Part shown: in pieces, positions 1 through 64,000 of the stretch
Numbering within the stretch: the stretch's first letter is position 1
How the letters are laid out: each line of letters starts with the position of its first letter
Assembly (NCBI GenBank): GCA_963666275.2
Contig: CAXXOA010000002.1
Location: 1,856,001 to 1,920,000 of the forward strand
DNA from: Oceanispirochaeta sp.
GTDB taxonomy: Bacteria; Spirochaetota; Spirochaetia; DSM-2461
Direction: 5' to 3'
Length of the DNA: 64,000 nt
Position numbers and translations under genes: made by a program
Notes under the pieces: generated by a model
Told to the model about the DNA's origin: nothing
What the model saw: only the letters and a program-made list of their open reading frames with translations
The model's database searches: none

Positions 1-10
1 GATGTGAACC

Positions 11-445
11 ATGGCTTTGAAAGAAGCGGATATCAGAAAACTGGACTTCTCTCTGGACCCCAAGAGCGGGGTTCCCTACTACAAACAGATCATTCTTCAG
101 GTGGAACTCGCCATTGCGGACGGCCGCCTGGACAGGGGAGAGCAGCTGCCCACAGTGAGGGGGCTTGCGGTGGAGCTCCGGGTCAATCCCAATACGGTGG
201 CGAGGGCCTACAATGAAATGGAGATCCGGGGAATTGTCATCACCCAGCAGGGAACGGGGACCTTCATCAGCGATAAAAAGGTGGAACTCGATGAGGTGGA
301 ACGGGAGAGGATTCTGGGGCAGATTGTACGGCCTCTGATCAGTAAAGCCGGATCCTACGGATTCGAGGTTGAGGATCTTATCCGTTATCTGGAAGAGGTG
401 AGAAGTGAATATACCAGGGCCGGGAAGCCTGAAAAAAAGGAGTAG
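11..445 (+). CDS. GntR-family transcriptional regulator, YtrA-like (short C-terminus)
   Basis: wHTH signature PYYKQI...GEQLPTVRGLAVELRVNPNTVARAY...G.GTF; first gene of an ABC operon. Confidence 0.9.
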   Translation: MALKEADIRKLDFSLDPKSGVPYYKQIILQVELAIADGRLDRGEQLPTVRGLAVELRVNPNTVARAYNEMEIRGIVITQQGTGTFISDKKVELDEVERERILGQIVRPLISKAGSYGFEVEDLIRYLEEVRSEYTRAGKPEKKE

Positions 446-449
446 GAGT

Positions 450-1544
450 ATGAATGTATTCCAGCAGAAACTGGAAAGGATTAAGAATCAGAAAAAGGCG
501 GTGCTTAAAAAAGACTATACCTACAATGCCTTCTCTTTTCTGATCCTCGGTATTTTTCTTGCCGCCGGTGTGGTGGTTCAGAACTATTCGGGCGAAATCT
601 TTGATCTGGAGGAGATCGTCACCTATTGCGGCGGCATCCTGGGAGCGGGAATCATCCTGATGATGCTCCCCATGTGGGTGATGTCGGTTCTGATGATCAT
701 GGCCTGCTGGCTTATCCTGCCGGTGGAGTTTTCCACGGGATATTACCCTCTGGCCATCTTCTCCTCTCTGGGAATCCTTCTCTCCGCATCTATGGAGCTG
801 ATCTATCAGTGGGATAAGGTGGTGGTTCTTCGGATGGGAAAGTTCAAAAACGTCCACGGACCGGGGCTGTTTGTTCTTTTTCCTCTGATCGACCGGGTGG
901 CGGAGTATGTGGATACCCGTATCAGGGTCACCGATTTCAGCGCTGAAAAGACGATTACGAAAGATACTGTCCCTGTGCATGTGGATGCCCTGTGCTTCTG
1001 GATGATCTGGGATGCCAGGCAGGCTGTTCTGGAGGTGGAGAACTATCAGGAGGCTGTGAGCCTGTCTGCTCAGACCGCGCTGCGGGATGCCATCGGAAGG
1101 AATGATCTGAGCACTCTCCTTTCGGGCAGGGAGGAACTGGGCGGAGAGATCCAGAAGGTTCTGGATGCCAAAACCAATTCCTGGGGAATTACAATTCTGT
1201 CCATTGAGTTTACCGATGTGATCATCCCCCGGGAACTGGAGGATGCAATGAGTAAAAAAGCTCAGGCGGAAAGGGAAAAGCAGTCCAGGATCATCCTGAG
1301 CGAAGCGGAAAAAGAGGTGGCCCGGCATTTCAGGGAGGCTTCCGAGATCTATGAGGGCAGCAGTGACGCCATGCAGCTGAGAGCCATGAATATGGTGTAT
1401 GAAGGCATACGGCAGAAAGGCTCTCTCATGGTGCTGCCCTCCAGTGCGCTGGACAGTATGAATCTGGGTACCACCATGGGGATGGCCGCATATCATGAAA
1501 AGACCCTGGAGAAAGGACCAAGTGAGGGAGGCGAGAAATCATGA
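450..1544 (+). CDS. SPFH/band-7 (stomatin/slipin-like) membrane protein with extra N-terminal TM helices
   Basis: VVLRMGK...GPGL...VDTRIRV...TKD.VPV.VDA, AQTALRDAIG, AMSKKAQAERE; GGAG RBS before ATG 450. Confidence 0.9.
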   Translation: MNVFQQKLERIKNQKKAVLKKDYTYNAFSFLILGIFLAAGVVVQNYSGEIFDLEEIVTYCGGILGAGIILMMLPMWVMSVLMIMACWLILPVEFSTGYYPLAIFSSLGILLSASMELIYQWDKVVVLRMGKFKNVHGPGLFVLFPLIDRVAEYVDTRIRVTDFSAEKTITKDTVPVHVDALCFWMIWDARQAVLEVENYQEAVSLSAQTALRDAIGRNDLSTLLSGREELGGEIQKVLDAKTNSWGITILSIEFTDVIIPRELEDAMSKKAQAEREKQSRIILSEAEKEVARHFREASEIYEGSSDAMQLRAMNMVYEGIRQKGSLMVLPSSALDSMNLGTTMGMAAYHEKTLEKGPSEGGEKS

Positions 1545-2221
1545 TAGAGATCAAAGGCGTAAAAAAAGCCTACAAAACCGGTGAGACCGAAGTCAAAGCC
1601 CTTAAAGGGGTGGATCTGACAATAGAAAGCGGTGAGTTTATTTCCATTGCCGGACCATCCGGCTCGGGGAAGACAACCCTGATGAACCTGATCGGGTGCA
1701 TCGATACCCTGGATGAGGGAGAGATCGCCATTGAGGGGCAGGTCGTCTCTTCCCTGGGGAAGGAGGAAAAAACAGCCTTCCGCAGGGAGAAACTGGGATT
1801 TATCTTTCAGAGCTACAATCTGATTCCCGTTCTGACAGCCTATGAAAATGTGGCTTTTGCCCTGCAGCTTCTGAATGTTCCCGAGGGTGAAATCCGGGAG
1901 AGGACCATGCTTATGCTTCGGGAAGTGGGGCTGGAAGGGATGGAAAACCGCCGTCCCGGGAAACTTTCGGGAGGACAGCAGCAGCGGGTCGCCATTGCCC
2001 GGGCTCTTGTGAAGAATCCTGTGATTGTCCTGGCCGATGAACCCACAGCCAATCTGGATTCCCATACGGGAGAGGACATTCTGAAACTCATGGCGGATAT
2101 GAATATGAAGCATGGTACCACCTTTGTCTTCTCCACCCATGACAAAATGGTCATGGAGTTTGCCAAACGCCTTGTGTATCTTCATGACGGGGAGTTCCAG
2201 TCGGATACGGGGAGGCGCTGA
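1541..2221 (+). CDS. ABC transporter ATP-binding protein (LolD/MacB-like)
   Basis: Walker A GPSGSGKT, LSGGQQQRVAIARAL, LADEPTANLD, STHD; ATGA overlap with upstream gene. Confidence 0.95.
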   Translation: MIEIKGVKKAYKTGETEVKALKGVDLTIESGEFISIAGPSGSGKTTLMNLIGCIDTLDEGEIAIEGQVVSSLGKEEKTAFRREKLGFIFQSYNLIPVLTAYENVAFALQLLNVPEGEIRERTMLMLREVGLEGMENRRPGKLSGGQQQRVAIARALVKNPVIVLADEPTANLDSHTGEDILKLMADMNMKHGTTFVFSTHDKMVMEFAKRLVYLHDGEFQSDTGRR

Positions 2222-2222
2222 T

Positions 2223-3470
2223 ATGACATTTCTGCCTTCTTTAGCCATGAAAAATCTTTTCCGCTATACAAGGAGGACCATGATCACATCAGCGGCCATC
2301 GCTTTCGGCATTATGATCTTTCTGCTGATGGACTCCCTGCTGGGGGGGATCAGAGAGGACTCGGAGAGGAATCTGATCTGGTACGAAACCGGTTCCGCCG
2401 CTTTCTTCCATCCCGAATACTGGGAGGATCATTCTCTGCTGCCGGTAGACCGTCCTGTGGAGGATCCTGAGAGCCTGATTGTCAAAATGCAGGAGCAGGG
2501 AATTCCCGCGGTTCCCCGCATTGAGTTTGCTGCAGATATGATTGTCTATCAGGATCCCTTTCCCGAGTACGGAAACATACAGGTGAAGGCCATCGGGATA
2601 GACCCGGAGAGGGATGACAGTGTCTTCCGTCTGAAACAGACCCTGGTAGAGGGACGTTATCTGAAATCTGATGAAGAGGGCGTCCTGATCGGCCAGTGGC
2701 TGGCCCGGGATCTGGGCGCTCAGGTGGGATACCCTCTGACCCTGGTGACCCGGACCATGGACGGCTACTTTCAGACCATGGATCTGGAAATTGTGGGGAT
2801 CCTTCTCAGTGATAATCCTGTGGTGAACCGCTACGGCTTGTATCTTCCGCTGGAAACTGTTCGCTATGCTCTGGATATGAACGGCTTTGCCACCGGGGTC
2901 TATACATCCCTTCCCCGGGGAAAGGGGGAGGTTCCGGGACTCGCCCGGATGGAAGAAGCGGCGGAACCTCTGGGGCTGGAGGTCCTTGACTGGAGAGTAA
3001 TGGGAAAGGACTTTGTGGCTCTGGCGGAAGCCAAATCACAGGGGAGCAGTACCATCCTTTTTCTGGTGTTCCTGATTGCCGCCGTAGGGATCTCCAATAC
3101 GATCCTGATGTCCATTATGGAGCGGGTGAGGGAGCTGGGGATGATGCGGGCTCTGGGAATGAAGAACTCTCAGATCCGCCGGATGTTCCTTATGGAATCC
3201 GGAGGAATCGGGTTTTTCGGGGCTCTGGGAGGAGTTTTCCTGGGGGCTCTGATCAATATTCCTCTGGTACGGAGAGGGATTGATTACTCCTCTATCATGG
3301 AAACGGGTGATATGGGCTACCGGGTCGCGGGGATTGTCTACGGGGCCTGGTATCCGGGGACATTTCTGACGGCTTTTGCTGTAGGCCTTTTCATCGCTCT
3401 TCTGGTGGCCTGGTTTCCCACGAGGCGGGCTCTGAAGCTTGAAATCCCCGACTGTCTCAGGTTTATTTAA
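2223..3470 (+). CDS. ABC permease, FtsX/LolE/MacB-like (paralog 1)
   Basis: LAMKNLFRY.RRT N-terminus, large periplasmic domain, NTILMSIMERVRELGMMRALGM. Confidence 0.9.
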   Translation: MTFLPSLAMKNLFRYTRRTMITSAAIAFGIMIFLLMDSLLGGIREDSERNLIWYETGSAAFFHPEYWEDHSLLPVDRPVEDPESLIVKMQEQGIPAVPRIEFAADMIVYQDPFPEYGNIQVKAIGIDPERDDSVFRLKQTLVEGRYLKSDEEGVLIGQWLARDLGAQVGYPLTLVTRTMDGYFQTMDLEIVGILLSDNPVVNRYGLYLPLETVRYALDMNGFATGVYTSLPRGKGEVPGLARMEEAAEPLGLEVLDWRVMGKDFVALAEAKSQGSSTILFLVFLIAAVGISNTILMSIMERVRELGMMRALGMKNSQIRRMFLMESGGIGFFGALGGVFLGALINIPLVRRGIDYSSIMETGDMGYRVAGIVYGAWYPGTFLTAFAVGLFIALLVAWFPTRRALKLEIPDCLRFI

Positions 3471-3480
3471 GGAGGACTCC

Positions 3481-4710
3481 ATGAAACTCAGTACCATTGC
3501 GATCAGAAATATATTCAGAAACAGGAGAAGGAGTATCCTTTCGGGGACAGCCATTGCTGTCGCCGCCATGAGTATCGTTCTTCTTTTCTCTTTTATCGCC
3601 GGTATGATCGACGATATGCAGTACAATTTCCATACCTACACGACCGGTGCGGTGCGGATAAGAAACAGGGACTTTTCAAGGTACGAACGCCTGAATCCCA
3701 TGCATCTGACCGTGGATGTTTCCGACGGCCTGATGGAGGATCTGAAAAAGGAAGAGGGGATCTCTGAAATGAGTCCCCGGATCGGATTTCCCACAAGGAT
3801 CTACAGGGACGGGGAAAATTACAATGCCTTCGGCACGGGAGTGGATTTTGCTACGGAAGTTTCCTATCAGAAACTGGGACCCGAGCTGATACCGGAGGGG
3901 CGGATTCCCGAGGCCGGTGCCAATGAAGTCCTGATAGGATACAAACTGGCCGAAGAGGTAGGGGTAGGACTGGGAGATAAAATTACAATCCTCTCCTCCA
4001 CTGCCGCCAGAGGCACCAATGCCATCACCTTTACCATCGTAGGGCTTCTGGCCTATCCCATGGAAGGGCTTAACAATACCACCATTCTGGCTCCTCTTGA
4101 CCGGGTTCAGTACTTTCTGAGGATGCCCGGACAGGTGCAGGAAATTATCATGAAGGTGACTGAAGGAGTGGATTCCACTGCTCTGGCAGAGAGGCTGCGG
4201 GAAAAATACTCTGACAGATACGGTATTGAGATCAAGGGCTGGAAGGAGCTGGAGACAAGTTACTCTTTTATTGAAATGGCCCAGACCATCTATGACATCG
4301 TGGCATTCTTCTTTTTCATTCTGGGCAGTTCTGTGATTCTGAACACAACCATCATGGTAATTTTCGAAAGGATGAGAGAGATCGGGACCATGAGCGCCAT
4401 GGGCATGTCGGGCCGGGATCTGGTACGGCTGTTTTTTATCGAAGCTTTTTTCATAAGCGTGGCCGGATCTTTTATAGGCGTGCTCCTGGGTATGGGTTTT
4501 ACCCAGATCCTCTCTTATGTGGGAATCAATTTCGGGGAAGCCATGGAGGGAGTGGATTTTGAGATCTCCACGATCCTCTATCCCAAGCTGAATCTGAGGT
4601 CTACCGTGGTGGTCTTCTTCTATTCTGTCATTGTGGCTTCGGTCACAGCGATCCTTCCGGCCCGGAGAGCCAGCCGGATAGAACCGGTAGATGCCCTCAG
4701 GGCTGTGTAA
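3481..4710 (+). CDS. ABC permease, FtsX/LolE/MacB-like (paralog 2)
   Basis: IAIRNIFRNRRRS, FERMREIGTMSAMGM, PARRASRIEPVDALR; AAGGAGG RBS. Confidence 0.9.
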   Translation: MKLSTIAIRNIFRNRRRSILSGTAIAVAAMSIVLLFSFIAGMIDDMQYNFHTYTTGAVRIRNRDFSRYERLNPMHLTVDVSDGLMEDLKKEEGISEMSPRIGFPTRIYRDGENYNAFGTGVDFATEVSYQKLGPELIPEGRIPEAGANEVLIGYKLAEEVGVGLGDKITILSSTAARGTNAITFTIVGLLAYPMEGLNNTTILAPLDRVQYFLRMPGQVQEIIMKVTEGVDSTALAERLREKYSDRYGIEIKGWKELETSYSFIEMAQTIYDIVAFFFFILGSSVILNTTIMVIFERMREIGTMSAMGMSGRDLVRLFFIEAFFISVAGSFIGVLLGMGFTQILSYVGINFGEAMEGVDFEISTILYPKLNLRSTVVVFFYSVIVASVTAILPARRASRIEPVDALRAV

Positions 4711-4775
4711 AAGACCTGAAAATTTGATTTAAATATAGATGCCCCGGAACAAACGGGGTTTAAAGGAGTTATACA

Positions 4776-5516
4776 ATGAGAATCCTGATTCGTATATTTA
4801 CCGTCCTCTGGCTGGGCAGCAGCCTTTCCATGCTCTTCGGTATCAGCGCTGAAGATATTGTCAGGGAGATGGACAGGAAGCAGAGTTTTTCCACCATGAA
4901 GGCTGCCGGCTCGATGATAACCAATGACAGGTTCGGAACAAAGGTCAGCGACTTCATCAGCTGGTCCCGGGGAAATGACGATTTCCTTATTGAGTTTACC
5001 AGCGCTGCCGAGAAGGGACAGAAGGTCCTCCGTACGGCCAGCGAACTCTATCTCTACTATCCTGATGCGGAGGAGATCATCCGTCTTCAGGGCGCGGCGC
5101 TCAGACAGTCCATGCTGGGGTCGGATATCTCCTATGAAGATATGACCGAAGGGAATGATACTCTGAGCAAATACGATGTGGAACTGACCGGTGAGGAGTC
5201 TGTGGGGGGAGAGGACTGTTACGTGATCGAAATGATAGCCAAATCCCGGGATGTGGCCTATCCCAGACAGATTGTCTGGGTTGTCAAAGACTCTCTGGTT
5301 CCGCAGCAGGTTCAGTATTTTTCCAAGTCGGGAAAGCTCCTGAAAGAGATGAGGGTCAATGCTATCCAGAGTGTGGGTGACAAATTCGTCATTACCAGGA
5401 TGACCCTGGAGGACAAGCTGAAAAAGAACTCCAGTACCGAACTTGTGATCGATTCTCTGGAAACCGATACCAACCTGGGACGGGATTTTTTCTCTCTGGA
5501 CAATCTGTCCTGGTAG
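4776..5516 (+). CDS. Outer-membrane lipoprotein-sorting protein (LolA-like)
   Basis: Signal peptide; EFTS..EKGQKVLR...LYYP, SMLGSDISYEDM motif; lies in a Lol-like ABC operon. Confidence 0.8.
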   Translation: MRILIRIFTVLWLGSSLSMLFGISAEDIVREMDRKQSFSTMKAAGSMITNDRFGTKVSDFISWSRGNDDFLIEFTSAAEKGQKVLRTASELYLYYPDAEEIIRLQGAALRQSMLGSDISYEDMTEGNDTLSKYDVELTGEESVGGEDCYVIEMIAKSRDVAYPRQIVWVVKDSLVPQQVQYFSKSGKLLKEMRVNAIQSVGDKFVITRMTLEDKLKKNSSTELVIDSLETDTNLGRDFFSLDNLSW

Positions 5517-5527
5517 CCTTTATGGAT

Positions 5528-5633
5528 GGTTCGGGAAATCCTGAGTTTTCCCGAACCTCACCCCCGGCTCCTCTCCTCTGGTTGCATAGGCGAGCAGGAA
5601 GCTTGCTTCCGACCAGCCCGCAAGGAGAGGGGA
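5528..5633. repeat. Hairpin plus REP-like element of the CCCTCACCCC/CCTCTCC family
   Basis: GGTTCGGGAAA..TTTCCCGAACC stem (5528-5557) runs into ACCTCACCCCCGGCTCCTCTCCT...AGGAGAGGGG, which resembles the repeats at 56332-57461. Confidence 0.7.
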
Positions 5634-5694
5634 GAAGAATCGTTCGGTGTAGGATATGCGGATCTGCATTCCCTACTGTGATAGGTGTAAAATT

Positions 5695-6945
5695 ATGAAA
5701 TTTCTGTTTCTGTTATCCATGAAGAATCTGTTCCGATACAGAAAAAGGACTATTATCACCAGTGCCGCTCTGGCAGCGGGGGTGATGATCTATATCCTGA
5801 TGGATTCGATGATCGCCGGCAGTATGGATATGTCCGAAGACAATATCCTCAAATATGAATACGGTCATGGAAGCATTACAACCACCCAGACCTGGGAGGA
5901 CCGGGATTATCTGCCTCTGGACTCTCCCATACCCGACGGGGTTTCTCTTGCAGATGAACTGAACGGACAGGATGGTATATCTGCGGCCCCCCGGACTCAG
6001 TTTATGGGGGATATGATCCTCTATAAGGATCCCTTTCCCGAGGATGGCAATATGCAGGTTGTTCTCACAGGGATCGATCCGGAGAGAGACCGCCGGGTTT
6101 TTGACCTGCCGGGCTCCCTCTCGAAAGGCCGCTGGCTGGAATCCGGAAAAGATCAGGTTGTGATCGGAAGCTGGATGGCATCGGAGATCGGAGCGGACAT
6201 CGGATACTATGTCACAGTGGTCTGCCGGACAAGAGACGGCTACTATCAGACCATGGATCTTGAAATCGCAGGGATCCTGGACACTCCCAATCCCACGGTG
6301 AACCGGCTGTCCATGTTCATTCCTCTGGATACGGCGGACTATGCCCTGGATATGGCCGGTGGAGTGACTGAAATCGTTGTGAAACTTCCAGGAGACCGGG
6401 AGGTGGATTCCCGGGAGAAGAAACAGGTTCAGGAACTCCTTCCTCCGGATCTGGTCTATCACAGCTGGAAGGAACAGGCTCTGGTGTACATTGCCGCTTC
6501 CAATGGAGACAGGTACAGCACTGTGGTGATCCTTTTTCTGATCTTTATCATTGCCGCTGTGGGCGTTTCCAATACCATGCTTATGTCTGCCATGGAGCGG
6601 ACCCGTGAGATGGGAATGATGAGGGCCATGGGAATGCGGGACCGGGATCTGAAGAGGATGTTTCTTATGGAGGCTGCGGGGATAGGATTCCTGGGTTCTC
6701 TGCTGGGGATTGTTCTGGGTTCCCTGGGGAATATCCCTCTGGTACTGAAAGGAATTCCCCTGCCCGCATCGACCGATCAGTACGATATGGGATACCGGAT
6801 TTCCGGAGCCATGTGGGGGGTCTGGAAACCGGAGACCATGATCTTCTCCCTACTGCTGGGAATGGCGATTACAATTCTGGTTTCACGGCTTTCGGTACGG
6901 AAAATTCTGAAGTTTTCCATTGTAGAAGATTTACGGCACTACTGA
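5695..6945 (+). CDS. ABC permease, FtsX/LolE/MacB-like (paralog 3, close relative of 2223-3470)
   Basis: MKNLFRYRKRT, YKDPFPEDGN, RTRDGYYQTMDLEI, MERTREMGMMRAMGM. Confidence 0.9.
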   Translation: MKFLFLLSMKNLFRYRKRTIITSAALAAGVMIYILMDSMIAGSMDMSEDNILKYEYGHGSITTTQTWEDRDYLPLDSPIPDGVSLADELNGQDGISAAPRTQFMGDMILYKDPFPEDGNMQVVLTGIDPERDRRVFDLPGSLSKGRWLESGKDQVVIGSWMASEIGADIGYYVTVVCRTRDGYYQTMDLEIAGILDTPNPTVNRLSMFIPLDTADYALDMAGGVTEIVVKLPGDREVDSREKKQVQELLPPDLVYHSWKEQALVYIAASNGDRYSTVVILFLIFIIAAVGVSNTMLMSAMERTREMGMMRAMGMRDRDLKRMFLMEAAGIGFLGSLLGIVLGSLGNIPLVLKGIPLPASTDQYDMGYRISGAMWGVWKPETMIFSLLLGMAITILVSRLSVRKILKFSIVEDLRHY

Positions 6946-6968
6946 AAAATCCGCAAGGAGATTTATTG

Positions 6969-8135
6969 ATGAAAAAAGCACTGTTTCTGTTCATCCACTT
7001 TCTGCTGGCTGTTTCTCTCTGGTCCGAACCGGAGCAGACTCTCAGTCTTGAACTGACCGATGCCCTCTACAGGGGGGAAGAGGACTGGTACTTTGCCGGT
7101 ACCGGCCAGGCCAGCCTGAATATACAATCGCCCCGGGACCCCCATGTCCAGGGAGCTCTTGTACTGGATTTCATTCCTGTTGATCTGTCAGGGGTAGAGC
7201 CGGCTGTGCCTGTCTCTCATATGAACGTGAAGAAGGCCTATGTGAAAGCCCGGTTTCCGGGACTGCGCATGACCCTGGGCAAGACAAGGCTGGCCTGGGG
7301 GGACGGAGTGGTTTTCAACTCGGGGGATATCCTTTTCGGGAGTCTGAATCCGATCCTGGATCTGACCCGGCAGGAACTGCGCTCCGATACGGCCTGGCTC
7401 ACAGCTCTGAACATTCCTCTGGGGCCTTTTGCTTTTGTGGAGGGAGTGGTCCTTCCTCCGGGATATGACCTGAGCAATCCTTCCAACCCCGGTGCGGGAG
7501 ACATGAGCAGAACCTCCGCCGGAGGCCGTCTCTATTTCACAGTCCTGAATACCAAAGTGGAGTTCGGCTACCTGTACAAAGGGGAGGAGAAGGTTGCCAT
7601 CGATGTGATCGGACACCGTCCCTATCTGAGCCTCCAGGGAAATATCGGTCCCGACTGGTACCTTTCCAGCTCGGCGGCATTCCTCTCGGAGCAGCAGAAG
7701 AAGGACGGTTCCGAGGCGGAATGGGAGGACAGCTGGAATATTAGTTTCGGTCTTTTTCATCTGCAGGAGGTAAACCGGAATAATACACTCACCTTCCGTC
7801 TGGAGTCGCTCTGGTTTCCCTATCAGGAGTGGGAGGAAAAGGATGTAAGAAACACCATTTACGGGGTATTCCTCTATCCCGAAATCACATGGCAGAGAGG
7901 GGACGCGGTCACTTTCTCACTTCAGTCTGTCCTGTCTCCGCTGGATGTTTCCGCCATGATCACCGCCGGGGCGGGATGGAACATCTACCAGGGACTGACT
8001 CTGCAGGCCTATCTTTCGGGATTTACAGGAGAAAAGTCAGATACCTTTGCCTGGGACCGGGGCGATCAGTGGCTCTCCGGGCAGGATGCGGTCAACGGAA
8101 TATCCCTGATGACAGGGGTAAGGTATACATTTTAA
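6969..8135 (+). CDS. Hypothetical exported protein, probable outer-membrane beta-barrel
   Basis: Signal peptide, LGKTRLAWG porin-like motif, alternating beta-strand pattern, C-terminal YTF; AAGGAG RBS. Confidence 0.65.
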   Translation: MKKALFLFIHFLLAVSLWSEPEQTLSLELTDALYRGEEDWYFAGTGQASLNIQSPRDPHVQGALVLDFIPVDLSGVEPAVPVSHMNVKKAYVKARFPGLRMTLGKTRLAWGDGVVFNSGDILFGSLNPILDLTRQELRSDTAWLTALNIPLGPFAFVEGVVLPPGYDLSNPSNPGAGDMSRTSAGGRLYFTVLNTKVEFGYLYKGEEKVAIDVIGHRPYLSLQGNIGPDWYLSSSAAFLSEQQKKDGSEAEWEDSWNISFGLFHLQEVNRNNTLTFRLESLWFPYQEWEEKDVRNTIYGVFLYPEITWQRGDAVTFSLQSVLSPLDVSAMITAGAGWNIYQGLTLQAYLSGFTGEKSDTFAWDRGDQWLSGQDAVNGISLMTGVRYTF

Positions 8136-8153
8136 GGTTTTCGGGGAAACGGT

Positions 8154-8987
8154 TTAATAGTTATGGAGGCTGCCGCTGCCTGTGATGCGGATACCTCTGA
8201 GGCGGCTCCCCTCCTGTAGATAGATATCTCCCGATCCTGTGATGATCACATCTGTCTCCCCCGAAACAAATCCCGGGCTGTGAAAATTGCCCGAACCCGT
8301 AGTCTGTATAGCAGATCTTTCACTGCTGCCGGAGAGCTCCATATCGCCACTTCCGGTCTGCAGGGTTTTCAGCTCTTCCGTGGTCAGAGCCAGCCGGATA
8401 TCTCCCGAACCGGTTGCCGCCAGTTCTGTTCTGATGCCACCGGCACTGTCTATCCGGATATCTCCCGAGCCTGTTGTTTTCAGGTTCAGCCTCTCTCCTT
8501 TGACCGAACCCACTGTGATATTACCGGAGCCTGTGGTTTTCAGTATCACCTCCATGGCTTCCAGGCCTCCCATCTCAAGATCCGCTGATCCCAGGGTACT
8601 GACCGTTGTCCGGCTGTTGGTCCAGGTATCATTGGATCGGACCCTTCCGGATGCGGAAACTGTGAGTTCTTCAATCTGCGGAAGCGTCAGAATCAACCGG
8701 ATATTGTCAGTGCGGAAAAGGGACAGTCCGGGATGTTTCTCTTCAATGATCAGGGTCCCTCTGCTGTTGCGGATACTGATATGACCCAGAGCGCTCCGGG
8801 GGATATCCGCCTCCACCTGACAGCGCGAGTCCTGCTCGATAATCACATCCGCGGGAACATCAATCCGGATCGAGGAGAAATTGCCGTAGTCCCGGCGCTC
8901 TCTGATGTCGTCTGTATCTCCGCTGCTCCAGCAGGCTGCGGCTATCATTAAAAGCCCTGCCAGGAGTGCTGCTCTTTTTCTATCCAT
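8154..8987 (-). CDS. Head GIN domain (DUF2807) adhesin-like protein
   Basis: FSSIRI..PADV.I.Q followed by many TGSG(D/N)I beta-helix repeats; N-terminal signal. Confidence 0.85.
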   Translation of the reverse strand: MDRKRAALLAGLLMIAAACWSSGDTDDIRERRDYGNFSSIRIDVPADVIIEQDSRCQVEADIPRSALGHISIRNSRGTLIIEEKHPGLSLFRTDNIRLILTLPQIEELTVSASGRVRSNDTWTNSRTTVSTLGSADLEMGGLEAMEVILKTTGSGNITVGSVKGERLNLKTTGSGDIRIDSAGGIRTELAATGSGDIRLALTTEELKTLQTGSGDMELSGSSERSAIQTTGSGNFHSPGFVSGETDVIITGSGDIYLQEGSRLRGIRITGSGSLHNY

Positions 8988-9037
8988 TCTGTGCCTCCGG
9001 TTTTATAACCAACGGGGATGGGGAATCTGTCACAATT

Positions 9038-9177
9038 AAAGACGCGATAAATCGCCTCTGTACGAGAGATCTGATTAAGCCTTGATAAATCGGGCCTGTA
9101 CGAGAGATCTGATTGAGCCTTGATAAATCGGGCCTGTATGTATGATCTGAATAAGCCGTGATAAATTGCCCCTGAAT
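9038..9177. repeat. One REP copy followed by three 38-bp tandem units carrying degenerate REP palindromes
   Basis: AAAGACGCGATAAATCGCCTCTGTAC (9038-9063); units 9064-9101, 9102-9139, 9140-9177 like GAGAGATCTGATTAAGCCTTGATAAATCGGGCCTGTAC. Confidence 0.8.
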
Positions 9178-9231
9178 GGGGAATCCATAAGAAATAATGA
9201 TCAGGAAAGGGATGATGGGGGGGATAATCCC

Positions 9232-9412
9232 TGTAGAGACGCGATTTATCGCGTCTCTACAGGGATATCGCATCTCTACGGGGATATCGCGTCTTTACGG
9301 GGATATCGCATCTCTACGGGGATATCGCATCTCTACGGGGATATCGCATCTCTACAGGGATATCGCATCTCTACAGGGATATCGCATCTCTACGGGGATA
9401 TCGCGTCTTTAC
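9232..9412. repeat. GTAG-type REP palindrome followed by 8 x 19-bp tandem repeat
   Basis: TGTAGAGACGCGAT-TT-ATCGCGTCTCTACA (9232-9261), then eight RGGGATATCGCRTCTYTAC units (9261-9412). Confidence 0.9.
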
Positions 9413-9467
9413 GGGGTTCTTTATTTTTGGATAGATAACATCGTAATAGTTTTAGGTTCTCCCCCTA

Positions 9468-9493
9468 AGAGACGCGATAAATCGCGTCTTTAC
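9468..9493 (-). repeat. REP palindrome abutting the serA-like stop codon
   Basis: Minus strand reads GTAAAGACGCGATTTATCGCGTCTCT. Confidence 0.8.
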
Positions 9494-10681
9494 TTACTTG
9501 AGGGATACCTGGATGATGTTTTCCTCGTTGCGGATTTTTTCAAGTACCGCTGCGGAGGGGGCTTCGTCCAGTTTCAGGGTGCATATGGCCGCTTTTCCAC
9601 CGGAGAAGATGGAGTTTTCCATCTCTTCGATGTTGATGCTGGCGCTGCGCAGCTGATCCAGGACTCCTGCCAGGACACCCACTTTGTTGTAGTGGCGGAT
9701 GACCAGGTTGATCACGCCGCTGCTCTTTTCCTGATGGTTTACCATATGGAGGGGTTTTCCTGTCTCTTTGTAGGCCGAGACGATATTGACCACTTCGGCG
9801 GCTATCGCTTCAGAGGCCTGGTCTGTGGAGGCTCCGATATGGTGGGTGCCAGTGATGGCTGAAGCCAGTTCACTGTCGCTGAAGGCATTGTCACTGGCTC
9901 CGGGTTCATTTTCATACACATCCAGAGCGACTTTCAGGCTTTTGGTTCTGATGGCTTCCTTCAGTGCAGCTGTGTCGACCACTTCCCCCCGGGAGGTGTT
10001 CACAAGAATGGCCCCCTCTTTCATGGTATCCAGGATCTCTTTGCCGATAAAGTGGGCCGTGTCTTTTCCTGCGGCCAGGTGGATACTCAGGACATCTGCT
10101 TTTGAGGCGGCTTCTACAGGGGTGGCACAGTATTCCACGCCCCAGTCTTTCGCTTTTTCGGGGGTCAGGCTCCGTGACCAGGCGGCAACATGCATGCCGA
10201 AGGCTCTGGCTCTGTCGGCGGTACCTCTTCCGATGGAACCCATGCCGATAACAGAGAGGGTTCTTCCTTTCAGTCCCGAGGCTTTTCCGTAGAGCTTTTT
10301 ATTCCAGACTCCGTTCCTCAGGTCCATTGTGCCGTCTGCGATTCTTCTGTCGGCGGCAATCATCAGGCCCATGGCCAGTTCGGCTACGGCATCGGCGTTC
10401 TTTCCCGGACAGTTGGCCACATGGATTCCTCTCAATGAGGCCTCATTCAGGTCTATCGTATTGACCCCGGCTCCGGCTCTGATAATCAGAGAGAGATCGG
10501 TTCCGTTGGTAATGGTCTGGGCGCTCACTTTGGTGGACCGTACGATAAGAACTTCCGCATCCCCGATGGCTCCGGGGAGATCATCCGCTGTCAGAGCGGG
10601 TTCAAAAGTAATGTCTGCTCCCAGGGCCTTCAGGTCCTCAAGAGCTGTGTCGGATAATTTGTCTGCTATCAGTATTTTCAT
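9494..10681 (-). CDS. serA: D-3-phosphoglycerate dehydrogenase-like 2-hydroxyacid dehydrogenase with C-terminal ACT domain
   Basis: IVRSTKV, RAGAGVNTID, GMGSIG, NTSRGEVVD, HIGAST, ACT motif HYNKVGVLA. Confidence 0.75.
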   Translation of the reverse strand: MKILIADKLSDTALEDLKALGADITFEPALTADDLPGAIGDAEVLIVRSTKVSAQTITNGTDLSLIIRAGAGVNTIDLNEASLRGIHVANCPGKNADAVAELAMGLMIAADRRIADGTMDLRNGVWNKKLYGKASGLKGRTLSVIGMGSIGRGTADRARAFGMHVAAWSRSLTPEKAKDWGVEYCATPVEAASKADVLSIHLAAGKDTAHFIGKEILDTMKEGAILVNTSRGEVVDTAALKEAIRTKSLKVALDVYENEPGASDNAFSDSELASAITGTHHIGASTDQASEAIAAEVVNIVSAYKETGKPLHMVNHQEKSSGVINLVIRHYNKVGVLAGVLDQLRSASINIEEMENSIFSGGKAAICTLKLDEAPSAAVLEKIRNEENIIQVSLK

Positions 10682-10789
10682 AAAATTCAGGATAATCCTC
10701 TTTGATCGGGCTGTAAAGTTTTATTTGATCAATTTCTTCAAATATAAATGAGGTATTCCGCAAATTGTAAGTTTTAGAAAAACCCGGGG

Positions 10790-11101
10790 TTACTTGCAGA
10801 CATTCCGGAAGACCATCAGGGCTTCCATCATCCGGGGAAATCCCGCGGTCGGGGCGATCATCAGGATGGCATGCTCAATTTCCGCCTCGGTGCATCCGGC
10901 TTTCAGAGCCTTCTCTATGTGGGTCTGCAGAGCATATTCGTACTGGGAAGAGGCGGATACGGCTACTTTGATGAGCCAGCGGGTTTTTTCTTCCAGAGGA
11001 CCGCCTTTTTCGTGAAGTTCCTTGCCGAAGTCTTCGTAGGCCTTGTAGATTTCAGGATGGTTCTCTTTGAAATATTTCAGGTTTTTGCTTTTTTCGCTCA
11101 T
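10790..11101 (-). CDS. Carboxymuconolactone decarboxylase (CMD/AhpD-like) family protein
   Basis: GPLEEKTRWLIKVAVSA...HIEKALKAGCTEAEIEHAI....PTAGFP; AAGGAG RBS before ATG 11101. Confidence 0.85.
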   Translation of the reverse strand: MSEKSKNLKYFKENHPEIYKAYEDFGKELHEKGGPLEEKTRWLIKVAVSASSQYEYALQTHIEKALKAGCTEAEIEHAILMIAPTAGFPRMMEALMVFRNVCK

Positions 11102-11158
11102 GGGATTCTCCTTTTCTATAACTCTGGTGAAAAACCAGGGGATGCGCAAGATTTTTTT

Positions 11159-13030
11159 TCAGTATCGTATCCCCAGCTGGGGAGCGTAACGGATCTCCGG
11201 ACCCAGAAAAATACGGTTGTCCAGGTACCAGGTCTGACGTTTTCCCAGATAGGCGGCTCCCAGGTTTAATCCGTACCTGGGAATCAGGCCTCCCTCCAGA
11301 GAATCGGTCAGATCGGCGAATACTCCTCCGTACAGATCCGTTTTTTCACCTATCCTATAGAAATAGTCAGATTCCAGAGGGAACGAGAAAACCCCTTCCG
11401 TACTCCCGGATTCGCTGGAGATGCGGAATTCCACAGATGATCGGAGTCCGACTCTTCCCCGGTAGAACCGCCAGAGAACCCCCAGACTCGTCCAGGATCC
11501 GCCTCCCAGTCCCAGAGTTAATTGAAAAGGTTCAATCTGCCTGCTGCTCAAACCTTCCAGAATCCTGGCATCCAGATCCCAGTCGGCCAGGAAATAGGCT
11601 GTCACCTCTCCGGTTGTCTCTTTTGTCACATCATCCACGGTGACAGTGGATTTGCGGTAGTCTTCATCCAGATAGGGAAGCCTCTGCCTCGATAAATTCA
11701 CCCTGGCTTTTTTTCTTTCATAATCCGTCAGAATAAGCAATTTGTGGTTCCGGGTCTCCTCCAGAAAATCCTCGCTGATTTTAAGACTCTCTTTCAGTAG
11801 TTTGAGAAGCTTCCGACGGATCTTCCTCTCACTCCAGTCCTGCTCGAATATATGCCGGATCTCAGGGAACTCCCTGTCATAACCGAAACCTGTGGGAGAG
11901 TCAAAAGCAAAGGCCGTTTCAATAAGCTCTTCATAGATCTGACGGCCCTTTTCCAGCTCCTTCTCTTCAAACGCCGTGATTGCCTGCATCCTTCTCAGGG
12001 CACAGTAGAACCGGCCGTTTAACAGGGCTTCCTGCCGCATGCCCTCATGGTCGCTTTCAAGGTAGATCCTGAGGGACTCTCTGATATATTCAGGATCTAC
12101 CTCAGGGCTTTCCTCTTCCATTCTCCACCACTCATTCTTCAGCAGCCAGTGATCTTTGATCTCTCTGAAACGGCGTATCTCCCCGGTCAGATTGTCTGTC
12201 AGGAAGGGAAACGTCTCCAGATAGGAGAGGATTCGCAGTTCATAGGGGATTTCCTCTCTTTGGGACTCACTTTTATAGAGCGAGACAATCCTGTCATAGG
12301 TTTCGTTCAGGTCTTTTTTTTCATGGGGGAGCAGATCGGGAATGGCAAACTCCAGATTTTGTGTTTCCCCTTCTGTGATTGTAATATTCCGGCTGAAAAT
12401 CGTTTCCTGACTGCCGAAGCGCAGCTGCCTGATTTCAAGTTCATACTCTCCGATTAGAACTCTATCAAGCCGTTTTATCGATTCTCCCAGGGGGATACCA
12501 TTCAGATACAGAGAGTAGACACTCTCCAGACCGCTGTTTTCCAGGATCAGAGAACCGAATCCCCAGTGGCGATCGCTGAAGGAGTTTAAAAGAGCGAGGA
12601 TCAGTTCATCCGATGTATCAAAGACACTGAGAATTCCCGGTGCCGTTCTCTCTACCCTGGTTGTCTGCTCTCCCTCTACAGGGTTGTACAGGGTCAGGGT
12701 AAAGCGGATTTCTCCCGGTTCTGTGAGATCCATCTCTCCGTAGATCAGATTATCAAAGAATTCATTCCGTGAGTAAGCGGTCAGGTCCTCCCGGGTCATG
12801 GTCCGGCTTTTCAGATTGTTCAGACTTGTTACCCGGAAATTTCCCGAGAGACGGAGGGTCTGCACCAGTGTATCCGTAACAGTCCCGGCTATGGCATTGT
12901 ACTGATCCTGCCCTGTGAGGTTCCGGACTTCCGCAATCAGAATGGCCGGAAGGGGCAGATCTGTGCTCTCTTCTCCGTAGAGAAATGAAAAAGAGGCAAT
13001 CAGGAATAGCAGGGTTATTATTCTGTTCAT
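11159..13030 (-). CDS. Hypothetical exported multidomain protein (TolB_N/CsgG-like N-terminus, PEGA-like segment, beta-rich C-terminus)
   Basis: Signal peptide; VRNLTGQDQYNAIA..VTDTL; LYLNG..LG....L..V.IGEYELEI; ends LGIRY. Domain calls are tentative. Confidence 0.55.
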   Translation of the reverse strand: MNRIITLLFLIASFSFLYGEESTDLPLPAILIAEVRNLTGQDQYNAIAGTVTDTLVQTLRLSGNFRVTSLNNLKSRTMTREDLTAYSRNEFFDNLIYGEMDLTEPGEIRFTLTLYNPVEGEQTTRVERTAPGILSVFDTSDELILALLNSFSDRHWGFGSLILENSGLESVYSLYLNGIPLGESIKRLDRVLIGEYELEIRQLRFGSQETIFSRNITITEGETQNLEFAIPDLLPHEKKDLNETYDRIVSLYKSESQREEIPYELRILSYLETFPFLTDNLTGEIRRFREIKDHWLLKNEWWRMEEESPEVDPEYIRESLRIYLESDHEGMRQEALLNGRFYCALRRMQAITAFEEKELEKGRQIYEELIETAFAFDSPTGFGYDREFPEIRHIFEQDWSERKIRRKLLKLLKESLKISEDFLEETRNHKLLILTDYERKKARVNLSRQRLPYLDEDYRKSTVTVDDVTKETTGEVTAYFLADWDLDARILEGLSSRQIEPFQLTLGLGGGSWTSLGVLWRFYRGRVGLRSSVEFRISSESGSTEGVFSFPLESDYFYRIGEKTDLYGGVFADLTDSLEGGLIPRYGLNLGAAYLGKRQTWYLDNRIFLGPEIRYAPQLGIRY

Positions 13031-13110
13031 CTAATAAAAATACTATCTCCGGTTTCATCCAATTGCAACTCCTCTTTTCCTCGGTGTTGGTTTGGTCTAT
13101 TCTTTAGGGA

Positions 13111-14598
13111 ATGAAAAAGCATATATTCCTTTCTTTGATACTTGTTCTTATCTGTGCATCTCCTTTCTATGCCCAGAAAAGAGGCATGAGTGAATACCCT
13201 GAACTCCGTTCCGGCGAGTCCGTGGACGGTGTGATCCGTACCGGTTCCAACAGCTGGTACGAAACCTATCAGATCCGGATCACCCCCCGGATGACAGGGA
13301 TCCGCCTGAAATTGAGCAATGCCCCGGCGGATCTGGACCTCTATTTCCGCTATGGTGCTCCCATGGACGACTACTCCCAGGCGGATGCCTACAGCGAAAC
13401 CGAACGGTACAACGAGGAGCTCTCCCTCTACCGTTATGACGATTCGGGAATGGAGAACGGGTATGCCTATATCGATGTGGCCTATATGTTTGACTCCAGG
13501 CCCCAGGAGGGGCAGCAGATTCTCGAGGATATTCCCTTTACCCTCAGTTACGAAGCGGTGTTCTATGAGCTCCAGGAGGAACTCTCTCCGGGAGACGCTC
13601 AGGCAGGGGCTCTGGAGCCGGAAAAGTTTATGATCCAGACCTTTCCTGTTGCAATCCCTTCGGACGCGGAGGTTCTCAGGATCGATCTGCTGGATGCCAC
13701 GGGAGATCTGGATGTGATGGTTTCGACCATACCCGTGATCTCTTCGGAAGACTATCCTCTTATTAAAGCCGATTCTGTTGTGGGCAACGAGAGTGTCCTG
13801 GTTCAGCTCGAAAGGAAATACAGGGGGGAAACCCTTTTTGTCACAGTTATGGACCCTATTGCGTCGGACAGAAAACAGACCTACCGGATTATCGCCGGAT
13901 TCTCGGAGGAACCCCAGTGGGAGGTACCGGCTCTGCCGGAGTTCGATTTGCAGTCCTCCTCCCGGGACAGGGCTCTGCAGGCGACGGTTGAGCTGATATC
14001 TCCCAGCGGCGGAGGATCCGGAACGATTGTCTCTCCGAAGGGACTGATCCTTACCAATTACCATGTCATCGAGAATAAGACAGGGGGTGTTCATGACCGG
14101 GTTGTGGTGGCTAGGGTGGAGGACCTCTATCGGCCGACCCGGGAAACCTTCTATGCCCGTGTCCTGGAATCTTCAGAGATTCTGGACTGCGCTCTTCTAC
14201 AGGTGGAGTCGGGCTATTACGGTCAGCCTCTTCCCCGGGACTATCAGTTTCCCTGGTACAGAACGGCCAGAGCCGAAGATCTCTCCCTGGGGGATGAGAT
14301 CCGTATCCTGGGGTTTCCCGTGATCGGCGGCTCGGGCTCCCGGGCCACAGTGAATCTCTCCCGGGGGATCCTTTCGGGGGGAGAGCGGGTGGAGGACCTT
14401 CTGGTTCTGAAAACAGATGCGAAAATCAGCAGCGGCAACTCCGGGGGAGCCGCCACAGATGAGAGGTTTCGTCTTATCGGGATTCCCTCCTTTGTGATAG
14501 AGGAGGGCGGGGAGAATATCGGATACATTATCCCCCTGAGTTCCCTGCCTGATGACTGGGTTTCCCGGTATTTTCCCTCTGGACTGTTTACCCCGTAG
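13111..14598 (+). CDS. Secreted trypsin-like (S1C) serine protease with two N-terminal PPC-like domains
   Basis: ADLDLY and GDLDVMV PPC motifs; catalytic TNYHV, LDCAL, GNSGG. Confidence 0.85.
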   Translation: MKKHIFLSLILVLICASPFYAQKRGMSEYPELRSGESVDGVIRTGSNSWYETYQIRITPRMTGIRLKLSNAPADLDLYFRYGAPMDDYSQADAYSETERYNEELSLYRYDDSGMENGYAYIDVAYMFDSRPQEGQQILEDIPFTLSYEAVFYELQEELSPGDAQAGALEPEKFMIQTFPVAIPSDAEVLRIDLLDATGDLDVMVSTIPVISSEDYPLIKADSVVGNESVLVQLERKYRGETLFVTVMDPIASDRKQTYRIIAGFSEEPQWEVPALPEFDLQSSSRDRALQATVELISPSGGGSGTIVSPKGLILTNYHVIENKTGGVHDRVVVARVEDLYRPTRETFYARVLESSEILDCALLQVESGYYGQPLPRDYQFPWYRTARAEDLSLGDEIRILGFPVIGGSGSRATVNLSRGILSGGERVEDLLVLKTDAKISSGNSGGAATDERFRLIGIPSFVIEEGGENIGYIIPLSSLPDDWVSRYFPSGLFTP

Positions 14599-14649
14599 AG
14601 GGATAGGTTCCCTCATGAGAGATGCTCTTCAGGGATGTTACAAGACGAG

Positions 14650-14997
14650 CTATAGATAGGTTTTGTAATTGTGTCCCAGAGCCTTTCCCAATCTTCTGGC
14701 TAGATCAGGGGATATATTCCGGCGACCTCTTTCAATATCGGAAATATATTGTTTTGATCTTCCCCCTACGGTGTTTCCCAGTTCTTTCTGGGATAAGCCG
14801 GAATTCCTCCGATGAATTTCTACAGTTTCTCCCGGAGAGGGACTCATCTCACGAAATCAGTTCGTATCTGTTATATCAATAAGTTCTTCATCATCCCGGA
14901 TAATTTCTATCTGGTCTTCACTAAAATCTTTTCTGAGAAATTCCAGTAAAGGGGCATATTCATCTCCAACTCCTTCAAGATCTTTAAGAATACTCAC
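14650..14997 (-). pseudogene. XRE-family HTH protein (antitoxin-like) with an internal TGA
   Basis: One frame reads ...DDEELIDITDTN*FREMSPSPGETVEIHRRNSGLSQKELG...ISDIERGRRNIS; TGA at 14859-14857; start position uncertain. Confidence 0.7.
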
Positions 14998-15099
14998 TGA
15001 TAGAATTGGCTTCCTGCTTCAGAAATGGACCCTTCTCTGCTTTCTTTTTTAAATGTGTCTGGACTGTTCTTCCCTCAGGGATTATTCTGAGTTTCTGAT

Positions 15100-15456
15100 A
15101 TGTACCTGAAACTGCCTGTGAAATCTGTTTTCCTATTCCTTCTCTTTTTTCTCTTCCAGTGGGGGGGGCAGTTCACTGCTGCGGCGGCTGCCGGGGCCGA
15201 CGGGGATCGGAAACTCCTTTTTACAGCTCTCCTTTACATCTGCTTTCTCACCCGGGGAGGAATCTGGCTCTTTGTTCTGAGAGACATTCCCCTTACCTGG
15301 GCATTTTCACTTGCCAGTCTGGGATACCTTGTCATTCCGGTTCTCTCCTATTTCATACTGGAAGAACCTTTCAGGCCGGGGTATCTTCCCGGAGGTCTCC
15401 TGATCCTGGGGGGAGTCTCCCTTTACGGGCTTGCCCGGCAGAGGAGCGGAGCATGA
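15100..15456 (+). CDS. Small EamA/SMR-like membrane protein (ArnE/ArnF-like)
   Basis: 4 TM; WLFVLRDIPLTWAFSLASLGY....LSYFILEEP resembles the L...PLS.AYP..SL motif. Confidence 0.7.
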   Translation: MYLKLPVKSVFLFLLFFLFQWGGQFTAAAAAGADGDRKLLFTALLYICFLTRGGIWLFVLRDIPLTWAFSLASLGYLVIPVLSYFILEEPFRPGYLPGGLLILGGVSLYGLARQRSGA

Positions 15457-15818
15457 ATCATCCTGAATTTATCCGGGCCCTGGGACTTATGATTCTTATG
15501 GCCGCCATGACATCGGGAGGGCAGGTGCTGATCAAACTGGGTCTGAATAAAACAGGACCGGCAAAGGGTCTCCGGGGGATGATCTTCGCCTGCCTGCAGC
15601 CTTCGGTACTGACGGGGCTGTGTCTGGCTCTGGGAGCGCCCCTTGTCTACCTGAAAGCCCTGGCCCTTATGGGGCTCAGCTCGGTCTACGGACTGAACGG
15701 GATCTCCTACTTTTTTGTCTATGCCCTCTCCCGTACTGTGCTTCATGAAAAAGGCTCTCTCCTGCATCTGGCAGGGCTGATTCTCATTGCCGGAGGGATA
15801 GTGGTCTGGTCGATCTGA
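15453..15818 (+). CDS. Small EamA/SMR-like membrane protein (ArnE/ArnF-like partner)
   Basis: GQVLIKLG N-terminal motif, 4 TM, L.EK....HLAGLILIAGG; ATGA overlap. Confidence 0.7.
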   Translation: MNHPEFIRALGLMILMAAMTSGGQVLIKLGLNKTGPAKGLRGMIFACLQPSVLTGLCLALGAPLVYLKALALMGLSSVYGLNGISYFFVYALSRTVLHEKGSLLHLAGLILIAGGIVVWSI

Positions 15819-16540
15819 GTGTGGTTATTCCTGTTTACAACGGAGAGGAGGGACTGGTTTCTCTTGTGGATTCCCTGATCCCCCATCTGGATCAGACGGG
15901 ACTGAACTGGGAGATCTTTTTTGTGGACGACGGATCCGGGGACGGCAGTTTTCCCCTGATCCGGGAGATGCACAGGAGGGATTCCCGTATCCGGGGCTGC
16001 GCTCTTGCCGAAAACAGAGGTCAGCAGAATGCCCTCTACTGCGGACTGGTCTCCTCGTCGGGAAACTATGTCATTACCATGGATGACGACGGTCAGCACC
16101 CTGTGGATCAGATCCCCCTGCTGATAGGGAAACTGGAGGAGGGTTACGATGCGGTTTATTCGGTCAACCGGGATCCCTGCAGACCGGCTGTTTTGCGTCT
16201 GGGAACCGCCGGGACCGGACTGTTCTTTACCCTGTTCTGCCGGAAACCCCGGGGGGTGGAGATAGGCAGTTACCGCATACTCCGGCGGGAAATCATTGAG
16301 AGCTTTCCCCCGGCAGCCGGCGGCTTCGTCTATGTTTCAGCCCTTCTGTTTGCCTCTTCGCCCCCGCCCCGGGTCTGTTCGTTCCGCTATCAGCGGAGGG
16401 AGACGGGATCAGGAAGGCAGAGCCGCTTCTCCCTGGGAGGCCGATTTAAAGTTTTCCGGAAGCTTTTCCTCTATTACGGCCCCCTGCGCCGTTTTATGCC
16501 TTTAAAGGGAGAGCCTTTCCGGATAGGGGAGAAACTATGA
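15806..16540 (+). CDS. GT2 polyprenyl-phosphate glycosyltransferase (ArnC/GtrB/DPM-like)
   Basis: DLSVVIPVYN, VDDGS.D.S, NRGQQNAL..G, TMDDDGQH; start uncertain (CTG 15806/15815 or GTG 15821). Confidence 0.85.
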   Translation: MVDLSVVIPVYNGEEGLVSLVDSLIPHLDQTGLNWEIFFVDDGSGDGSFPLIREMHRRDSRIRGCALAENRGQQNALYCGLVSSSGNYVITMDDDGQHPVDQIPLLIGKLEEGYDAVYSVNRDPCRPAVLRLGTAGTGLFFTLFCRKPRGVEIGSYRILRREIIESFPPAAGGFVYVSALLFASSPPPRVCSFRYQRRETGSGRQSRFSLGGRFKVFRKLFLYYGPLRRFMPLKGEPFRIGEKL

Positions 16541-17795
16541 TCCTTCATATGCTGGGGGAGGTCCCGCCCAGACGGGAATTATTCTCAGGGCCCGGGAACT
16601 GGGGCACAAAATCATCGTATCCGACAGGAATCTTCAGGCTCCGGGTGTTCTCCTGGCAGACTATCCCTCGGGAGCCAGCTCTTTTGATTCCCCGGCGGTT
16701 CTGGAAGATGCCCGGAAGTACGGTGCACAGGCTCTTATGACCGCCGGGACGGACCAGCCCGTACTGACGGCGGCCCGAGTTTCGGAAATCAGGAAGCTGC
16801 CCTATTTTCTTACAGTGGATCAGGCCCTGATGGTGACCAATAAAAAGGTCATGAAACAGGCCATGGCTCAGCGGGGAATCCCCACCATGAAGTTCACCTT
16901 TCTGAAAAAGGGGTTCCGGGAGGAAGACCTGGCAGGCCTCTCTTTTCCTCTGGTAATAAAACCTCTGGACAGTCAGGGACAGAGGGGGGTCCTGAAAGTG
17001 GATAATCCCGAAGAGATCCGGAATCATCTGGACCATGTCCTCTCCTTTTCCCGGGAAGAGGAGATCCTGGCGGAGGAGTATTATCCTTCCGTGGAACTCA
17101 CCGTTTCCGGATGGGTGGAAAAGGGGCGCTCCCATATCCTTTCACTCACTGACAGGGTGACCATAGACAACGGACCCCACCTGGGAGTCTGTCTCTCCCA
17201 CCGCTATCCCTCTGTGAGGGATCATGATTCTAAAACCCTGGAAGCCCTCACCCAGGAGCTGACCTGCATGATCGGACTGGAAGAGGGACCCCTCTATTTT
17301 CAGATTCTCTACGGAGAGAGGGGGTACCGGGTCAATGAGATTGCCTGCCGACTGGGAGGGGCCTATGAAGATGAGTTTATACCCTGGCTCTCCGGGGTGC
17401 CTCTCCGGGATCTCATGATTGAAATGACAAGTCGGGAAGGGTATAATACCGAGTCTCTCCGGGGAGTTCAGGAGCAGAAAAAAGGCAAGTTCCTCTCGGT
17501 TCAGATGTTTTTCTGCCGTCCCGGTATCATCCAGGCCCAGAGAGGGTTTGAGGAGGTTCTCTCCCGTGAGGGGATCCTCAGCGGAGCTTTCCTTCTGAAG
17601 GAGGGAACCCGGATCGTTCCCCGGCGGAATTCCACCCAGAGGGCGGGGTATTTTATTGCCTGTGCCGCCAGTGCGGAAGAGCTGAACCGCCGGATCCGGA
17701 ATGCCTACCGCTGTCTGAGCATTACAGATCCGGAGGACGGAGAGATGATACAGTTTGACCGGAGGATGCTCTTTCCCTATGAAAAGACATTGTAA
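16537..17795 (+). pseudogene. ATP-grasp domain protein split by a 1-nt frameshift in a G5 run
   Basis: Adding one G at 16554-16558 joins MILHMLGGGPAQ..I.RARELG..IIVSDRN to the ORF with TNKKVMK, PLVIKPLDSQGQRGV, EEY, NEIACRLGG. Confidence 0.8.
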
Positions 17796-18732
17796 CATCA
17801 GATCCCTCATTTTTATTCTCATATCCTGCTGTCTCATCCCTCTGGCACTCTTCTCCTGCCGTAAAAAAGAGGATTCAAATACAATTACCATAGCCGAACA
17901 GTACGGGCTGGCCTATGCGCCCCTGCAGATCATGAAAGCCAAAGGATTTCTGGAGGAGATGGACAGCTCCATCCGGGTCAACTGGGTGAAACTTGCCAAT
18001 ACCGCAGCCATCCGGGAGGCGGTCCTGGCGGGAGATGTGGATGCGGGGTTTATGGGAATCCCCCCCTTTCTGATCGGCCGGGATCAGAAAATGCCCTGGA
18101 AAATTGCCGCGGGACTCTCCCGGGCACCCCTGGGGCTGGTTGTTCCCGACGGAACGATTCAAACTCTGGAGGATTTTACAGGGGCCCGGAGAATAGCCCT
18201 TCCCCAGCCGGGGAGCATTCAGCACATCCTTCTGACCATGGCCCTGGACAGGAAATACGGGGATCCCTCATTCCTGGATGCACAGCTGGTTTCCATGAAG
18301 CACCCCGACGGGATGAACAGCCTTCTGAGCGGCAGCGTGCAGGGCCATTTCACCTCTCCCCCCTACCTGTTTCAGGAAGAAGACCAGCAGGGGTTTTCCC
18401 TGCTCCTCAGCGGAGAGGAGGCCTTCGGAGGCCCTTTTACCTTTATTGTCGGAGCGGTAACCGAAGAGTTCCGGGAGAGTCATCCTCTTTTATACAGCCG
18501 CTATCTGGAAGCCCTTGAAATGGCAGTGGATTATCTGAAGGAGTCTCCCCGTGAGAGCGCGCAGATCCTTGCGGAGTCCTACGGAATGGAACCCTCCCTG
18601 ATTGAAGAGTACCTTTCCCGGCCCGGTATGGTTTATGAAACTGAGGTCCGGGGAGTGGAGGAGTTCCTCGGTTTTATGAAGCGAACAGGAATGATCCATC
18701 ACATAGAAACAGCCGATGAGGTTTTCTTTTGA
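17779..18732 (+). CDS. NitT/TauT (SsuA/NMT1-like) ABC substrate-binding lipoprotein
   Basis: Lipobox LFSC; IAEQYGLAYAPL, IALPQPGSIQHILL, HFTSPPY. Confidence 0.85.
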   Translation: MKRHCNIRSLIFILISCCLIPLALFSCRKKEDSNTITIAEQYGLAYAPLQIMKAKGFLEEMDSSIRVNWVKLANTAAIREAVLAGDVDAGFMGIPPFLIGRDQKMPWKIAAGLSRAPLGLVVPDGTIQTLEDFTGARRIALPQPGSIQHILLTMALDRKYGDPSFLDAQLVSMKHPDGMNSLLSGSVQGHFTSPPYLFQEEDQQGFSLLLSGEEAFGGPFTFIVGAVTEEFRESHPLLYSRYLEALEMAVDYLKESPRESAQILAESYGMEPSLIEEYLSRPGMVYETEVRGVEEFLGFMKRTGMIHHIETADEVFF

Positions 18733-19493
18733 AATTTCCCTCCCGTCTTGTCTGGACCGCAGGAGCGCTGCTTCTCTGGTGGGGGATCTCCCTTTCCGGC
18801 CTGTTCCATCCCCTGGTACTCCCTTCTCCCGGGGAGGTTTTCAAACAGACCGGAAGGGATCTCCTGTCGGGAGAACTCCCTTCGAGTCTTTTCTTTTCAG
18901 TTAAAATGATCCTGCTGGCTTTTGTGCCGGCATTGATACTCTCTTTTCTGATGGCACTGCTGGCCAGGCAGTCGGAAAGAGCCGACCGGTTCTGGGAGTT
19001 CCTGTCCGCTCTGGCGCATCCCCTTCCCGGTATTGCCCTTCTGCCCCTGCTGATCCTCTGGACCGGTCTGGGAAGCCATATCATTGTCCTTATTGTTTTC
19101 CATTCCGTGGTCTGGCCTTTTTATATCAATATCCGCAGCGGTTTCAGGGAGGTTTCCACTCTCTGGATGGATCTGGGCCGGAACAATCAGCTCAGCCGTA
19201 GAGACACTCTGCTCTATATTCTGATCCCCGGAGCCTATCCCTCTATCCTGGCAGGGTTGAAAATCAGCTGGGCCCGTGCCTGGCGGGCGGTGATCGCCGC
19301 GGAAATGCTCTTCGGGACCATCGGCAGCACCGGCGGCCTGGGGTGGTATATCTACAATAAAAGGATCTTTATGGACACACCGGGACTCTACAGCGGTATC
19401 CTTATACTTATGGTTCTCGGTATCCTTGTGGAGGATTTGCTTTTCCTCCGGCTGGAAAAGAGGAAAAACAGAATATGGGGAGCCCTGAAATGA
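18729..19493 (+). CDS. NitT/TauT ABC permease
   Basis: LPSPGEV, HPLPGIALLPL, ARAWRAVIAAEM; TTGA overlap. Confidence 0.9.
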   Translation: MKFPSRLVWTAGALLLWWGISLSGLFHPLVLPSPGEVFKQTGRDLLSGELPSSLFFSVKMILLAFVPALILSFLMALLARQSERADRFWEFLSALAHPLPGIALLPLLILWTGLGSHIIVLIVFHSVVWPFYINIRSGFREVSTLWMDLGRNNQLSRRDTLLYILIPGAYPSILAGLKISWARAWRAVIAAEMLFGTIGSTGGLGWYIYNKRIFMDTPGLYSGILILMVLGILVEDLLFLRLEKRKNRIWGALK

Positions 19494-20248
19494 ATCTGCT
19501 GCAGGCGGAGAATCTGGGTTTTGCCTATCCTCTGGCAGACGGGGGGGAACTGAGCCTTTTTTCGGGTTTGGATCTTGGTGTACCCAAAGGAGAAATCCTC
19601 TGCCTTCTCGGGCCTTCGGGCTGTGGAAAAACAACCCTGCTGAAGCTCCTGGCCGGTTTTATCCTCCCCCGGGAGGGACAGGTCCTCTATGAAGGAAAGC
19701 CTGTTTCAGGGCCTTTTCAGAAGGGGCAGATGATCTTTCAGGATCCCCATCAGCTCCTTCCCTGGCTGACCGTCTCTCAGAACGTGGAATTTCCCCGCTT
19801 CCGTTCCTTCAGAAAAAAATCTCCCCCCGGGGATTCTGAATCCCTGCTGAAGAAGACCGGGCTGGAGAGGTTCGGCGATTTCCATCCTTCCCAGCTGTCG
19901 GGGGGGATGAAACAGCGCTGCGCCCTTGCTAGGGCCCTCTATGCCGATCCGGACATCCTGTTTATGGATGAACCTTTCGGCTCACTGGATGCACCCTCCC
20001 GGCAGGAGCTTCAGAATCTGCTCCTCCAGCTCTGGGAAGAGAGGGGATTCACAATACTTTTTGTTACCCATGATATTGCGGAGGCTCTGCTCCTTTCGGA
20101 CCGGATTCTCCTGTTTCCCTCTGCCGGAGAAGCTCCCCGGTTTGAGGATAACCCTCTCCCCCGGCCGAGAATCCGCCGGGAGGAACAGTTCCTCCGGGAG
20201 GAGCTGAAGTTTTTCTCCTATCTTTCCGCCCGGGAAAGGACCCTGTAG
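19490..20248 (+). CDS. NitT/TauT ABC ATP-binding protein
   Basis: GPSGCGKT, LLPWLTV, LSGGMKQR, MDEPFGSLD, FVTHD. Confidence 0.95.
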   Translation: MNLLQAENLGFAYPLADGGELSLFSGLDLGVPKGEILCLLGPSGCGKTTLLKLLAGFILPREGQVLYEGKPVSGPFQKGQMIFQDPHQLLPWLTVSQNVEFPRFRSFRKKSPPGDSESLLKKTGLERFGDFHPSQLSGGMKQRCALARALYADPDILFMDEPFGSLDAPSRQELQNLLLQLWEERGFTILFVTHDIAEALLLSDRILLFPSAGEAPRFEDNPLPRPRIRREEQFLREELKFFSYLSARERTL

Positions 20249-21813
20249 ATCTTCACAGACCAGGGCTTCTCATTTCTGTAGGCGGCAATCCTGACCCCGT
20301 AGCCGGGGCTGTCAAAACCGGCTTCCAGACGGCACTCCTTTTCAAGAAAATCCATCATCTGGGGATACCAGAAGGCTGTATTCCCGTAAAGGACATTCCA
20401 GACCGGCCGGGATTGATAGATAAAGGGAATCTCCCCGGGGATCACGATATATTCAATCCCCCTCTCTCCTACATAGCTTTCCAGGGGAGAAGGGGATTCC
20501 GGATTTGTCCATTCCGGCAGTTCCGCCAGGTTTCTCCAGTGATAAAGATTCCCCTGATCCAGATAAAACTCGAGGGACAGACCTCCCAGCACCCGGCTGG
20601 AGGAGGGGAGTGTTTCCTCTATCTTCGCCAGGTAGTCTCTGTAGCTCTCAGAGGAACTGCCGTATTCCTCCTGTATGTTCTTTGCTGTGAAAATCAGAGG
20701 GATCACAGGAAGGAGCAGCATCAGAAGAACCGTCAGCTTCGGCCTGCGCTGTTTCAGGGGCATCAGCGCTGCCAGTGCCGCCATATAGTAGAAAGGGGTG
20801 AGGAATACCAGGGAGGGAGGACTGTATTTTCCCACAGTAAGAATCCCCAGATTGATACCGAGTAATCCTCCCAGTGAAAGGAGAAGCAGCGAAGGGGGCC
20901 GGTTTCCGCTGAAAGAAGTTGACTGCTGTTTTCCTGACGGGAACCAGGCCGCCAGTAGGAGGGGGGGGAGGGTAAGATACTGCCAGCGGATATCCGGCAG
21001 ATAGTAGGTTCCGCTGACCCTGTGAAACATCCTGCTGTGGAAACGGGGCCAACGGAGTACCTTTATATCCGCTGTTTCGGTGACCCCCAGAGGCTGTCCG
21101 TATGCCAGATAGTCGGGAATAAAGTGAGGGTTGAAAAGGAAACTCAGCAGTACAAATATACCGGCTCCTGCCGCACAGACGAGCAGAAACTGGACTCCCT
21201 GCAGGGCTGTGCGTTTTTTTCGGAGAATCAGGATCAGGAGTATCAGTCCCGCCGGCCAGGCTATGATAAACGCATTGGGATGTATGCTGGCCGATACCCC
21301 CAGAAGTCCTCCCGAAGCGGGGATGCCTATCTTATCATTCTCCTGCAGAACCAGCAGAAGAGAAGCCAGTAGTACACAGACCAGAAGGATCTCCTGCCGG
21401 GCAGTGTGGGAGGCGTAGATAAACTGGCTGTCCAGGGATATCCCTATGGCAGCGATCAGGGCAGACCAGGGCGCTTTTGCTGGGGTCAGCAGGGAAAGGA
21501 GTCTGTAGAAAAGGCAGATGGCCAGGACTCCTGCTGTAAGTGACAGAAGGCGGACAGCAAAAAGGGAGTAACCGAGAACTCTGATATAAACCATCTGAAG
21601 GAGATGGAACAGGACTTTTATCCCGTGAGGATGCCTTTCGTACAGATCATAAAAAGATTCAGTTACGTCCAGCCGTCCTTCGGCCATCATTGTCCGGGTC
21701 AGGCCGCTCAGCCAGGGTTCATCGGTATGCATGAAAGGGTAGGAGTCGAGAAACAGGAGATTTCCTGCGAACCAGAGGAGCAGGTAGATGAATAGGGTTA
21801 TCTGAGGAGACAT
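20218..21813 (-). CDS. GT-C membrane glycosyltransferase (ArnT/PMT-like)
   Basis: HTDEPW acidic motif after TM1, LFAVRLLS, SHTARQE, about 11 TM plus C-terminal soluble domain; the ORF-track N-terminal extension is REP-derived. Confidence 0.75.
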   Translation of the reverse strand: MSPQITLFIYLLLWFAGNLLFLDSYPFMHTDEPWLSGLTRTMMAEGRLDVTESFYDLYERHPHGIKVLFHLLQMVYIRVLGYSLFAVRLLSLTAGVLAICLFYRLLSLLTPAKAPWSALIAAIGISLDSQFIYASHTARQEILLVCVLLASLLLVLQENDKIGIPASGGLLGVSASIHPNAFIIAWPAGLILLILILRKKRTALQGVQFLLVCAAGAGIFVLLSFLFNPHFIPDYLAYGQPLGVTETADIKVLRWPRFHSRMFHRVSGTYYLPDIRWQYLTLPPLLLAAWFPSGKQQSTSFSGNRPPSLLLLSLGGLLGINLGILTVGKYSPPSLVFLTPFYYMAALAALMPLKQRRPKLTVLLMLLLPVIPLIFTAKNIQEEYGSSSESYRDYLAKIEETLPSSSRVLGGLSLEFYLDQGNLYHWRNLAELPEWTNPESPSPLESYVGERGIEYIVIPGEIPFIYQSRPVWNVLYGNTAFWYPQMMDFLEKECRLEAGFDSPGYGVRIAAYRNEKPWSVKIYRVLSRAER

Positions 21814-21825
21814 CCTGTTTCTATT

Positions 21826-22035
21826 CCCTCTCTCCCGGCCCCTCTCCCAGAGGGAGAGAAGGGATTGTTCATGTAAAAACATATTCTTATATTACATTCC
21901 TTTTATTGAAGGTCATAGCTTTATAAATGAAACACCCCTCTCCATGCAGGAGAGGGGTAAAAAAGTTAAAAGTATTTTTTATTCCTTCTCCCTTCAGGGG
22001 GAGACAGGGTTGGTTCCTGAGGGGAGCCGAAGGGG
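21826..22035. repeat. Cluster of degenerate CCCTCTCC/GGAGAGGG REP-like hairpins between tandem genes
   Basis: CCCGGCCCCTCTCCCA is identical to the reverse complement of 56466-56481; ACCCCTCTCC-ATGCA-GGAGAGGGGT at 21934-21958. Confidence 0.7.
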
Positions 22036-22036
22036 A

Positions 22037-22978
22037 TTACATAACAGTTTCAAAACCTTCGTTTGACCAGCCGCTTCCTGCTGTTCCTGCCGTTCCCATA
22101 CCGCTTTTTACAGAAACCGCATCGATTCCCATGAGTCTCATGATTCCTACAGTCTGTCCGGCTGTCTGTCCGGAGTAGCAGTAGACAAATACTGTTTCAT
22201 CCCTGGGAAGATCTGCAAAAGCTTCCTGCATACCTGCTCCGAAGGGGATGTTGATAGCACCCATGATGTGTCCGGCATCAAAATCTTTGGGCTGCCGTAC
22301 GGATACGATGTTCAGTCCTTCTTCGGTATCTACAAGCTCTTTCAGAGCAGAGGAGGCAATGATGTTATTTTTGTAGGCACCGGTAGTTACGGTTGTAAAG
22401 TATTCCTGAACTGCTTCTTTGATTTCAGGCTGGATAACTGTTCCGGAGGCTTCAGGTACAGACGCTGCTGCGGTCTCAACATAGCCTTCGAACCCTTCTG
22501 TTTTTGATATACCCAGGTTCCATCCGTATTTGATGGATGTTACGTCAAATCCAGCCACATTCAGTACTGCCGTAGTCTGTCCGGCGGTCTGGCCGGTATA
22601 GCAGTTTACATAGATTTTTTTATCTGCAGGCAGCCAGTTGACTGCGTCTACCAGAATATCCGAACCCCAGGGAGCATTGACAGCGCCTTTGATATGGCCT
22701 GCGGAATAAACATCGGGCTGGCGGATGTCCAGGACGAAAATGTCATCACCCGCATCAAGCATGGCGAATACATCGCTGGCCGGAGCAATCCGGGAACCGG
22801 GATAATCGGCAAAGTAGGATGCCGCTGCTTCTTCCACAGGATCAACCTGGACAGTTTCGACGGCTTCTACCGCTTTCTCTGCCGGGGCTGCCGCTGCCGC
22901 TTCTTCTTTTTTCTGACAACCCGTCAGTACAGCAAGGGCAAGAAGCATCATCATCAGGACCTGTAAGATTTTTTTCAT
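22037..22978 (-). CDS. Tandem-rhodanese lipoprotein
   Basis: Lipobox LTGC; two domains with GHI.GA.N.P and active loops CYTGQTA and CYSGQTA. Confidence 0.9.
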   Translation of the reverse strand: MKKILQVLMMMLLALAVLTGCQKKEEAAAAAPAEKAVEAVETVQVDPVEEAAASYFADYPGSRIAPASDVFAMLDAGDDIFVLDIRQPDVYSAGHIKGAVNAPWGSDILVDAVNWLPADKKIYVNCYTGQTAGQTTAVLNVAGFDVTSIKYGWNLGISKTEGFEGYVETAAASVPEASGTVIQPEIKEAVQEYFTTVTTGAYKNNIIASSALKELVDTEEGLNIVSVRQPKDFDAGHIMGAINIPFGAGMQEAFADLPRDETVFVYCYSGQTAGQTVGIMRLMGIDAVSVKSGMGTAGTAGSGWSNEGFETVM

Positions 22979-23173
22979 TTTTTTTCTCCTTATCGACAAA
23001 TAAAGTGCTCTTTTTTTTGACATGGATAAATCTTTATCCATTTAAATGCCTAAAAAAATCAGTTCTGCTCTGAAAACCGATCTCTTAAAAGAATACACAA
23101 AATATCCAATACCTCTTTCCCGGAAAATCCGGTAAAGGGATTGAGTATTTTTTTAACTAATTTACATGTAAAC

Positions 23174-23201
23174 TTTATACTTGAAATAGATGCTATGTCA
23201 A
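23174..23201 (-). promoter_or_regulatory. Putative sigma70 promoter for the rhodanese lipoprotein, overlapping a CATAGCATCTA motif
   Basis: Minus strand TTGACA-16 nt-TATAAA in an AT-rich intergenic region. Confidence 0.5.
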
Positions 23202-23425
23202 CAAAAAACCGCAAAAAATATTATTAAGAAACATCGGTAACTTATATTGGTATATCTATAAAATTATATATTGATTTAAATAATTATACTGGAACAGGTT
23301 GAAATATTCGGTAAAAGATTATCTTTTAAATATTTCCTGATTAAAAGTGTACGTAAGATATCTAATGGAAACCTGGGAACAATTGATCCGGATGATTTTG
23401 CTCCGGTTTACCATGATAAATGAAT

Positions 23426-23458
23426 GAACCCGCTGCCTGGAAAAAGACAAGCGGGTTC
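23426..23458 (-). terminator. Stem-loop downstream of the sulfurtransferase gene
   Basis: GAACCCGCT...AGCGGGTTC inverted repeat; weak U tail. Confidence 0.5.
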
Positions 23459-23478
23459 TGCGCCAGGGGATTTCCTTC

Positions 23479-24405
23479 TCAGGAATTATCTGATGAAGAT
23501 GTGGTTGTTCTTACCTGAACATCCGGTTTCACAACCCGCATGTCGCCGCTGCTCCATTCCAGCCAGGCACCGTCGTATATTTTAAGATTCCTGTACCCGG
23601 CATTGTAGAGGGCCGCATAGGTATTGGCCGCTCTGACTGAGGTTTTACAGTAGAGAACGATCTCGTCTTCGGGGGTAATTCCCAGTTCTTTGTAGAGGAT
23701 CCGGTTGTGGGAAACCGGGCGGAATGTGTCTCCCTTCTCCTTGTTGAGGAACATATTTTTTTCATAGTTTATGTGGATTGAACCGGGAATATTGCCTGCA
23801 TTGTACTCCTCATCGGATCGGACATCTATGAGCACATAGTTATCCGCAGGATTGTCTATTTTAGCAATAATATCCTCTTTCGTGGCGATCATGGAAGAAT
23901 CCAGGGTTGATGTTTTGTAGCTCTGGGATGCTATAGCCGGGAGTTTGTCAGTGACTGTCATTCCCTCTCTCTCCAGGGCTTTCATCCCTCCTGATATCAG
24001 GAGGATATCCCCTTTGTGGCCCCAGATTTTGAGAGTCCAGTAGAGTCTGGCGGCGTCCATGCTTTTATTGTCGTCGTATATGAGAATATCCGAGGTTTCC
24101 TTCAGGCCCGCATTCCCGGCGGCTCTGGAAACAATAGAGGCGGTTGCCAGCATATTGGCCACTGGTTCGCTGATCATGATCTCGGCCCTTTCGATGTTAA
24201 CAGCCCCCTGGATATGATTCTTTTTGTAGGAACTTGTCTTTTGGGCGTCTACCAGAATATAACCCTCAGCCATTTTTTCAGCGGCTTCATCGGCATCGAT
24301 TATAAGTGTTCCCGACTCTGCATAGTCTATAAAAGTGCAGGCGCTGAAAGCGGCTGTCAGAGTAAATATTATGGCGAATATTGTGTATTTCCGGCGATTC
24401 TTCAT
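23479..24405 (-). CDS. Exported two-domain sulfurtransferase (thiosulfate/3-mercaptopyruvate type), probable lipoprotein
   Basis: FSAC lipobox; HIQGAV, AARLYW, IDVRS..EY.AG.IPGS, YCKTSVRA, YDGAWLEW. Confidence 0.9.
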   Translation of the reverse strand: MKNRRKYTIFAIIFTLTAAFSACTFIDYAESGTLIIDADEAAEKMAEGYILVDAQKTSSYKKNHIQGAVNIERAEIMISEPVANMLATASIVSRAAGNAGLKETSDILIYDDNKSMDAARLYWTLKIWGHKGDILLISGGMKALEREGMTVTDKLPAIASQSYKTSTLDSSMIATKEDIIAKIDNPADNYVLIDVRSDEEYNAGNIPGSIHINYEKNMFLNKEKGDTFRPVSHNRILYKELGITPEDEIVLYCKTSVRAANTYAALYNAGYRNLKIYDGAWLEWSSGDMRVVKPDVQVRTTTSSSDNS

Positions 24406-24557
24406 ATTTTACATCCCTTATTGATAACTCGTGATTTACCTATTAACTTGCATAGATAATTCAGTATTGTCAACAAATAAAAGCTTTCTCCATCCGGGAA
24501 TGGAAAAATTAGTGGTTTACTAGTATTTTCTGTCCGGAAATGGAATAAAAAAATAAA

Positions 24558-24614
24558 TGCCATAGCAACAATAAATTAGATGCTATGTAAAGGGTGAAAT
24601 AGTTGCCATAGCAA
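24558..24614. promoter_or_regulatory. Candidate operator array in the divergent sulfur-gene promoter
   Basis: CATAGCA-N13-TGCTATG inverted repeat (24561-24587); TGCCATAGCAA twice; TAGATGCTATGT also at 23187. Confidence 0.5.
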
Positions 24615-24749
24615 GAAAATGTCTCTGAATTCCCCGATTCCACTTGATTTTCCCGATTTTCTGTGGGTACAATAAATTGTTATAGATAATTATATATACA
24701 TTTATCATATATACAAAAAAGGGAAACAAAGTTTAATTAGGAGAAAGAT

Positions 24750-26450
24750 ATGTCAAAGAAAATCCTGGTAGTCGGTGGTGTGGCCGGAGGAGCTTCCACA
24801 GCAGCCCGTCTGAGAAGACACAGTGAGGACGATCAGATCATCATGTTCGAAAAGGGACCCCATGTCTCTTTCTCAAACTGCTGTCTGCCCTATCATCTGA
24901 GCGGGCTGATTGAAAAGGCGGATGATCTTGTTCTGATGTGCCCGGAAATGTTTAAAGCCCAGTACAATATTGAAGTAAGGACAGAAAATGAAGTTACTTC
25001 TATCGACAGAGACGCCAAAGAAGTGGTTGTAAAAAATCTGGCTACCGGTGAGGAATACAGAGAATCCTATGACAAACTGGTCCTTTCTCCCGGCGGTAAA
25101 CCCATTGTTCCCCCCATACCGGGAATAGAAAAGGTTAAAACCTATACAATCCGCAATGTGGTGGATATAGACAGACTGGCTAAAGCCATAAAATCCGAGG
25201 ATGTAAAGAATATTTCCGTTATCGGCGGGGGATTCATCGGTATTGAAACTGTGGAGAACCTGAAGGAAGCCGGGTATAACGTGACTCTGGTTGAGGCTAT
25301 GCCCCAGATTCTGAGAATCCTGGATGTGGATATGGTGCAGATCCTTCACAAGGAACTCTACGACCAGGGTGTGAACCTGATCCTGGACGATAAAGTCAGT
25401 GGATTCGAGGAGAATGCTATCCTTCTCGGCTCGGGGAAAAAGGTGGAAACCGATGCTGTGGTTCTGGCTATCGGCGTCTCCCCGGAAACAGATCTTGCTA
25501 AACAGGCCGGTCTGGAAATCGGTAAAACCGGAGCCATGAAGGTGGATCAGAACTTCCGGACCATAGACAAGGATATCTATGCCGTAGGTGACGCCATTGA
25601 AGTCTACAGCTACCTTTTCAATGATTACTTCAAACTTCCCCTGGCAGGTCCCGCCCAGAAACAGGCACGGGGTGTGGCAGACCATATCAACGGCATGTGC
25701 ATCGACAACAGAGGCTATATAGGGACGTCTATCCTGAAGGTGTTCGATTACAATGCGGCCTCCACAGGTCTTACAGGAGGCTTTATAAGAAACTCCAAGC
25801 TGAACATCGACTTTGACTGCGTCCGGATTATCCCCGGTGATAAAGTGGGTCTTATGCCTTCCAGCCGAAGCATGCATTTCAAGCTTGTTTATGAAGTTCC
25901 CACCGGCAGAATCCTGGGGGCCCAGGCGATAGGAAAGGGAAATGTGGACAAACGGATCGATGTAATCGCCACGGTTATCAAGTTCGGCGGAACCATCCGG
26001 GATCTGAAGGATCTGGAACTCTGCTATGCTCCTCCCTTCGGAACAGCCAAAGATGTGGTCAACTTTGCCGGTTATGTCGCAACCAACCTGATGAGAGATG
26101 ACTTTAAACAGGTGCACGCCTACGAAGTCAGGGATCTTGTGGAATCAGGAGCGGCGATTTTTGACGTGAGGGAAGAGAACGAATATGCCCTGTCCCATCT
26201 CAAAGGGGCTGTGAATATTCCCCTGAGTCAGCTCCGGGACCGGGTGGACGAGTTCCCCCGGGACAAAGATATCTATCTCCACTGCCGCAGCGGTCAGAGA
26301 AGCTATAATGCGGTTCTGGCTCTTCAGAATCTGGGATTCAAGAATGTCTGGAATGTTTCCGGCGGTTTTATGGGCGTTTCCTTTCATGAATACTACCACG
26401 ATAAGGTGACAGGACGAGAACCGATTCTGACTGACTACAACTTTGACTGA
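24750..26450 (+). CDS. CoA-disulfide reductase with C-terminal rhodanese (CoADR-RHD/Npsr-like persulfide reductase)
   Basis: GGVAGGAS, SFSNC redox Cys, GGGFIG, YAVGD, LELCYAPPF, C-terminal HCRSGQRS. Confidence 0.9.
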   Translation: MSKKILVVGGVAGGASTAARLRRHSEDDQIIMFEKGPHVSFSNCCLPYHLSGLIEKADDLVLMCPEMFKAQYNIEVRTENEVTSIDRDAKEVVVKNLATGEEYRESYDKLVLSPGGKPIVPPIPGIEKVKTYTIRNVVDIDRLAKAIKSEDVKNISVIGGGFIGIETVENLKEAGYNVTLVEAMPQILRILDVDMVQILHKELYDQGVNLILDDKVSGFEENAILLGSGKKVETDAVVLAIGVSPETDLAKQAGLEIGKTGAMKVDQNFRTIDKDIYAVGDAIEVYSYLFNDYFKLPLAGPAQKQARGVADHINGMCIDNRGYIGTSILKVFDYNAASTGLTGGFIRNSKLNIDFDCVRIIPGDKVGLMPSSRSMHFKLVYEVPTGRILGAQAIGKGNVDKRIDVIATVIKFGGTIRDLKDLELCYAPPFGTAKDVVNFAGYVATNLMRDDFKQVHAYEVRDLVESGAAIFDVREENEYALSHLKGAVNIPLSQLRDRVDEFPRDKDIYLHCRSGQRSYNAVLALQNLGFKNVWNVSGGFMGVSFHEYYHDKVTGREPILTDYNFD

Positions 26451-26461
26451 GGAATGAGGAA

Positions 26462-27739
26462 ATGAATAATAAAGTAGAAAACCTGATCGGATTCGGCGTT
26501 GTCGCCCTTATTCTGATCTTCGGCGAAGCCGTTCTGGGAACCCAGATGCTCTATTTCAGACTTCTGGCGGGAATCGGATTCGGATACGCCCTGACAAGAG
26601 CTTTCATGGGTTTTGCGGGCAGTGTAAACCGGGCCTACAGGACAGGATCCTCCAAACTGATGAGAGTTCTCATGTGGATGTTCCTGGGGACGGCGGCAAT
26701 CTCGGTTGCCATCCTCTACGGAAAGGATCCCACTACCTATAATCTGTGGATCAACCCGATCAACCTGGGCGTTATTCTGGGGGGGCTGTCATTCGGTTTC
26801 GGTATGACCTTCTCCTCCTGCTGTGCTTCGGGAGTGCTCACCGATCTGATCACCGGGCTCCCCAGAGCTTTTACCACTCTGCTGTTTTTCGCCTTTGGTG
26901 TCTTTATAGGATTCCCCGTGCAGAAAACCGCTTCCTGGGTCAATGACTCCTGGATTTCAACCGTGTCTGGCGAACAGCTGGGCGGCGGTGTCTTCCTGCC
27001 CGACCTTTTTATGTGGGACAAAATGAGCGGCTATCTGGGAGCTCTCCTCCTGACTGCTCTCCTGGCTTCGGTTTTCGCCTACTTTTCCAAACGGTTTGAG
27101 GACCGCCAGAAAGCCGACGGCACTTTTACGGGTGTGGGCTCGGAGATTGAACAGGACAGGGAACCCGAAGGAGAGGATCTTCCTTTTAAACTCTTCAGTT
27201 CCAGAACCTATGAAATGCTGTTTGTCCGCCCCTGGAAGATGAGAACCGGAGCGGCTGTGATCGCCATCGTTTTTATCATGCTTCTGGGAATCACCAGAGC
27301 CGGGTGGGGGGCTTCCACCATCTACGGATTCTGGTTCGGAAAACTGCTGATGCTCTTCGGAGTCTCTTCAGAGGCTCTGGCCGGTTTTACCTATTTTCCT
27401 GCGGGATTCTTTGAAACCTCCATTTTTGCCAATCCTGTATCGGTTCAGAATATCGGGATTATCCTGGGCACTCTGATTGCTCTGCTCCTGGCGGGAACCT
27501 TCAGGACAACCTTTTTCTCGGAAATGAAAATCCGTCCCAAAGAACTCCTGTTTTTTGCCATGGGCGGCCTCTTTATGGGCTTTGGAACCAGACTGGCCAA
27601 CGGCTGCAATGTGGGGGCTCTCTATACTCCCATTGCGAATTTCTCGCTTTCGGGATGGGTCTTCCTTGTCTTCCTGATCCTGGGAGGAATCGCCGGAAAC
27701 AGGGTCGCCAAAACCACAAGTAAGTGGTGTGTGAACTGA
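26462..27739 (+). CDS. YeeE/YedE (TsuA-like) sulfur-compound transporter
   Basis: GG..FGFGM..SSCCASG and GG.FMGFGTRLANGCNVGA motifs; multi-TM. Confidence 0.9.
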   Translation: MNNKVENLIGFGVVALILIFGEAVLGTQMLYFRLLAGIGFGYALTRAFMGFAGSVNRAYRTGSSKLMRVLMWMFLGTAAISVAILYGKDPTTYNLWINPINLGVILGGLSFGFGMTFSSCCASGVLTDLITGLPRAFTTLLFFAFGVFIGFPVQKTASWVNDSWISTVSGEQLGGGVFLPDLFMWDKMSGYLGALLLTALLASVFAYFSKRFEDRQKADGTFTGVGSEIEQDREPEGEDLPFKLFSSRTYEMLFVRPWKMRTGAAVIAIVFIMLLGITRAGWGASTIYGFWFGKLLMLFGVSSEALAGFTYFPAGFFETSIFANPVSVQNIGIILGTLIALLLAGTFRTTFFSEMKIRPKELLFFAMGGLFMGFGTRLANGCNVGALYTPIANFSLSGWVFLVFLILGGIAGNRVAKTTSKWCVN

Positions 27740-27817
27740 GAACCTTCAGAAGAGGACAGCAGAGAAACTTTATCCCAAGCTTTCTGTGTTGTCCTTTTTT
27801 TTATATACTTGTGACTG

Positions 27818-28606
27818 ATGAGTAGATACGCAAAAAGAAAAATCCTGGAACTCTCTATTTCCGCAGCCTGCGTGACAGGTCTCTTTGCTGTGTGGTACAT
27901 CATTGCCCGGATGAAAATATTCCCTGAATATTTTATCCCCGCCCCTTCCAGTGTCTGGGAGGTATTTGTGGATATCGCTGTGAACGGATACAGGGGCGGG
28001 ACGCTCCTGCAGCATCTGGGAGACAGCCTTTTCCGGGTCATCACAGGATTTGTTTTCGCCTGTATCCTGGCGATCCCCCTGGGAATGCTGATGGGATACA
28101 GCTGGAAGGTAAAGGCTTTTTTTGATCCTATTGTCGAATTCTACCGCCCCCTGCCGCCTCTGGCCTACTATACCATCCTTGTTATCTGGCTGGGAATCGG
28201 CAATGAATCGAAAATCACCCTGCTGTTTCTGGCCGCTTTTCCGCCTCTATCGATCAGTGCCATGTCGGCGGTCGCTTCGGTGTCTCAGGAAAAGATTCAT
28301 ACGGCCCGGTCTCTGGGCGCCGGGAAGGGGTATGTCTTTAGGCATGTCATTTTTCCCTCCTGCCTGCCGGAGATTTTCACAGGGATGAGGGTCAGTATCG
28401 GTTTTACCTATACCACTCTTGTTTCCTCCGAGATTGTCGCCGCCACTTCCGGGATCGGATGGATGGTCCTGGATGCGGGAAAGTTCCTGAGAGGAGATGT
28501 TATGTTCATGGGGATCCTTGTCATGGGGATCACCGGAATTCTTCTGGACAGGCTCTTAAGGGCGGCGGAAAAACTGTTTGTTCCCTGGAAAGGGAAGGAG
28601 TGTTAG
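27818..28606 (+). CDS. tauC: Taurine/sulfonate ABC permease
   Basis: GYRGGTLLQHL..SL.RV, DPIVEFYRPLPPLAY, IWLGIGNESKI, LPEIFTGMR. Confidence 0.8.
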   Translation: MSRYAKRKILELSISAACVTGLFAVWYIIARMKIFPEYFIPAPSSVWEVFVDIAVNGYRGGTLLQHLGDSLFRVITGFVFACILAIPLGMLMGYSWKVKAFFDPIVEFYRPLPPLAYYTILVIWLGIGNESKITLLFLAAFPPLSISAMSAVASVSQEKIHTARSLGAGKGYVFRHVIFPSCLPEIFTGMRVSIGFTYTTLVSSEIVAATSGIGWMVLDAGKFLRGDVMFMGILVMGITGILLDRLLRAAEKLFVPWKGKEC

Positions 28607-28653
28607 CCCGGTTCCTGTAATGCCGGGATTTATATTTTAAAAGGAGTTTTAAC

Positions 28654-29679
28654 ATGTTAAAGAAAACAGGTCTTATCCTTGTTCTCATGATGGCTGTGTT
28701 TCTGACCTCTGCCAGCGCCGGAGGTCAGGGGGATCCTGAGGGGGCTCCCGACAGGATTGTGATCGGATACCAGGCCATCCCCAATGGACAGATCATTTCA
28801 AAAGAGTATAACTGGCTGGAAGAGGCTACCGGGATCCCCGTGGAATGGGTTCAGATCAACTCGGGTTCCGAACTAAATACAGGGCTGGCTGCCGGAAGCA
28901 TTGATATCGGCCTTTCAGGGAGCAGCGGGATCGCCGCGGGAATCGCCAATTCCGTTCCTTTCGATGTGATTTGGGTTCACGATATTATCGGTGATAACGA
29001 AGCGCTTGTTGTAAAAAGTGATGCGGGAATCGGAGAGCTGAAGGATCTGGCAGGCAAAAAAATAGCTGTTCCCTTCGGTGCTACCACCCATTACCATCTC
29101 CTGGCGGCTCTGGAGCTGGAGGGGATTGATCCCGAATCTGTGGAAATCTTTGATATGCAGCCGCCGGATGCCCTGGCCGCCTGGCACAGAGGGGATATTG
29201 ACGGGAGCTTTATCTGGGAACCGACTCTTGCCAAAATGCTCGAGTCCGGGGGGGAAGTTCTCATCTATTCCCGTAAACTGGCGGAAGCCGGATACCTGAC
29301 AGGGGATATCACAGTGGCAAGGAAGGGATTTGCTGAAAAGTATCCCGACCTTGTTGTAGCCTACCTTGCTGCGGAAATCAAAGCGGTGGAACTATACCGG
29401 AGCGATAGAGAGGCAGCCGCACAGGCGGTGAGCCGACAGTTTGATATTCCCGAAGAAGAAGCTCTCAGGCAGATGAACAGCCTCGTCCTGCTTCCGGGAG
29501 AGGAACAGCTTGAATCCCGCTATATGGGTACACCGGGTAATATCGGAGATCTGGCGTCTGTTCTGAAAGCCACGGCGGATTTTCTTGTAGAACAGAATAC
29601 CATCAAAGAAGCGCCCGGTCTGGAAACCTTCCGCAAGGCTCTTCATCCCGAGTATATCGAACAGGCCCTGGGAAAGTAG
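28654..29679 (+). CDS. tauA: Taurine/sulfonate ABC substrate-binding protein
   Basis: IGYQ, EALVV, LAGKKIAVPFGATTHYHLLAAL, MQPP....AW.RGDIDG.FIWEP. Confidence 0.75.
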   Translation: MLKKTGLILVLMMAVFLTSASAGGQGDPEGAPDRIVIGYQAIPNGQIISKEYNWLEEATGIPVEWVQINSGSELNTGLAAGSIDIGLSGSSGIAAGIANSVPFDVIWVHDIIGDNEALVVKSDAGIGELKDLAGKKIAVPFGATTHYHLLAALELEGIDPESVEIFDMQPPDALAAWHRGDIDGSFIWEPTLAKMLESGGEVLIYSRKLAEAGYLTGDITVARKGFAEKYPDLVVAYLAAEIKAVELYRSDREAAAQAVSRQFDIPEEEALRQMNSLVLLPGEEQLESRYMGTPGNIGDLASVLKATADFLVEQNTIKEAPGLETFRKALHPEYIEQALGK

Positions 29680-29682
29680 ATC

Positions 29683-30450
29683 TTGGAAACACTGCTGGAA
29701 CTGAAAGATATCAGTGTCGACTTCCCGACAAAAAAAGGACTCCTTTCCGCTGTCAGCGATATTTCCATGACAGTGGAAAAGGGGGATTTTATTACCATTG
29801 TCGGGCCTTCGGGCTGCGGGAAATCAACCCTTCTCAATGTGATCGGAGGGTTCCTGCCCCCCACAGGGGGAGCCATTTCCGATAGAGAGGGGCCTGTGAC
29901 GGGGCCCAGCAGAAGCCGGGGGGTCGTTTTTCAGAAGCCCGCGCTCTATCCCTGGCTCAATATAGAGCAGAATGTAGCCTTCGGCCTGAAGGTGAACGGC
30001 ACAGGCAGAAAGGAAAGAAAAAAGATCGCCCTGGAAAATCTGGAACGGGTCAAACTTTCGGATTTTGCCCATATGCACTGCTATGAACTTTCCGGGGGGA
30101 TGCGCCAGAGGGTGGCTATCGCCAGAATCCTGGCCAATGATCCCGAGATTCTCCTGATGGATGAGCCCTTCGGGGCTCTGGATGTGCTCACCCGGGAGCA
30201 TATGCAGGAGGAACTTCTTAAGATATGGCGGGATACGGGTAAGACTGTTATTCTGATTACCCACAGTGTGGAAGAAGCGATTTATCTCTCTACAGAGGTC
30301 TACGTCATGTCTTCTCTTCCCGGCAGAATCATTAAAAAGGTGAAAACCCCTTTCAGTCGGGACTATAGTCATCTGGACAGCCGGAAGATCAAGTCACTTC
30401 CCGAGTTTGTCGCATTGAGGGAAGAAGTCCTCAGTTACATCTGGTTCTAG
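29683..30450 (+). CDS. tauB: Taurine/sulfonate ABC ATP-binding protein
   Basis: GPSGCGKS, RGVVFQ..ALYPWL, LSGGMRQR, TREHMQEELL, ITHSVEEA. Confidence 0.8.
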   Translation: METLLELKDISVDFPTKKGLLSAVSDISMTVEKGDFITIVGPSGCGKSTLLNVIGGFLPPTGGAISDREGPVTGPSRSRGVVFQKPALYPWLNIEQNVAFGLKVNGTGRKERKKIALENLERVKLSDFAHMHCYELSGGMRQRVAIARILANDPEILLMDEPFGALDVLTREHMQEELLKIWRDTGKTVILITHSVEEAIYLSTEVYVMSSLPGRIIKKVKTPFSRDYSHLDSRKIKSLPEFVALREEVLSYIWF

Positions 30451-31574
30451 GTTTCTCCGCCGTTTCCCTGATTTATCTCACTTCCACTGAAAAGGCCTCT
30501 CTGATAACCTTGAAGATCCGAAACAACCTTGTTCTTTCCGGAATTCTTTCCGATATAAAGGTTTTTATCCGCTCGGGAGATAGCGGCATCGGTGGTCTCC
30601 GAATCCTTTAAATCCGTATATCCCACTGTGATACTAAGATGGATCTGATTGCCCTCCCAGAGGAAAGGGGTATCCTGAACAGATCTTCTGATCCTTTCAA
30701 AAGTTCTCTCGGCTGATTCCGGATCATTGGTCATCAGTATAATAAGAAATTCCTCTCCACCCCAGCGGCCTACATGATCTCCCTGACGAAGGCTCTTCTG
30801 TAAATGACCGGCTATGAGTTTCAGAGCTTCATCCCCGCAGTTATGGCCGTAGGTATCGTTGACACTCTTAAAGTTATCCACATCCAGCAGTCCCAGTAAA
30901 AGACACTGCCCTGTTTTGCGGGCTTTTTCATACGACTGGGGTATGAGCTTCTGAATGGCATTTCTGTTGGCCAGTCCGGTCAGGGTATCTGTGTGGGCAA
31001 TATGGAAGATTTCATCGTGATATTCGGATATCTCTTTCTGTTTTGTCAGGAGGTCCGATGTAAAACGCCAGAGGCTTATAATTATAATGAAAAAGGCTAC
31101 AAGAAGATTGAAGTTGAAAAGGATGTTCAGGCCCCTCGGATTCAGAAGGAAGAACGGGGTATAGCTGTCGAAATAGATCAGGACAAAGAAGAAAAGCCCC
31201 AGAGTCGATACTCCCAGGACAGTGAGTATTCCTTTATTCAGCCGGGGACTCGCAGAAAGAAGGGTGCACATGGTCAGAAGGTAGTACTGAGTTCCCGATT
31301 CCAGCCCGAAATTGATGATGCCCACAAAAACATCCGCTATGAGAAAGACCACAGCGATAAGAAATGCCGGATAGGTTCCTCCCCGCCTGGCAATTCTGTA
31401 TACAAGCAGGAATCCCAGCATAAGAATGAAGTACTCTGCCAGAACTGCTGCGGAAAGGGTCATTGCATATAAATATAATCCGAGGATTATTTTGATAAAA
31501 AATATATTCAGGTAGATGGTCTTCTGATAGTTCAGAATGGGAATCATCGTGGGGTCTATTTTTTTTGTTATCAT
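30447..31574 (-). CDS. Membrane-anchored diguanylate cyclase
   Basis: About 6 TM; TDTLTGLANR, DVDNFK.VND.YGH, RQGD I-site, GGEEF. Confidence 0.93.
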   Translation of the reverse strand: MITKKIDPTMIPILNYQKTIYLNIFFIKIILGLYLYAMTLSAAVLAEYFILMLGFLLVYRIARRGGTYPAFLIAVVFLIADVFVGIINFGLESGTQYYLLTMCTLLSASPRLNKGILTVLGVSTLGLFFFVLIYFDSYTPFFLLNPRGLNILFNFNLLVAFFIIIISLWRFTSDLLTKQKEISEYHDEIFHIAHTDTLTGLANRNAIQKLIPQSYEKARKTGQCLLLGLLDVDNFKSVNDTYGHNCGDEALKLIAGHLQKSLRQGDHVGRWGGEEFLIILMTNDPESAERTFERIRRSVQDTPFLWEGNQIHLSITVGYTDLKDSETTDAAISRADKNLYIGKNSGKNKVVSDLQGYQRGLFSGSEINQGNGGET

Positions 31575-31688
31575 GCTTCTCCTATTGTACACGAAAATCA
31601 GAAACATTTCATGCCCTAAAAGAGGATGCGGCTCTTTTCACTTCATCCTGAAAGGACATTTTTTGTCGATAAATCCGGAAAATAAAGC

Positions 31689-31721
31689 TTTACAAAATAC
31701 ATAAGTCCTATTATCATACAA
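31689..31721 (+). promoter_or_regulatory. Sigma70 promoter of the tal operon overlapped by a FadR-type operator
   Basis: TTTACA-17 nt-TATCAT; TTATCATACAA at 31711-31721 (reverse complement TTGTATGATAA). Confidence 0.65.
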
Positions 31722-31779
31722 TTAGACATTAAGAAGATTACTTTAACTATTTTACGATATTTTACCAGGAGTATAGAAG

Positions 31780-32853
31780 ATGAGCGAAATGAGTCCGATG
31801 AAGAAAACCGTCAATCTCTGCGACGTTGAAGTATGGAACGATTCCTGTTCCATTGAAGAGCTGAATTATGCCGTAAGCCACGGTGCTTCAGGTGCTACCA
31901 CAAACCCTGTGATCGTACTGAACGTATTGAAACAGGAAATGCATATTTGGAAAGACAGGATCCTTGAAATTATCAAAGAGATGCCTACAGCTTCCGAAGT
32001 GGACATCTCCTGGAAACTGATCGAAGAAATGGCAGTTAAGGGTGCTGGAATCCTGAAACCTGTTTTTGACGAAACAAAGGGGAAAAAAGGCCGGATCTCA
32101 ATTCAGACCAATGCTCAGCTCTACCGTGATGCGGAAGCTATGGCGGAACAGGCCATCGGTTTCAATAAACTGGCTGAAAATATGATGGTTAAAATGCCTA
32201 CAACCGCTGCTGGAATCAAGGCTTTTGAAGAAGCGACCTACCACGGTGTGAATATAAATGCCACTGTAAGTTTTACCTGCCCCCAGGCGGTTCAGGTGGC
32301 TGAAGCCGTTGAAAGAGGTCTGAAAAGAAGAGAAGCTGAAGGCAAGGATATCTCTCATATGACACCGGTCTGTACAATCATGGTGGGACGGACTGATGAC
32401 TGGCTGAAAATCGTTGCGGGCAAAGAGAAAAAAGTTCCCACTCCGGGTGTCCTTGACTGGGCCGGAGTGGCTGTTTTCAAGAATGCCTACAGAATTTATA
32501 AGGAAAAAGGCTATAGAACCAGACTGCTTTCCGCCGCCTACAGAAACCACCTGCACTGGTCACAGCTGATCGGTGACGACATTGTTCAGACCATCCCCAG
32601 CAAGTGGCAGAAACTGTTCAATGCCAGTGATATCGAACCGGAAATCACAATAGATAAACCTGTTGATCCTGCTATCCTGGCAGAGTTGAAAACCTATCCC
32701 GAGTTTATAAAAGCCTATGAGCCCGATGGTATGACACCGGAAGAGTTTGAAACATACGGAGCAACAGCAAGAACCCTGAGAGGTTTCCTTGCCGGTTATT
32801 CCGAACTTCTCAGTGTTGTCAGAGATCTGATGATCCCGAATCCTGATGCCTGA
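31780..32853 (+). CDS. Transaldolase-family protein (atypical active site)
   Basis: WNDS, GATTNP, Schiff-base VKMP, NATVSF, MVGR, AAYR. Confidence 0.9.
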   Translation: MSEMSPMKKTVNLCDVEVWNDSCSIEELNYAVSHGASGATTNPVIVLNVLKQEMHIWKDRILEIIKEMPTASEVDISWKLIEEMAVKGAGILKPVFDETKGKKGRISIQTNAQLYRDAEAMAEQAIGFNKLAENMMVKMPTTAAGIKAFEEATYHGVNINATVSFTCPQAVQVAEAVERGLKRREAEGKDISHMTPVCTIMVGRTDDWLKIVAGKEKKVPTPGVLDWAGVAVFKNAYRIYKEKGYRTRLLSAAYRNHLHWSQLIGDDIVQTIPSKWQKLFNASDIEPEITIDKPVDPAILAELKTYPEFIKAYEPDGMTPEEFETYGATARTLRGFLAGYSELLSVVRDLMIPNPDA

Positions 32854-32878
32854 TCAGCCTTCTGAATAAGCTGTCAGG

Positions 32879-32908
32879 GAGGTAAAATCGCAGGATTTTA
32901 CCTCCTTT
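32879..32908 (+). terminator. Intra-operon stem-loop (weak terminator or mRNA stabiliser)
   Basis: GAGGTAAAATC-GCAG-GATTTTACCTC followed by CTTT. Confidence 0.55.
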
Positions 32909-32959
32909 GGAATTTTGAATTATCTGAAAGTGAATTGTAAATGATTGAGGAGTACATAC

Positions 32960-34342
32960 ATGTCTGATTATGTTAAAGGCCTTGTAGAGAGAGCCAGAAA
33001 AGCCCAGGCGGAAATTGAATTTCTGTCCCAGGAAAAAGTAGATGAAATCTGTGAACATATAGCCTGGACAACAGTTCAGGAACCCTTTGTGACCGAACTG
33101 GCCAAACTGGCTGTGGAAGAGTCCAGGATGGGGCTTTTTGAAAGCAAACACGGCAAAATGATGAACAAAGTCCGGGCCGGCTGGTTCGATATGAAAGGCA
33201 AGAAATCCGCCGGTGTGATTGAAGAAGATCCCGCCCTGGGACTGATCAAAATCGCCAAACCCGTAGGGGTTATCGGAGCCATGGTTCCCACCACCAATAA
33301 CGAAGCCACACCTGTACTGAAATCCATGAGCGCCATCAAAGGCAGAAATGCCATTATCCTGGCTCCCCATCCCCGGTCCATCAAAACCAATGAGATGGTT
33401 GTCAACAAAATGCGGGCGGTTCTGAAAAAACTGGGATATCCGGAAGATCTGATCATCCATGTGGATCAGGTGACCATGGAAAACTCCCAGGAGATCATGA
33501 AACAGTGCGATCTGGTTCTGGCAACCGGAGGAGCGGGCCTTGTTAAAACCGCCTATTCCAGCGGAACCCCCGCCTACGGTGTAGGAGCGGGAAATGCCGT
33601 TACCATCGTGGATGATACTCAGGATATGAAAGTTGTTGCCGACAAAATCAGACGTTCAAAAACTTTCGACATGGCCACAAGCTGTTCTGCCGAAAACTCC
33701 TGCCTGGCTCAGGATACGATCTATGAGGAACTCTGCAGCGCTCTGGAAGCCGAAGGCGGTTTCAGGGTGAAAGAGGCGGATAAGGGGAAGATTGAAAAAG
33801 CCCTCTGGCCCGACGGTGAGCATCTGAACCGGGACATCGTGGCTCAGCCTGCGGCAACCATTGCGAAGATCGCCGGCATCGAAGTTCCCGAAGGAACCAA
33901 TTTCTTCTTTGTGGAAGAGAGCGGAATCGGCGAGGGATACCCTCTGAGCGGTGAAAAACTGTCTGTAGTGATGACCCTCTATAAATGGAGCGACTTTGAC
34001 AAGGCCGTTCAGATGGTCAACGATATTACCAACTACTCCGGTGCTGGTCACTCCTGCGGTATCCATACCGAAAAGAAAGAGAGAATCCTTCAGCTGGCTG
34101 AGCAGGTAAAAGTGTCCCGCGTTATGGTCAATCAGCCTCACTGTCTTGCCAACAGCGGTGCCTGGACAAACGGTATGCCTACCACTCTGACTTTGGGCTG
34201 CGGTTCCTGGGGTGGAAACATCTCCAGTGAAAATATCACCTGGAAGCATCTGATCAACACCACCTGGGTTTCTTCTCCCATTGCCAACAGGCAGCCTACA
34301 GACGAGGAGTTATTCAGTGAGAGCGTCAGAAAAAGTGAGTAG
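32960..34342 (+). CDS. CoA-acylating aldehyde dehydrogenase (SauS/AdhE-N/EutE-like)
   Basis: AKPVGVI...PTTN, APHPR, ATGG.GLVK.AYSSGTPAYGVGAGN, SKTFDMATSCSAENS, SGEKLS, GHSCGIH, TLGCGSWGGN.SSEN. Confidence 0.9.
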   Translation: MSDYVKGLVERARKAQAEIEFLSQEKVDEICEHIAWTTVQEPFVTELAKLAVEESRMGLFESKHGKMMNKVRAGWFDMKGKKSAGVIEEDPALGLIKIAKPVGVIGAMVPTTNNEATPVLKSMSAIKGRNAIILAPHPRSIKTNEMVVNKMRAVLKKLGYPEDLIIHVDQVTMENSQEIMKQCDLVLATGGAGLVKTAYSSGTPAYGVGAGNAVTIVDDTQDMKVVADKIRRSKTFDMATSCSAENSCLAQDTIYEELCSALEAEGGFRVKEADKGKIEKALWPDGEHLNRDIVAQPAATIAKIAGIEVPEGTNFFFVEESGIGEGYPLSGEKLSVVMTLYKWSDFDKAVQMVNDITNYSGAGHSCGIHTEKKERILQLAEQVKVSRVMVNQPHCLANSGAWTNGMPTTLTLGCGSWGGNISSENITWKHLINTTWVSSPIANRQPTDEELFSESVRKSE

Positions 34343-35960
34343 AAAAGAAGCTAAATCCAACCTGCCTGAAGAGCAGGGAGGAAAGGCTGAACAGGCCCGG
34401 GAAATTCCCCGGGCCCATAAAGAGAGTCTGGCCAATATGGTCCGAGCCAAAGAGACCATGCTGGCCGGCGGGGGAGAGTCCCGTCAGGCGAAACAGCGGG
34501 CCAAAGGGAAAAAGACGGCCCGGGAAAGGATCAATTTTCTGGTGGACAAGGGCAGTTTCGTAGAGAATCAGCCCTATATGAAAAGCCGGAATGAAGACTT
34601 CGGGATGGATAAGAAGAAGTTCTTCGGCGATGGCGTTATCACGGGCAGTGCTCAGCTGGACGGCAGACAGATATGGCTATCCTCGCAGGATTTTACCGTA
34701 CTGGGCGGATCCCTGGGGGAGGCTCATGCCGCCAAAATTGCCAAAGCCCAGATGGAAGCCATGAAAACCGGAAAGCCCTTCATCTCGATCAACGATTCCG
34801 GCGGAGCCAGGATCCAGGAGGGAGTGCTCTCTCTGGAAGGGTACGGAAGCATCTTCCGGGCCAATACTCTGGCTTCGGGTGTGATCCCCCAGATGTCCAT
34901 TATCATGGGCCCCTGTGCGGGAGGCGCGGCCTACTCGCCGGCTCTGACAGACTTTGTTTTTATGGTGGATAAAACCAGCCATATGTATATTACCGGTCCC
35001 GACGTTATTAAAGCCGTTACCGGTGAAAATGTGACTCACGAAGCGCTGGGCGGGGCAGAAGCCCACAACAGTAAAAGCGGTAATGCCCATTTCCGCTGTT
35101 CCTCCGAAGAAGAGTGTCTCCTCACTCTCAGGCAGCTGTTGTCCTACCTGCCTTCGTCCAACAGGGAAAAACCCCCTGTGGTGGAGTGTACGGATGATGC
35201 CGAAAGGATTACAGGAGAGATCCTGCATATCCTGCCGGATAAAACCAACAGGCCCTATGATATCCGTCAGGTGATTGATCTGCTTTTTGATCAGTACAGC
35301 TTCCTTGAGGTTCATAAGGAGTTCGCTCCCAGTATGGTCGTCGGCTTTGCCAGGCTGAACGGCAGATCCGTGGGAATCATCGGGAATCAGCCCATGGTTT
35401 TTGCCGGTTCCCTGGACAAGGACTCCTCCGACAAGGCCGCGCGGTTCATCCGTTTCTGCGATTCCTTCGGCGTGCCTATAGTCTCTCTGGTGGATGTGCC
35501 CGGGTATATGCCAGGTACGGTTCAGGAGTACGGTGGAATTATCCGTCACGGAGCCAAGCTGCTCTATGCTATTGCGGAAGCCACGGTTCCCAAGGTGGCT
35601 CTGGTTCTCCGGAAAGCCTACGGAGGCGCCTATATCGGTATGGCCTCCAAAGCGCTGGGATATGACAGGGTTCTGGCCATGCCTATGGCAGAGATTGCTG
35701 TCATGGGAGCGGCGGGAGCGGCGAATATCATTTTCAGGAATGATATCAGTGCGGCCCGGGATCCCGAACTGATCCGGGAGATCAAGATCCATGAGTACCA
35801 GGAGAAGTTCATGAATCCCTATGCTGCGGCATCTCTGGGTATTGTGGACGATGTGGTGGATCCCGAATATATCCGGAGAGATCTGATCCGGTCTGTGGAA
35901 ATGCTCTCAGACAAGATGGAGGAACTCCCCCGCAAAAAACACGGGAATATTCCCCTGTAA
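34335..35960 (+). CDS. Acyl-CoA carboxyltransferase (PccB / methylmalonyl-CoA decarboxylase alpha-like)
   Basis: GK.TARERI, GDGVITG, QDFTVLGGSLG, DSGGARIQEG, GPCAGGAAYSPA, RKAYGGAY, KKHGNIPL; start uncertain (GTG overlapping the ALDH stop). Confidence 0.92.
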   Translation: MSRKEAKSNLPEEQGGKAEQAREIPRAHKESLANMVRAKETMLAGGGESRQAKQRAKGKKTARERINFLVDKGSFVENQPYMKSRNEDFGMDKKKFFGDGVITGSAQLDGRQIWLSSQDFTVLGGSLGEAHAAKIAKAQMEAMKTGKPFISINDSGGARIQEGVLSLEGYGSIFRANTLASGVIPQMSIIMGPCAGGAAYSPALTDFVFMVDKTSHMYITGPDVIKAVTGENVTHEALGGAEAHNSKSGNAHFRCSSEEECLLTLRQLLSYLPSSNREKPPVVECTDDAERITGEILHILPDKTNRPYDIRQVIDLLFDQYSFLEVHKEFAPSMVVGFARLNGRSVGIIGNQPMVFAGSLDKDSSDKAARFIRFCDSFGVPIVSLVDVPGYMPGTVQEYGGIIRHGAKLLYAIAEATVPKVALVLRKAYGGAYIGMASKALGYDRVLAMPMAEIAVMGAAGAANIIFRNDISAARDPELIREIKIHEYQEKFMNPYAAASLGIVDDVVDPEYIRRDLIRSVEMLSDKMEELPRKKHGNIPL

Positions 35961-36043
35961 ACGGTTTTACAGCCCCTGGAATCCGGGGGCTTTGAACACA
36001 CACAAATACTATTTAAAAAAGGTTTTAGAATTATTAGGTTTTA

Positions 36044-36096
36044 CCGGCACCAGCCCCCACTGCAGAGAGATCCTTCCGGGCTGGTGCCGGTTTTTT
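36044..36096 (+). terminator. Rho-independent terminator between the tal operon and the convergent fadR-like gene
   Basis: ACCGGCACCAGCCC...GGGCTGGTGCCGGT followed by a T-run. Confidence 0.75.
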
Positions 36097-36150
36097 GTCT
36101 TTCCGGGACCGGTTTGAAAGAAGGGCTTCTTTTGAATCTGTCAGAGAATC

Positions 36151-36867
36151 CTACTGTTTTCTGGGGATCTGAAGTCTGTTCTTGATATTCTCTATATGGG
36201 AGCTGAAGGTTTCTATGGACTGACTGACCTGTCCGCTCTTGATCGTATCTATTATGCTCTGATGCTCAAGGACAATCATTTCAGGGTTGGCATAGTCGCT
36301 CTGTGACTGATCGATCTCTTCCATCATGAAAGATCTCAGGGTTTTGTATATGGAGTAGAACAGGGTATTGCCTGTGCTTTTTACAATGATGTTGTGAAAA
36401 TTGTAATCCGCTTCTACCATATTGTCCCTCTGCCCGGCATCCAGGCTGAGTTTCATATGATTCACCTGTTCCTGCAGTTCCTTTATGATGGACGTCAGTT
36501 TTTCAGGATTGGCGATATACTGGTGAGTGAGGGTTATGATGCTCCATAACTCGATGGCACCCCTGGTTTCTATGAGTTCCTGCTGTTCATCCTTGCCAAG
36601 GAGGATCGACCATGAGAGAGCTTCCTGGGAAATGTTGGCCCTATCAGAGAGAAAGGTTCCTTTGGCTGCCTTTGATTCAAGAACACCCAGATAGTTGAAG
36701 ATCTTGATAGCCTCTCTGATGGAGGACCGGCCGATGCCGAATCTCTCGGCAAGTTCATTTTCAGTAGGGAGCTTGTCTCCGGGTTTGTATTTTCCCGAAG
36801 CAATAAGATCTTTTATGTGCTCCATTACCTGTTCAACAACTGTCTTTTGCTTGATCTTCTTCACCAT
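36151..36867 (-). CDS. GntR/FadR-family regulator with FCD domain
   Basis: KPGDKLPTENELAERFGIGRSSIREA...KGTF; AD..FH..I...TGN, EHQ.II; AGGAG RBS. Confidence 0.93.
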   Translation of the reverse strand: MVKKIKQKTVVEQVMEHIKDLIASGKYKPGDKLPTENELAERFGIGRSSIREAIKIFNYLGVLESKAAKGTFLSDRANISQEALSWSILLGKDEQQELIETRGAIELWSIITLTHQYIANPEKLTSIIKELQEQVNHMKLSLDAGQRDNMVEADYNFHNIIVKSTGNTLFYSIYKTLRSFMMEEIDQSQSDYANPEMIVLEHQSIIDTIKSGQVSQSIETFSSHIENIKNRLQIPRKQ

Positions 36868-36877
36868 CTGAAAACTC

Positions 36878-36894
36878 CTATTGTATGACAATAG
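36878..36894. promoter_or_regulatory. Perfect FadR-type palindrome just upstream of the fadR RBS
   Basis: CTATTGT-ATG-ACAATAG. Confidence 0.75.
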
Positions 36895-36983
36895 TACATT
36901 TTAGGGGATAGTGCAAGTGAAACCTCAGGAAATAGGGGTTGGTTTTTTTTAAAGTATCGATTTCTGAGAGCTTTCCGGAAAGA

Positions 36984-36997
36984 GACAAACGTTTCCG
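36984..36997. promoter_or_regulatory. LacI-type operator (auxiliary)
   Basis: Reverse complement CGGAAACGTTTGTC shares 12 nt with the site at 37189. Confidence 0.6.
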
Positions 36998-37148
36998 ATA
37001 ATAGAGAAAAATATATCGATAATTTATGCTTCTAATCAGCCCCGGTTCGGGGGTGAAAATTTAATTTCGTCAGATTGTATGATATAATATTAAAGATATA
37101 TATAGTATGTAATTAAACAATATTTGACTGATTGTTTAAAATTTTTTC

Positions 37149-37202
37149 TTGACAGATCTGAGAAACCGTTGTGATAATGTACACATACCGGAAACGTTTG
37201 CG
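37149..37202 (+). promoter_or_regulatory. Sigma70 promoter of the inositol ABC operon with a downstream LacI-type operator
   Basis: TTGACA-18 nt-GATAAT, then CGGAAACGTTTGCG at 37189-37202. Confidence 0.7.
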
Positions 37203-37269
37203 TAGATCCGGAAGGCACGGCAGAAAAAATTGAACTGCCGAACGCCAAAAAAGGTAGGAGGAATTATTT

Positions 37270-38208
37270 ATGAAAAAGCTCTTAACAGTTCTTTTGGGTA
37301 TCGGTTTAATTACCGGTGCTGTATTTGCAGAAGGACAGAAAGAAGCAGATGGTTTCAAGGTCGGATATGTATGTAACAATTTCAACGATACATTTCAGAC
37401 TTATGTAATGGATGCGGCTGAAGCGTATTACGATGGTGTTGCTGATGTTGAAATTATTCTGCAGGACTCTGTAGAGGATGTTATTCGTCAGCAGGATATG
37501 GTAAATACTCTGATTGCTCAGAAAGTGGATGCTCTGATTGTTGTTCCTGTAGATACGAGTGCAATGGAACCTATCGTTAGAGCTGCTGCTGAAGCAGACA
37601 TCCCCCTCTGTTTTGTAAACAGAAACCCCTATGCCGGAAAAGATCTTCCTGAAAATGTCTACTATGTTGGATCACAGGAAGTTATTGCCGGTCAGCAGCA
37701 GATGAATTACATGGGTGAACTTATGGGCGGAGAAGGCGGAGTTGCCATCCTGATGGGAAAACTGGACAACGAAGGTGCCCTGAAAAGAACTGAAGGTAAT
37801 GAATCTGTAATTGCAGAAAAATATCCTAACATCGACATCCTGGCAAAAGAAACCGGAAACTGGCAGCGTGACCAGGGAATGGTTCTTACCGAAAACTGGC
37901 TGACCGCTTACGGTGCAGACCTGAAAGGTATCCTGGCCAACAATGACGAAATGGCTCTCGGTGCTGTAGAAGCTCTGAAAGCTGCGGGAAGAGAAGATAT
38001 CTATGTAATGGGTGTTGATGCAATTCCCGATGCCAAAGAAGCCGTTGGCAGCGGTGAACTGGCTGCTACTGTTCTGCAGGATGCTGTAGGTCAGGGCGAA
38101 GGTGCTGCAAAACTGATTCATAGTGTATTGATGGGTGAAACAGTGGATTCCCTCGTTTGGGTACCCTTTGTACTGATAACACCTGAAAATCTTGCTGACT
38201 TCCAGTAA
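37270..38208 (+). CDS. Sugar ABC substrate-binding protein (RbsB-like, probably inositol)
   Basis: KVDALIVVPVDT, FVNR, YVGS, GNWQRD, ANNDEMALGA, GVDA, TVLQD; iol context. Confidence 0.88.
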   Translation: MKKLLTVLLGIGLITGAVFAEGQKEADGFKVGYVCNNFNDTFQTYVMDAAEAYYDGVADVEIILQDSVEDVIRQQDMVNTLIAQKVDALIVVPVDTSAMEPIVRAAAEADIPLCFVNRNPYAGKDLPENVYYVGSQEVIAGQQQMNYMGELMGGEGGVAILMGKLDNEGALKRTEGNESVIAEKYPNIDILAKETGNWQRDQGMVLTENWLTAYGADLKGILANNDEMALGAVEALKAAGREDIYVMGVDAIPDAKEAVGSGELAATVLQDAVGQGEGAAKLIHSVLMGETVDSLVWVPFVLITPENLADFQ

Positions 38209-38272
38209 GAGATAATTAAAAAGGGGAAAGGCTTTTCAGGAGTGTTTTCCCCTTTTTTTACGGGAGAGAATA

Positions 38273-39790
38273 ATGGCAGAGGAAAAATATATCCTGGAAA
38301 TGACGGATATTGTTAAAACATTCCCCGGTGTACAGGCCCTGAAAGGGGTTCAGCTTAAGGTTCGTCCCGGTGAGATTCATGCTCTCATGGGAGAGAATGG
38401 AGCCGGTAAATCAACACTGATGAACTGTCTGGCCGGTGTTCACAGCCAGACTTCAGGTACAATCCTGTACGATGGTGAAGTTCGTGAACAGTATAATACA
38501 ATTGAAGCCCTGAATATGGGGATTTCCATGATTCATCAGGAATTGAGTCCTGTACTTCATAGACCGATCATGGAGAATATCTGGCTTGGTAGAGAGCCCC
38601 TAAACAAATTCGGTCTTGTCGATCATCAGAAAATGTACGAAATGAGCCTTGAAGTTCTGAAGGAAATTGATCTGGATGTGGACCCCAGGCTTGAAATGGT
38701 TAATCTTACAGTAGCTAAAATGCAGATGATTGAAATCGCCAAGGCAATTTCATTCAATTCAAAACTGATTATTATGGATGAACCGACATCCGCTCTTGCT
38801 GATAAGGAAATTAAACAGCTTTTTACCCTGATGAGGAAACTCCGGGCAAGTGGAAAAAGCATTATATACATATCTCATAAACTGGATGAGGTTTATGAGA
38901 TTACCGACAGGATCTCTGTCTTCCGGGATGGAACCTACATCGGAACCGATGATACGGATAAACTGACCGAGGAAAAGCTTATCAATATGATGGTAGGCCG
39001 GGATGTGGATGAACTGTTTCCCAAGGAGGCATGTCCTATCGGGGATGTAAAACTGGAAGTGAAAAATCTGACTCACAGCAGATATTTCAATGATGTCTCC
39101 TTTACAGTCCGAAAAGGGGAGATCCTGGGAATCGCCGGATTAATCGGAGCCGGCCGAACCGAAGTGATTGAAACAATTTTCGGTATCAGGGACAAAGTTT
39201 CCGGTGAAATCCTTATAGACGGCAAGCCGGTAGACATTCTTTCTCCCCGGGATGCTATTGAAAATAAGATGGCTCTTCTGACAGAAGACCGGAGGCATTC
39301 GGGTATCTTCCCCATGCTTTCAGTCGGTGTGAATATGGCGATCTCTACATTTCCCAAGTTTATGAACAAGCTGGGACTTATCCGGGATCGGGATGTGAAG
39401 AAAGAGTGTGATGACTATGTTAAGAAAGTACAGGTCAAAACACCCAGTCTGAATCAGAGAGTCGAGAATCTTTCCGGTGGTAACCAGCAGAAAGTACTGG
39501 TATCCCGCTGGCTTATGACAAATCCGGAGATTCTTTTTCTGGACGAACCCACAAGAGGTATCGATGTGGGGGCAAAATCGGAAATCCACAGGCTTATAAC
39601 CAAACTGGCAGGAGAGGGCAAGTCTATTGTCATGGTCTCTTCCGAGCTCCCTGAGGTTATGGGAATGAGTGACAGGATCATGATAATGCATGAAGGAAAA
39701 GTCACTGGTATCGTTGATAACAGGGACGATCTGACTCAGGAAGAATTAATGACTTATGCTACAGGCAAAGCTGGGAAGAAAGGGGCGTAA
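38273..39790 (+). CDS. Sugar ABC ATP-binding protein (CUT2, MglA/RbsA-like)
   Basis: GENGAGKST, DEPTS, LSGGNQQKV, DEPTRGIDVGAK, SSELPE. Confidence 0.95.
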   Translation: MAEEKYILEMTDIVKTFPGVQALKGVQLKVRPGEIHALMGENGAGKSTLMNCLAGVHSQTSGTILYDGEVREQYNTIEALNMGISMIHQELSPVLHRPIMENIWLGREPLNKFGLVDHQKMYEMSLEVLKEIDLDVDPRLEMVNLTVAKMQMIEIAKAISFNSKLIIMDEPTSALADKEIKQLFTLMRKLRASGKSIIYISHKLDEVYEITDRISVFRDGTYIGTDDTDKLTEEKLINMMVGRDVDELFPKEACPIGDVKLEVKNLTHSRYFNDVSFTVRKGEILGIAGLIGAGRTEVIETIFGIRDKVSGEILIDGKPVDILSPRDAIENKMALLTEDRRHSGIFPMLSVGVNMAISTFPKFMNKLGLIRDRDVKKECDDYVKKVQVKTPSLNQRVENLSGGNQQKVLVSRWLMTNPEILFLDEPTRGIDVGAKSEIHRLITKLAGEGKSIVMVSSELPEVMGMSDRIMIMHEGKVTGIVDNRDDLTQEELMTYATGKAGKKGA

Positions 39791-39794
39791 AAAA

Positions 39795-40802
39795 ATGTCT
39801 GCAACGGAAAACATTTTAAAGTTGAATAAAGCGGGATACAAAGAGATCCTGCAGAAATACGGTATCGTTTTTGTTCTGATTCTGATGATCATCGGTATCA
39901 GTATTGTGGAACCTGCTTTTTTGAGCAGTACGAATATTTTCAATGTAATGACTCAGTCCGCCATCTTCGGAATTATGGCTCTGGGACTCACATTCGTTAT
40001 CATTTCAAAGGGAATTGACCTCTCTGTAGGTTCTGTTCTGGCTTTTGCCGGTGTTGTTGCCGCCAGTCTGGCTCAGACTGCCGAAGCGACGGGTAAGTAT
40101 TTCCCCAACCTTCCGGTAATGCCTGTGATTGTTCCGATCGCGGCTGCTCTGGCAGTGGGTGCCGCCTGTGGTGCTGTTTCGGGAGCCCTGATTGCGAAAA
40201 CAAAGATCCCGGCGTTTATTTCCACTCTGGGTATGATGACCGTGGCCAGAGGTTTCGCTCTGATCTACTCTGATGGTAAACCCGTCAGTACCCTGATACC
40301 TTCCATGACCAGACTGGGTGGTAAACTCTGGGGATTCCTTCCCATTCCCGTTCTGATCTACTTTATTATGATTGTTGTCAGTTCCATACTGCTGAACAAA
40401 ACCAGATTCGGGAAAAGTGTTTACGCAGTCGGTGGAAATATTAAAGCGGCAGAAGTTTCAGGAGTTAATGTAAGCAGAACCCTAATTCTGATTTTTGCCT
40501 ACAGCGGTTTCCTGGCGGGACTGGCAGCGGTTGTATTTGCAGGCCGTGTAGGTTCTGTCCATCCCGGTGCGGCTTTCGGTTATGAGCTGACTGCTATTGC
40601 GGCTACCACCATCGGTGGTACCAGCCATTCCGGCGGTATCGGTACAATCTGGGGTGCTTTTGTCGGAGCTATGGTTCTGGCTGTTCTCAGAAACGGTCTG
40701 ACCCTTCTGGGGGTTGATGCCTACTGGCAGCAGGTTACCGAAGGTGTTATCATTGTTGTTGCTGTTATCATCGACATGAGAAAGAACTCTAAAAAAGACT
40801 AA
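39795..40802 (+). CDS. Sugar ABC permease (RbsC-like)
   Basis: [42 protein letters not shown]. Confidence 0.95.
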
Positions 40803-40833
40803 TTAAAAAGATAATTTTTAAAGGATTGTTACT

Positions 40834-41847
40834 ATGGAAAAAGTAAGAATCGGCTCTGTAGGCCTGGGCCGCCTGGGATTGCAGCATGCTGAAAATATCG
40901 CTACCAAAGTGATGGGTGCGGAATTAACGGTTCTGTGCGATCTGAATACGGCCCTGCTGAACGAGACTGCTGACAGATTGAATGTTAAATACCGCTGCAG
41001 CAGTTTTGAGGAGATGATAGCTATTGATGAACTGGATGCCGTTGTCATAGTTTCCCCCTCGGGTCTGCATACAGCTCAGATTTCTGCTGCTCTGGCAGCA
41101 GGGAAGCATGTATTTTCCGAAAAACCCCTGGGAATTTCTGTTTCAGAATGCCAGGATGCGGAAAAAGCCGTTGAGAAACACAGTGATAAGGTTTTCATGC
41201 TGGGCTTTATGCGCCGGTTTGATGAATCCTATATGTATGCCCATCAGAAAGTAGTGGACGGTGAGATCGGAAAGCCCGTGCTTTTCCGTTCCTACAGCCA
41301 GGATCCGGAAAAGTTTATTGACGGAGCCATCGCTTTTGCCGGTCACAGCGGCGGGCAGTTTCTGGATATGGCAGTGCATGACATTGATCTGGCCCGGTGG
41401 TTTCTGAACTCCGAGCCGGTCAATGTGACTGCCATGGGCGGCTGTTATGCCCATCCCGAGTTTGGTCAGTACAAAGACGGAGACAATGTTTCCTGTCTGA
41501 TGCAGTTTGAAAACGATGCGATGGTTTTTCTGTTTGCAGGAAGAACAGCTCCCCATGGGTATAATGTGGAGACCGAAATCATAGGGACAGAGGGCATTCT
41601 GAGAATCGCTTCGGTTCCCCAGAAGAACCTGGTGGAAGTCCTGGATTCAAACGGAGTCAGGCGTGAGTGCAGTCAGAATTTTCTGGAACGGTTCAAAAGC
41701 TCCTATGTGAATGAGATTCAGGAGTTTGTGGACTGCATCAGGGAAGGAAGAAAACCGGAAGTTTCCGTTTATGACGGAACAGCAGTTTCAAGGATTGCCT
41801 ATAAGTGCAAAGAGTCTTTTGAGACGGGGAAACAGCTGAGGTTTTAA
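40834..41847 (+). CDS. iolG: Gfo/Idh/MocA oxidoreductase, inositol 2-dehydrogenase-like
   Basis: GLGRLG..HA, HVFSEKP, LGFMRRFD, SGGQFLDMAVHDID, HGYNVETEI. Confidence 0.75.
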   Translation: MEKVRIGSVGLGRLGLQHAENIATKVMGAELTVLCDLNTALLNETADRLNVKYRCSSFEEMIAIDELDAVVIVSPSGLHTAQISAALAAGKHVFSEKPLGISVSECQDAEKAVEKHSDKVFMLGFMRRFDESYMYAHQKVVDGEIGKPVLFRSYSQDPEKFIDGAIAFAGHSGGQFLDMAVHDIDLARWFLNSEPVNVTAMGGCYAHPEFGQYKDGDNVSCLMQFENDAMVFLFAGRTAPHGYNVETEIIGTEGILRIASVPQKNLVEVLDSNGVRRECSQNFLERFKSSYVNEIQEFVDCIREGRKPEVSVYDGTAVSRIAYKCKESFETGKQLRF

Positions 41848-41849
41848 TA

Positions 41850-42875
41850 ATGAAATCATCCCAGGTCACCATTAAGGATATTGCTGAGATTGCAGGGGTC
41901 AGTTTCTCTACAGTCTCCCGTTCTCTGAATAACAGCGGACAGGTCTCGGAAAAAACAAGAACACGAATCTGTAAAATAGCCGAAGACCTGGGATTTGAAT
42001 TCAATGCCGGAGCCAGAAGTATGATCACCAGCCGTTCAGGAACGGTTGGGATCGTTCTTCCCGAACAGTATACCCTGATTAATGTCAATGTGTATCACGG
42101 CATGCTTATGAACAGTTTGAGAACCTATCTTGAAAAAGCGGATATGGATCTTATCGTGACCTACCAGAAAAATCATTTCAACCAGAACAATAATATTAAA
42201 AGACTCATCACAAGAAAGAAAATCGACGGACTGATTCTGCTGGAGGAGTTCATCGAGGAAGAGACTCTGTCCTTTCTGAAAGCCAGGAATTTTCCCTTTG
42301 TCTGCATCCACTATCCTCCGTCTCCTCTTGTAAAAGATGAAGAGGTGGTGTTTACGGATCATTACACCGGGGGCGTCCTGGTGGCGGAACATCTTCTCAG
42401 TCTGGGAAAGACATCCTTTCTTCTGCTGACAGAAGGAGATCCCCATCAGGAGTTTGTGCTCCGGGAGAGGGGATTTACCGAGACTGTCAATAAAGCGGGG
42501 TACAGGTTTAAACGTCTTGTAGCGCATTTGAACTATCATGATGCGGTGGATCTGATGAGGGAGAATATCCGCTTCGCCAGAGGTGCCGATGCGATCTTTG
42601 CTATAAATGACCTGATGGCTATGGGAGCCATGACAGTACTCAGGGACGAGGGATACAGGATCCCCGAGGATATTGCCGTGGTGGGATACGATGATTCCGA
42701 GTTCGCCCGGTACAGTTCTCCCACTCTGACATCGATTCATCAGCCCCGGGAAGAGCTGGCTCATATCTCCTGTGACAGGCTTTTTATGCAGATGGAAAAA
42801 CAGAGACAGAAAGAGCAATACTATAAAAAACGAATCAGTATTCAACCTGTCCTGATAAAAAGAGAGTCAACCTGA
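41850..42875 (+). CDS. LacI-family transcriptional regulator
   Basis: TIKDIAEIAGVSFSTVSRSLN, NDLMAMG, IPEDIAVVGYDD, PTLTSI.QP. Confidence 0.95.
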   Translation: MKSSQVTIKDIAEIAGVSFSTVSRSLNNSGQVSEKTRTRICKIAEDLGFEFNAGARSMITSRSGTVGIVLPEQYTLINVNVYHGMLMNSLRTYLEKADMDLIVTYQKNHFNQNNNIKRLITRKKIDGLILLEEFIEEETLSFLKARNFPFVCIHYPPSPLVKDEEVVFTDHYTGGVLVAEHLLSLGKTSFLLLTEGDPHQEFVLRERGFTETVNKAGYRFKRLVAHLNYHDAVDLMRENIRFARGADAIFAINDLMAMGAMTVLRDEGYRIPEDIAVVGYDDSEFARYSSPTLTSIHQPREELAHISCDRLFMQMEKQRQKEQYYKKRISIQPVLIKREST

Positions 42876-42913
42876 AGGCGGGTGACCGGACTTGAAATCT
42901 CTGAATCTTCTGC

Positions 42914-42942
42914 TTGAATGTCAGACAATATTATGTTAGGAT
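42914..42942 (+). promoter_or_regulatory. Internal promoter for iolBDE overlapped by a FadR-type operator
   Basis: TTGAAT-17 nt-TAGGAT; ATGTCAGACAA at 42918-42928 (reverse complement TTGTCTGACAT). Confidence 0.6.
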
Positions 42943-42967
42943 AATAGTCACTCCAAGGAGGTTTGAT

Positions 42968-43786
42968 TTGGTAGAAAGACGACATGATAATATAGAATCC
43001 GGTTATATCTCCATAACCGAGGAAGAGGGAAAAAACTCAGAGATGCTTCTGGATTTCGGGCTCCTCAAGCTGAAAGCCGGAGAGTCCTGGAGCAGTGATG
43101 ATTCCCGCAGGGAAAGAGCCTTTAACCTGATACAGGGAACAGTCACATTCGAATGGGAAGGACACAGTGAAACTGTGACAAGAACATCCTGTTTTGATGA
43201 AGCCCCCTTTGTACTTCACGTGGCAAAAGGGGTAAACGTGATACTCTCTGCCGGAACGGAAGCGGAACTGGCCGTGGAAGCCAAGAAAAACGAAACAGAT
43301 TTCCCTTCCAAATTTTACAGGCAGGAAGATATACGCAGCGATATATTCGGCGGCGGAATCATGAATGATACAGCAAAGCGGACTGTCCGTACTGTATTTG
43401 ACGGAGAAATAGCCCCCTATTCCAATATGGTTATGGGAGAGGTTATCAATCATCCGGGAAAATGGTCCAGCTACCCCCCTCATCACCATCCTCAGCCTGA
43501 GATCTATCACTACAGGCATTTTCCTCAGGAGGGATTCGGCGTCTCTCTGATCGACGAGGATCCTTTCTATGTGAAAAACGGCGATACCACCCTGATTCCG
43601 GGAGGGAAAACCCACTCTCAGGTTGCCGGTGCCGGGTATGCCATGTTCTATATCTGGATGATCCCTCATCTGGAAGGAGACCGTTGGCTGCCAACAACAC
43701 GCTATTTTGTAAAAGAACATGAATGGCTCAAAGAGCCGGGCGTAAAAATTTGGCCCGAATTGAAATACGGGGAGGAACATAAATAA
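42968..43786 (+). CDS. iolB: 5-deoxy-glucuronate isomerase (IolB/KduI family)
   Basis: [44 protein letters not shown] before TTG. Confidence 0.85.
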
Positions 43787-45720
43787 TGGGAACAACCAGA
43801 ATGACAGTCGCTCAGGCGCTTGTGAAATTTCTGAATCAGCAGTATCTGGAATTCGACGGAGAAGTCCATCCTTTTGTTGAAGGTATCTTCACAGTTTTCG
43901 GCCATGGAAACGTGGTCGGTCTGGGACAGGCTCTTGAAGAGGATCCCGGACATCTTAAAGTTCACCAGGGACGGAATGAACAGGGAATGGCTCATGCCGC
44001 TATGGGTTTTGCCAAACAGAATCACAGGCGGAAAATCTATGCGGCCACCTCGTCTGTCGGGCCCGGTGCCGCCAATATGGTGACTGCGGCGGCAACGGCA
44101 ACTGCCAATAGAATTCCCGTTCTCCTGCTTCCGGGCGATACCTATGCCACAAGACAGCCTGATCCGGTTCTGCAGCAGATGGAACAGTTTCACGATCTGA
44201 CACTTACGACAAATGATGCCTTCCGTGCTGTTTGTAAATACTGGGACAGAATCAACCGGCCGGAGCAGCTTATGAGTGCCATGATAAGCGCCATGAGAAC
44301 CCTGACTGATCCGGCAATGACAGGAGCCGTTGCCGTCTGTCTTCCCCAGGATGTTCAAGGTGAGGCTTACGACTACCCGGATTACTTCTTTCAGAAACGG
44401 ATTCACCGGCTGGAAAGAACGGCACCCACTGAAGCTATGGTAGCCGAAGCGGTGGCTTTGATCAAAAAGAAGAAAAAGCCCATGCTTATATGCGGCGGCG
44501 GGGTAAGATACTCAGAGGCCGGTCAGGAGCTGATCAAATTCGCCGAAGAGTTCAATATTCCCTATGCCGAAACCCAGGCCGGCAAGAGCGCCACCCTCTA
44601 TTCCCATCCCCTGAATATCGGAGGAGTCGGAACAACAGGTTGTCTGGCGGCCAATACTCTGGGACAGGAGACCGATCTTGTTATCGGTGTGGGTACCAGA
44701 TACACAGACTTTACCACCGCTTCCAAATGGCTCTATCAGAATCCCGATGTGGATTACGTGAACATCAATATTGCCTCTTTCGACTCCTATAAAATGGATG
44801 CCGTCCGGGTAACCGCCGATGCGAAAGCCGCCCTGGCAGCCATCAGGGAAGCCCTGGTGAAAGAGGGATATAAATCATCCTATACCACTGAAATCAAAGC
44901 GGCCAAAGAGGAGTGGGACAAAGAGCTGGACCGTCTTTTCCATCTGGAATACACAGGTCCCGGATTCAGTCCTGAGATCAAAGACAGCCTGACCGATGCT
45001 CTGGAGGAGTACAGTCAGTTCCTGGGGACAAAACTCACTCAGACCAGAGTCCTGGGGATCCTTGACGAAATTATGGAAGACAGTGATATCTGCGTTGGCG
45101 CCTCCGGTTCCCTTCCCGGTGACCTGCAGCGGGTCTTCCGGGCAAAAAGCGAACGGTCCTATCATATGGAGTACGGCTACTCCTGTATGGGTTACGAGAT
45201 CAACGCGGCTCTGGGAGCCAAAATGGCAGAGCCCGGAAGAGAAGTCTATACCTATGTGGGAGACGGTTCTTTTATGATGCTCCACTCAGAGCTTGTCACT
45301 TCTCTCCAGGAAGGTCTCAAAATCAACGTTGTTGTTTTTGACAACGTGGAATTCGGCTGCATCAACAATCTGCAGCAGGAGAGAGGACAGGGCAGCTTCG
45401 GAACAGAGATGAGGAAGCGGAACCCCGCTTCGGGAAAACTGGACGGTGAACTGGTTTACGTGGATTTTGCCAAAATCGGTGAAGGCTACGGCTGTAAAAC
45501 CTATACTGTAAAAAATGAAGAAGAGCTGAGAGCCGCTGTGGAAGATGCAAAAAAGCAGACTGTATCGACTGTTATCGACATTAAAGTTCTGCCTAAAACC
45601 ATGACAGACGGTTACAAGGGATTCTGGAGATGCGGTCAGGCCGAAGTGGCGAAAAAAGCTTCTGTTGTGGAAGAAACCCGCAATATGAAAGAAGAGCTTA
45701 AAAAAGCAAGACAGTACTGA
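43786..45720 (+). CDS. iolD: 3D-(3,5/4)-trihydroxycyclohexane-1,2-dione acylhydrolase
   Basis: [53 protein letters not shown] motif GDGSF...N. Confidence 0.97.
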
Positions 45721-45739
45721 TTCGACTGTGAAGCAGCAA

Positions 45740-45772
45740 TTTTCCTGAAGAGACCTGTCTCTTCAGGAAATT
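45740..45772. other. Long intergenic hairpin between iolD and iolE
   Basis: TTTCCTGAAGAGAC-CT-GTCTCTTCAGGAAA. Confidence 0.6.
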
Positions 45773-45793
45773 TAACGTAAAAAGAGGATAAAA

Positions 45794-46687
45794 ATGAATA
45801 AGCAGAATGTTAAACTCGGTATGGCCCCTATCGGCTGGACCAATGACGACATGCCCGATCTCGGGTCGGAAAACACCTTTCAGCAGTGTGTGAGTGAAAT
45901 GGCTCTGGCCGGATATACCGGTTCCGAAGTAGGAAGCAAATACCCCAAAGATCCTGCCGTACTCAAGGAATACCTGGATATCCGGGGCATTCAGATCTGT
46001 AACCAGTGGTTCAGTTCCTTTCTCTGCTCTCAGCCCTATGAACAGGTGGAAAAGGATTTCCGCTCTCAGCTGACATTCCTGAAAGCTCTGGGAGCTGATG
46101 TGATCGGACCCTCCGAACAGACCCGCTCCTGCCAGGGACAGCTGGATGTCTCTGTATTTTCAGGAAAGGCCATGTTTTCTGACGAAGAGTTTAAAAAGCT
46201 GACACAGGGCATGAACAAGCTGGGACATATTGCGAAAGAAGAGGGTATGAAACTGGCTTTCCATCACCATATGGGGACAGGAGTACAGACTATTGAAGAA
46301 ACGGAACGTTTTCTCAATGACACTGATCCGGACAAGGTTTACCTTCTCTTCGATTCAGGCCACTTTGCCTTTTCTCAGGAAGATCCCATTGCGGCTCTGA
46401 AAAAGTTTATCTCCCGGGTGGGCCATGTCCATCTGAAAGATATGCGGGGCGAAGTCTATAAAAAGGTTAAAGCGGCAGACAGCTCCTTCCTGGACGCCGT
46501 ACGGGCCGGTGTATTCACAGTTCCCGGTGACGGCGATGTGGATTTCCCCTCGATCTTTAAAATCCTGGATGAGAATAACTACAAAGGCTGGATGGTTGTA
46601 GAGGCTGAACAGGATCCTGCCAAGGCGAATCCTTTCAAATACTCCAAAATGGCCCGCGGTTATATCCGCGAGTTTGCCGGAATCTGA
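45794..46687 (+). CDS. iolE: 2-keto-myo-inositol (myo-inosose-2) dehydratase
   Basis: APIGWTNDDMPDLG, SEMALAG, HHHMGT, HVHLKD, FTVPGDG, VEAEQDP. Confidence 0.97.
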   Translation: MNKQNVKLGMAPIGWTNDDMPDLGSENTFQQCVSEMALAGYTGSEVGSKYPKDPAVLKEYLDIRGIQICNQWFSSFLCSQPYEQVEKDFRSQLTFLKALGADVIGPSEQTRSCQGQLDVSVFSGKAMFSDEEFKKLTQGMNKLGHIAKEEGMKLAFHHHMGTGVQTIEETERFLNDTDPDKVYLLFDSGHFAFSQEDPIAALKKFISRVGHVHLKDMRGEVYKKVKAADSSFLDAVRAGVFTVPGDGDVDFPSIFKILDENNYKGWMVVEAEQDPAKANPFKYSKMARGYIREFAGI

Positions 46688-46720
46688 CAGACAAAGACAT
46701 TTTTTTCATATAACTCCTTC

Positions 46721-46752
46721 GGATCCTCCTGTGCTCAGGGGGATCCTTTTTT
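46721..46752 (+). terminator. Rho-independent terminator of the iol operon
   Basis: GGATCCTCCTG-TGCT-CAGGGGGGATCC followed by T6. Confidence 0.85.
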
Positions 46753-46950
46753 ATACCCCGGGAGAGACTTTTCTCTAGAATGGGGGATTATAGGAAAAAA
46801 CCCTTTTAAATCTACGAAAAAAGAAAAAATGTATAATAATATGAATGAAAACGTAAATCAGGCCCCTGTCCGTTACTAATTTCCTTGCAATCCCTATAAG
46901 CTGTGTTATAGTTCAAAAGAGAGGACAATCCCTGTACCGGAGGTACCTGA

Positions 46951-49881
46951 TTGAATCCCGATGATCTGAACTATTACTATAACCGCTTCAAATTCGGTGA
47001 AGACAATTTTCATAATCTCATGTCCTTCCGGATCCGTAAAATCCTTCTGGTTGCGACTTTCTACGATGCCTACACTATTGAACATGACGGACGGCTTACA
47101 GAGCAGATAACGGGTGACTATTTTCGACTGAACCTGACAACTGTTCCCAGGATCAGCAGCGTTCCCTCGGGAGAAGCCGCACTGGAACTTCTGAAGGAGG
47201 AGCATTTTGATCTAGTCATTACCACCCTGCGGACAGGAACCACTGATCCCTTTGATCTGTCCGGAGAGATCCATGCCCTCCTTCCGGAGATCCCCATACT
47301 TCTGCTTCTGACTGTCAAAAGTGATATGGAATTTGTAAGAAAAAACAGTTCCCGCATGAACCATATCGAAAATGTCTATCTCTGGAACGGCGACTCCCGC
47401 CTTTTTGTGGCCATGATTAAAAATGTGGAGGACCGCCGGAATGCGGATTTTGATACGGAACACGGTTTTGTCAGGGTGATCCTGCTGGTGGAGGATTCGG
47501 TGGACTTCTACTCCCGTTATCTCCCTCTCATTTATCAGGAGATTATGGAGCAGACCCAGAAGCTGATCAGGGAAGAGCTCAATGACAATCTCAAATACCA
47601 CCTGATGCGGACCCGTCCGAAAATACTGCTTGTCAACTCCTACGAGCAGGCTCTGGAAATGAGCCGGCGCTTTGCTCCCTACCTGCTGGCAGTGCTTTCG
47701 GACGTCCGGTTTTACAGAAAAGGTGTGATAGATCCGGAGGCGGGGATTCATCTTATCAGGCAGCTCAAAACAGAGTTTGCCGATGTCCCCATGCTGCTCC
47801 AGTCATCCACGGACATGACCTCCCGGGCGACGGGGAAACTGGGAGTGGAGTTTGTTAACAAACACAGTGTCGACCTGCTGGCCAGGCTGCGCCGGTTTAT
47901 CGTCACCAGACTGGGGTTCGGAGACTTTATATTCAGGGACAGCCGGGGCAGGGAGATTGCCAAGGCCTCCTCGCTGGCGCAGATGGAGGAGGTTATCCTT
48001 CAGGTTCCTATTGAATCGATTGTTCACCATGCCGGTCTGAATCACTTTTCCGCCTGGCTTGTCGCCCATGGGGAATTTCAGGTCGCCAGGAATCTCCGTC
48101 CCGTGAAGGTCAGTGATTTTTCTCATCCCGAAGATCACAGAAGCTATCTTATCAAGGCCTTTCAGGAAGCCCGGGCAAACCGGCTCAGAGGAAACATCGT
48201 TGAGTTTGACCCCTCTGTGGTGAGGGCCCGGGAAACAGTTCTCAGGCTGAGAGAAGGGTCTCTGGGAGGAAAGGGGAGGGGACTGGCCTTCTGTAACGCC
48301 CTTCTTGTGAGCACCGAACTGAACCGGGATTTCGACAGTGCGGAAATACGGATCCCCCGGACGATGATCCTGGGAACCGATGAATACGATGAGTTTCTGG
48401 AGAAGAATCATATACTCAGACGGATAGAGGGGCAGACAGACGAGAGGATCTTTCAGATCTTTTCTGAAGGCAGGCTCAATCCCGGGACGGAGAAATCCCT
48501 GGAGGAGTATCTTGCCATTGTGACAACCCCCCTGGCTGTAAGATCATCCTCTCTGCTGGAAGATTCCCATGCCCAGCCCTTTGCGGGTGTCTATGATACG
48601 GTGATGATCCCCAACAGCAGCTCCGATCTGTCTGTGAGAAAACAGAATCTCTGCCAGGGGATCAAACAGGTCTATGCGTCTGTCTTCCGCAGGGAGACCC
48701 GTCAGTTTATTGCCAGCCACGGGTACAGGCAGGATGAGGAGAAAATGGGTGTTCTGATCCAGGAACTGACGGGGCAGAACCGGGGGGACCGTTTTTATCC
48801 CCATATTTCAGGTGTTGCCCAGTCTTTCAACTACTATCCTCCCCAGGGGCTCAGTCACCAGCATCCCATTGCCAGTCTGGCTGTGGGGCTGGGAAAGACA
48901 GTCGTTGAAGGGGGTCGGGTATTCCGCTACTGTCCCTCCCGTCCTGAGATCCCCTGTCAGACTCCGGATGAAATCATCAGATATACCCAGACGGATTTCT
49001 ATGCCCTGAATACAAGAGACGGGCGCATTGAGAACCTGAGAATCTCCCAGGCGGAATCGGAGGGTGTCCTGAAACATCTGGCTTCGGTCGTGCATGAGGG
49101 GCATCTGGAGGAGGGCCTTTTTTACGCAGGGCCCCGGGTGGTGAACTTTCCCGATATCGTCAGATATGAATCCTTTCCTCTCAGTGCGATTCTCAAGGCT
49201 CTCCTGATCCTGCTGGAAAGGGCTCTGGGCTGCCCGGCGGAAATAGAGTTTGCCGTTGATTTGGATGGGATACCCCTTCCTGTTTTTTCCCTTCTGCAGG
49301 TGCGGCCCATGACCTCTTCGGTGGGGATCAACGGCAGGACAATCTCTCCTGAGGACATTGAAAAAGCCCTTATCTACTCTGAAAACAGTCTGGGACACGG
49401 ACTCAGGGAGGATCTTAGTGACCTGATCTATATCCCCCCCGGACGGTTTGACAAAACCCGGACCAGGGAAATACGGGATGAACTGAAAGAGATCAACGAA
49501 AGGATGAAAGAGCAGGAGCGGAAATATATTCTGCTTGGTCCGGGCCGCTGGGGTTCGGCGGACCGTTTTCTGGGAGTTCCTGTGACCTGGCCCCAGATCG
49601 ACCAGGCCGCTGTGATCGTGGAAGCGGCTGTGAAGGAACTGATGATTGAGCCCTCCCAGGGATCGCATTTTTTTCATAATCTCACAGCCGGAGGTGTGGG
49701 CTATCTGATGGTGAGGGAGGGCGACGGCCGCTCTGTTCTGAACTGGAAGCAGCTGGATTCTCTGCCGCTGGTCCGGGAGGGAGAGTTTATCAGGCATGTG
49801 AGAAGTGAGAGGCCCTTCAAAGTGGTTATGAACGGAAATAAGGGAAAAGCCCTGATTGGAATAGAAACAGAAAAGGAGTGA
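46951..49881 (+). CDS. Receiver-like domains fused to a PPDK_N/PEP-synthase nucleotide-binding domain
   Basis: ILLVEDS and VLSDVRF receiver-like segments; GSLGGKGRGLAF, PLAVRSSSLLED...FAGVY, GLGKTVVEG, EIEFA, LLQVRP; no His-swivel or PEP-binding barrel recognised. Confidence 0.85.
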   Translation: MNPDDLNYYYNRFKFGEDNFHNLMSFRIRKILLVATFYDAYTIEHDGRLTEQITGDYFRLNLTTVPRISSVPSGEAALELLKEEHFDLVITTLRTGTTDPFDLSGEIHALLPEIPILLLLTVKSDMEFVRKNSSRMNHIENVYLWNGDSRLFVAMIKNVEDRRNADFDTEHGFVRVILLVEDSVDFYSRYLPLIYQEIMEQTQKLIREELNDNLKYHLMRTRPKILLVNSYEQALEMSRRFAPYLLAVLSDVRFYRKGVIDPEAGIHLIRQLKTEFADVPMLLQSSTDMTSRATGKLGVEFVNKHSVDLLARLRRFIVTRLGFGDFIFRDSRGREIAKASSLAQMEEVILQVPIESIVHHAGLNHFSAWLVAHGEFQVARNLRPVKVSDFSHPEDHRSYLIKAFQEARANRLRGNIVEFDPSVVRARETVLRLREGSLGGKGRGLAFCNALLVSTELNRDFDSAEIRIPRTMILGTDEYDEFLEKNHILRRIEGQTDERIFQIFSEGRLNPGTEKSLEEYLAIVTTPLAVRSSSLLEDSHAQPFAGVYDTVMIPNSSSDLSVRKQNLCQGIKQVYASVFRRETRQFIASHGYRQDEEKMGVLIQELTGQNRGDRFYPHISGVAQSFNYYPPQGLSHQHPIASLAVGLGKTVVEGGRVFRYCPSRPEIPCQTPDEIIRYTQTDFYALNTRDGRIENLRISQAESEGVLKHLASVVHEGHLEEGLFYAGPRVVNFPDIVRYESFPLSAILKALLILLERALGCPAEIEFAVDLDGIPLPVFSLLQVRPMTSSVGINGRTISPEDIEKALIYSENSLGHGLREDLSDLIYIPPGRFDKTRTREIRDELKEINERMKEQERKYILLGPGRWGSADRFLGVPVTWPQIDQAAVIVEAAVKELMIEPSQGSHFFHNLTAGGVGYLMVREGDGRSVLNWKQLDSLPLVREGEFIRHVRSERPFKVVMNGNKGKALIGIETEKE

Positions 49882-51225
<1,344 letters not shown>

Positions 51226-51234
51226 GGTAAATTG

Positions 51235-51263
51235 AAAAAGGAGGCATTTACAGCCTCCTTTTT
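51235..51263. terminator. Bidirectional terminator
   Basis: AAAAAGGAGGC-ATTTACA-GCCTCCTTTTT between convergent genes. Confidence 0.85.
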
Positions 51264-51293
51264 CCTATTATTGTTCTAATATTTCCGGCAGTA

Positions 51294-51935
51294 TTAAAAA
51301 GAGATACCTATATTTTTCTGTTTATAGTCCCCCAGAAAAGACGTGTACATCTCTTTCCAGGTTTTTACCCGGAAAGTACCCTCCCGGGGATTCATCATGC
51401 GGCAGACATACAGAGGAGATCCCTCCCTGCCGGTCTCCCAGGTCTGCATGACCAGTCCGTCGGAGTGGTACTCTTCCCCCCGGTGTCCGCCGATGGTCGG
51501 CATTTTATCAAACACTTCAAAATGGAAGATCAGGACTATGTCGGGCTTCAGGGAATCCAGGAGTTCTTTGTATCTTTCCTGAGCCTCTTTCCACATCTGC
51601 CTTGAAGGCAGGCTGTAGGAGTCGGGCAGTATGCCCTGCAGGTACTGGTGGTAGGCTACGGAATTCCAGAATTTTTTCCTGTCCAGTTTGTACTTTCCGA
51701 AAGACTGTTTCCAGTGCTGCCGCTCCGAAACAATCGCTTCCAGGGCATTGAAGAAAAGGTCTTCCTTTCCGGTTTTAATGAGATATTTTATATACTCCTG
51801 AATGGATTTATTCTCATAGCGGGCATCGTAATAACTTCTTCCTACAAGAAGGATCCTTCTGTTTCCCCGGCTGCTGAAGGAACTGCCGATCCAGGGGGGA
51901 TAGTTGACCTGCTGTCTGAAAAGATTCTGCGGCAT
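51294..51935 (-). CDS. Hypothetical protein, possibly uracil-DNA-glycosylase-like fold
   Basis: PWIG.......RILLVGRSYY, FWNSVAY.QYLQ, L..LKPDIVL; AGGAG RBS. Confidence 0.5.
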   Translation of the reverse strand: MPQNLFRQQVNYPPWIGSSFSSRGNRRILLVGRSYYDARYENKSIQEYIKYLIKTGKEDLFFNALEAIVSERQHWKQSFGKYKLDRKKFWNSVAYHQYLQGILPDSYSLPSRQMWKEAQERYKELLDSLKPDIVLIFHFEVFDKMPTIGGHRGEEYHSDGLVMQTWETGREGSPLYVCRMMNPREGTFRVKTWKEMYTSFLGDYKQKNIGISF

Positions 51936-52056
51936 ATACCACTCTCCTGCTGATGTAAATTCTAATACCGGAGAAAGATATGTCAATAAAAAAAAAGAAA
52001 AGAGAGAACCTGCTCTTTTTTTCAGATTCCCTCTTCAAAAGAGTGTCAGGAGAAAA

Positions 52057-52461
52057 TCAGGATTTCTGACCGGTGATCCAGAGAGCCAGCAGAATCACAG
52101 CCTGAGTGGTAAAGCCGGACAGCCATTTCAGGAAGTCAGGTTCAAAGAGATCAGCCATGATAAAATTCATGACGATGCTTATGAGCCAGACCAGGCAGAT
52201 CAGGATATGCAGAATCCTGAAAAGATTGCCGGGGATCGCTCCGACCAGGTCAATGAGCATGATAATTCCCGCCGTGATCTGAATGATCCCGAATATAACG
52301 GGAAATACATTATTGGACCGGCCGAAAACTTTATTGACTCCTCTGAGCAGTTCCGCTCCGCTGCTGTTGTATCCCTGAATGGCCAGTAGACCGTAGGAGA
52401 GAAGCATCAGAGCCAGAACAATCTGAAGAATGAACAGACTGGATATATCATTTTTTTTCAC
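52057..52461 (-). CDS. Hypothetical 4-TM membrane protein
   Basis: AAGGAGG RBS, GTG start, four hydrophobic segments. Confidence 0.75.
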   Translation of the reverse strand: MKKNDISSLFILQIVLALMLLSYGLLAIQGYNSSGAELLRGVNKVFGRSNNVFPVIFGIIQITAGIIMLIDLVGAIPGNLFRILHILICLVWLISIVMNFIMADLFEPDFLKWLSGFTTQAVILLALWITGQKS

Positions 52462-52572
52462 TAAAATCCTCCTTGGATTTGTTTATTCAGTATAGTTCAT
52501 CCTTCCGGGGAAAACAAAACTTCCATGGACGATTCCCGATACAATGACTATATTAAAACTGGAGGTACAGGA

Positions 52573-53184
52573 ATGAAAAAAGGAACGAAGACGGGATTAA
52601 TCATTCTGGTTGTTCTTGCTGTTCTGGGAATGATGATTTTTTCCTCTTTTTCCCGGACATATAATGCTATGGTTACTCTGGATGAAGGGGTAAAAGAGAA
52701 ATGGAGTCAGGTAGAGAATGTCTACCAGCGAAGGATGGATCTTATTCCCAATCTGGTGGAAACCGTCAAAGGGTATGCCTCTCATGAGGAGGATACCTTC
52801 ACGCAGATTGCCGAAGCTCGGGCCAAGGCGGGGGGAACAATGCAGATCTCCGATGAAGTCCTGAACAATCCGGAAAGTTTTCAGCGTTTTCAGCAGGCTC
52901 AGAGTGAACTGGGCAGTGCTCTCCAGAGACTCCTTGTGGTCAGTGAAAACTATCCCCAGTTGAAGGCGGATCAGAATTTCCTGGCTCTCCAGGATCAGCT
53001 TGAAGGGACAGAAAACAGGATTACTGTGGAACGTCAGCGGTTTAACGAAGCTGTACGAGCCTACAACACCTTTATAAAACAGTTTCCCCGGGTTTTTATT
53101 GCCAATATGGCGGGATTCAGGGAGAAAAACTATTTTCAGGCATCTGCCGGGGCCGAACAGGCGCCGTCTGTCTCTTTTGATTAG
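52573..53184 (+). CDS. lemA: LemA family protein
   Basis: WSQVENVYQRR.DLIPNLVETVKGYA.HE, ENYPQLKA, QLEGTENRI. Confidence 0.95.
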   Translation: MKKGTKTGLIILVVLAVLGMMIFSSFSRTYNAMVTLDEGVKEKWSQVENVYQRRMDLIPNLVETVKGYASHEEDTFTQIAEARAKAGGTMQISDEVLNNPESFQRFQQAQSELGSALQRLLVVSENYPQLKADQNFLALQDQLEGTENRITVERQRFNEAVRAYNTFIKQFPRVFIANMAGFREKNYFQASAGAEQAPSVSFD

Positions 53185-53193
53185 GATGGAAAT

Positions 53194-53868
53194 ATGGCAA
53201 AGATTCTTTTAACAGAGCAGGAGCAGAGTACCATTACCATGGCTGTGGGTGAGGCTGAAAAAACCACCTCCGGCGAGATTGTTCCGGTGGTCATCAGAGA
53301 GAGTTCGGACTATGCAGTTTATGAGCTTCTCTTTGCCTTTCTCACAGGATTCGTCTACTACTCGGTTCTACTTGTTTTCTATCCGGCCGTGTCTTCTGTT
53401 ATCGACTCTCTCTTCTGGTTTCCACCGGATTGGTATGTTACAGCATTTTACGGGGTTTCCACCCTGCTGGTTGCCGGGCTGGCTTACTTCTTCAGCAATA
53501 TCCCGGCTCTGGACAGGCTTATCATTCCCCGGAAAGTCCGGAACGAAGCGGTCAGGAAAAGAGCTCTGCTCTATTTTACTGAATCGGGACTGAGCGAAAC
53601 CCGGGACAGAACGGGGATTCTTATCTTTGTCTCCCTCCTGGAAAGGAGAGTTGAAATCCTGGCGGATAAGGGGATCAATGAGAAAATTCCCCAGTCCGAA
53701 TGGGACTCTCTGGCGGGGTCTCTTGCTGCAGAGATCAGTCAGGGGGAGCTTGCCGGCGGGATCACCAGGGCTGTGCAGTCCTGCGGAGAAAAACTGACAA
53801 GGCATTTTCCTGTAAAGAGTGATGATACCAACGAACTGCCCGACCGGGTGGATATGCCGGAAAAGTAG
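53194..53868 (+). CDS. TPM-domain membrane protein (LemA partner)
   Basis: AV..AEK.TSGEIV, T..RTGILIFVS..ERRVEILADKGI, D.NELPD. Confidence 0.88.
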   Translation: MAKILLTEQEQSTITMAVGEAEKTTSGEIVPVVIRESSDYAVYELLFAFLTGFVYYSVLLVFYPAVSSVIDSLFWFPPDWYVTAFYGVSTLLVAGLAYFFSNIPALDRLIIPRKVRNEAVRKRALLYFTESGLSETRDRTGILIFVSLLERRVEILADKGINEKIPQSEWDSLAGSLAAEISQGELAGGITRAVQSCGEKLTRHFPVKSDDTNELPDRVDMPEK

Positions 53869-53877
53869 GGAGAGCAT

Positions 53878-54663
53878 ATGATTAAACTGAAACAGGTTCT
53901 TTTGACAGTGCTGTTCCTTGGCGCAGCGTTTTCTCTTCCCGCTCTGGACGTTCCGGAAATGAAGGGAAGGGTGAATGATCAGGCGTCGCTGCTATCCCTT
54001 TCCAGGCAGAAAGAACTGGAGTCCTATCTGGCAGGCCTGGAAGAGTCCACAGGTGTCCAGATGGCCCTGCTGACGATTCCCTCCCTGAAGGGAGACTCCC
54101 TGGAGGAGTTCTCCATCCGGGTGGTGGACCAGTGGCAGCTGGGCAGCCGGGAGGAGGACAATGGCGTGCTCCTTCTTGTGAGCCTGAAAGAGAGGATGAT
54201 CCGTATTGAAGTGGGGTATGGCCTGGAAGCTGTATTGACCGATGCCAAAAGCGGCATGATTATCCGGGAAGTTATCTCGCCCTACTTCCGCCAGGGAGAC
54301 TATGCTTCAGGAATCCTGGCGGGAGTCCAGTTCATGGGCAACCTGGTTTCCGGGGGGGAGAATATTTCTCCTGTCAAAATATCCGGTTCCCGGACAACAT
54401 CCAGCAGCCGGTCTCTGCCCATCAATTTCTTTATTATCCTTTTCATCCTTCTTCTTAACGGATTCGGCAGGTTCGGACGCAGAGGAGGACTTTTGAGAAT
54501 GCTCTTCTGGGGCAGTCTTCTGAGCGGTTCCTCCCGGCACAGAGGGGGATACGGCGGCTGGTCTTCCGGAGGGGGCGGCGGCTTCGGAGGCGGTTTCGGC
54601 GGGGGAGGATTCTCCGGCGGAGGCGGCGGTTTCGGAGGCGGGGGAGCCTCAGGTGGCTGGTAA
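53878..54663 (+). CDS. TPM-domain (YgcG-like) protein with Gly-rich tail
   Basis: RVNDQA, DNGVLLLV, RIEVGYGLE..LTD, ends GGGGFGGGGASGGW. Confidence 0.92.
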   Translation: MIKLKQVLLTVLFLGAAFSLPALDVPEMKGRVNDQASLLSLSRQKELESYLAGLEESTGVQMALLTIPSLKGDSLEEFSIRVVDQWQLGSREEDNGVLLLVSLKERMIRIEVGYGLEAVLTDAKSGMIIREVISPYFRQGDYASGILAGVQFMGNLVSGGENISPVKISGSRTTSSSRSLPINFFIILFILLLNGFGRFGRRGGLLRMLFWGSLLSGSSRHRGGYGGWSSGGGGGFGGGFGGGGFSGGGGGFGGGGASGGW

Positions 54664-55104
54664 TTCCCAGCCGTACTCGCTGTAGGGACAGCCCGAGAGA
54701 ATCTTTTCAAGGGCTATCCGGATATAGGGGATCGTTTTTTCGGGAAGATCTTCCAGAGGGAACCAGGATAAATCACTGCATTTTCCGGGTTCCCGGTTCC
54801 GGGGCGATCCCTCCCATTCGGAGGGACTGAAAAAGACATCAACCCGAACGGAATCATCCGAATTGCGGTGCATCACATGGGAGGGAGAAATTTTGCCCTT
54901 CTGAAGTGTGATTCCCGCCTCTTCCATGGCTTCCCTTATGATCCCATCTGTAAAGGACTCTCCCTTCTCCACATGACCGGCTACAAAGCTGTACCATCCG
55001 TCCATATAACCTGTATTTTTTCTCTGCAGCATCAGAACTTTTCCGTTTCTGATAAGAACAAGATAGACCGCTGGTATATTGGTATTTCGTCGGGGTATTT
55101 TCAT
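54649..55104 (-). CDS. NUDIX hydrolase
   Basis: Nudix box GHVEKGESF..GIIREAMEEAGI; RKNTGYMDG, NREP.KC. Confidence 0.92.
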   Translation of the reverse strand: MKIPRRNTNIPAVYLVLIRNGKVLMLQRKNTGYMDGWYSFVAGHVEKGESFTDGIIREAMEEAGITLQKGKISPSHVMHRNSDDSVRVDVFFSPSEWEGSPRNREPGKCSDLSWFPLEDLPEKTIPYIRIALEKILSGCPYSEYGWELPAT

Positions 55105-55105
55105 A

Positions 55106-55672
55106 TCACACCTGGAGAAAGAGGATACCCAGCACCGCACCTGCGGCAATATAGAAAACCGGGTGTTTCTGGAATTTGAGGTATGCCCCGAAGATCACGA
55201 CAAAAATGAGCGCACTCACAGGATCGATCAGATCCGCCAGGTGGCCGCTCAGCCGGAAAACCTGCCAGGGGATCACAGCCACTGTGAACACTTTAAAAGC
55301 TGCTGTTGCAATAAGACCGGTGACGGCGGGGCGCAGACCTGAGAAGGCATCCTTCACCAGAGGTTCTTCGTTAAAATGGTAGAAGAACCGGGCAATCAGA
55401 ATGATGATGATCAGGGATGGAGCCACAATGCCCATGGTCGCCGCAACGCCGCCGGGAATTCCCGCCGTCTGGAAACCCACATAGGTCGCCATATTGATAC
55501 CGATCGCTCCGGGAGTCGACTGGGAAATGGCCACCACATGGAAAAACTCCTCCAAAGTCAGCCATCCGTGGGAAAGGGCCGCATTCTCCAGGAGGGGAAG
55601 GGTCGCCAGACCCCCTCCGATGGTAAAAAGGCCTATTTTGAAAAACTGAAAGAACAGGGTTATGAGTATCAG
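55106..55672 (-). CDS. chrA: Short-chain chromate transporter (CHR) subunit 2, apparent CTG start
   Basis: Frame is open to CTG 55672 (CTGA overlap, AAGGAG RBS) and includes FFKIGLFTIGGG and SQSTPG.IGINMATYVG. Confidence 0.85.
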   Translation of the reverse strand: MILITLFFQFFKIGLFTIGGGLATLPLLENAALSHGWLTLEEFFHVVAISQSTPGAIGINMATYVGFQTAGIPGGVAATMGIVAPSLIIIILIARFFYHFNEEPLVKDAFSGLRPAVTGLIATAAFKVFTVAVIPWQVFRLSGHLADLIDPVSALIFVVIFGAYLKFQKHPVFYIAAGAVLGILFLQV

Positions 55673-56229
55673 GACTTTCTCCTTTTCCGGATCTGTCCGG
55701 AGATAAGACCAAGAAGAATCGCTGAAATGATTATCGGAATCGGGGTCAGTCCGGCAAAGGTGACAAGAGAAAATGCCGCAGCCGCGATAAACAGTCCCAG
55801 TTTGTCCACTATGGCTTTTTTGCCGAACTTGTACACCGCCGAAAGGAGCATGACCGCTACGGCGATATTGATCCCTTTCAAAGCTTTCTGTACATAGACA
55901 TTCTGGTCAAAACTTGTCAGAAAGGCGGCAATCACCGAGATGATCACAAGTGAGGGGAGTATAAACCCCAGAGTGGCAACTATTGCCCCTGTCATGCCGG
56001 CAGTGCGGTAGCCCGTAAAGGTGGCCGTATTCACAGCAATAATTCCGGGAGTGGACTGCCCGATGGCATAAATATCAAGAAGCTCCTCTTCGGTCAGCCA
56101 GCCCCGGGTCTCGGCGACTTCTCTCTGCAGTATGGGGAGCATGGCATAGCCTCCCCCGAAGGTGACCGCTCCCATTCTCAGGAAGACAAGAAAGAGTTCC
56201 CATATCATTGATCGCTTTTCAGATTTCAT
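55669..56229 (-). CDS. chrA: Short-chain chromate transporter (CHR) subunit 1
   Basis: F.RMG.VTFGGGYAM, GQSTPGIIAVNTATF.G. Confidence 0.9.
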   Translation of the reverse strand: MKSEKRSMIWELFLVFLRMGAVTFGGGYAMLPILQREVAETRGWLTEEELLDIYAIGQSTPGIIAVNTATFTGYRTAGMTGAIVATLGFILPSLVIISVIAAFLTSFDQNVYVQKALKGINIAVAVMLLSAVYKFGKKAIVDKLGLFIAAAAFSLVTFAGLTPIPIIISAILLGLISGQIRKRRKS

Positions 56230-56331
56230 GGGTCAGATCATACCGGAGAAGCTGCCGGTTTGCCAATGTAATCCTGAAAAAAGAACGCATTCCGGGCGAG
56301 TCTGGAGGCAACCCTCAGCCCTTTAGCCATT

Positions 56332-56610
56332 TTCCGACCCTCACCCCTTTATCCCCTCTCCCACGAGGAGAGGGATTTTGATGAAACAACCCTACAGACT
56401 GTTCTCTTCTAGCATAAGAATTTCTCTCTTGGATAAAAAACAAATTTCTTTCTCACCTCGCCGTGTGGGAGAGGGGCCGGGGGTGAGGGTCGGAAGGGTG
56501 AGGAAAAATTGATTGGTTTAAGGTTTGTATAGCAATAGGTTTCAGGGGGATGTGATTAGAATAGCTGAGGGGCCGGGGGTGAGGGTTGGAAAGGAGAAGA
56601 GAAATAGATT
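56332..56610. repeat. Left REPIN-like doublet plus tail modules
   Basis: TTCCGACCCTCACCCC (56332-56347) is perfectly inverted at 56480-56495; CCCCTCTCCCAC/GTGGGAGAGGGG inner pair; extra GAGGGGCCGGGGGTGAGGGT at 56567-56586. Confidence 0.9.
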
Positions 56611-56696
56611 CCCTCCAGAACCCGAAAGGGAGGAGAAACTTGGGAAATCGGTATTAAAATTGAAGTAACAGCTTTCTTTCTCCTATTCAATAAGAT

Positions 56697-57077
56697 ATGA
56701 AAAGGAAAAAAACAGACAAACAGGCCAGATTTTACAGTTGTGATATGACAGCTGCTGCCAGGGAATTGAGGCAATGTGAAACACCTGCAGAAAAGCAGCT
56801 TTGGAAATTATTGCGGAACAGGCAGTTTAAAGGCCTGAAATTTCGTAGACAGCACCCTATCGGGCCGTTCATCACAGATTTTTATTGCGATGAATTAAAA
56901 CTCATTCTGGAAATTGATGAGGGAGTGCATGATGAAGTCTCAGTTCAAGTAAGAGATAGAAAACGTACAGAAACGCTCCAATCTTCCGGTTATAGGGTTC
57001 ACAGAATCCGTAATGAAGAGGTTCTCTCGGATGCGTCTTCTCTTTTTCAATATCTGGAGTCGCTGGTAAATCTTTAG
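56697..57077 (+). CDS. DUF559 (Vsr-like, PD-(D/E)xK) endonuclease-domain protein
   Basis: ARELR...TPAE..LW..LRNRQ..GLKFRRQHPIG.FI.DFYC....LILEID..VH, RD..R...L...GYRV.RI.NEEV. Confidence 0.92.
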   Translation: MKRKKTDKQARFYSCDMTAAARELRQCETPAEKQLWKLLRNRQFKGLKFRRQHPIGPFITDFYCDELKLILEIDEGVHDEVSVQVRDRKRTETLQSSGYRVHRIRNEEVLSDASSLFQYLESLVNL

Positions 57078-57141
57078 TCTGGATTAACCAACTCCTATTC
57101 CTGCTTTTTCGGGTACTGACCTAGACCTTATACTCTCTGGA

Positions 57142-57461
57142 TCCAACCCTCACCCCTGTATCCCCTCTCCCACAAGGAGAGGGGTTCTGTTGGAACAATC
57201 TCAGAAGCCTTTCTCTTCAAACCAGAGAATCTTCCTCTTAGATAAAAATACAAACCTCTTTCTCCCCTCGCCTTGTGGGAGAGGGGCCGGGGGTGAGGGT
57301 TGGAAAGGAGAGGGGAAATAGATTGGTTTAAGAGTCATACAGGAAAAAGTTCCAGAAATGAGGGTCGGAAGGGAGAGGAAAAATTGATTGGTTTAAGGTT
57401 TGTTTAGCAATAGGTTTCAGTGGGATGTGATCAGAATAGCTGAGGGGCCGGGGGAGAGGGT
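57142..57461. repeat. Right REPIN-like doublet plus tail modules (diverged direct copy of the left)
   Basis: TCCAACCCTCACCCC (57142-57156) is inverted at 57290-57304; 57359-57461 is nearly identical to 56484-56586. Confidence 0.9.
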
Positions 57462-57499
57462 AAATAGGTTCCGCAGATGAGAGTCGGGAGGCAGAGGAA

Positions 57500-57528
57500 A
57501 GAAAACGCCCCGCTGCAGAGCGGGGCGC
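57500..57528 (-). terminator. Terminator of the 57536-58576 gene
   Basis: CGCCCCGCT-GCAG-AGCGGGGCG with a T-run on the minus strand. Confidence 0.75.
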
Positions 57529-57535
57529 TGACCAC

Positions 57536-58576
57536 TTAAAACCTGTGTGTATAGGAAAGGGCTATTCTGTCCAGTTTGGTATAGGTGGAATCGTACTCCC
57601 TTGTCATGAAGAAAGCATCATGGATGGTTTCTTCGGTGTAGCGTTTCTGGGTTCTCATCTGGAAGAGAACAGTCAGGCTGTCGCTCTCGCTGAGGGCAAA
57701 GTTTGCCAGAGGGCCCAGGCGGGTTTTGACAAAGTCCGATCCCCAGCCGCCGTCTTCACTCATGGGGGACATATCCGCGGCATCACCCAGATACTGCTGT
57801 GTTTCCACCATGAAGCCGACAAAGTTTATTTTCAGGGGCATCTGGTAACCCAGAACATAGGTTCCGTAGTACTGGTATCCGTTGAAGTTCTCTCCCGCAT
57901 CGGCCTTGTAGAGCCAGGGATCATCCTCATCGGCAGCGGAAAAATTCTGGTATCGGAATTTAGCAGTCACAGAGGTAACCACATGATTCCATTCTCCGGG
58001 TAAGACCGAAGCCAGGTCAAACTGGAAGGTTCCGGCCAGCCAGAGGACAGATACCACTCCGGGGAAGGGATCGGTTTCTGCTATTCCTGTCCCGTCATTA
58101 TTGAGTCCGAGACCGTTGAATCCCATGGTCCATCCTGTTCCGATGGTATAGCCGGTTTCAAAATTGAGAAAGGCAATGGGAGTCAGTTTTGCTTTGAACT
58201 CAGCTTCCGCCACAACCGGTGCCAGATTGGTTTTCAGAGTCACAAGGAGATTGTTGCCTTTTGTCAGCGCTCCCGCTCCTGTAAGGAGTGGAATTTTGAT
58301 CCTGTGTTCGTAACTGGCCTGAAACTCGGCTCCACCCCATCCTGTGCCCAGATCCCTCCCTTCATCCTCGGCTCCGAAGGAGTTGATCAAAGGATAGGAG
58401 TCGGGAGCTTCAATGGGAGTGTAGGAGGGCCAGACAAGAGCGCTGTCGCTGTCTCCTCCTCTGTTGTTGTCAAAATAGTAGGCAGTCTGCAGACCGAAAA
58501 GATCGGTATGCTCAATAGTGGATTCTGCGCTTAGAAGCGAGAGGCTGCAAAGCAGGAGAAGTAGAAGCTTTTTCAT
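57536..58576 (-). CDS. Hypothetical exported protein, probable outer-membrane beta-barrel
   Basis: MKKLLLLL signal peptide, amphipathic beta-strands, C-terminal YTHRF. Confidence 0.65.
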   Translation of the reverse strand: MKKLLLLLLCSLSLLSAESTIEHTDLFGLQTAYYFDNNRGGDSDSALVWPSYTPIEAPDSYPLINSFGAEDEGRDLGTGWGGAEFQASYEHRIKIPLLTGAGALTKGNNLLVTLKTNLAPVVAEAEFKAKLTPIAFLNFETGYTIGTGWTMGFNGLGLNNDGTGIAETDPFPGVVSVLWLAGTFQFDLASVLPGEWNHVVTSVTAKFRYQNFSAADEDDPWLYKADAGENFNGYQYYGTYVLGYQMPLKINFVGFMVETQQYLGDAADMSPMSEDGGWGSDFVKTRLGPLANFALSESDSLTVLFQMRTQKRYTEETIHDAFFMTREYDSTYTKLDRIALSYTHRF

Positions 58577-58625
58577 TAATAGTTCCTTGAATGGAATGAT
58601 AAAATAGTTCTCCTGTATTAGTAAA

Positions 58626-58655
58626 TAAAAAAAGCCCGGATCTTTTCCGGGCGGT
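58626..58655 (-). terminator. Terminator after the small ORF
   Basis: Minus strand GCCCGGA-AAAGA-TCCGGGC followed by T7. Confidence 0.8.
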
Positions 58656-58676
58656 TGAAAAAAGCGGGATTTTATA

Positions 58677-58841
58677 TCAGTCTTTCCAGTGAACCTGTAT
58701 TTTCTCATCTCCGATTTTGTGCTTAATGATCCCAGCCAGATTCAGAAGTTCATCTTTACAGCAGTCCACTGTTTGACCCTCTTTCAGTCTCTTTTCCAGT
58801 TCTCCGGCAAACTCCCTGATGGTTATTGTTTTTTCCGACAT
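58677..58841 (-). CDS. Small 54-aa protein missed by the ORF track
   Basis: AAGGAGG RBS, ATG, MSEKTITIREFAGELEKRLKEGQTVDCCKDELLNLAGIIKHKIGDEKIQVHWKD*, own terminator. Confidence 0.8.
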   Translation of the reverse strand: MSEKTITIREFAGELEKRLKEGQTVDCCKDELLNLAGIIKHKIGDEKIQVHWKD

Positions 58842-58923
58842 AAAAAATCCTCCTTCCTTCCAGTAAAGTCTAATGCATTCTGTTGAGGGTGCAAAAAAAA
58901 ATTTTCTTTTGTATAATGAACCT

Positions 58924-59565
58924 ATGAAAACCTGTCTGTGCCAAAAAAACCTGAATCGCAGATCTCTGATTCACAAGTATTATCATCCCCGTCTTTCCGA
59001 TGGTGACTATGATCATGAGAAGCTCGGCTGGGAGAGCAGGGAGGCCCAATTCCGCCGTTTCGAGGTTGTTCTGGACAAACTGGGATTTCGGGATATGACG
59101 ATTCTGGATGTAGGCTGCGGGCTGGGAAATCTTCTGGATTTCTGTCAAATGAAGGATCTTTCCGTTCATTATACCGGAGTGGATATTCTCCCGGATATGA
59201 TTGAAAATGCCAGTCGGAGGCACCCTGATGCCAGATGGTACTGCTGTGATCTTTTCAGTGAAAACAGACTATGCCATGAAAAATTCGATCTTATCTATTC
59301 TTCGGGGATCTTCAACCTGGATCTGGGAAATAACAGCCGCTTTCTTATGGACGCTCTGGAACTTTTTCTGGACCTGTCCAAGCGGTATGTGTGCTTCAAC
59401 CTTTTAAGCGACAGTTCTCCCGATCAGGAAAAAGGCTACTATTACTACTCAGAAAATAAGGTTTTAGAAGATATCCTCAAAAAATTCACACTAAAAGAAC
59501 ACAATATATCAATCGAATCAGATTATCTTGAAAATGATTTTACTGTTATGATTAAAAAACAGTAA
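58924..59565 (+). CDS. Class I SAM-dependent methyltransferase
   Basis: LGW.S..AQ..RF, ILDVGCGLG, YTGVDI...MI, FDLI.SSG.FN. Confidence 0.88.
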   Translation: MKTCLCQKNLNRRSLIHKYYHPRLSDGDYDHEKLGWESREAQFRRFEVVLDKLGFRDMTILDVGCGLGNLLDFCQMKDLSVHYTGVDILPDMIENASRRHPDARWYCCDLFSENRLCHEKFDLIYSSGIFNLDLGNNSRFLMDALELFLDLSKRYVCFNLLSDSSPDQEKGYYYYSENKVLEDILKKFTLKEHNISIESDYLENDFTVMIKKQ

Positions 59566-59586
59566 GAATTCATCATTCAAAATATT

Positions 59587-61359
59587 ATGCGTATAATAAA
59601 GAGTTTTAAAAATCACAGCCGTATCCTTATAGCTTTGCTGGCTGCTACATTTCTAATATTTATTTTTCTCCTTGTGGTATTAATCCTGGCCCAGTACTCC
59701 ATGGGGAAAATGGAAGAGGACTATTCACTGATCATTAATGATATTAACAAAACCTTCCTCCTTCTCCAGAATCCGGATCAATTCTCTGAGGAAGAAGTGG
59801 GGGAGAGTCTGGTTCAACTGGAGATGCTCCATGACGAGATAAGAAGTTCAGCTTTCTCTCTTACCAGAAAGGTCCTGCCCCGGGAGTTCCCCCCTGTTCC
59901 TGCGATCCGGTCTTCAGAAAATTATGAAGAGTTCTATAAGGCTTTGCGGAACTATACCACAGGAATCAGAGAGAATAAATTTCATGTGATCACTTCTCAG
60001 GTACAGACTATTTATCTGATCCTCGGACTCCTGCTGATCCTCATAATCCTCATAGGATATCTGACCCTCCACTATTTCCGCCGGTTCTATATTTTTTCCG
60101 CCTCCATAAGCAACGGGATCGGTAAGATAGACGCCCACTTGAATTACAGGAAAACAGACGAACTGAAACCGCTCCCTTCGGACTCCCTTGAAATCCGGGA
60201 CTTCTACGGAGCCATCAATAAAATCAACAGGGATATCTATCTGGATCAGCTTCTGGACAGCATTGAAACCTACGGCAAGCTTTCAGAAGTGGTGTATGCC
60301 ATTGTTCCGCTGATTGAGGATCATATTCCCTTTGACAGGATTGCTCTGGCTTTTCTGGATACCAAAGGGTATGTCACCGCCGAAGCGGCATATACACGAT
60401 ACAAAGAGCTCTTTCTGGATCCTGGTAAATCAGAGGAAATTTCCCGCACCGGCCTCAAGGCTCTTGTAAAGAGCAGAAAACCCCGGATCATCCCCGATCT
60501 TGTGAAGTATGCGGGGGGACGGGAAATTTCCGAATCCACCAGACTGATTCTGAAAGAGGGGATCCTCTCGAGTCTGACAGTTCCCCTCTTCAGCGGTGAA
60601 AGGTGTATAGGATTTCTGTTCTTTTCAAGCCGCACGGCGGGGATCTATAAAAACAAGCACCTTGTGAGAGCCAACAGGATTGGAAACAAACTGAAGAATC
60701 GCTTTTACAATGATTTCCTGACCCAGGAGATCATTGCGGAGACATCCCGGTCCTTTGTGACTCTTGTAAATGAAAAAGATAATGAAACCTCCACGCATCT
60801 TGAAAGGATGGCCCGTTATGCTTTCTTTATCGCCAGAACTCTATCTGACTCCTATGAAGAGCTGACGCCCCAGATGATCCGTGAAATCCGCTGGTTCGCT
60901 CCGCTCCATGATATTGGGAAAGTCGGAGTTCCCGATGCCATTCTGGGGAAGGCCGGGGCCCTGGAGGATCAGGAAGTTCAGATCATGCGGCAGCATGTGG
61001 AACTGGGTGAGAAAATCCTGAGATCCATGAATGGAAATCTGGGCTCTCTTCTGAATTCGACTCTTCTGGATACGGCTGTGGATATTATCCGCGGTCACCA
61101 CGAAAAGTTCGACGGTTCCGGTTATCCCTATGGTCTGAAAGGAGACGAGATCCCTCTGGCAGGCCGTATTGTGGCTGTGGCGGATGTATTCGATGCCCTC
61201 ACCTCAAAACGGGTTTATAAAGCGGCCTATACCATCGAAGAATCTCTGAGAATCATGAAAGAGGATATGGCCGGATCCTTTGATCTGACCATTATCCAGG
61301 GGCTCGAGCGGTCCATGGACGATATCAGAGTCGTATACGAAAGTCTCAGAGAGGTGTGA
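59587..61359 (+). CDS. Membrane-anchored GAF + HD-GYP c-di-GMP phosphodiesterase
   Basis: 2 TM; FDRI...SSLTVPL GAF; ET..H..R, LHDIGK, HHEKFDGSGYP, VADVFDALTS.R.YK. Confidence 0.93.
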   Translation: MRIIKSFKNHSRILIALLAATFLIFIFLLVVLILAQYSMGKMEEDYSLIINDINKTFLLLQNPDQFSEEEVGESLVQLEMLHDEIRSSAFSLTRKVLPREFPPVPAIRSSENYEEFYKALRNYTTGIRENKFHVITSQVQTIYLILGLLLILIILIGYLTLHYFRRFYIFSASISNGIGKIDAHLNYRKTDELKPLPSDSLEIRDFYGAINKINRDIYLDQLLDSIETYGKLSEVVYAIVPLIEDHIPFDRIALAFLDTKGYVTAEAAYTRYKELFLDPGKSEEISRTGLKALVKSRKPRIIPDLVKYAGGREISESTRLILKEGILSSLTVPLFSGERCIGFLFFSSRTAGIYKNKHLVRANRIGNKLKNRFYNDFLTQEIIAETSRSFVTLVNEKDNETSTHLERMARYAFFIARTLSDSYEELTPQMIREIRWFAPLHDIGKVGVPDAILGKAGALEDQEVQIMRQHVELGEKILRSMNGNLGSLLNSTLLDTAVDIIRGHHEKFDGSGYPYGLKGDEIPLAGRIVAVADVFDALTSKRVYKAAYTIEESLRIMKEDMAGSFDLTIIQGLERSMDDIRVVYESLREV

Positions 61360-61380
61360 TAGACAGCGGGGAAATGCTGC

Positions 61381-62595
61381 CTATTCCTCTTCCGGAGAGG
61401 CCGTACTCTGATTCAGAAGCTGCTGTATGATTCCGAATATCTGGTGATCTGCCTCAAAGACCTTTCCGAACTCGGCTGACGCCTGTTCCAGATCATTTCT
61501 GCCTTTTGATACTTTTTCGTTCAGCAGAGAGACCACACCCCGGTGATAGAGAAGATTCCCCAGGGCTTCCGGATCATCCCTGTATTTCTGGACCTGGGGT
61601 GAAAAAAAGTTTTCCAGGCGGCTGAGTCCCTGAAAGGCATTGAAGTGATTTAATATGGTCTGACAGGATTCGGGGCTGTGAGGATAGAGATCAAAGAGAG
61701 AGATGCTGTTGGCAACCGCGCCCTCCCAGTCTTCCTGAACAAGACAGATCTGAATCAGCCTTTCAGGAAAGCGGTAGTCTTTGGGAGATAGTTCCTTTCC
61801 CTCTTCCAGGTACTGCCGTGACAGGTCTCCATCTTCTTTCATAAGGGCAATGGTTGATCCCAGAAACAGGGCATCCGCTCTGTCCGGGGGAGATGATGGG
61901 GATTCCAGTGCCTTCTCTATGGCAATCCCTGCTTTTTCAGTATCACCCGCATTGGCGTAGGCTGTGGCCAGGTTATAGCGGTAGGTGGTGTTTTCCGGAT
62001 TTGCCTCCAGAGCCTGATTGAAATGCACCGCAGCAGAGGACCAGTCCTGTACCGTCAGTTCCGTATATCCCAGATTGGCGGAGAGATACTCATCTTTCTC
62101 GCCTAATTCCAGTGCTTTCCTGTAGTGGAGAATTATCTGATGCTGAAGCTCCTTTTCGCTCATTCCGCTCTCTTCTCCTATCAGATGAAGAACAGTGAAG
62201 TAAAACTCTCCCAGCCAGTAGTGAATCTCTCCATTGCCGGGATCTTCCTTCAATGCCGTGAGAAGTCCCCCGGCGGGATCAAAGAGCTTGACCTCTCCTT
62301 TTGGCTGATTCCGGCGGATATCCTTCAGGGTTTCTCCCGCTTCCAGATCATCAAAAGTAAAAGTCTGGAACATATTGGTGGAGCTGTAATAGCGGATGGA
62401 AAGGCGGGACTTCAATATCATCATATCGCTGAAGGGTATCTCTTCGGCATGGCTGTGAAGGGTCTCCCAGGCGGATCTGTACTGTTTCTGTTCTATCAGC
62501 TGACGTGTTTCAGCCAGGTAGTTTTCGGCGGTCTGTGCTGTAAGAGAAACAGATGAAAAGATGAAAATCCAAAGGATAAGGGTTTTATACTGCAT
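61381..62595 (-). CDS. Exported tetratricopeptide-repeat protein
   Basis: Signal peptide; HYWLG, ANLG, ALEANP.....RYNLA, LYHRG TPR-like helices. Confidence 0.8.
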   Translation of the reverse strand: MQYKTLILWIFIFSSVSLTAQTAENYLAETRQLIEQKQYRSAWETLHSHAEEIPFSDMMILKSRLSIRYYSSTNMFQTFTFDDLEAGETLKDIRRNQPKGEVKLFDPAGGLLTALKEDPGNGEIHYWLGEFYFTVLHLIGEESGMSEKELQHQIILHYRKALELGEKDEYLSANLGYTELTVQDWSSAAVHFNQALEANPENTTYRYNLATAYANAGDTEKAGIAIEKALESPSSPPDRADALFLGSTIALMKEDGDLSRQYLEEGKELSPKDYRFPERLIQICLVQEDWEGAVANSISLFDLYPHSPESCQTILNHFNAFQGLSRLENFFSPQVQKYRDDPEALGNLLYHRGVVSLLNEKVSKGRNDLEQASAEFGKVFEADHQIFGIIQQLLNQSTASPEEE

Positions 62596-62777
62596 GATTT
62601 TTTCTCCGGATGATCAGTATACCTGTATCTGAGAATTGAAGCCACCCTGTCTTTTTTCCGGATTATGGGAATATGATCATTTTTTTTCAGGAAAAAAATA
62701 TAGATTGCGTTTATATTTGATTCATAAATAAAGGAAAAACTATATGAGATTTAACTGTTAACAAAAGGAGACTGTTT

Positions 62778-63611
62778 ATGAAAAGGAAACCCCGGATCAG
62801 AACGATTATTCAGATTGTTTTCTTTTTCCTTATTGCCCTGATTGCTGTGAATCATACCCTGGCTGAATCAGGAAGGAGAATTCCCCTTGTGGCGGAAGCG
62901 TCGCTCCATGCGGTATGCCCCTTCGGCGGTGTGGTCAGTATCTATCAGCTTGTGACTACCGGGGGATTTGTCAAGAAAATACACGAATCCAGTCTGGTAC
63001 TGATGGTCATTGTTTTTGCCTCGGCTCTGCTGATGGGGCCTCTTTTCTGCGGCTGGATCTGCCCCTTCGGTACTTTTCAGGAGTTCCTGGGGCGGATCGG
63101 CAGAAAACTCTTTCCCCGGAAATACAACCGGTTTATACCGGCAAAATTCGACAGGTATCTGCGGTTCCTCCGGTATATCCTCCTGTTTCAGGTGCTGTAT
63201 ATGACGGCCCGGTCGGGTGAGATCCTTTTTGCCAATATCGATCCCTATTATGCTCTGTTTCAGTTCTGGACAGGAGAGGTTGCTCTCTCGGCGCTGATCG
63301 TGCTCGGGGTTGTGATGATCCTGTCGCTCTTTGTGGAACGGCCTTTCTGCAAATATGCCTGTCCCTACGGGGCTGTCCTCGGGATATTCAATCTATTCAG
63401 GATCATTCCCCTGAAGCGGAACAGCGCAAGCTGCATCAATTGTAAAAAATGCGACAGAACCTGCCCTATGAATATCACTGTTTCCACAGGGGATACCATA
63501 CGCAGTCATCAGTGCATCAGCTGTTACCAGTGCACCTCATCAGACGGTGTCTGTCCTGTTCCCGCAACGGTTGAATTCAGGTCCGGCAGTTTTCAGGAGG
63601 TTTCAGAATGA
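62778..63611 (+). CDS. Membrane 4Fe-4S binding protein (NapH/YccM-like polyferredoxin)
   Basis: CPFGG, FCGWICPFG, FCKYACPYG, CINCKKCDRTCP, CISCYQC. Confidence 0.9.
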   Translation: MKRKPRIRTIIQIVFFFLIALIAVNHTLAESGRRIPLVAEASLHAVCPFGGVVSIYQLVTTGGFVKKIHESSLVLMVIVFASALLMGPLFCGWICPFGTFQEFLGRIGRKLFPRKYNRFIPAKFDRYLRFLRYILLFQVLYMTARSGEILFANIDPYYALFQFWTGEVALSALIVLGVVMILSLFVERPFCKYACPYGAVLGIFNLFRIIPLKRNSASCINCKKCDRTCPMNITVSTGDTIRSHQCISCYQCTSSDGVCPVPATVEFRSGSFQEVSE

Positions 63612-64000
63612 AAGTGACAGCAAAGAGTGCGGCTCTGATCCTTCCCCTGTTTTTTGTCATCGGTATCGGATCCACCATGTTCAGCGGTTACTGGCGAACC
63701 GAGAGTTCCAAGGTCCCCGCCCGGTATACCGAAGGGGAGCTGGCGGGAGAATACAACCCGGCGGATATCAGAGGCTCCTATTCATTCGATGACATTGAAG
63801 AGGCTTTCGGAATTCCTGTGGAAACCCTGGCAAAGGCCTTCGGATTTTCCGATGCGGAGAACCCCGGGGCTATGCAGATTAAAACATTTGAAGAATCCTA
63901 CGGCAGTTCCGAAGCCGGGGAGATCGGGACAGACAGTATGAGATTCTTTGTCTCTCTCTACCTGGACAGACCCTATATCCCGGAAGAAGACACGCTCATT
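63608..64000 (+). CDS. Hypothetical membrane-anchored protein, truncated by the window end
   Basis: ATGA overlap and GGAGG RBS; MKVTAKSAALILPLFFVIGIG...WRTESSKVP...YNPADIRGSYSF, open to the end. Confidence 0.75.
   Translation, partial: MKVTAKSAALILPLFFVIGIGSTMFSGYWRTESSKVPARYTEGELAGEYNPADIRGSYSFDDIEEAFGIPVETLAKAFGFSDAENPGAMQIKTFEESYGSSEAGEIGTDSMRFFVSLYLDRPYIPEEDTLI

Follow-up and report, generated by a model that had tools for sequence, protein, structure and literature searches.

A candidate transaldolase, acylating aldehyde dehydrogenase and carboxyltransferase route for the lower part of myo-inositol catabolism in Oceanispirochaeta sp.

Introduction

In the canonical inositol pathway of Bacillus subtilis and Salmonella (IolG, IolE, IolD, IolB, IolC, IolJ or DUF2090, IolA), the C3–C4 bond of the 2-deoxy-5-keto-D-gluconate (DKG) skeleton is broken, malonate semialdehyde (MSA) is formed and acetyl-CoA is the final product, IolA representing a single decarboxylating step. 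A kinase-free variant exists in sulfoglycolysis. In the sulfo-TAL pathway a ketose that is unphosphorylated and has an anionic tail is cleaved, its dihydroxyacetone unit is transferred to glyceraldehyde-3-phosphate (GAP) and an anionic C3 aldehyde is released. The sulfofructose transaldolase (SF-TAL; SftT/SqvA) of this pathway has been solved as BmSF-TAL (PDB 8bc3). In the Na+-translocating methylmalonyl-CoA decarboxylase (MmdABCD), and in the malonate decarboxylase of Malonomonas rubra, which depends on biotin, an MmdA/12S-type carboxyltransferase transfers the free carboxyl group of a (methyl)malonyl thioester to biotin, and a membrane beta subunit decarboxylates the carboxybiotin and pumps Na+.

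We describe a region of an Oceanispirochaeta sp. genome in which the upper half of the canonical pathway is present and orthologous, whereas IolC, IolJ/DUF2090 and MmsA-type IolA are missing. A search of the literature found no description of an inositol route made of a transaldolase-like enzyme (Tal), a CoA-acylating aldehyde dehydrogenase (ALDH) and an acyl-CoA carboxyltransferase (CT).

Materials and Methods

The window, the whole stretch of DNA analysed, comprised 64,000 nt (GCA_963666275.2, contig CAXXOA010000002.1, 1,856,001–1,920,000). Absences were searched in the whole genome (5.27 Mb, 3 contigs, 97% complete). Homologs of the window proteins were scored within 10 kb on both sides of Tal in the best 80 Tal-subfamily loci of other species. 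The presence of IolD and Tal was recorded in a sample of 401 Spirochaetota genomes, and IolC was compared genome-wide between 30 genomes with Tal next to iol genes and 12 IolD-positive, Tal-negative Spirochaetota.

Results

Organization of the locus

The features are listed in Table 1. All the genes named in the original prediction were found in place by ORF and profile searches. The family assignments of the upper genes are consistent with a conversion of inositol into DKG by IolG, IolE, IolD and IolB; the score of IolB with TIGR04378 was 91 bits, under the cut-off of 205. The sugar-type ABC importer, presumed to take up inositol, shows 80–89% identity with the genes at the same position in the closest relative locus (L024). 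The gene on the 3' side of IolE codes for a REC+PPDK_N protein.

Table 1. Features of the inositol region, with positions in the window.
Feature	Position	Strand	Evidence or remark
Promoter-like site 5' of Tal	31689–31717	+	TTTACA-17-TATCAT
Motif TATCATACAAT	31712–31722	+	overlapped by the promoter-like -10 of Tal
Tal, transaldolase-like enzyme, 357 aa	31780–32853	+	PF00923, 145.6 bits
Hairpin between Tal and ALDH	32878–32917	+	perfect 12-bp stem (32878–32905), loop GCAG, then T-rich tract
ALDH, CoA-acylating aldehyde dehydrogenase, 460 aa	32960–34342	+	probable ATG at 32960; longest ORF from 32945
CT, biotin-dependent acyl-CoA carboxyltransferase, PccB/MmdA/12S type, 507 aa	34437–35960	+	PF01039, 622 bits; probable ATG at 34437; longest ORF from 34281
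Strong intrinsic terminator	36043–36096	+	14-bp GC-rich stem (36043–36056 paired with 36078–36091), then T-run
GntR/FCD (FadR-type) transcriptional regulator	36151–36891	-	profile matches
Operator-like motif ATTGTATGATA	37074–37084	+	motif search; same word as the Tal-promoter motif
Promoter-like site 5' of the iol transporter genes	37149–37178	+	TTGACA-18-GATAAT, 11/12 matches
SBP, ABC importer	37270–38208	+	profile matches
ABC ATPase	38273–39790	+	profile matches
ABC permease	39756–40802	+	profile matches
IolG, inositol 2-dehydrogenase	40834–41847	+	TIGR04380, 370.8 bits (cut-off 355)
LacI-family regulator	41850–42875	+	profile matches
IolB-like 5-deoxy-glucuronate isomerase (makes DKG)	42914–43786	+	PF04962, 175 bits
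IolD, ring-opening ThDP hydrolase	43786–45720	+	TIGR04377, 941 bits (cut-off 715)
IolE, inosose dehydratase	45794–46687	+	TIGR04379, 411 bits (cut-off 290)

The predicted lack of IolC and of an MmsA-type IolA was borne out at the scale of the genome, where nothing exceeded the curated cut-offs. The best genome-wide matches reached 119.5 bits for IolC (cut-off 300) and 257.6 bits for MMSDH/IolA (cut-off 448.5), and DUF2090 had no match at all. Ten PfkB-family matches were present, all below the IolC cut-off. IolJ, also predicted to be missing, was absent from the locus, and the only class II FBP aldolase of the genome was located on a different contig from the window.

The transaldolase-like enzyme

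Tal scored under every NCBIfam transaldolase cut-off and belongs to a distinct TAL/FSA subfamily; two further TAL/FSA paralogs are encoded in the genome. It shares the PF00923 fold with TalB and FsaA of E. coli, with identities of 26% and 21%, respectively. In the alignment the Schiff-base lysine (K138) and D21, N42, T162, R204 and R255 were conserved, so that the equivalents of Asp17, Asn35, Thr156 and Arg181 are kept and both anion-binding arginines retained. Two positions differ: Q109 stands in place of the catalytic Glu96 of TalB, as does Gln59 in FSA, and M201, invariant across the subfamily, replaces Phe178 of TalB and Tyr131 of FSA. Like SF-TAL, Tal would be a member of the TAL/FSA family that acts on an unphosphorylated ketose and so makes a kinase unnecessary. 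SF-TAL is however short (~226 aa) and of TalC/FSA type, its match to the 357-aa Tal is weak and partial (35 bits), and its substrate carries a sulfonate tail where a carboxylate is proposed for Tal. We propose that Tal is a candidate DKG-cleaving transaldolase or aldolase replacing IolC and IolJ.

The aldehyde dehydrogenase and the carboxyltransferase

The start of the ALDH gene is preceded by the ribosome-binding site GAGGAG. The best NCBIfam match of the protein was SauS (NF047625), at 520 bits for an equivalog cut-off of 600, and among solved structures an acylating dehydrogenase of succinate semialdehyde came closest (8cei, 335 bits). Identity with the N-domain of E. coli AdhE was 38%, with a cysteine aligned to C246. 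The ALDH is of the EutE/AdhE-N type with a conserved catalytic cysteine and resembles SauS, which acts on sulfoacetaldehyde, SucD, which acts on succinate semialdehyde (PDB 8cei), and malonyl-CoA reductase working in reverse. The nearest characterised relatives act on short anionic aldehydes, and sulfoacetaldehyde is isosteric with MSA, the substrate proposed here, which would yield malonyl-CoA with CoA and NAD(P)+.

The CT matched the structures 1vrg (637 bits) and 12S transcarboxylase 1on3 (582 bits). At the specificity position PccB-422 it has an isoleucine, as in a 7w5u chain annotated as acetyl-CoA carboxylase beta. We propose that it moves the carboxyl group of malonyl-CoA to biotin, giving acetyl-CoA. 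Its score with the mmdA model TIGR01117 was 751 bits, under the cut-off of 999, and as the ALDH is also below its family cut-off, sequence settles neither substrate. The CT is not self-sufficient and needs a biotin carrier, together with a decarboxylase or a second carboxyl acceptor. Neither a biotin carrier nor a beta subunit was found in the Tal-ALDH-CT operon of the window. A biotin/OAD module exists elsewhere in the genome, with an OadA-like alpha subunit (two biotinyl domains) and an OAD-beta subunit at approximately 312.9–316.2 kb of contig C2; a partnership with this distant module is a guess. In Pelolinea (L032), an operon made of CT, an OAD-gamma-like ORF (a weak match, 19 bits for a cut-off of 27), BCCP and OAD-beta lies divergent from IolB-IolD-Tal-ALDH. 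This composition, with an MmdA/12S-type CT, recalls the MmdABCD and M. rubra systems, from which the window differs by the lack of BCCP and beta subunit and by the proposed substrate, a malonyl-CoA derived from an aldehyde.

Linkage of Tal and iol genes across genomes

An IolD homolog was located at most 10 kb from Tal in 41 of the best 80 loci, covering 8 phyla; IolB was found in 32, and IolE and IolG in 31 each. Tal was usually inside the iol operon, and in the nine annotated loci, from several phyla, it always lay among iol genes. As IolD was present in only 16 of 401 sampled Spirochaetota genomes, this pairing is far above chance. None of the nine annotated loci contained a PfkB, class II aldolase or DUF2090 domain, or a recurrent kinase of whatever family. 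The co-occurrence with iolBDE anticipated in the original prediction was observed, and its pathway reading, in which Tal, ALDH and CT fill the three missing steps, was supported by the computational tests that it had proposed (absences and cross-genome linkage).

The expected anti-correlation with iolC and iolJ was also seen, with exceptions. No IolJ-like aldolase occurred in the best 80 Tal loci, and 25 of the 30 Tal and iol genomes had no IolC above the cut-off, as compared to 7 of 12 IolD-positive, Tal-negative Spirochaetota with one. The other five genomes possessed both. Two of the 41 loci with linked IolD (L050, L056) contained IolC beside Tal, G412 had IolC at a site apart from Tal, and in G285 IolJ-like, IolC, IolB, Tal and MMSDH genes formed a single operon. 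The exclusion between Tal and IolC is strong, not absolute.

Among the best 80 loci, an MMSDH/IolA-like gene was next to Tal in 18 and an acylating ALDH in 11, never both. This mutual exclusion leads us to read MSA as the product of Tal and the ALDH as a substitute for IolA. The MMSDH adjoining Tal passed TIGR01722 in three genomes (G239, G285, G293), and the ALDH was within the iol operon in Petroclostridium (L062) and Pelolinea (L032). Tal, ALDH and CT were together in 6 of the 80 loci.

Tal also occurred apart from iol genes. Eight of the 401 Spirochaetota genomes were Tal-positive, four of them without IolD, which was missing as well in 2 of 5 further genomes with unlinked Tal; IolE was found in none of these six genomes lacking IolD. 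Part of the subfamily must consequently serve another role. In G239 and G410 the only TAL/FSA gene was a member of the Tal subfamily, and a function in the pentose-phosphate pathway is possible there.

Regulatory signals

The Tal-ALDH-CT operon is bounded by a promoter-like site, a ribosome-binding site and the terminator at its end. The hairpin between Tal and ALDH is a possible attenuator or partial terminator. No RNA run was found to contain this sequence. Homologs of the GntR/FCD regulator were found near Tal with 44–55% identity in 7 spirochaete loci, and 24–29% in 3 more. The motif TATCA[T/G]ACAAT was present 5' of Tal not only in the window but also in L024, L029 and L044, and in iol promoter regions in the window and L024, in the latter 5' of SBP and IolB. 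A second copy of the operator-like motif, with one mismatch, was located at 36880 in the window. The density was 3 hits in 25.7 kb upstream of Tal against 24 in 1326 kb elsewhere. From this shared motif we infer a tie between the Tal and iol promoter regions.

Discussion

We consider it moderately probable that the region encodes a complete, non-canonical system of myo-inositol catabolism passing through Tal, ALDH and CT. In this model, K138 of Tal would form a Schiff base with unphosphorylated DKG at its C5 keto group. The C4-C5-C6 part of DKG is a dihydroxyacetone unit whose configuration is D-threo, as in fructose. Cleavage of the C3–C4 bond would release MSA, and the bound unit would most likely be transferred to GAP, giving fructose-6-phosphate; the glycolytic PFK and FBA would then substitute for IolC and IolJ. 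The ALDH would convert MSA into malonyl-CoA and the CT would pass the free carboxyl group to a biotin carrier, with acetyl-CoA as the other product. A Na+-pumping subunit of OAD-beta type would then decarboxylate the carboxybiotin or, alternatively, the carboxyl group might be given to pyruvate. The GntR/FCD and LacI regulators and the shared motif could couple the two transcription units. Compared to the canonical pathway, the cleavage substrate would be unphosphorylated and the single IolA step split into an acylating oxidation and a biotin-dependent decarboxylation. If this is true, the energy of decarboxylation wasted by IolA would be conserved. The three enzymes thus probably provide a kinase-free finish of inositol breakdown, and possibly an energy-saving one.

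Several other explanations were considered. Tal might be a true aldolase similar to fructose-6-phosphate aldolase, splitting DKG into MSA and free dihydroxyacetone, converted into DHAP by a DHA kinase. With Gln109 in place of the catalytic Glu of TalB, as in FSA, sequence does not decide between transfer to GAP and release, and the genome possesses two Dak1 genes, one of them ~22 kb outside the window on its upstream side. However, the position of the catalytic Tyr131 of FSA is occupied by the invariant Met201, Dak1 was present in only 4 of 7 kinase-free Tal and iol genomes (some of them MAGs), and a DHA kinase gene in none of the nine annotated loci; we regard this version as unlikely. It seems highly improbable that Tal is a class I aldolase for DKG-6-P, yielding DHAP and MSA and replacing IolJ alone, with IolC or an unrecognised enzyme as the kinase. 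The two loci where IolC is beside Tal (L050, L056), devoid of IolJ-like and DUF2090 genes, would fit such a role, and the ten PfkB-family proteins of the genome offer candidate kinases. Against it stand the 25 genomes without IolC and the lack of a recurrent kinase family in the annotated loci, and the REC+PPDK_N protein had no homolog in 87 Tal loci. To our knowledge, the donors of TAL/FSA enzymes carry a free hydroxyl at C1 and are not 1-phosphates.

The operon could also be unrelated to inositol and its position beside the iol genes coincidental, Tal having a housekeeping role or another substrate and ALDH-CT serving another aldehyde. Sulfoacetaldehyde is a candidate, SauS being the best family model and taurine-like ABC genes lying at 27818–30450, but these are separated from the Tal operon by a GGDEF gene on the opposite strand, and the upstream genes include no enzyme that forms sulfoacetaldehyde, such as a taurine aminotransferase or Xsc. 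On chemical grounds the CT requires a malonyl-type thioester, unlike sulfoacetyl-CoA. A second ALDH-CT copy (97% and 90% identical, respectively) follows FAD oxidases in an unrelated operon, which indicates that the pair is not inositol-specific and makes the aldehyde of these oxidases another candidate, and some Tal homologs occur in genomes without iol genes. Coincidence is nevertheless very improbable in view of the Tal–iol linkage in half of the best loci, the motif common to both promoters and the arrangement in L024, where Tal-ALDH-CT directly adjoins the iol transporter and the two are not separated by a regulator. The two ALDH-CT copies have the terminator in common, and the DNA identity between them in the CT region drops to 64% in the segment 34310–34457.

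Gene Content of the Window and Absence of the Canonical Lower Branch

Genes were identified with an ORF map and two family scans (Pfam and NCBIfam cut-offs), and their locations are collected in the table. The upper myo-inositol pathway was readily recognised, as the equivalog models for IolG, IolD and IolE were all passed and IolB was identified by Pfam alone. The original prediction had placed these iol genes across one FadR-type gene from an operon encoding a transaldolase-like enzyme (Tal), a CoA-acylating aldehyde dehydrogenase (ALDH) and a biotin-dependent carboxyltransferase (CT), and every named gene was confirmed by the ORF map and both scans. The ALDH start codon, ATG 32960, is preceded by the ribosome-binding site GAGGAG, and the alignment with its paralog begins at the same ATG. 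The most likely start of the CT would be ATG 34437, because solved homologs align from there and because the DNA identity with the paralog falls to 64% between 34310 and 34457.

Location of the genes and signals in the window
Feature	Position	Strand	Evidence or remark
NitT/TauT-family ABC transporter	17755-20248	+	under equivalog cut-offs
CoA-disulfide-reductase-like protein	24750-26450
YedE-like membrane protein	26462-27739
NitT/TauT-family ABC transporter	27818-30450	+	under equivalog cut-offs
Promoter-like site of Tal	31689-31717	+	
Tal, TAL/FSA-family protein	31780-32853	+	PF00923, 145.6 bits (cut-off 27); under every NCBIfam transaldolase cut-off
Perfect 12-bp hairpin with T-rich tail, Tal/ALDH gap	32878-32917
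CoA-acylating ALDH (ORF)	32945-34342	+	top model SauS, 520 bits (cut-off 600)
Carboxyltransferase CT (ORF)	34281-35960	+	PF01039, 622 bits
Operon terminator, 14-bp GC-rich hairpin with T-run	36043-36096
GntR/FCD regulator	36151-36891	-	family scans
Sugar-type ABC importer	37270-40802	+	family scans
IolG	40834-41847	+	371 bits (cut-off 355)
LacI	41850-42875	+	family scans
IolB	42914-43786	+	PF04962 only, 175 bits; TIGR04378, 91 bits (cut-off 205)
IolD	43786-45720	+	941 bits (cut-off 715)
IolE	45794-46687	+	411 bits (cut-off 290)
976-aa protein directly past IolE	46951-49881	+	PPDK_N ATP-binding domain; receiver-domain match of 26.7 bits, under the Pfam cut-off of 30.2

The two NitT/TauT-family transporters are of a taurine/sulfonate-like type and enclose the CoA-disulfide-reductase-like and YedE-like proteins; no sulfonate-degrading enzyme was recognised.

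The claim that iolC, iolJ and iolA are missing held when it was extended to the whole genome (5.27 Mb in three contigs, 97% complete). The window spans G000:C2:1856001-1920000 of this genome, which belongs to Spirochaetota as judged by the names of homologs (Oceanispirochaeta, Spirochaetales) and by kin genomes. The best score with the IolC model TIGR04382 was 119.5 bits against a cut-off of 300, the DUF2090 aldolase model PF09863 had no match, and the best score with the IolA/MmsA model TIGR01722 was 257.6 bits (C2:1116698) against a cut-off of 448.5. The sole class II FBP aldolase gene (PF01116) was located on a different contig from the iol cluster. A set of canonical genes elsewhere in the genome, which would have spoken against the original prediction, was thus looked for and did not appear.

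Active Site of the Transaldolase-Like Enzyme

Within the TAL/FSA family, Tal fell short of the curated models. The top transaldolase model, PRK03343, gave 119.6 bits for a cut-off of 367, and the FSA model TIGR00875 gave 50.5 bits for a cut-off of 246. In the alignment with E. coli TalB and FsaA, the Schiff-base lysine K132 of TalB was kept (K138 in Tal), as were D17 (D21), N35 (N42), N154 and T156 (N160 and T162) and the two anion-binding arginines R181 and R228 (R204 and R255). The catalytic E96 was replaced by Q109, a Gln like Q59 of FSA, and F178, corresponding to Y131 of FSA, was replaced by M201. Tal therefore has neither the features of a classical TalB-type transaldolase (Glu96, Phe178, NCBIfam model) nor those of an FSA (Gln59, Tyr131, about 220 aa), since it carries the Gln but has Met at the Tyr position and a length of 357 aa. 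Q109 and M201 were both invariant across the 14-member subfamily alignment, whereas the canonical Glu and Phe are present in its closest relative of solved structure, a transaldolase from Neisseria matched with 67 bits. Judged from the alignment, this difference sets Tal apart catalytically within the fold.

The structure of 2-deoxy-5-keto-gluconate (DKG) is HOOC-CH2-CHOH-CHOH-CO-CH2OH. Read from C6, we reason, it has the makeup of a ketose, its C1 hydroxyl being free and its C3/C4 configuration being D-threo as in fructose, and cleavage at the transaldolase bond would leave exactly malonate semialdehyde (MSA). IolJ cuts that same bond, but in phosphorylated DKG. The C3 unit bound to Tal could either be passed to glyceraldehyde-3-phosphate (GAP) or be freed as dihydroxyacetone; a census of dihydroxyacetone kinase showed Dak1 in four of the seven kinase-free genomes with Tal and iol genes, which favours neither fate.

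Association of the Tal Subfamily with iol Genes

A scan with the 14-member alignment as query, in which each species was represented by a single genome, yielded no fewer than 587 relatives, and the best 80 loci were analysed by tblastn with the window proteins (coverage of at least 50%, within 10 kb on either side of the Tal homolog). IolD was a neighbour in 41 of these 80 loci, IolB in 32, IolE in 31 and IolG in 31, many of the loci devoid of IolD linkage being short contigs. The expected co-occurrence with iolBDE was thus observed. The ALDH was present in 11 of the 80 and the CT in six. According to the record titles, the IolD-linked loci belonged to Spirochaetota, Chloroflexota, Acidobacteriota, Actinomycetota, Bacteroidota, Bacillota, Myxococcota and Verrucomicrobiota. 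When 136 ORFs of nine loci were annotated with Pfam, Tal was surrounded by iol genes in all nine, and PfkB, class II aldolase and DUF2090 domains occurred in none. The gene order was SBP, ABC, permease, IolG, LacI, ALDH, IolB, IolD, Tal, IolE, IolG in Petroclostridium sp. X23, symporter, Tal, IolB, IolD, Aldedh, IolE, IolG in a Bacteroidales MAG, and LacI, IolB, Tal, IolD, Aldedh in a Terriglobia MAG.

The loci were also searched with the bona fide IolC, IolJ-like and MMSDH proteins of genome G285. IolJ-like genes were absent from all of the best 80 loci. PfkB matches occurred only in loci L050 and L056, and both were true IolC according to the curated model as applied to the whole genomes, so that IolC was present in two of the 41 IolD-linked loci. 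At the genome level, IolC exceeded its cut-off in five of 30 genomes with Tal beside iol genes (G285, G293, G412, G416 and G418) and in seven of 12 IolD-positive, Tal-negative Spirochaetota, two more of which showed a near-miss and a fragmented gene; these tallies are counts and not statistics, because of MAG incompleteness and kinship among the genomes. The anti-correlation with iolC and iolJ stood as a tendency, with 25 of the 30 genomes lacking IolC, and strict exclusion of IolC was ruled out by the five genomes carrying both. In G285 a single operon holds IolJ-like, IolC, IolB, Tal, MMSDH, ABC, IolD, IolE and IolG, which means that one genome can combine the canonical route with that of Tal.

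The association was not universal. Among 401 Spirochaetota genomes the subfamily was found in eight, and IolD in only four of these, one copy being truncated at a contig end; IolD was missing from the Tal carrier G231 and from three carriers of a single family, G080, G120 and G127. Five further genomes had a Tal without iol neighbours, with IolD elsewhere in three and none in two. The six IolD-negative genomes all lacked IolE as well and had four to seven TAL/FSA-family matches each, and their Tal stood alone or near other genes, adjoining the acylating ALDH in G120. In five spirochaetes without IolD or IolE (G080, G120, G127, G401 and G405), the TAL/FSA matches often lay in open frames of 360-440 aa, a multiplicity which suggests a radiation of Tal-like enzymes onto other substrates.

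A maximum-likelihood tree was built quickly from 89 rows. In it, iol linkage turned up in scattered positions throughout and required no fewer than 15 changes, and one 35-row clade contained 29 IolD-linked members. A monophyletic "inositol clade" was thereby ruled out, and the topology conflicted with phylum boundaries. In our reading, the iol association is ancient and pervasive in the subfamily, the gene travels with iol clusters, and some lineages reuse Tal on other ketoses.

The 11-mer TATCATACAAT overlaps the -10 element of the promoter-like site of Tal. Between the GntR and transporter genes, its complement is present at 37074 and a copy with one mismatch at 36880. When up to one mismatch was allowed, the motif also preceded Tal in the closest relatives, by 56 bp in L024, 31 bp in L029 and 78 bp in L044, and L024 had further copies ahead of the SBP gene and between LacI and IolB. 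Across all the loci there were three hits in 25.7 kb of sequence upstream of Tal versus 24 in 1326 kb elsewhere. The motif shared by the Tal and iol promoters modestly suggests that both units may form one regulon in the lineage of the window. Sequencing runs containing the sequence were sought, and two DNA runs of one study, but no RNA run, came up.

Predicted Fate of Malonate Semialdehyde

The ALDH belongs to the CoA-acylating group (EutE / AdhE-N / SucD / SauS). Along 440 aa it was 38% identical to the N-domain of E. coli AdhE, its catalytic Cys aligning with C246 of AdhE, and it matched the structure 8cei with 335 bits. The SauS equivalog NF047625 gave 519.9 bits, below its cut-off of 600. 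Among characterised enzymes, those most closely related to the ALDH use sulfoacetaldehyde, an isostere of MSA, and succinate semialdehyde.

MMSDH-like genes (at least 40% identity to the reference proteins, that of G285 passing TIGR01722) were found beside Tal in 18 of the best 80 loci and the acylating ALDH in 11, and the two never occurred together in any of the 80. The MMSDH exceeded the curated cut-off in G239, G285 and G293. This non-orthologous displacement is the best evidence on the product of Tal, and supports MSA as that product, with the ALDH predicted to take it in place of IolA. In two Anaerolineaceae loci (L033:15821-19436 and L039) an aldehyde:ferredoxin oxidoreductase of the tungsten type fills the place of the MMSDH or ALDH, and would be a third route of MSA disposal. 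L033 also contains an Fe-ADH.

Carboxyltransferase and a Proposed Na+ Pump

By its two-domain PF01039 fold (621.7 bits) and its matches to the structures 1vrg (637 bits) and 1on3 (582 bits), the CT is assigned as an ordinary biotin-dependent enzyme of the PccB/MmdA/12S type. The Ile of its motif AYGGAYIGM aligned to chain residue 422 of 1xnw and 3iav, deposited PccB variants with Ile and Val, respectively, at this position; the CT has Ile naturally, like an acetyl-CoA carboxylase beta chain. Work on S. coelicolor PccB and AccB reportedly linked a hydrophobic residue 422 to acetyl/malonyl-CoA, and Asp to the propionyl-specific PccB. The alignment thus favours acetyl/malonyl-CoA over propionyl/methylmalonyl-CoA as predicted substrate of the CT.

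An enzyme of this type requires a biotin carrier, and neither a carrier nor OAD-beta was present in the Tal-ALDH-CT operon. Elsewhere in the window genome, an OadA-like protein with two tandem biotinyl domains adjoins OAD-beta (C2, about 312.9-316.2 kb; L113:6851-10190). A GTP-type PEP carboxykinase lies just downstream, on the opposite strand. The Pelolinea locus L032 has an operon, divergent from IolB-IolD-Tal-ALDH, in which the CT precedes an OAD-gamma-like ORF (a weak match of 19 bits, under cut-off), a biotin carrier with 70 bits and an OAD-beta with 493 bits. This set supports a malonyl-CoA decarboxylation that would be coupled to Na+ export; the partner module of the CT in the window's own organism is inferred.

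Alternative Explanations

Tal might be purely a housekeeping enzyme of the pentose-phosphate type, as the iol-embedded Tal is the sole TAL/FSA gene in G239 and G410. The operon position and the altered active site speak against this, and we consider it unlikely, though less so where Tal is the sole paralog. That it is the only, housekeeping transaldolase of the window genome was ruled out, as this genome has three TAL/FSA paralogs, Tal included. A hidden DKG kinase was also considered, with the 976-aa protein past IolE as a candidate. This protein was rejected because it had no homolog in 87 Tal loci, for which reason it is probably devoted to unrelated signalling, and no kinase recurred in the nine annotated loci; a hidden kinase is therefore not supported. 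A sulfonate pathway, in which a taurine-like transporter would feed the formation of sulfoacetaldehyde for the ALDH, was also rejected, because no sulfoacetaldehyde-forming enzyme was found upstream and because the CT has no role with sulfoacetyl-CoA.

Proposed Pathway

We tentatively propose, as a possibility somewhat short of probable, a widespread, kinase-free lower branch of inositol catabolism whose genes neighbour IolD in at least eight phyla. A Gln-type TAL/FSA enzyme would move the dihydroxyacetone unit of free DKG onto GAP without a sugar-acid kinase. In anaerobes such as the spirochaete of the window, MSA would be oxidised to malonyl-CoA, and malonyl-CoA would be decarboxylated by a biotin-dependent Na+ pump, the energy being kept as an ion gradient. 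The textbook IolA step discards this decarboxylation energy. Comparative genomics supports the pathway put forward in the original prediction, and the system of the window would be a variant form of the myo-inositol pathway, new in its lower branch.

As a carbon source, myo-inositol originating from phytate and lipids is plentiful in soils, sediments and guts, and its catabolism is taught as a single pathway. If the proposal is true, a large TAL/FSA subfamily that has escaped study would gain a function, as would an acylating ALDH and a carboxyltransferase; a second transaldolase pathway free of a kinase would exist besides sulfoglycolysis, and Na+-coupled malonyl-CoA decarboxylation would represent an energy gain in inositol fermentation. 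The window contributes the ALDH and CT ending, the link to the Na+ pump, the mutual exclusivity of MMSDH and ALDH, the coexistence with IolC/IolJ, the Gln/Met signature and the shared putative operator. Tal is carried by cultured organisms, among them Petroclostridium sp. X23 and Anaerovirgula multivorans SCA.

No published link of a transaldolase to DKG or iol genes was found in a literature search outside subscription journals, nor any inositol phenotype for the genera carrying Tal. In the portions of text available, Dysosmobacter was proposed to employ an oxoacid dehydrogenase along with a class II aldolase (PMC13311982), and talB was named only in the pentose-phosphate context (PMC12130570). 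The word "transaldolase" also appears alongside iol gene names in PMC9898752. Annotation tools and surveys, as far as their accessible parts describe, define inositol users by iolBCDE or by IolC/IolJ (PMC9430895, PMC9007349), and the 2022 survey defines clusters by iolBCDE. Users of the Tal variant would therefore be scored as incomplete. The GapMind study lists IolJ and DUF2090 as the only DKGP aldolases, and leaves unexplained eight of 26 inositol utilisers that have neither.

Paralogs in the Window Genome

A second ALDH-CT copy was found on contig C2 (about 852.7-855.7 kb), with protein identities of 97% for the ALDH and 90% for the CT. At the DNA level the two copies become homologous right at the start codon of the ALDH, and the terminator lies within the homologous stretch. 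The second copy follows a TetR/FadR-like regulator, two FAD_binding_4 oxidases and a CCG iron-sulfur protein (L121:5094-12681, G000:C2, about 848.1-855.7 kb), and DUF6198 and a sigma-54 activator lie downstream. This other setting indicates that the pair is not inositol-specific, and it probably serves any route giving an MSA-type aldehyde. The L121 cluster may oxidise a hydroxy acid, perhaps 3-hydroxypropionate, to the aldehyde for the ALDH-CT pair.

On contig C1 (G000:C1:343596-347300, minus strand), one match to PF01039 and one to a biotinyl domain were located in very long open frames of about 1830-1840 aa, with one in-frame TAG within the CT match. This may be a giant fused carboxylase, interrupted or recoded.

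The second long Tal-like paralog (L114:2966-7868; G000:C2, about 2193-2198 kb) has 343 aa and is also of the Gln type in the alignment. It lies downstream of separate PPDK_N and PEP-utilizer proteins and upstream of an AraC regulator. The third TAL/FSA paralog (L115:1165-8422; G000:C1, about 220-227 kb) has the size of FSA/TalC (222 aa) and adjoins a TRAP transporter. Another acylating ALDH and a CoA ligase of the ADP-forming, SucCD-like type are oriented divergently from this paralog. The gene content of the locus suggests one more kinase-free module of the "cleave, acylate, make ATP" kind, acting on some anionic ketose.
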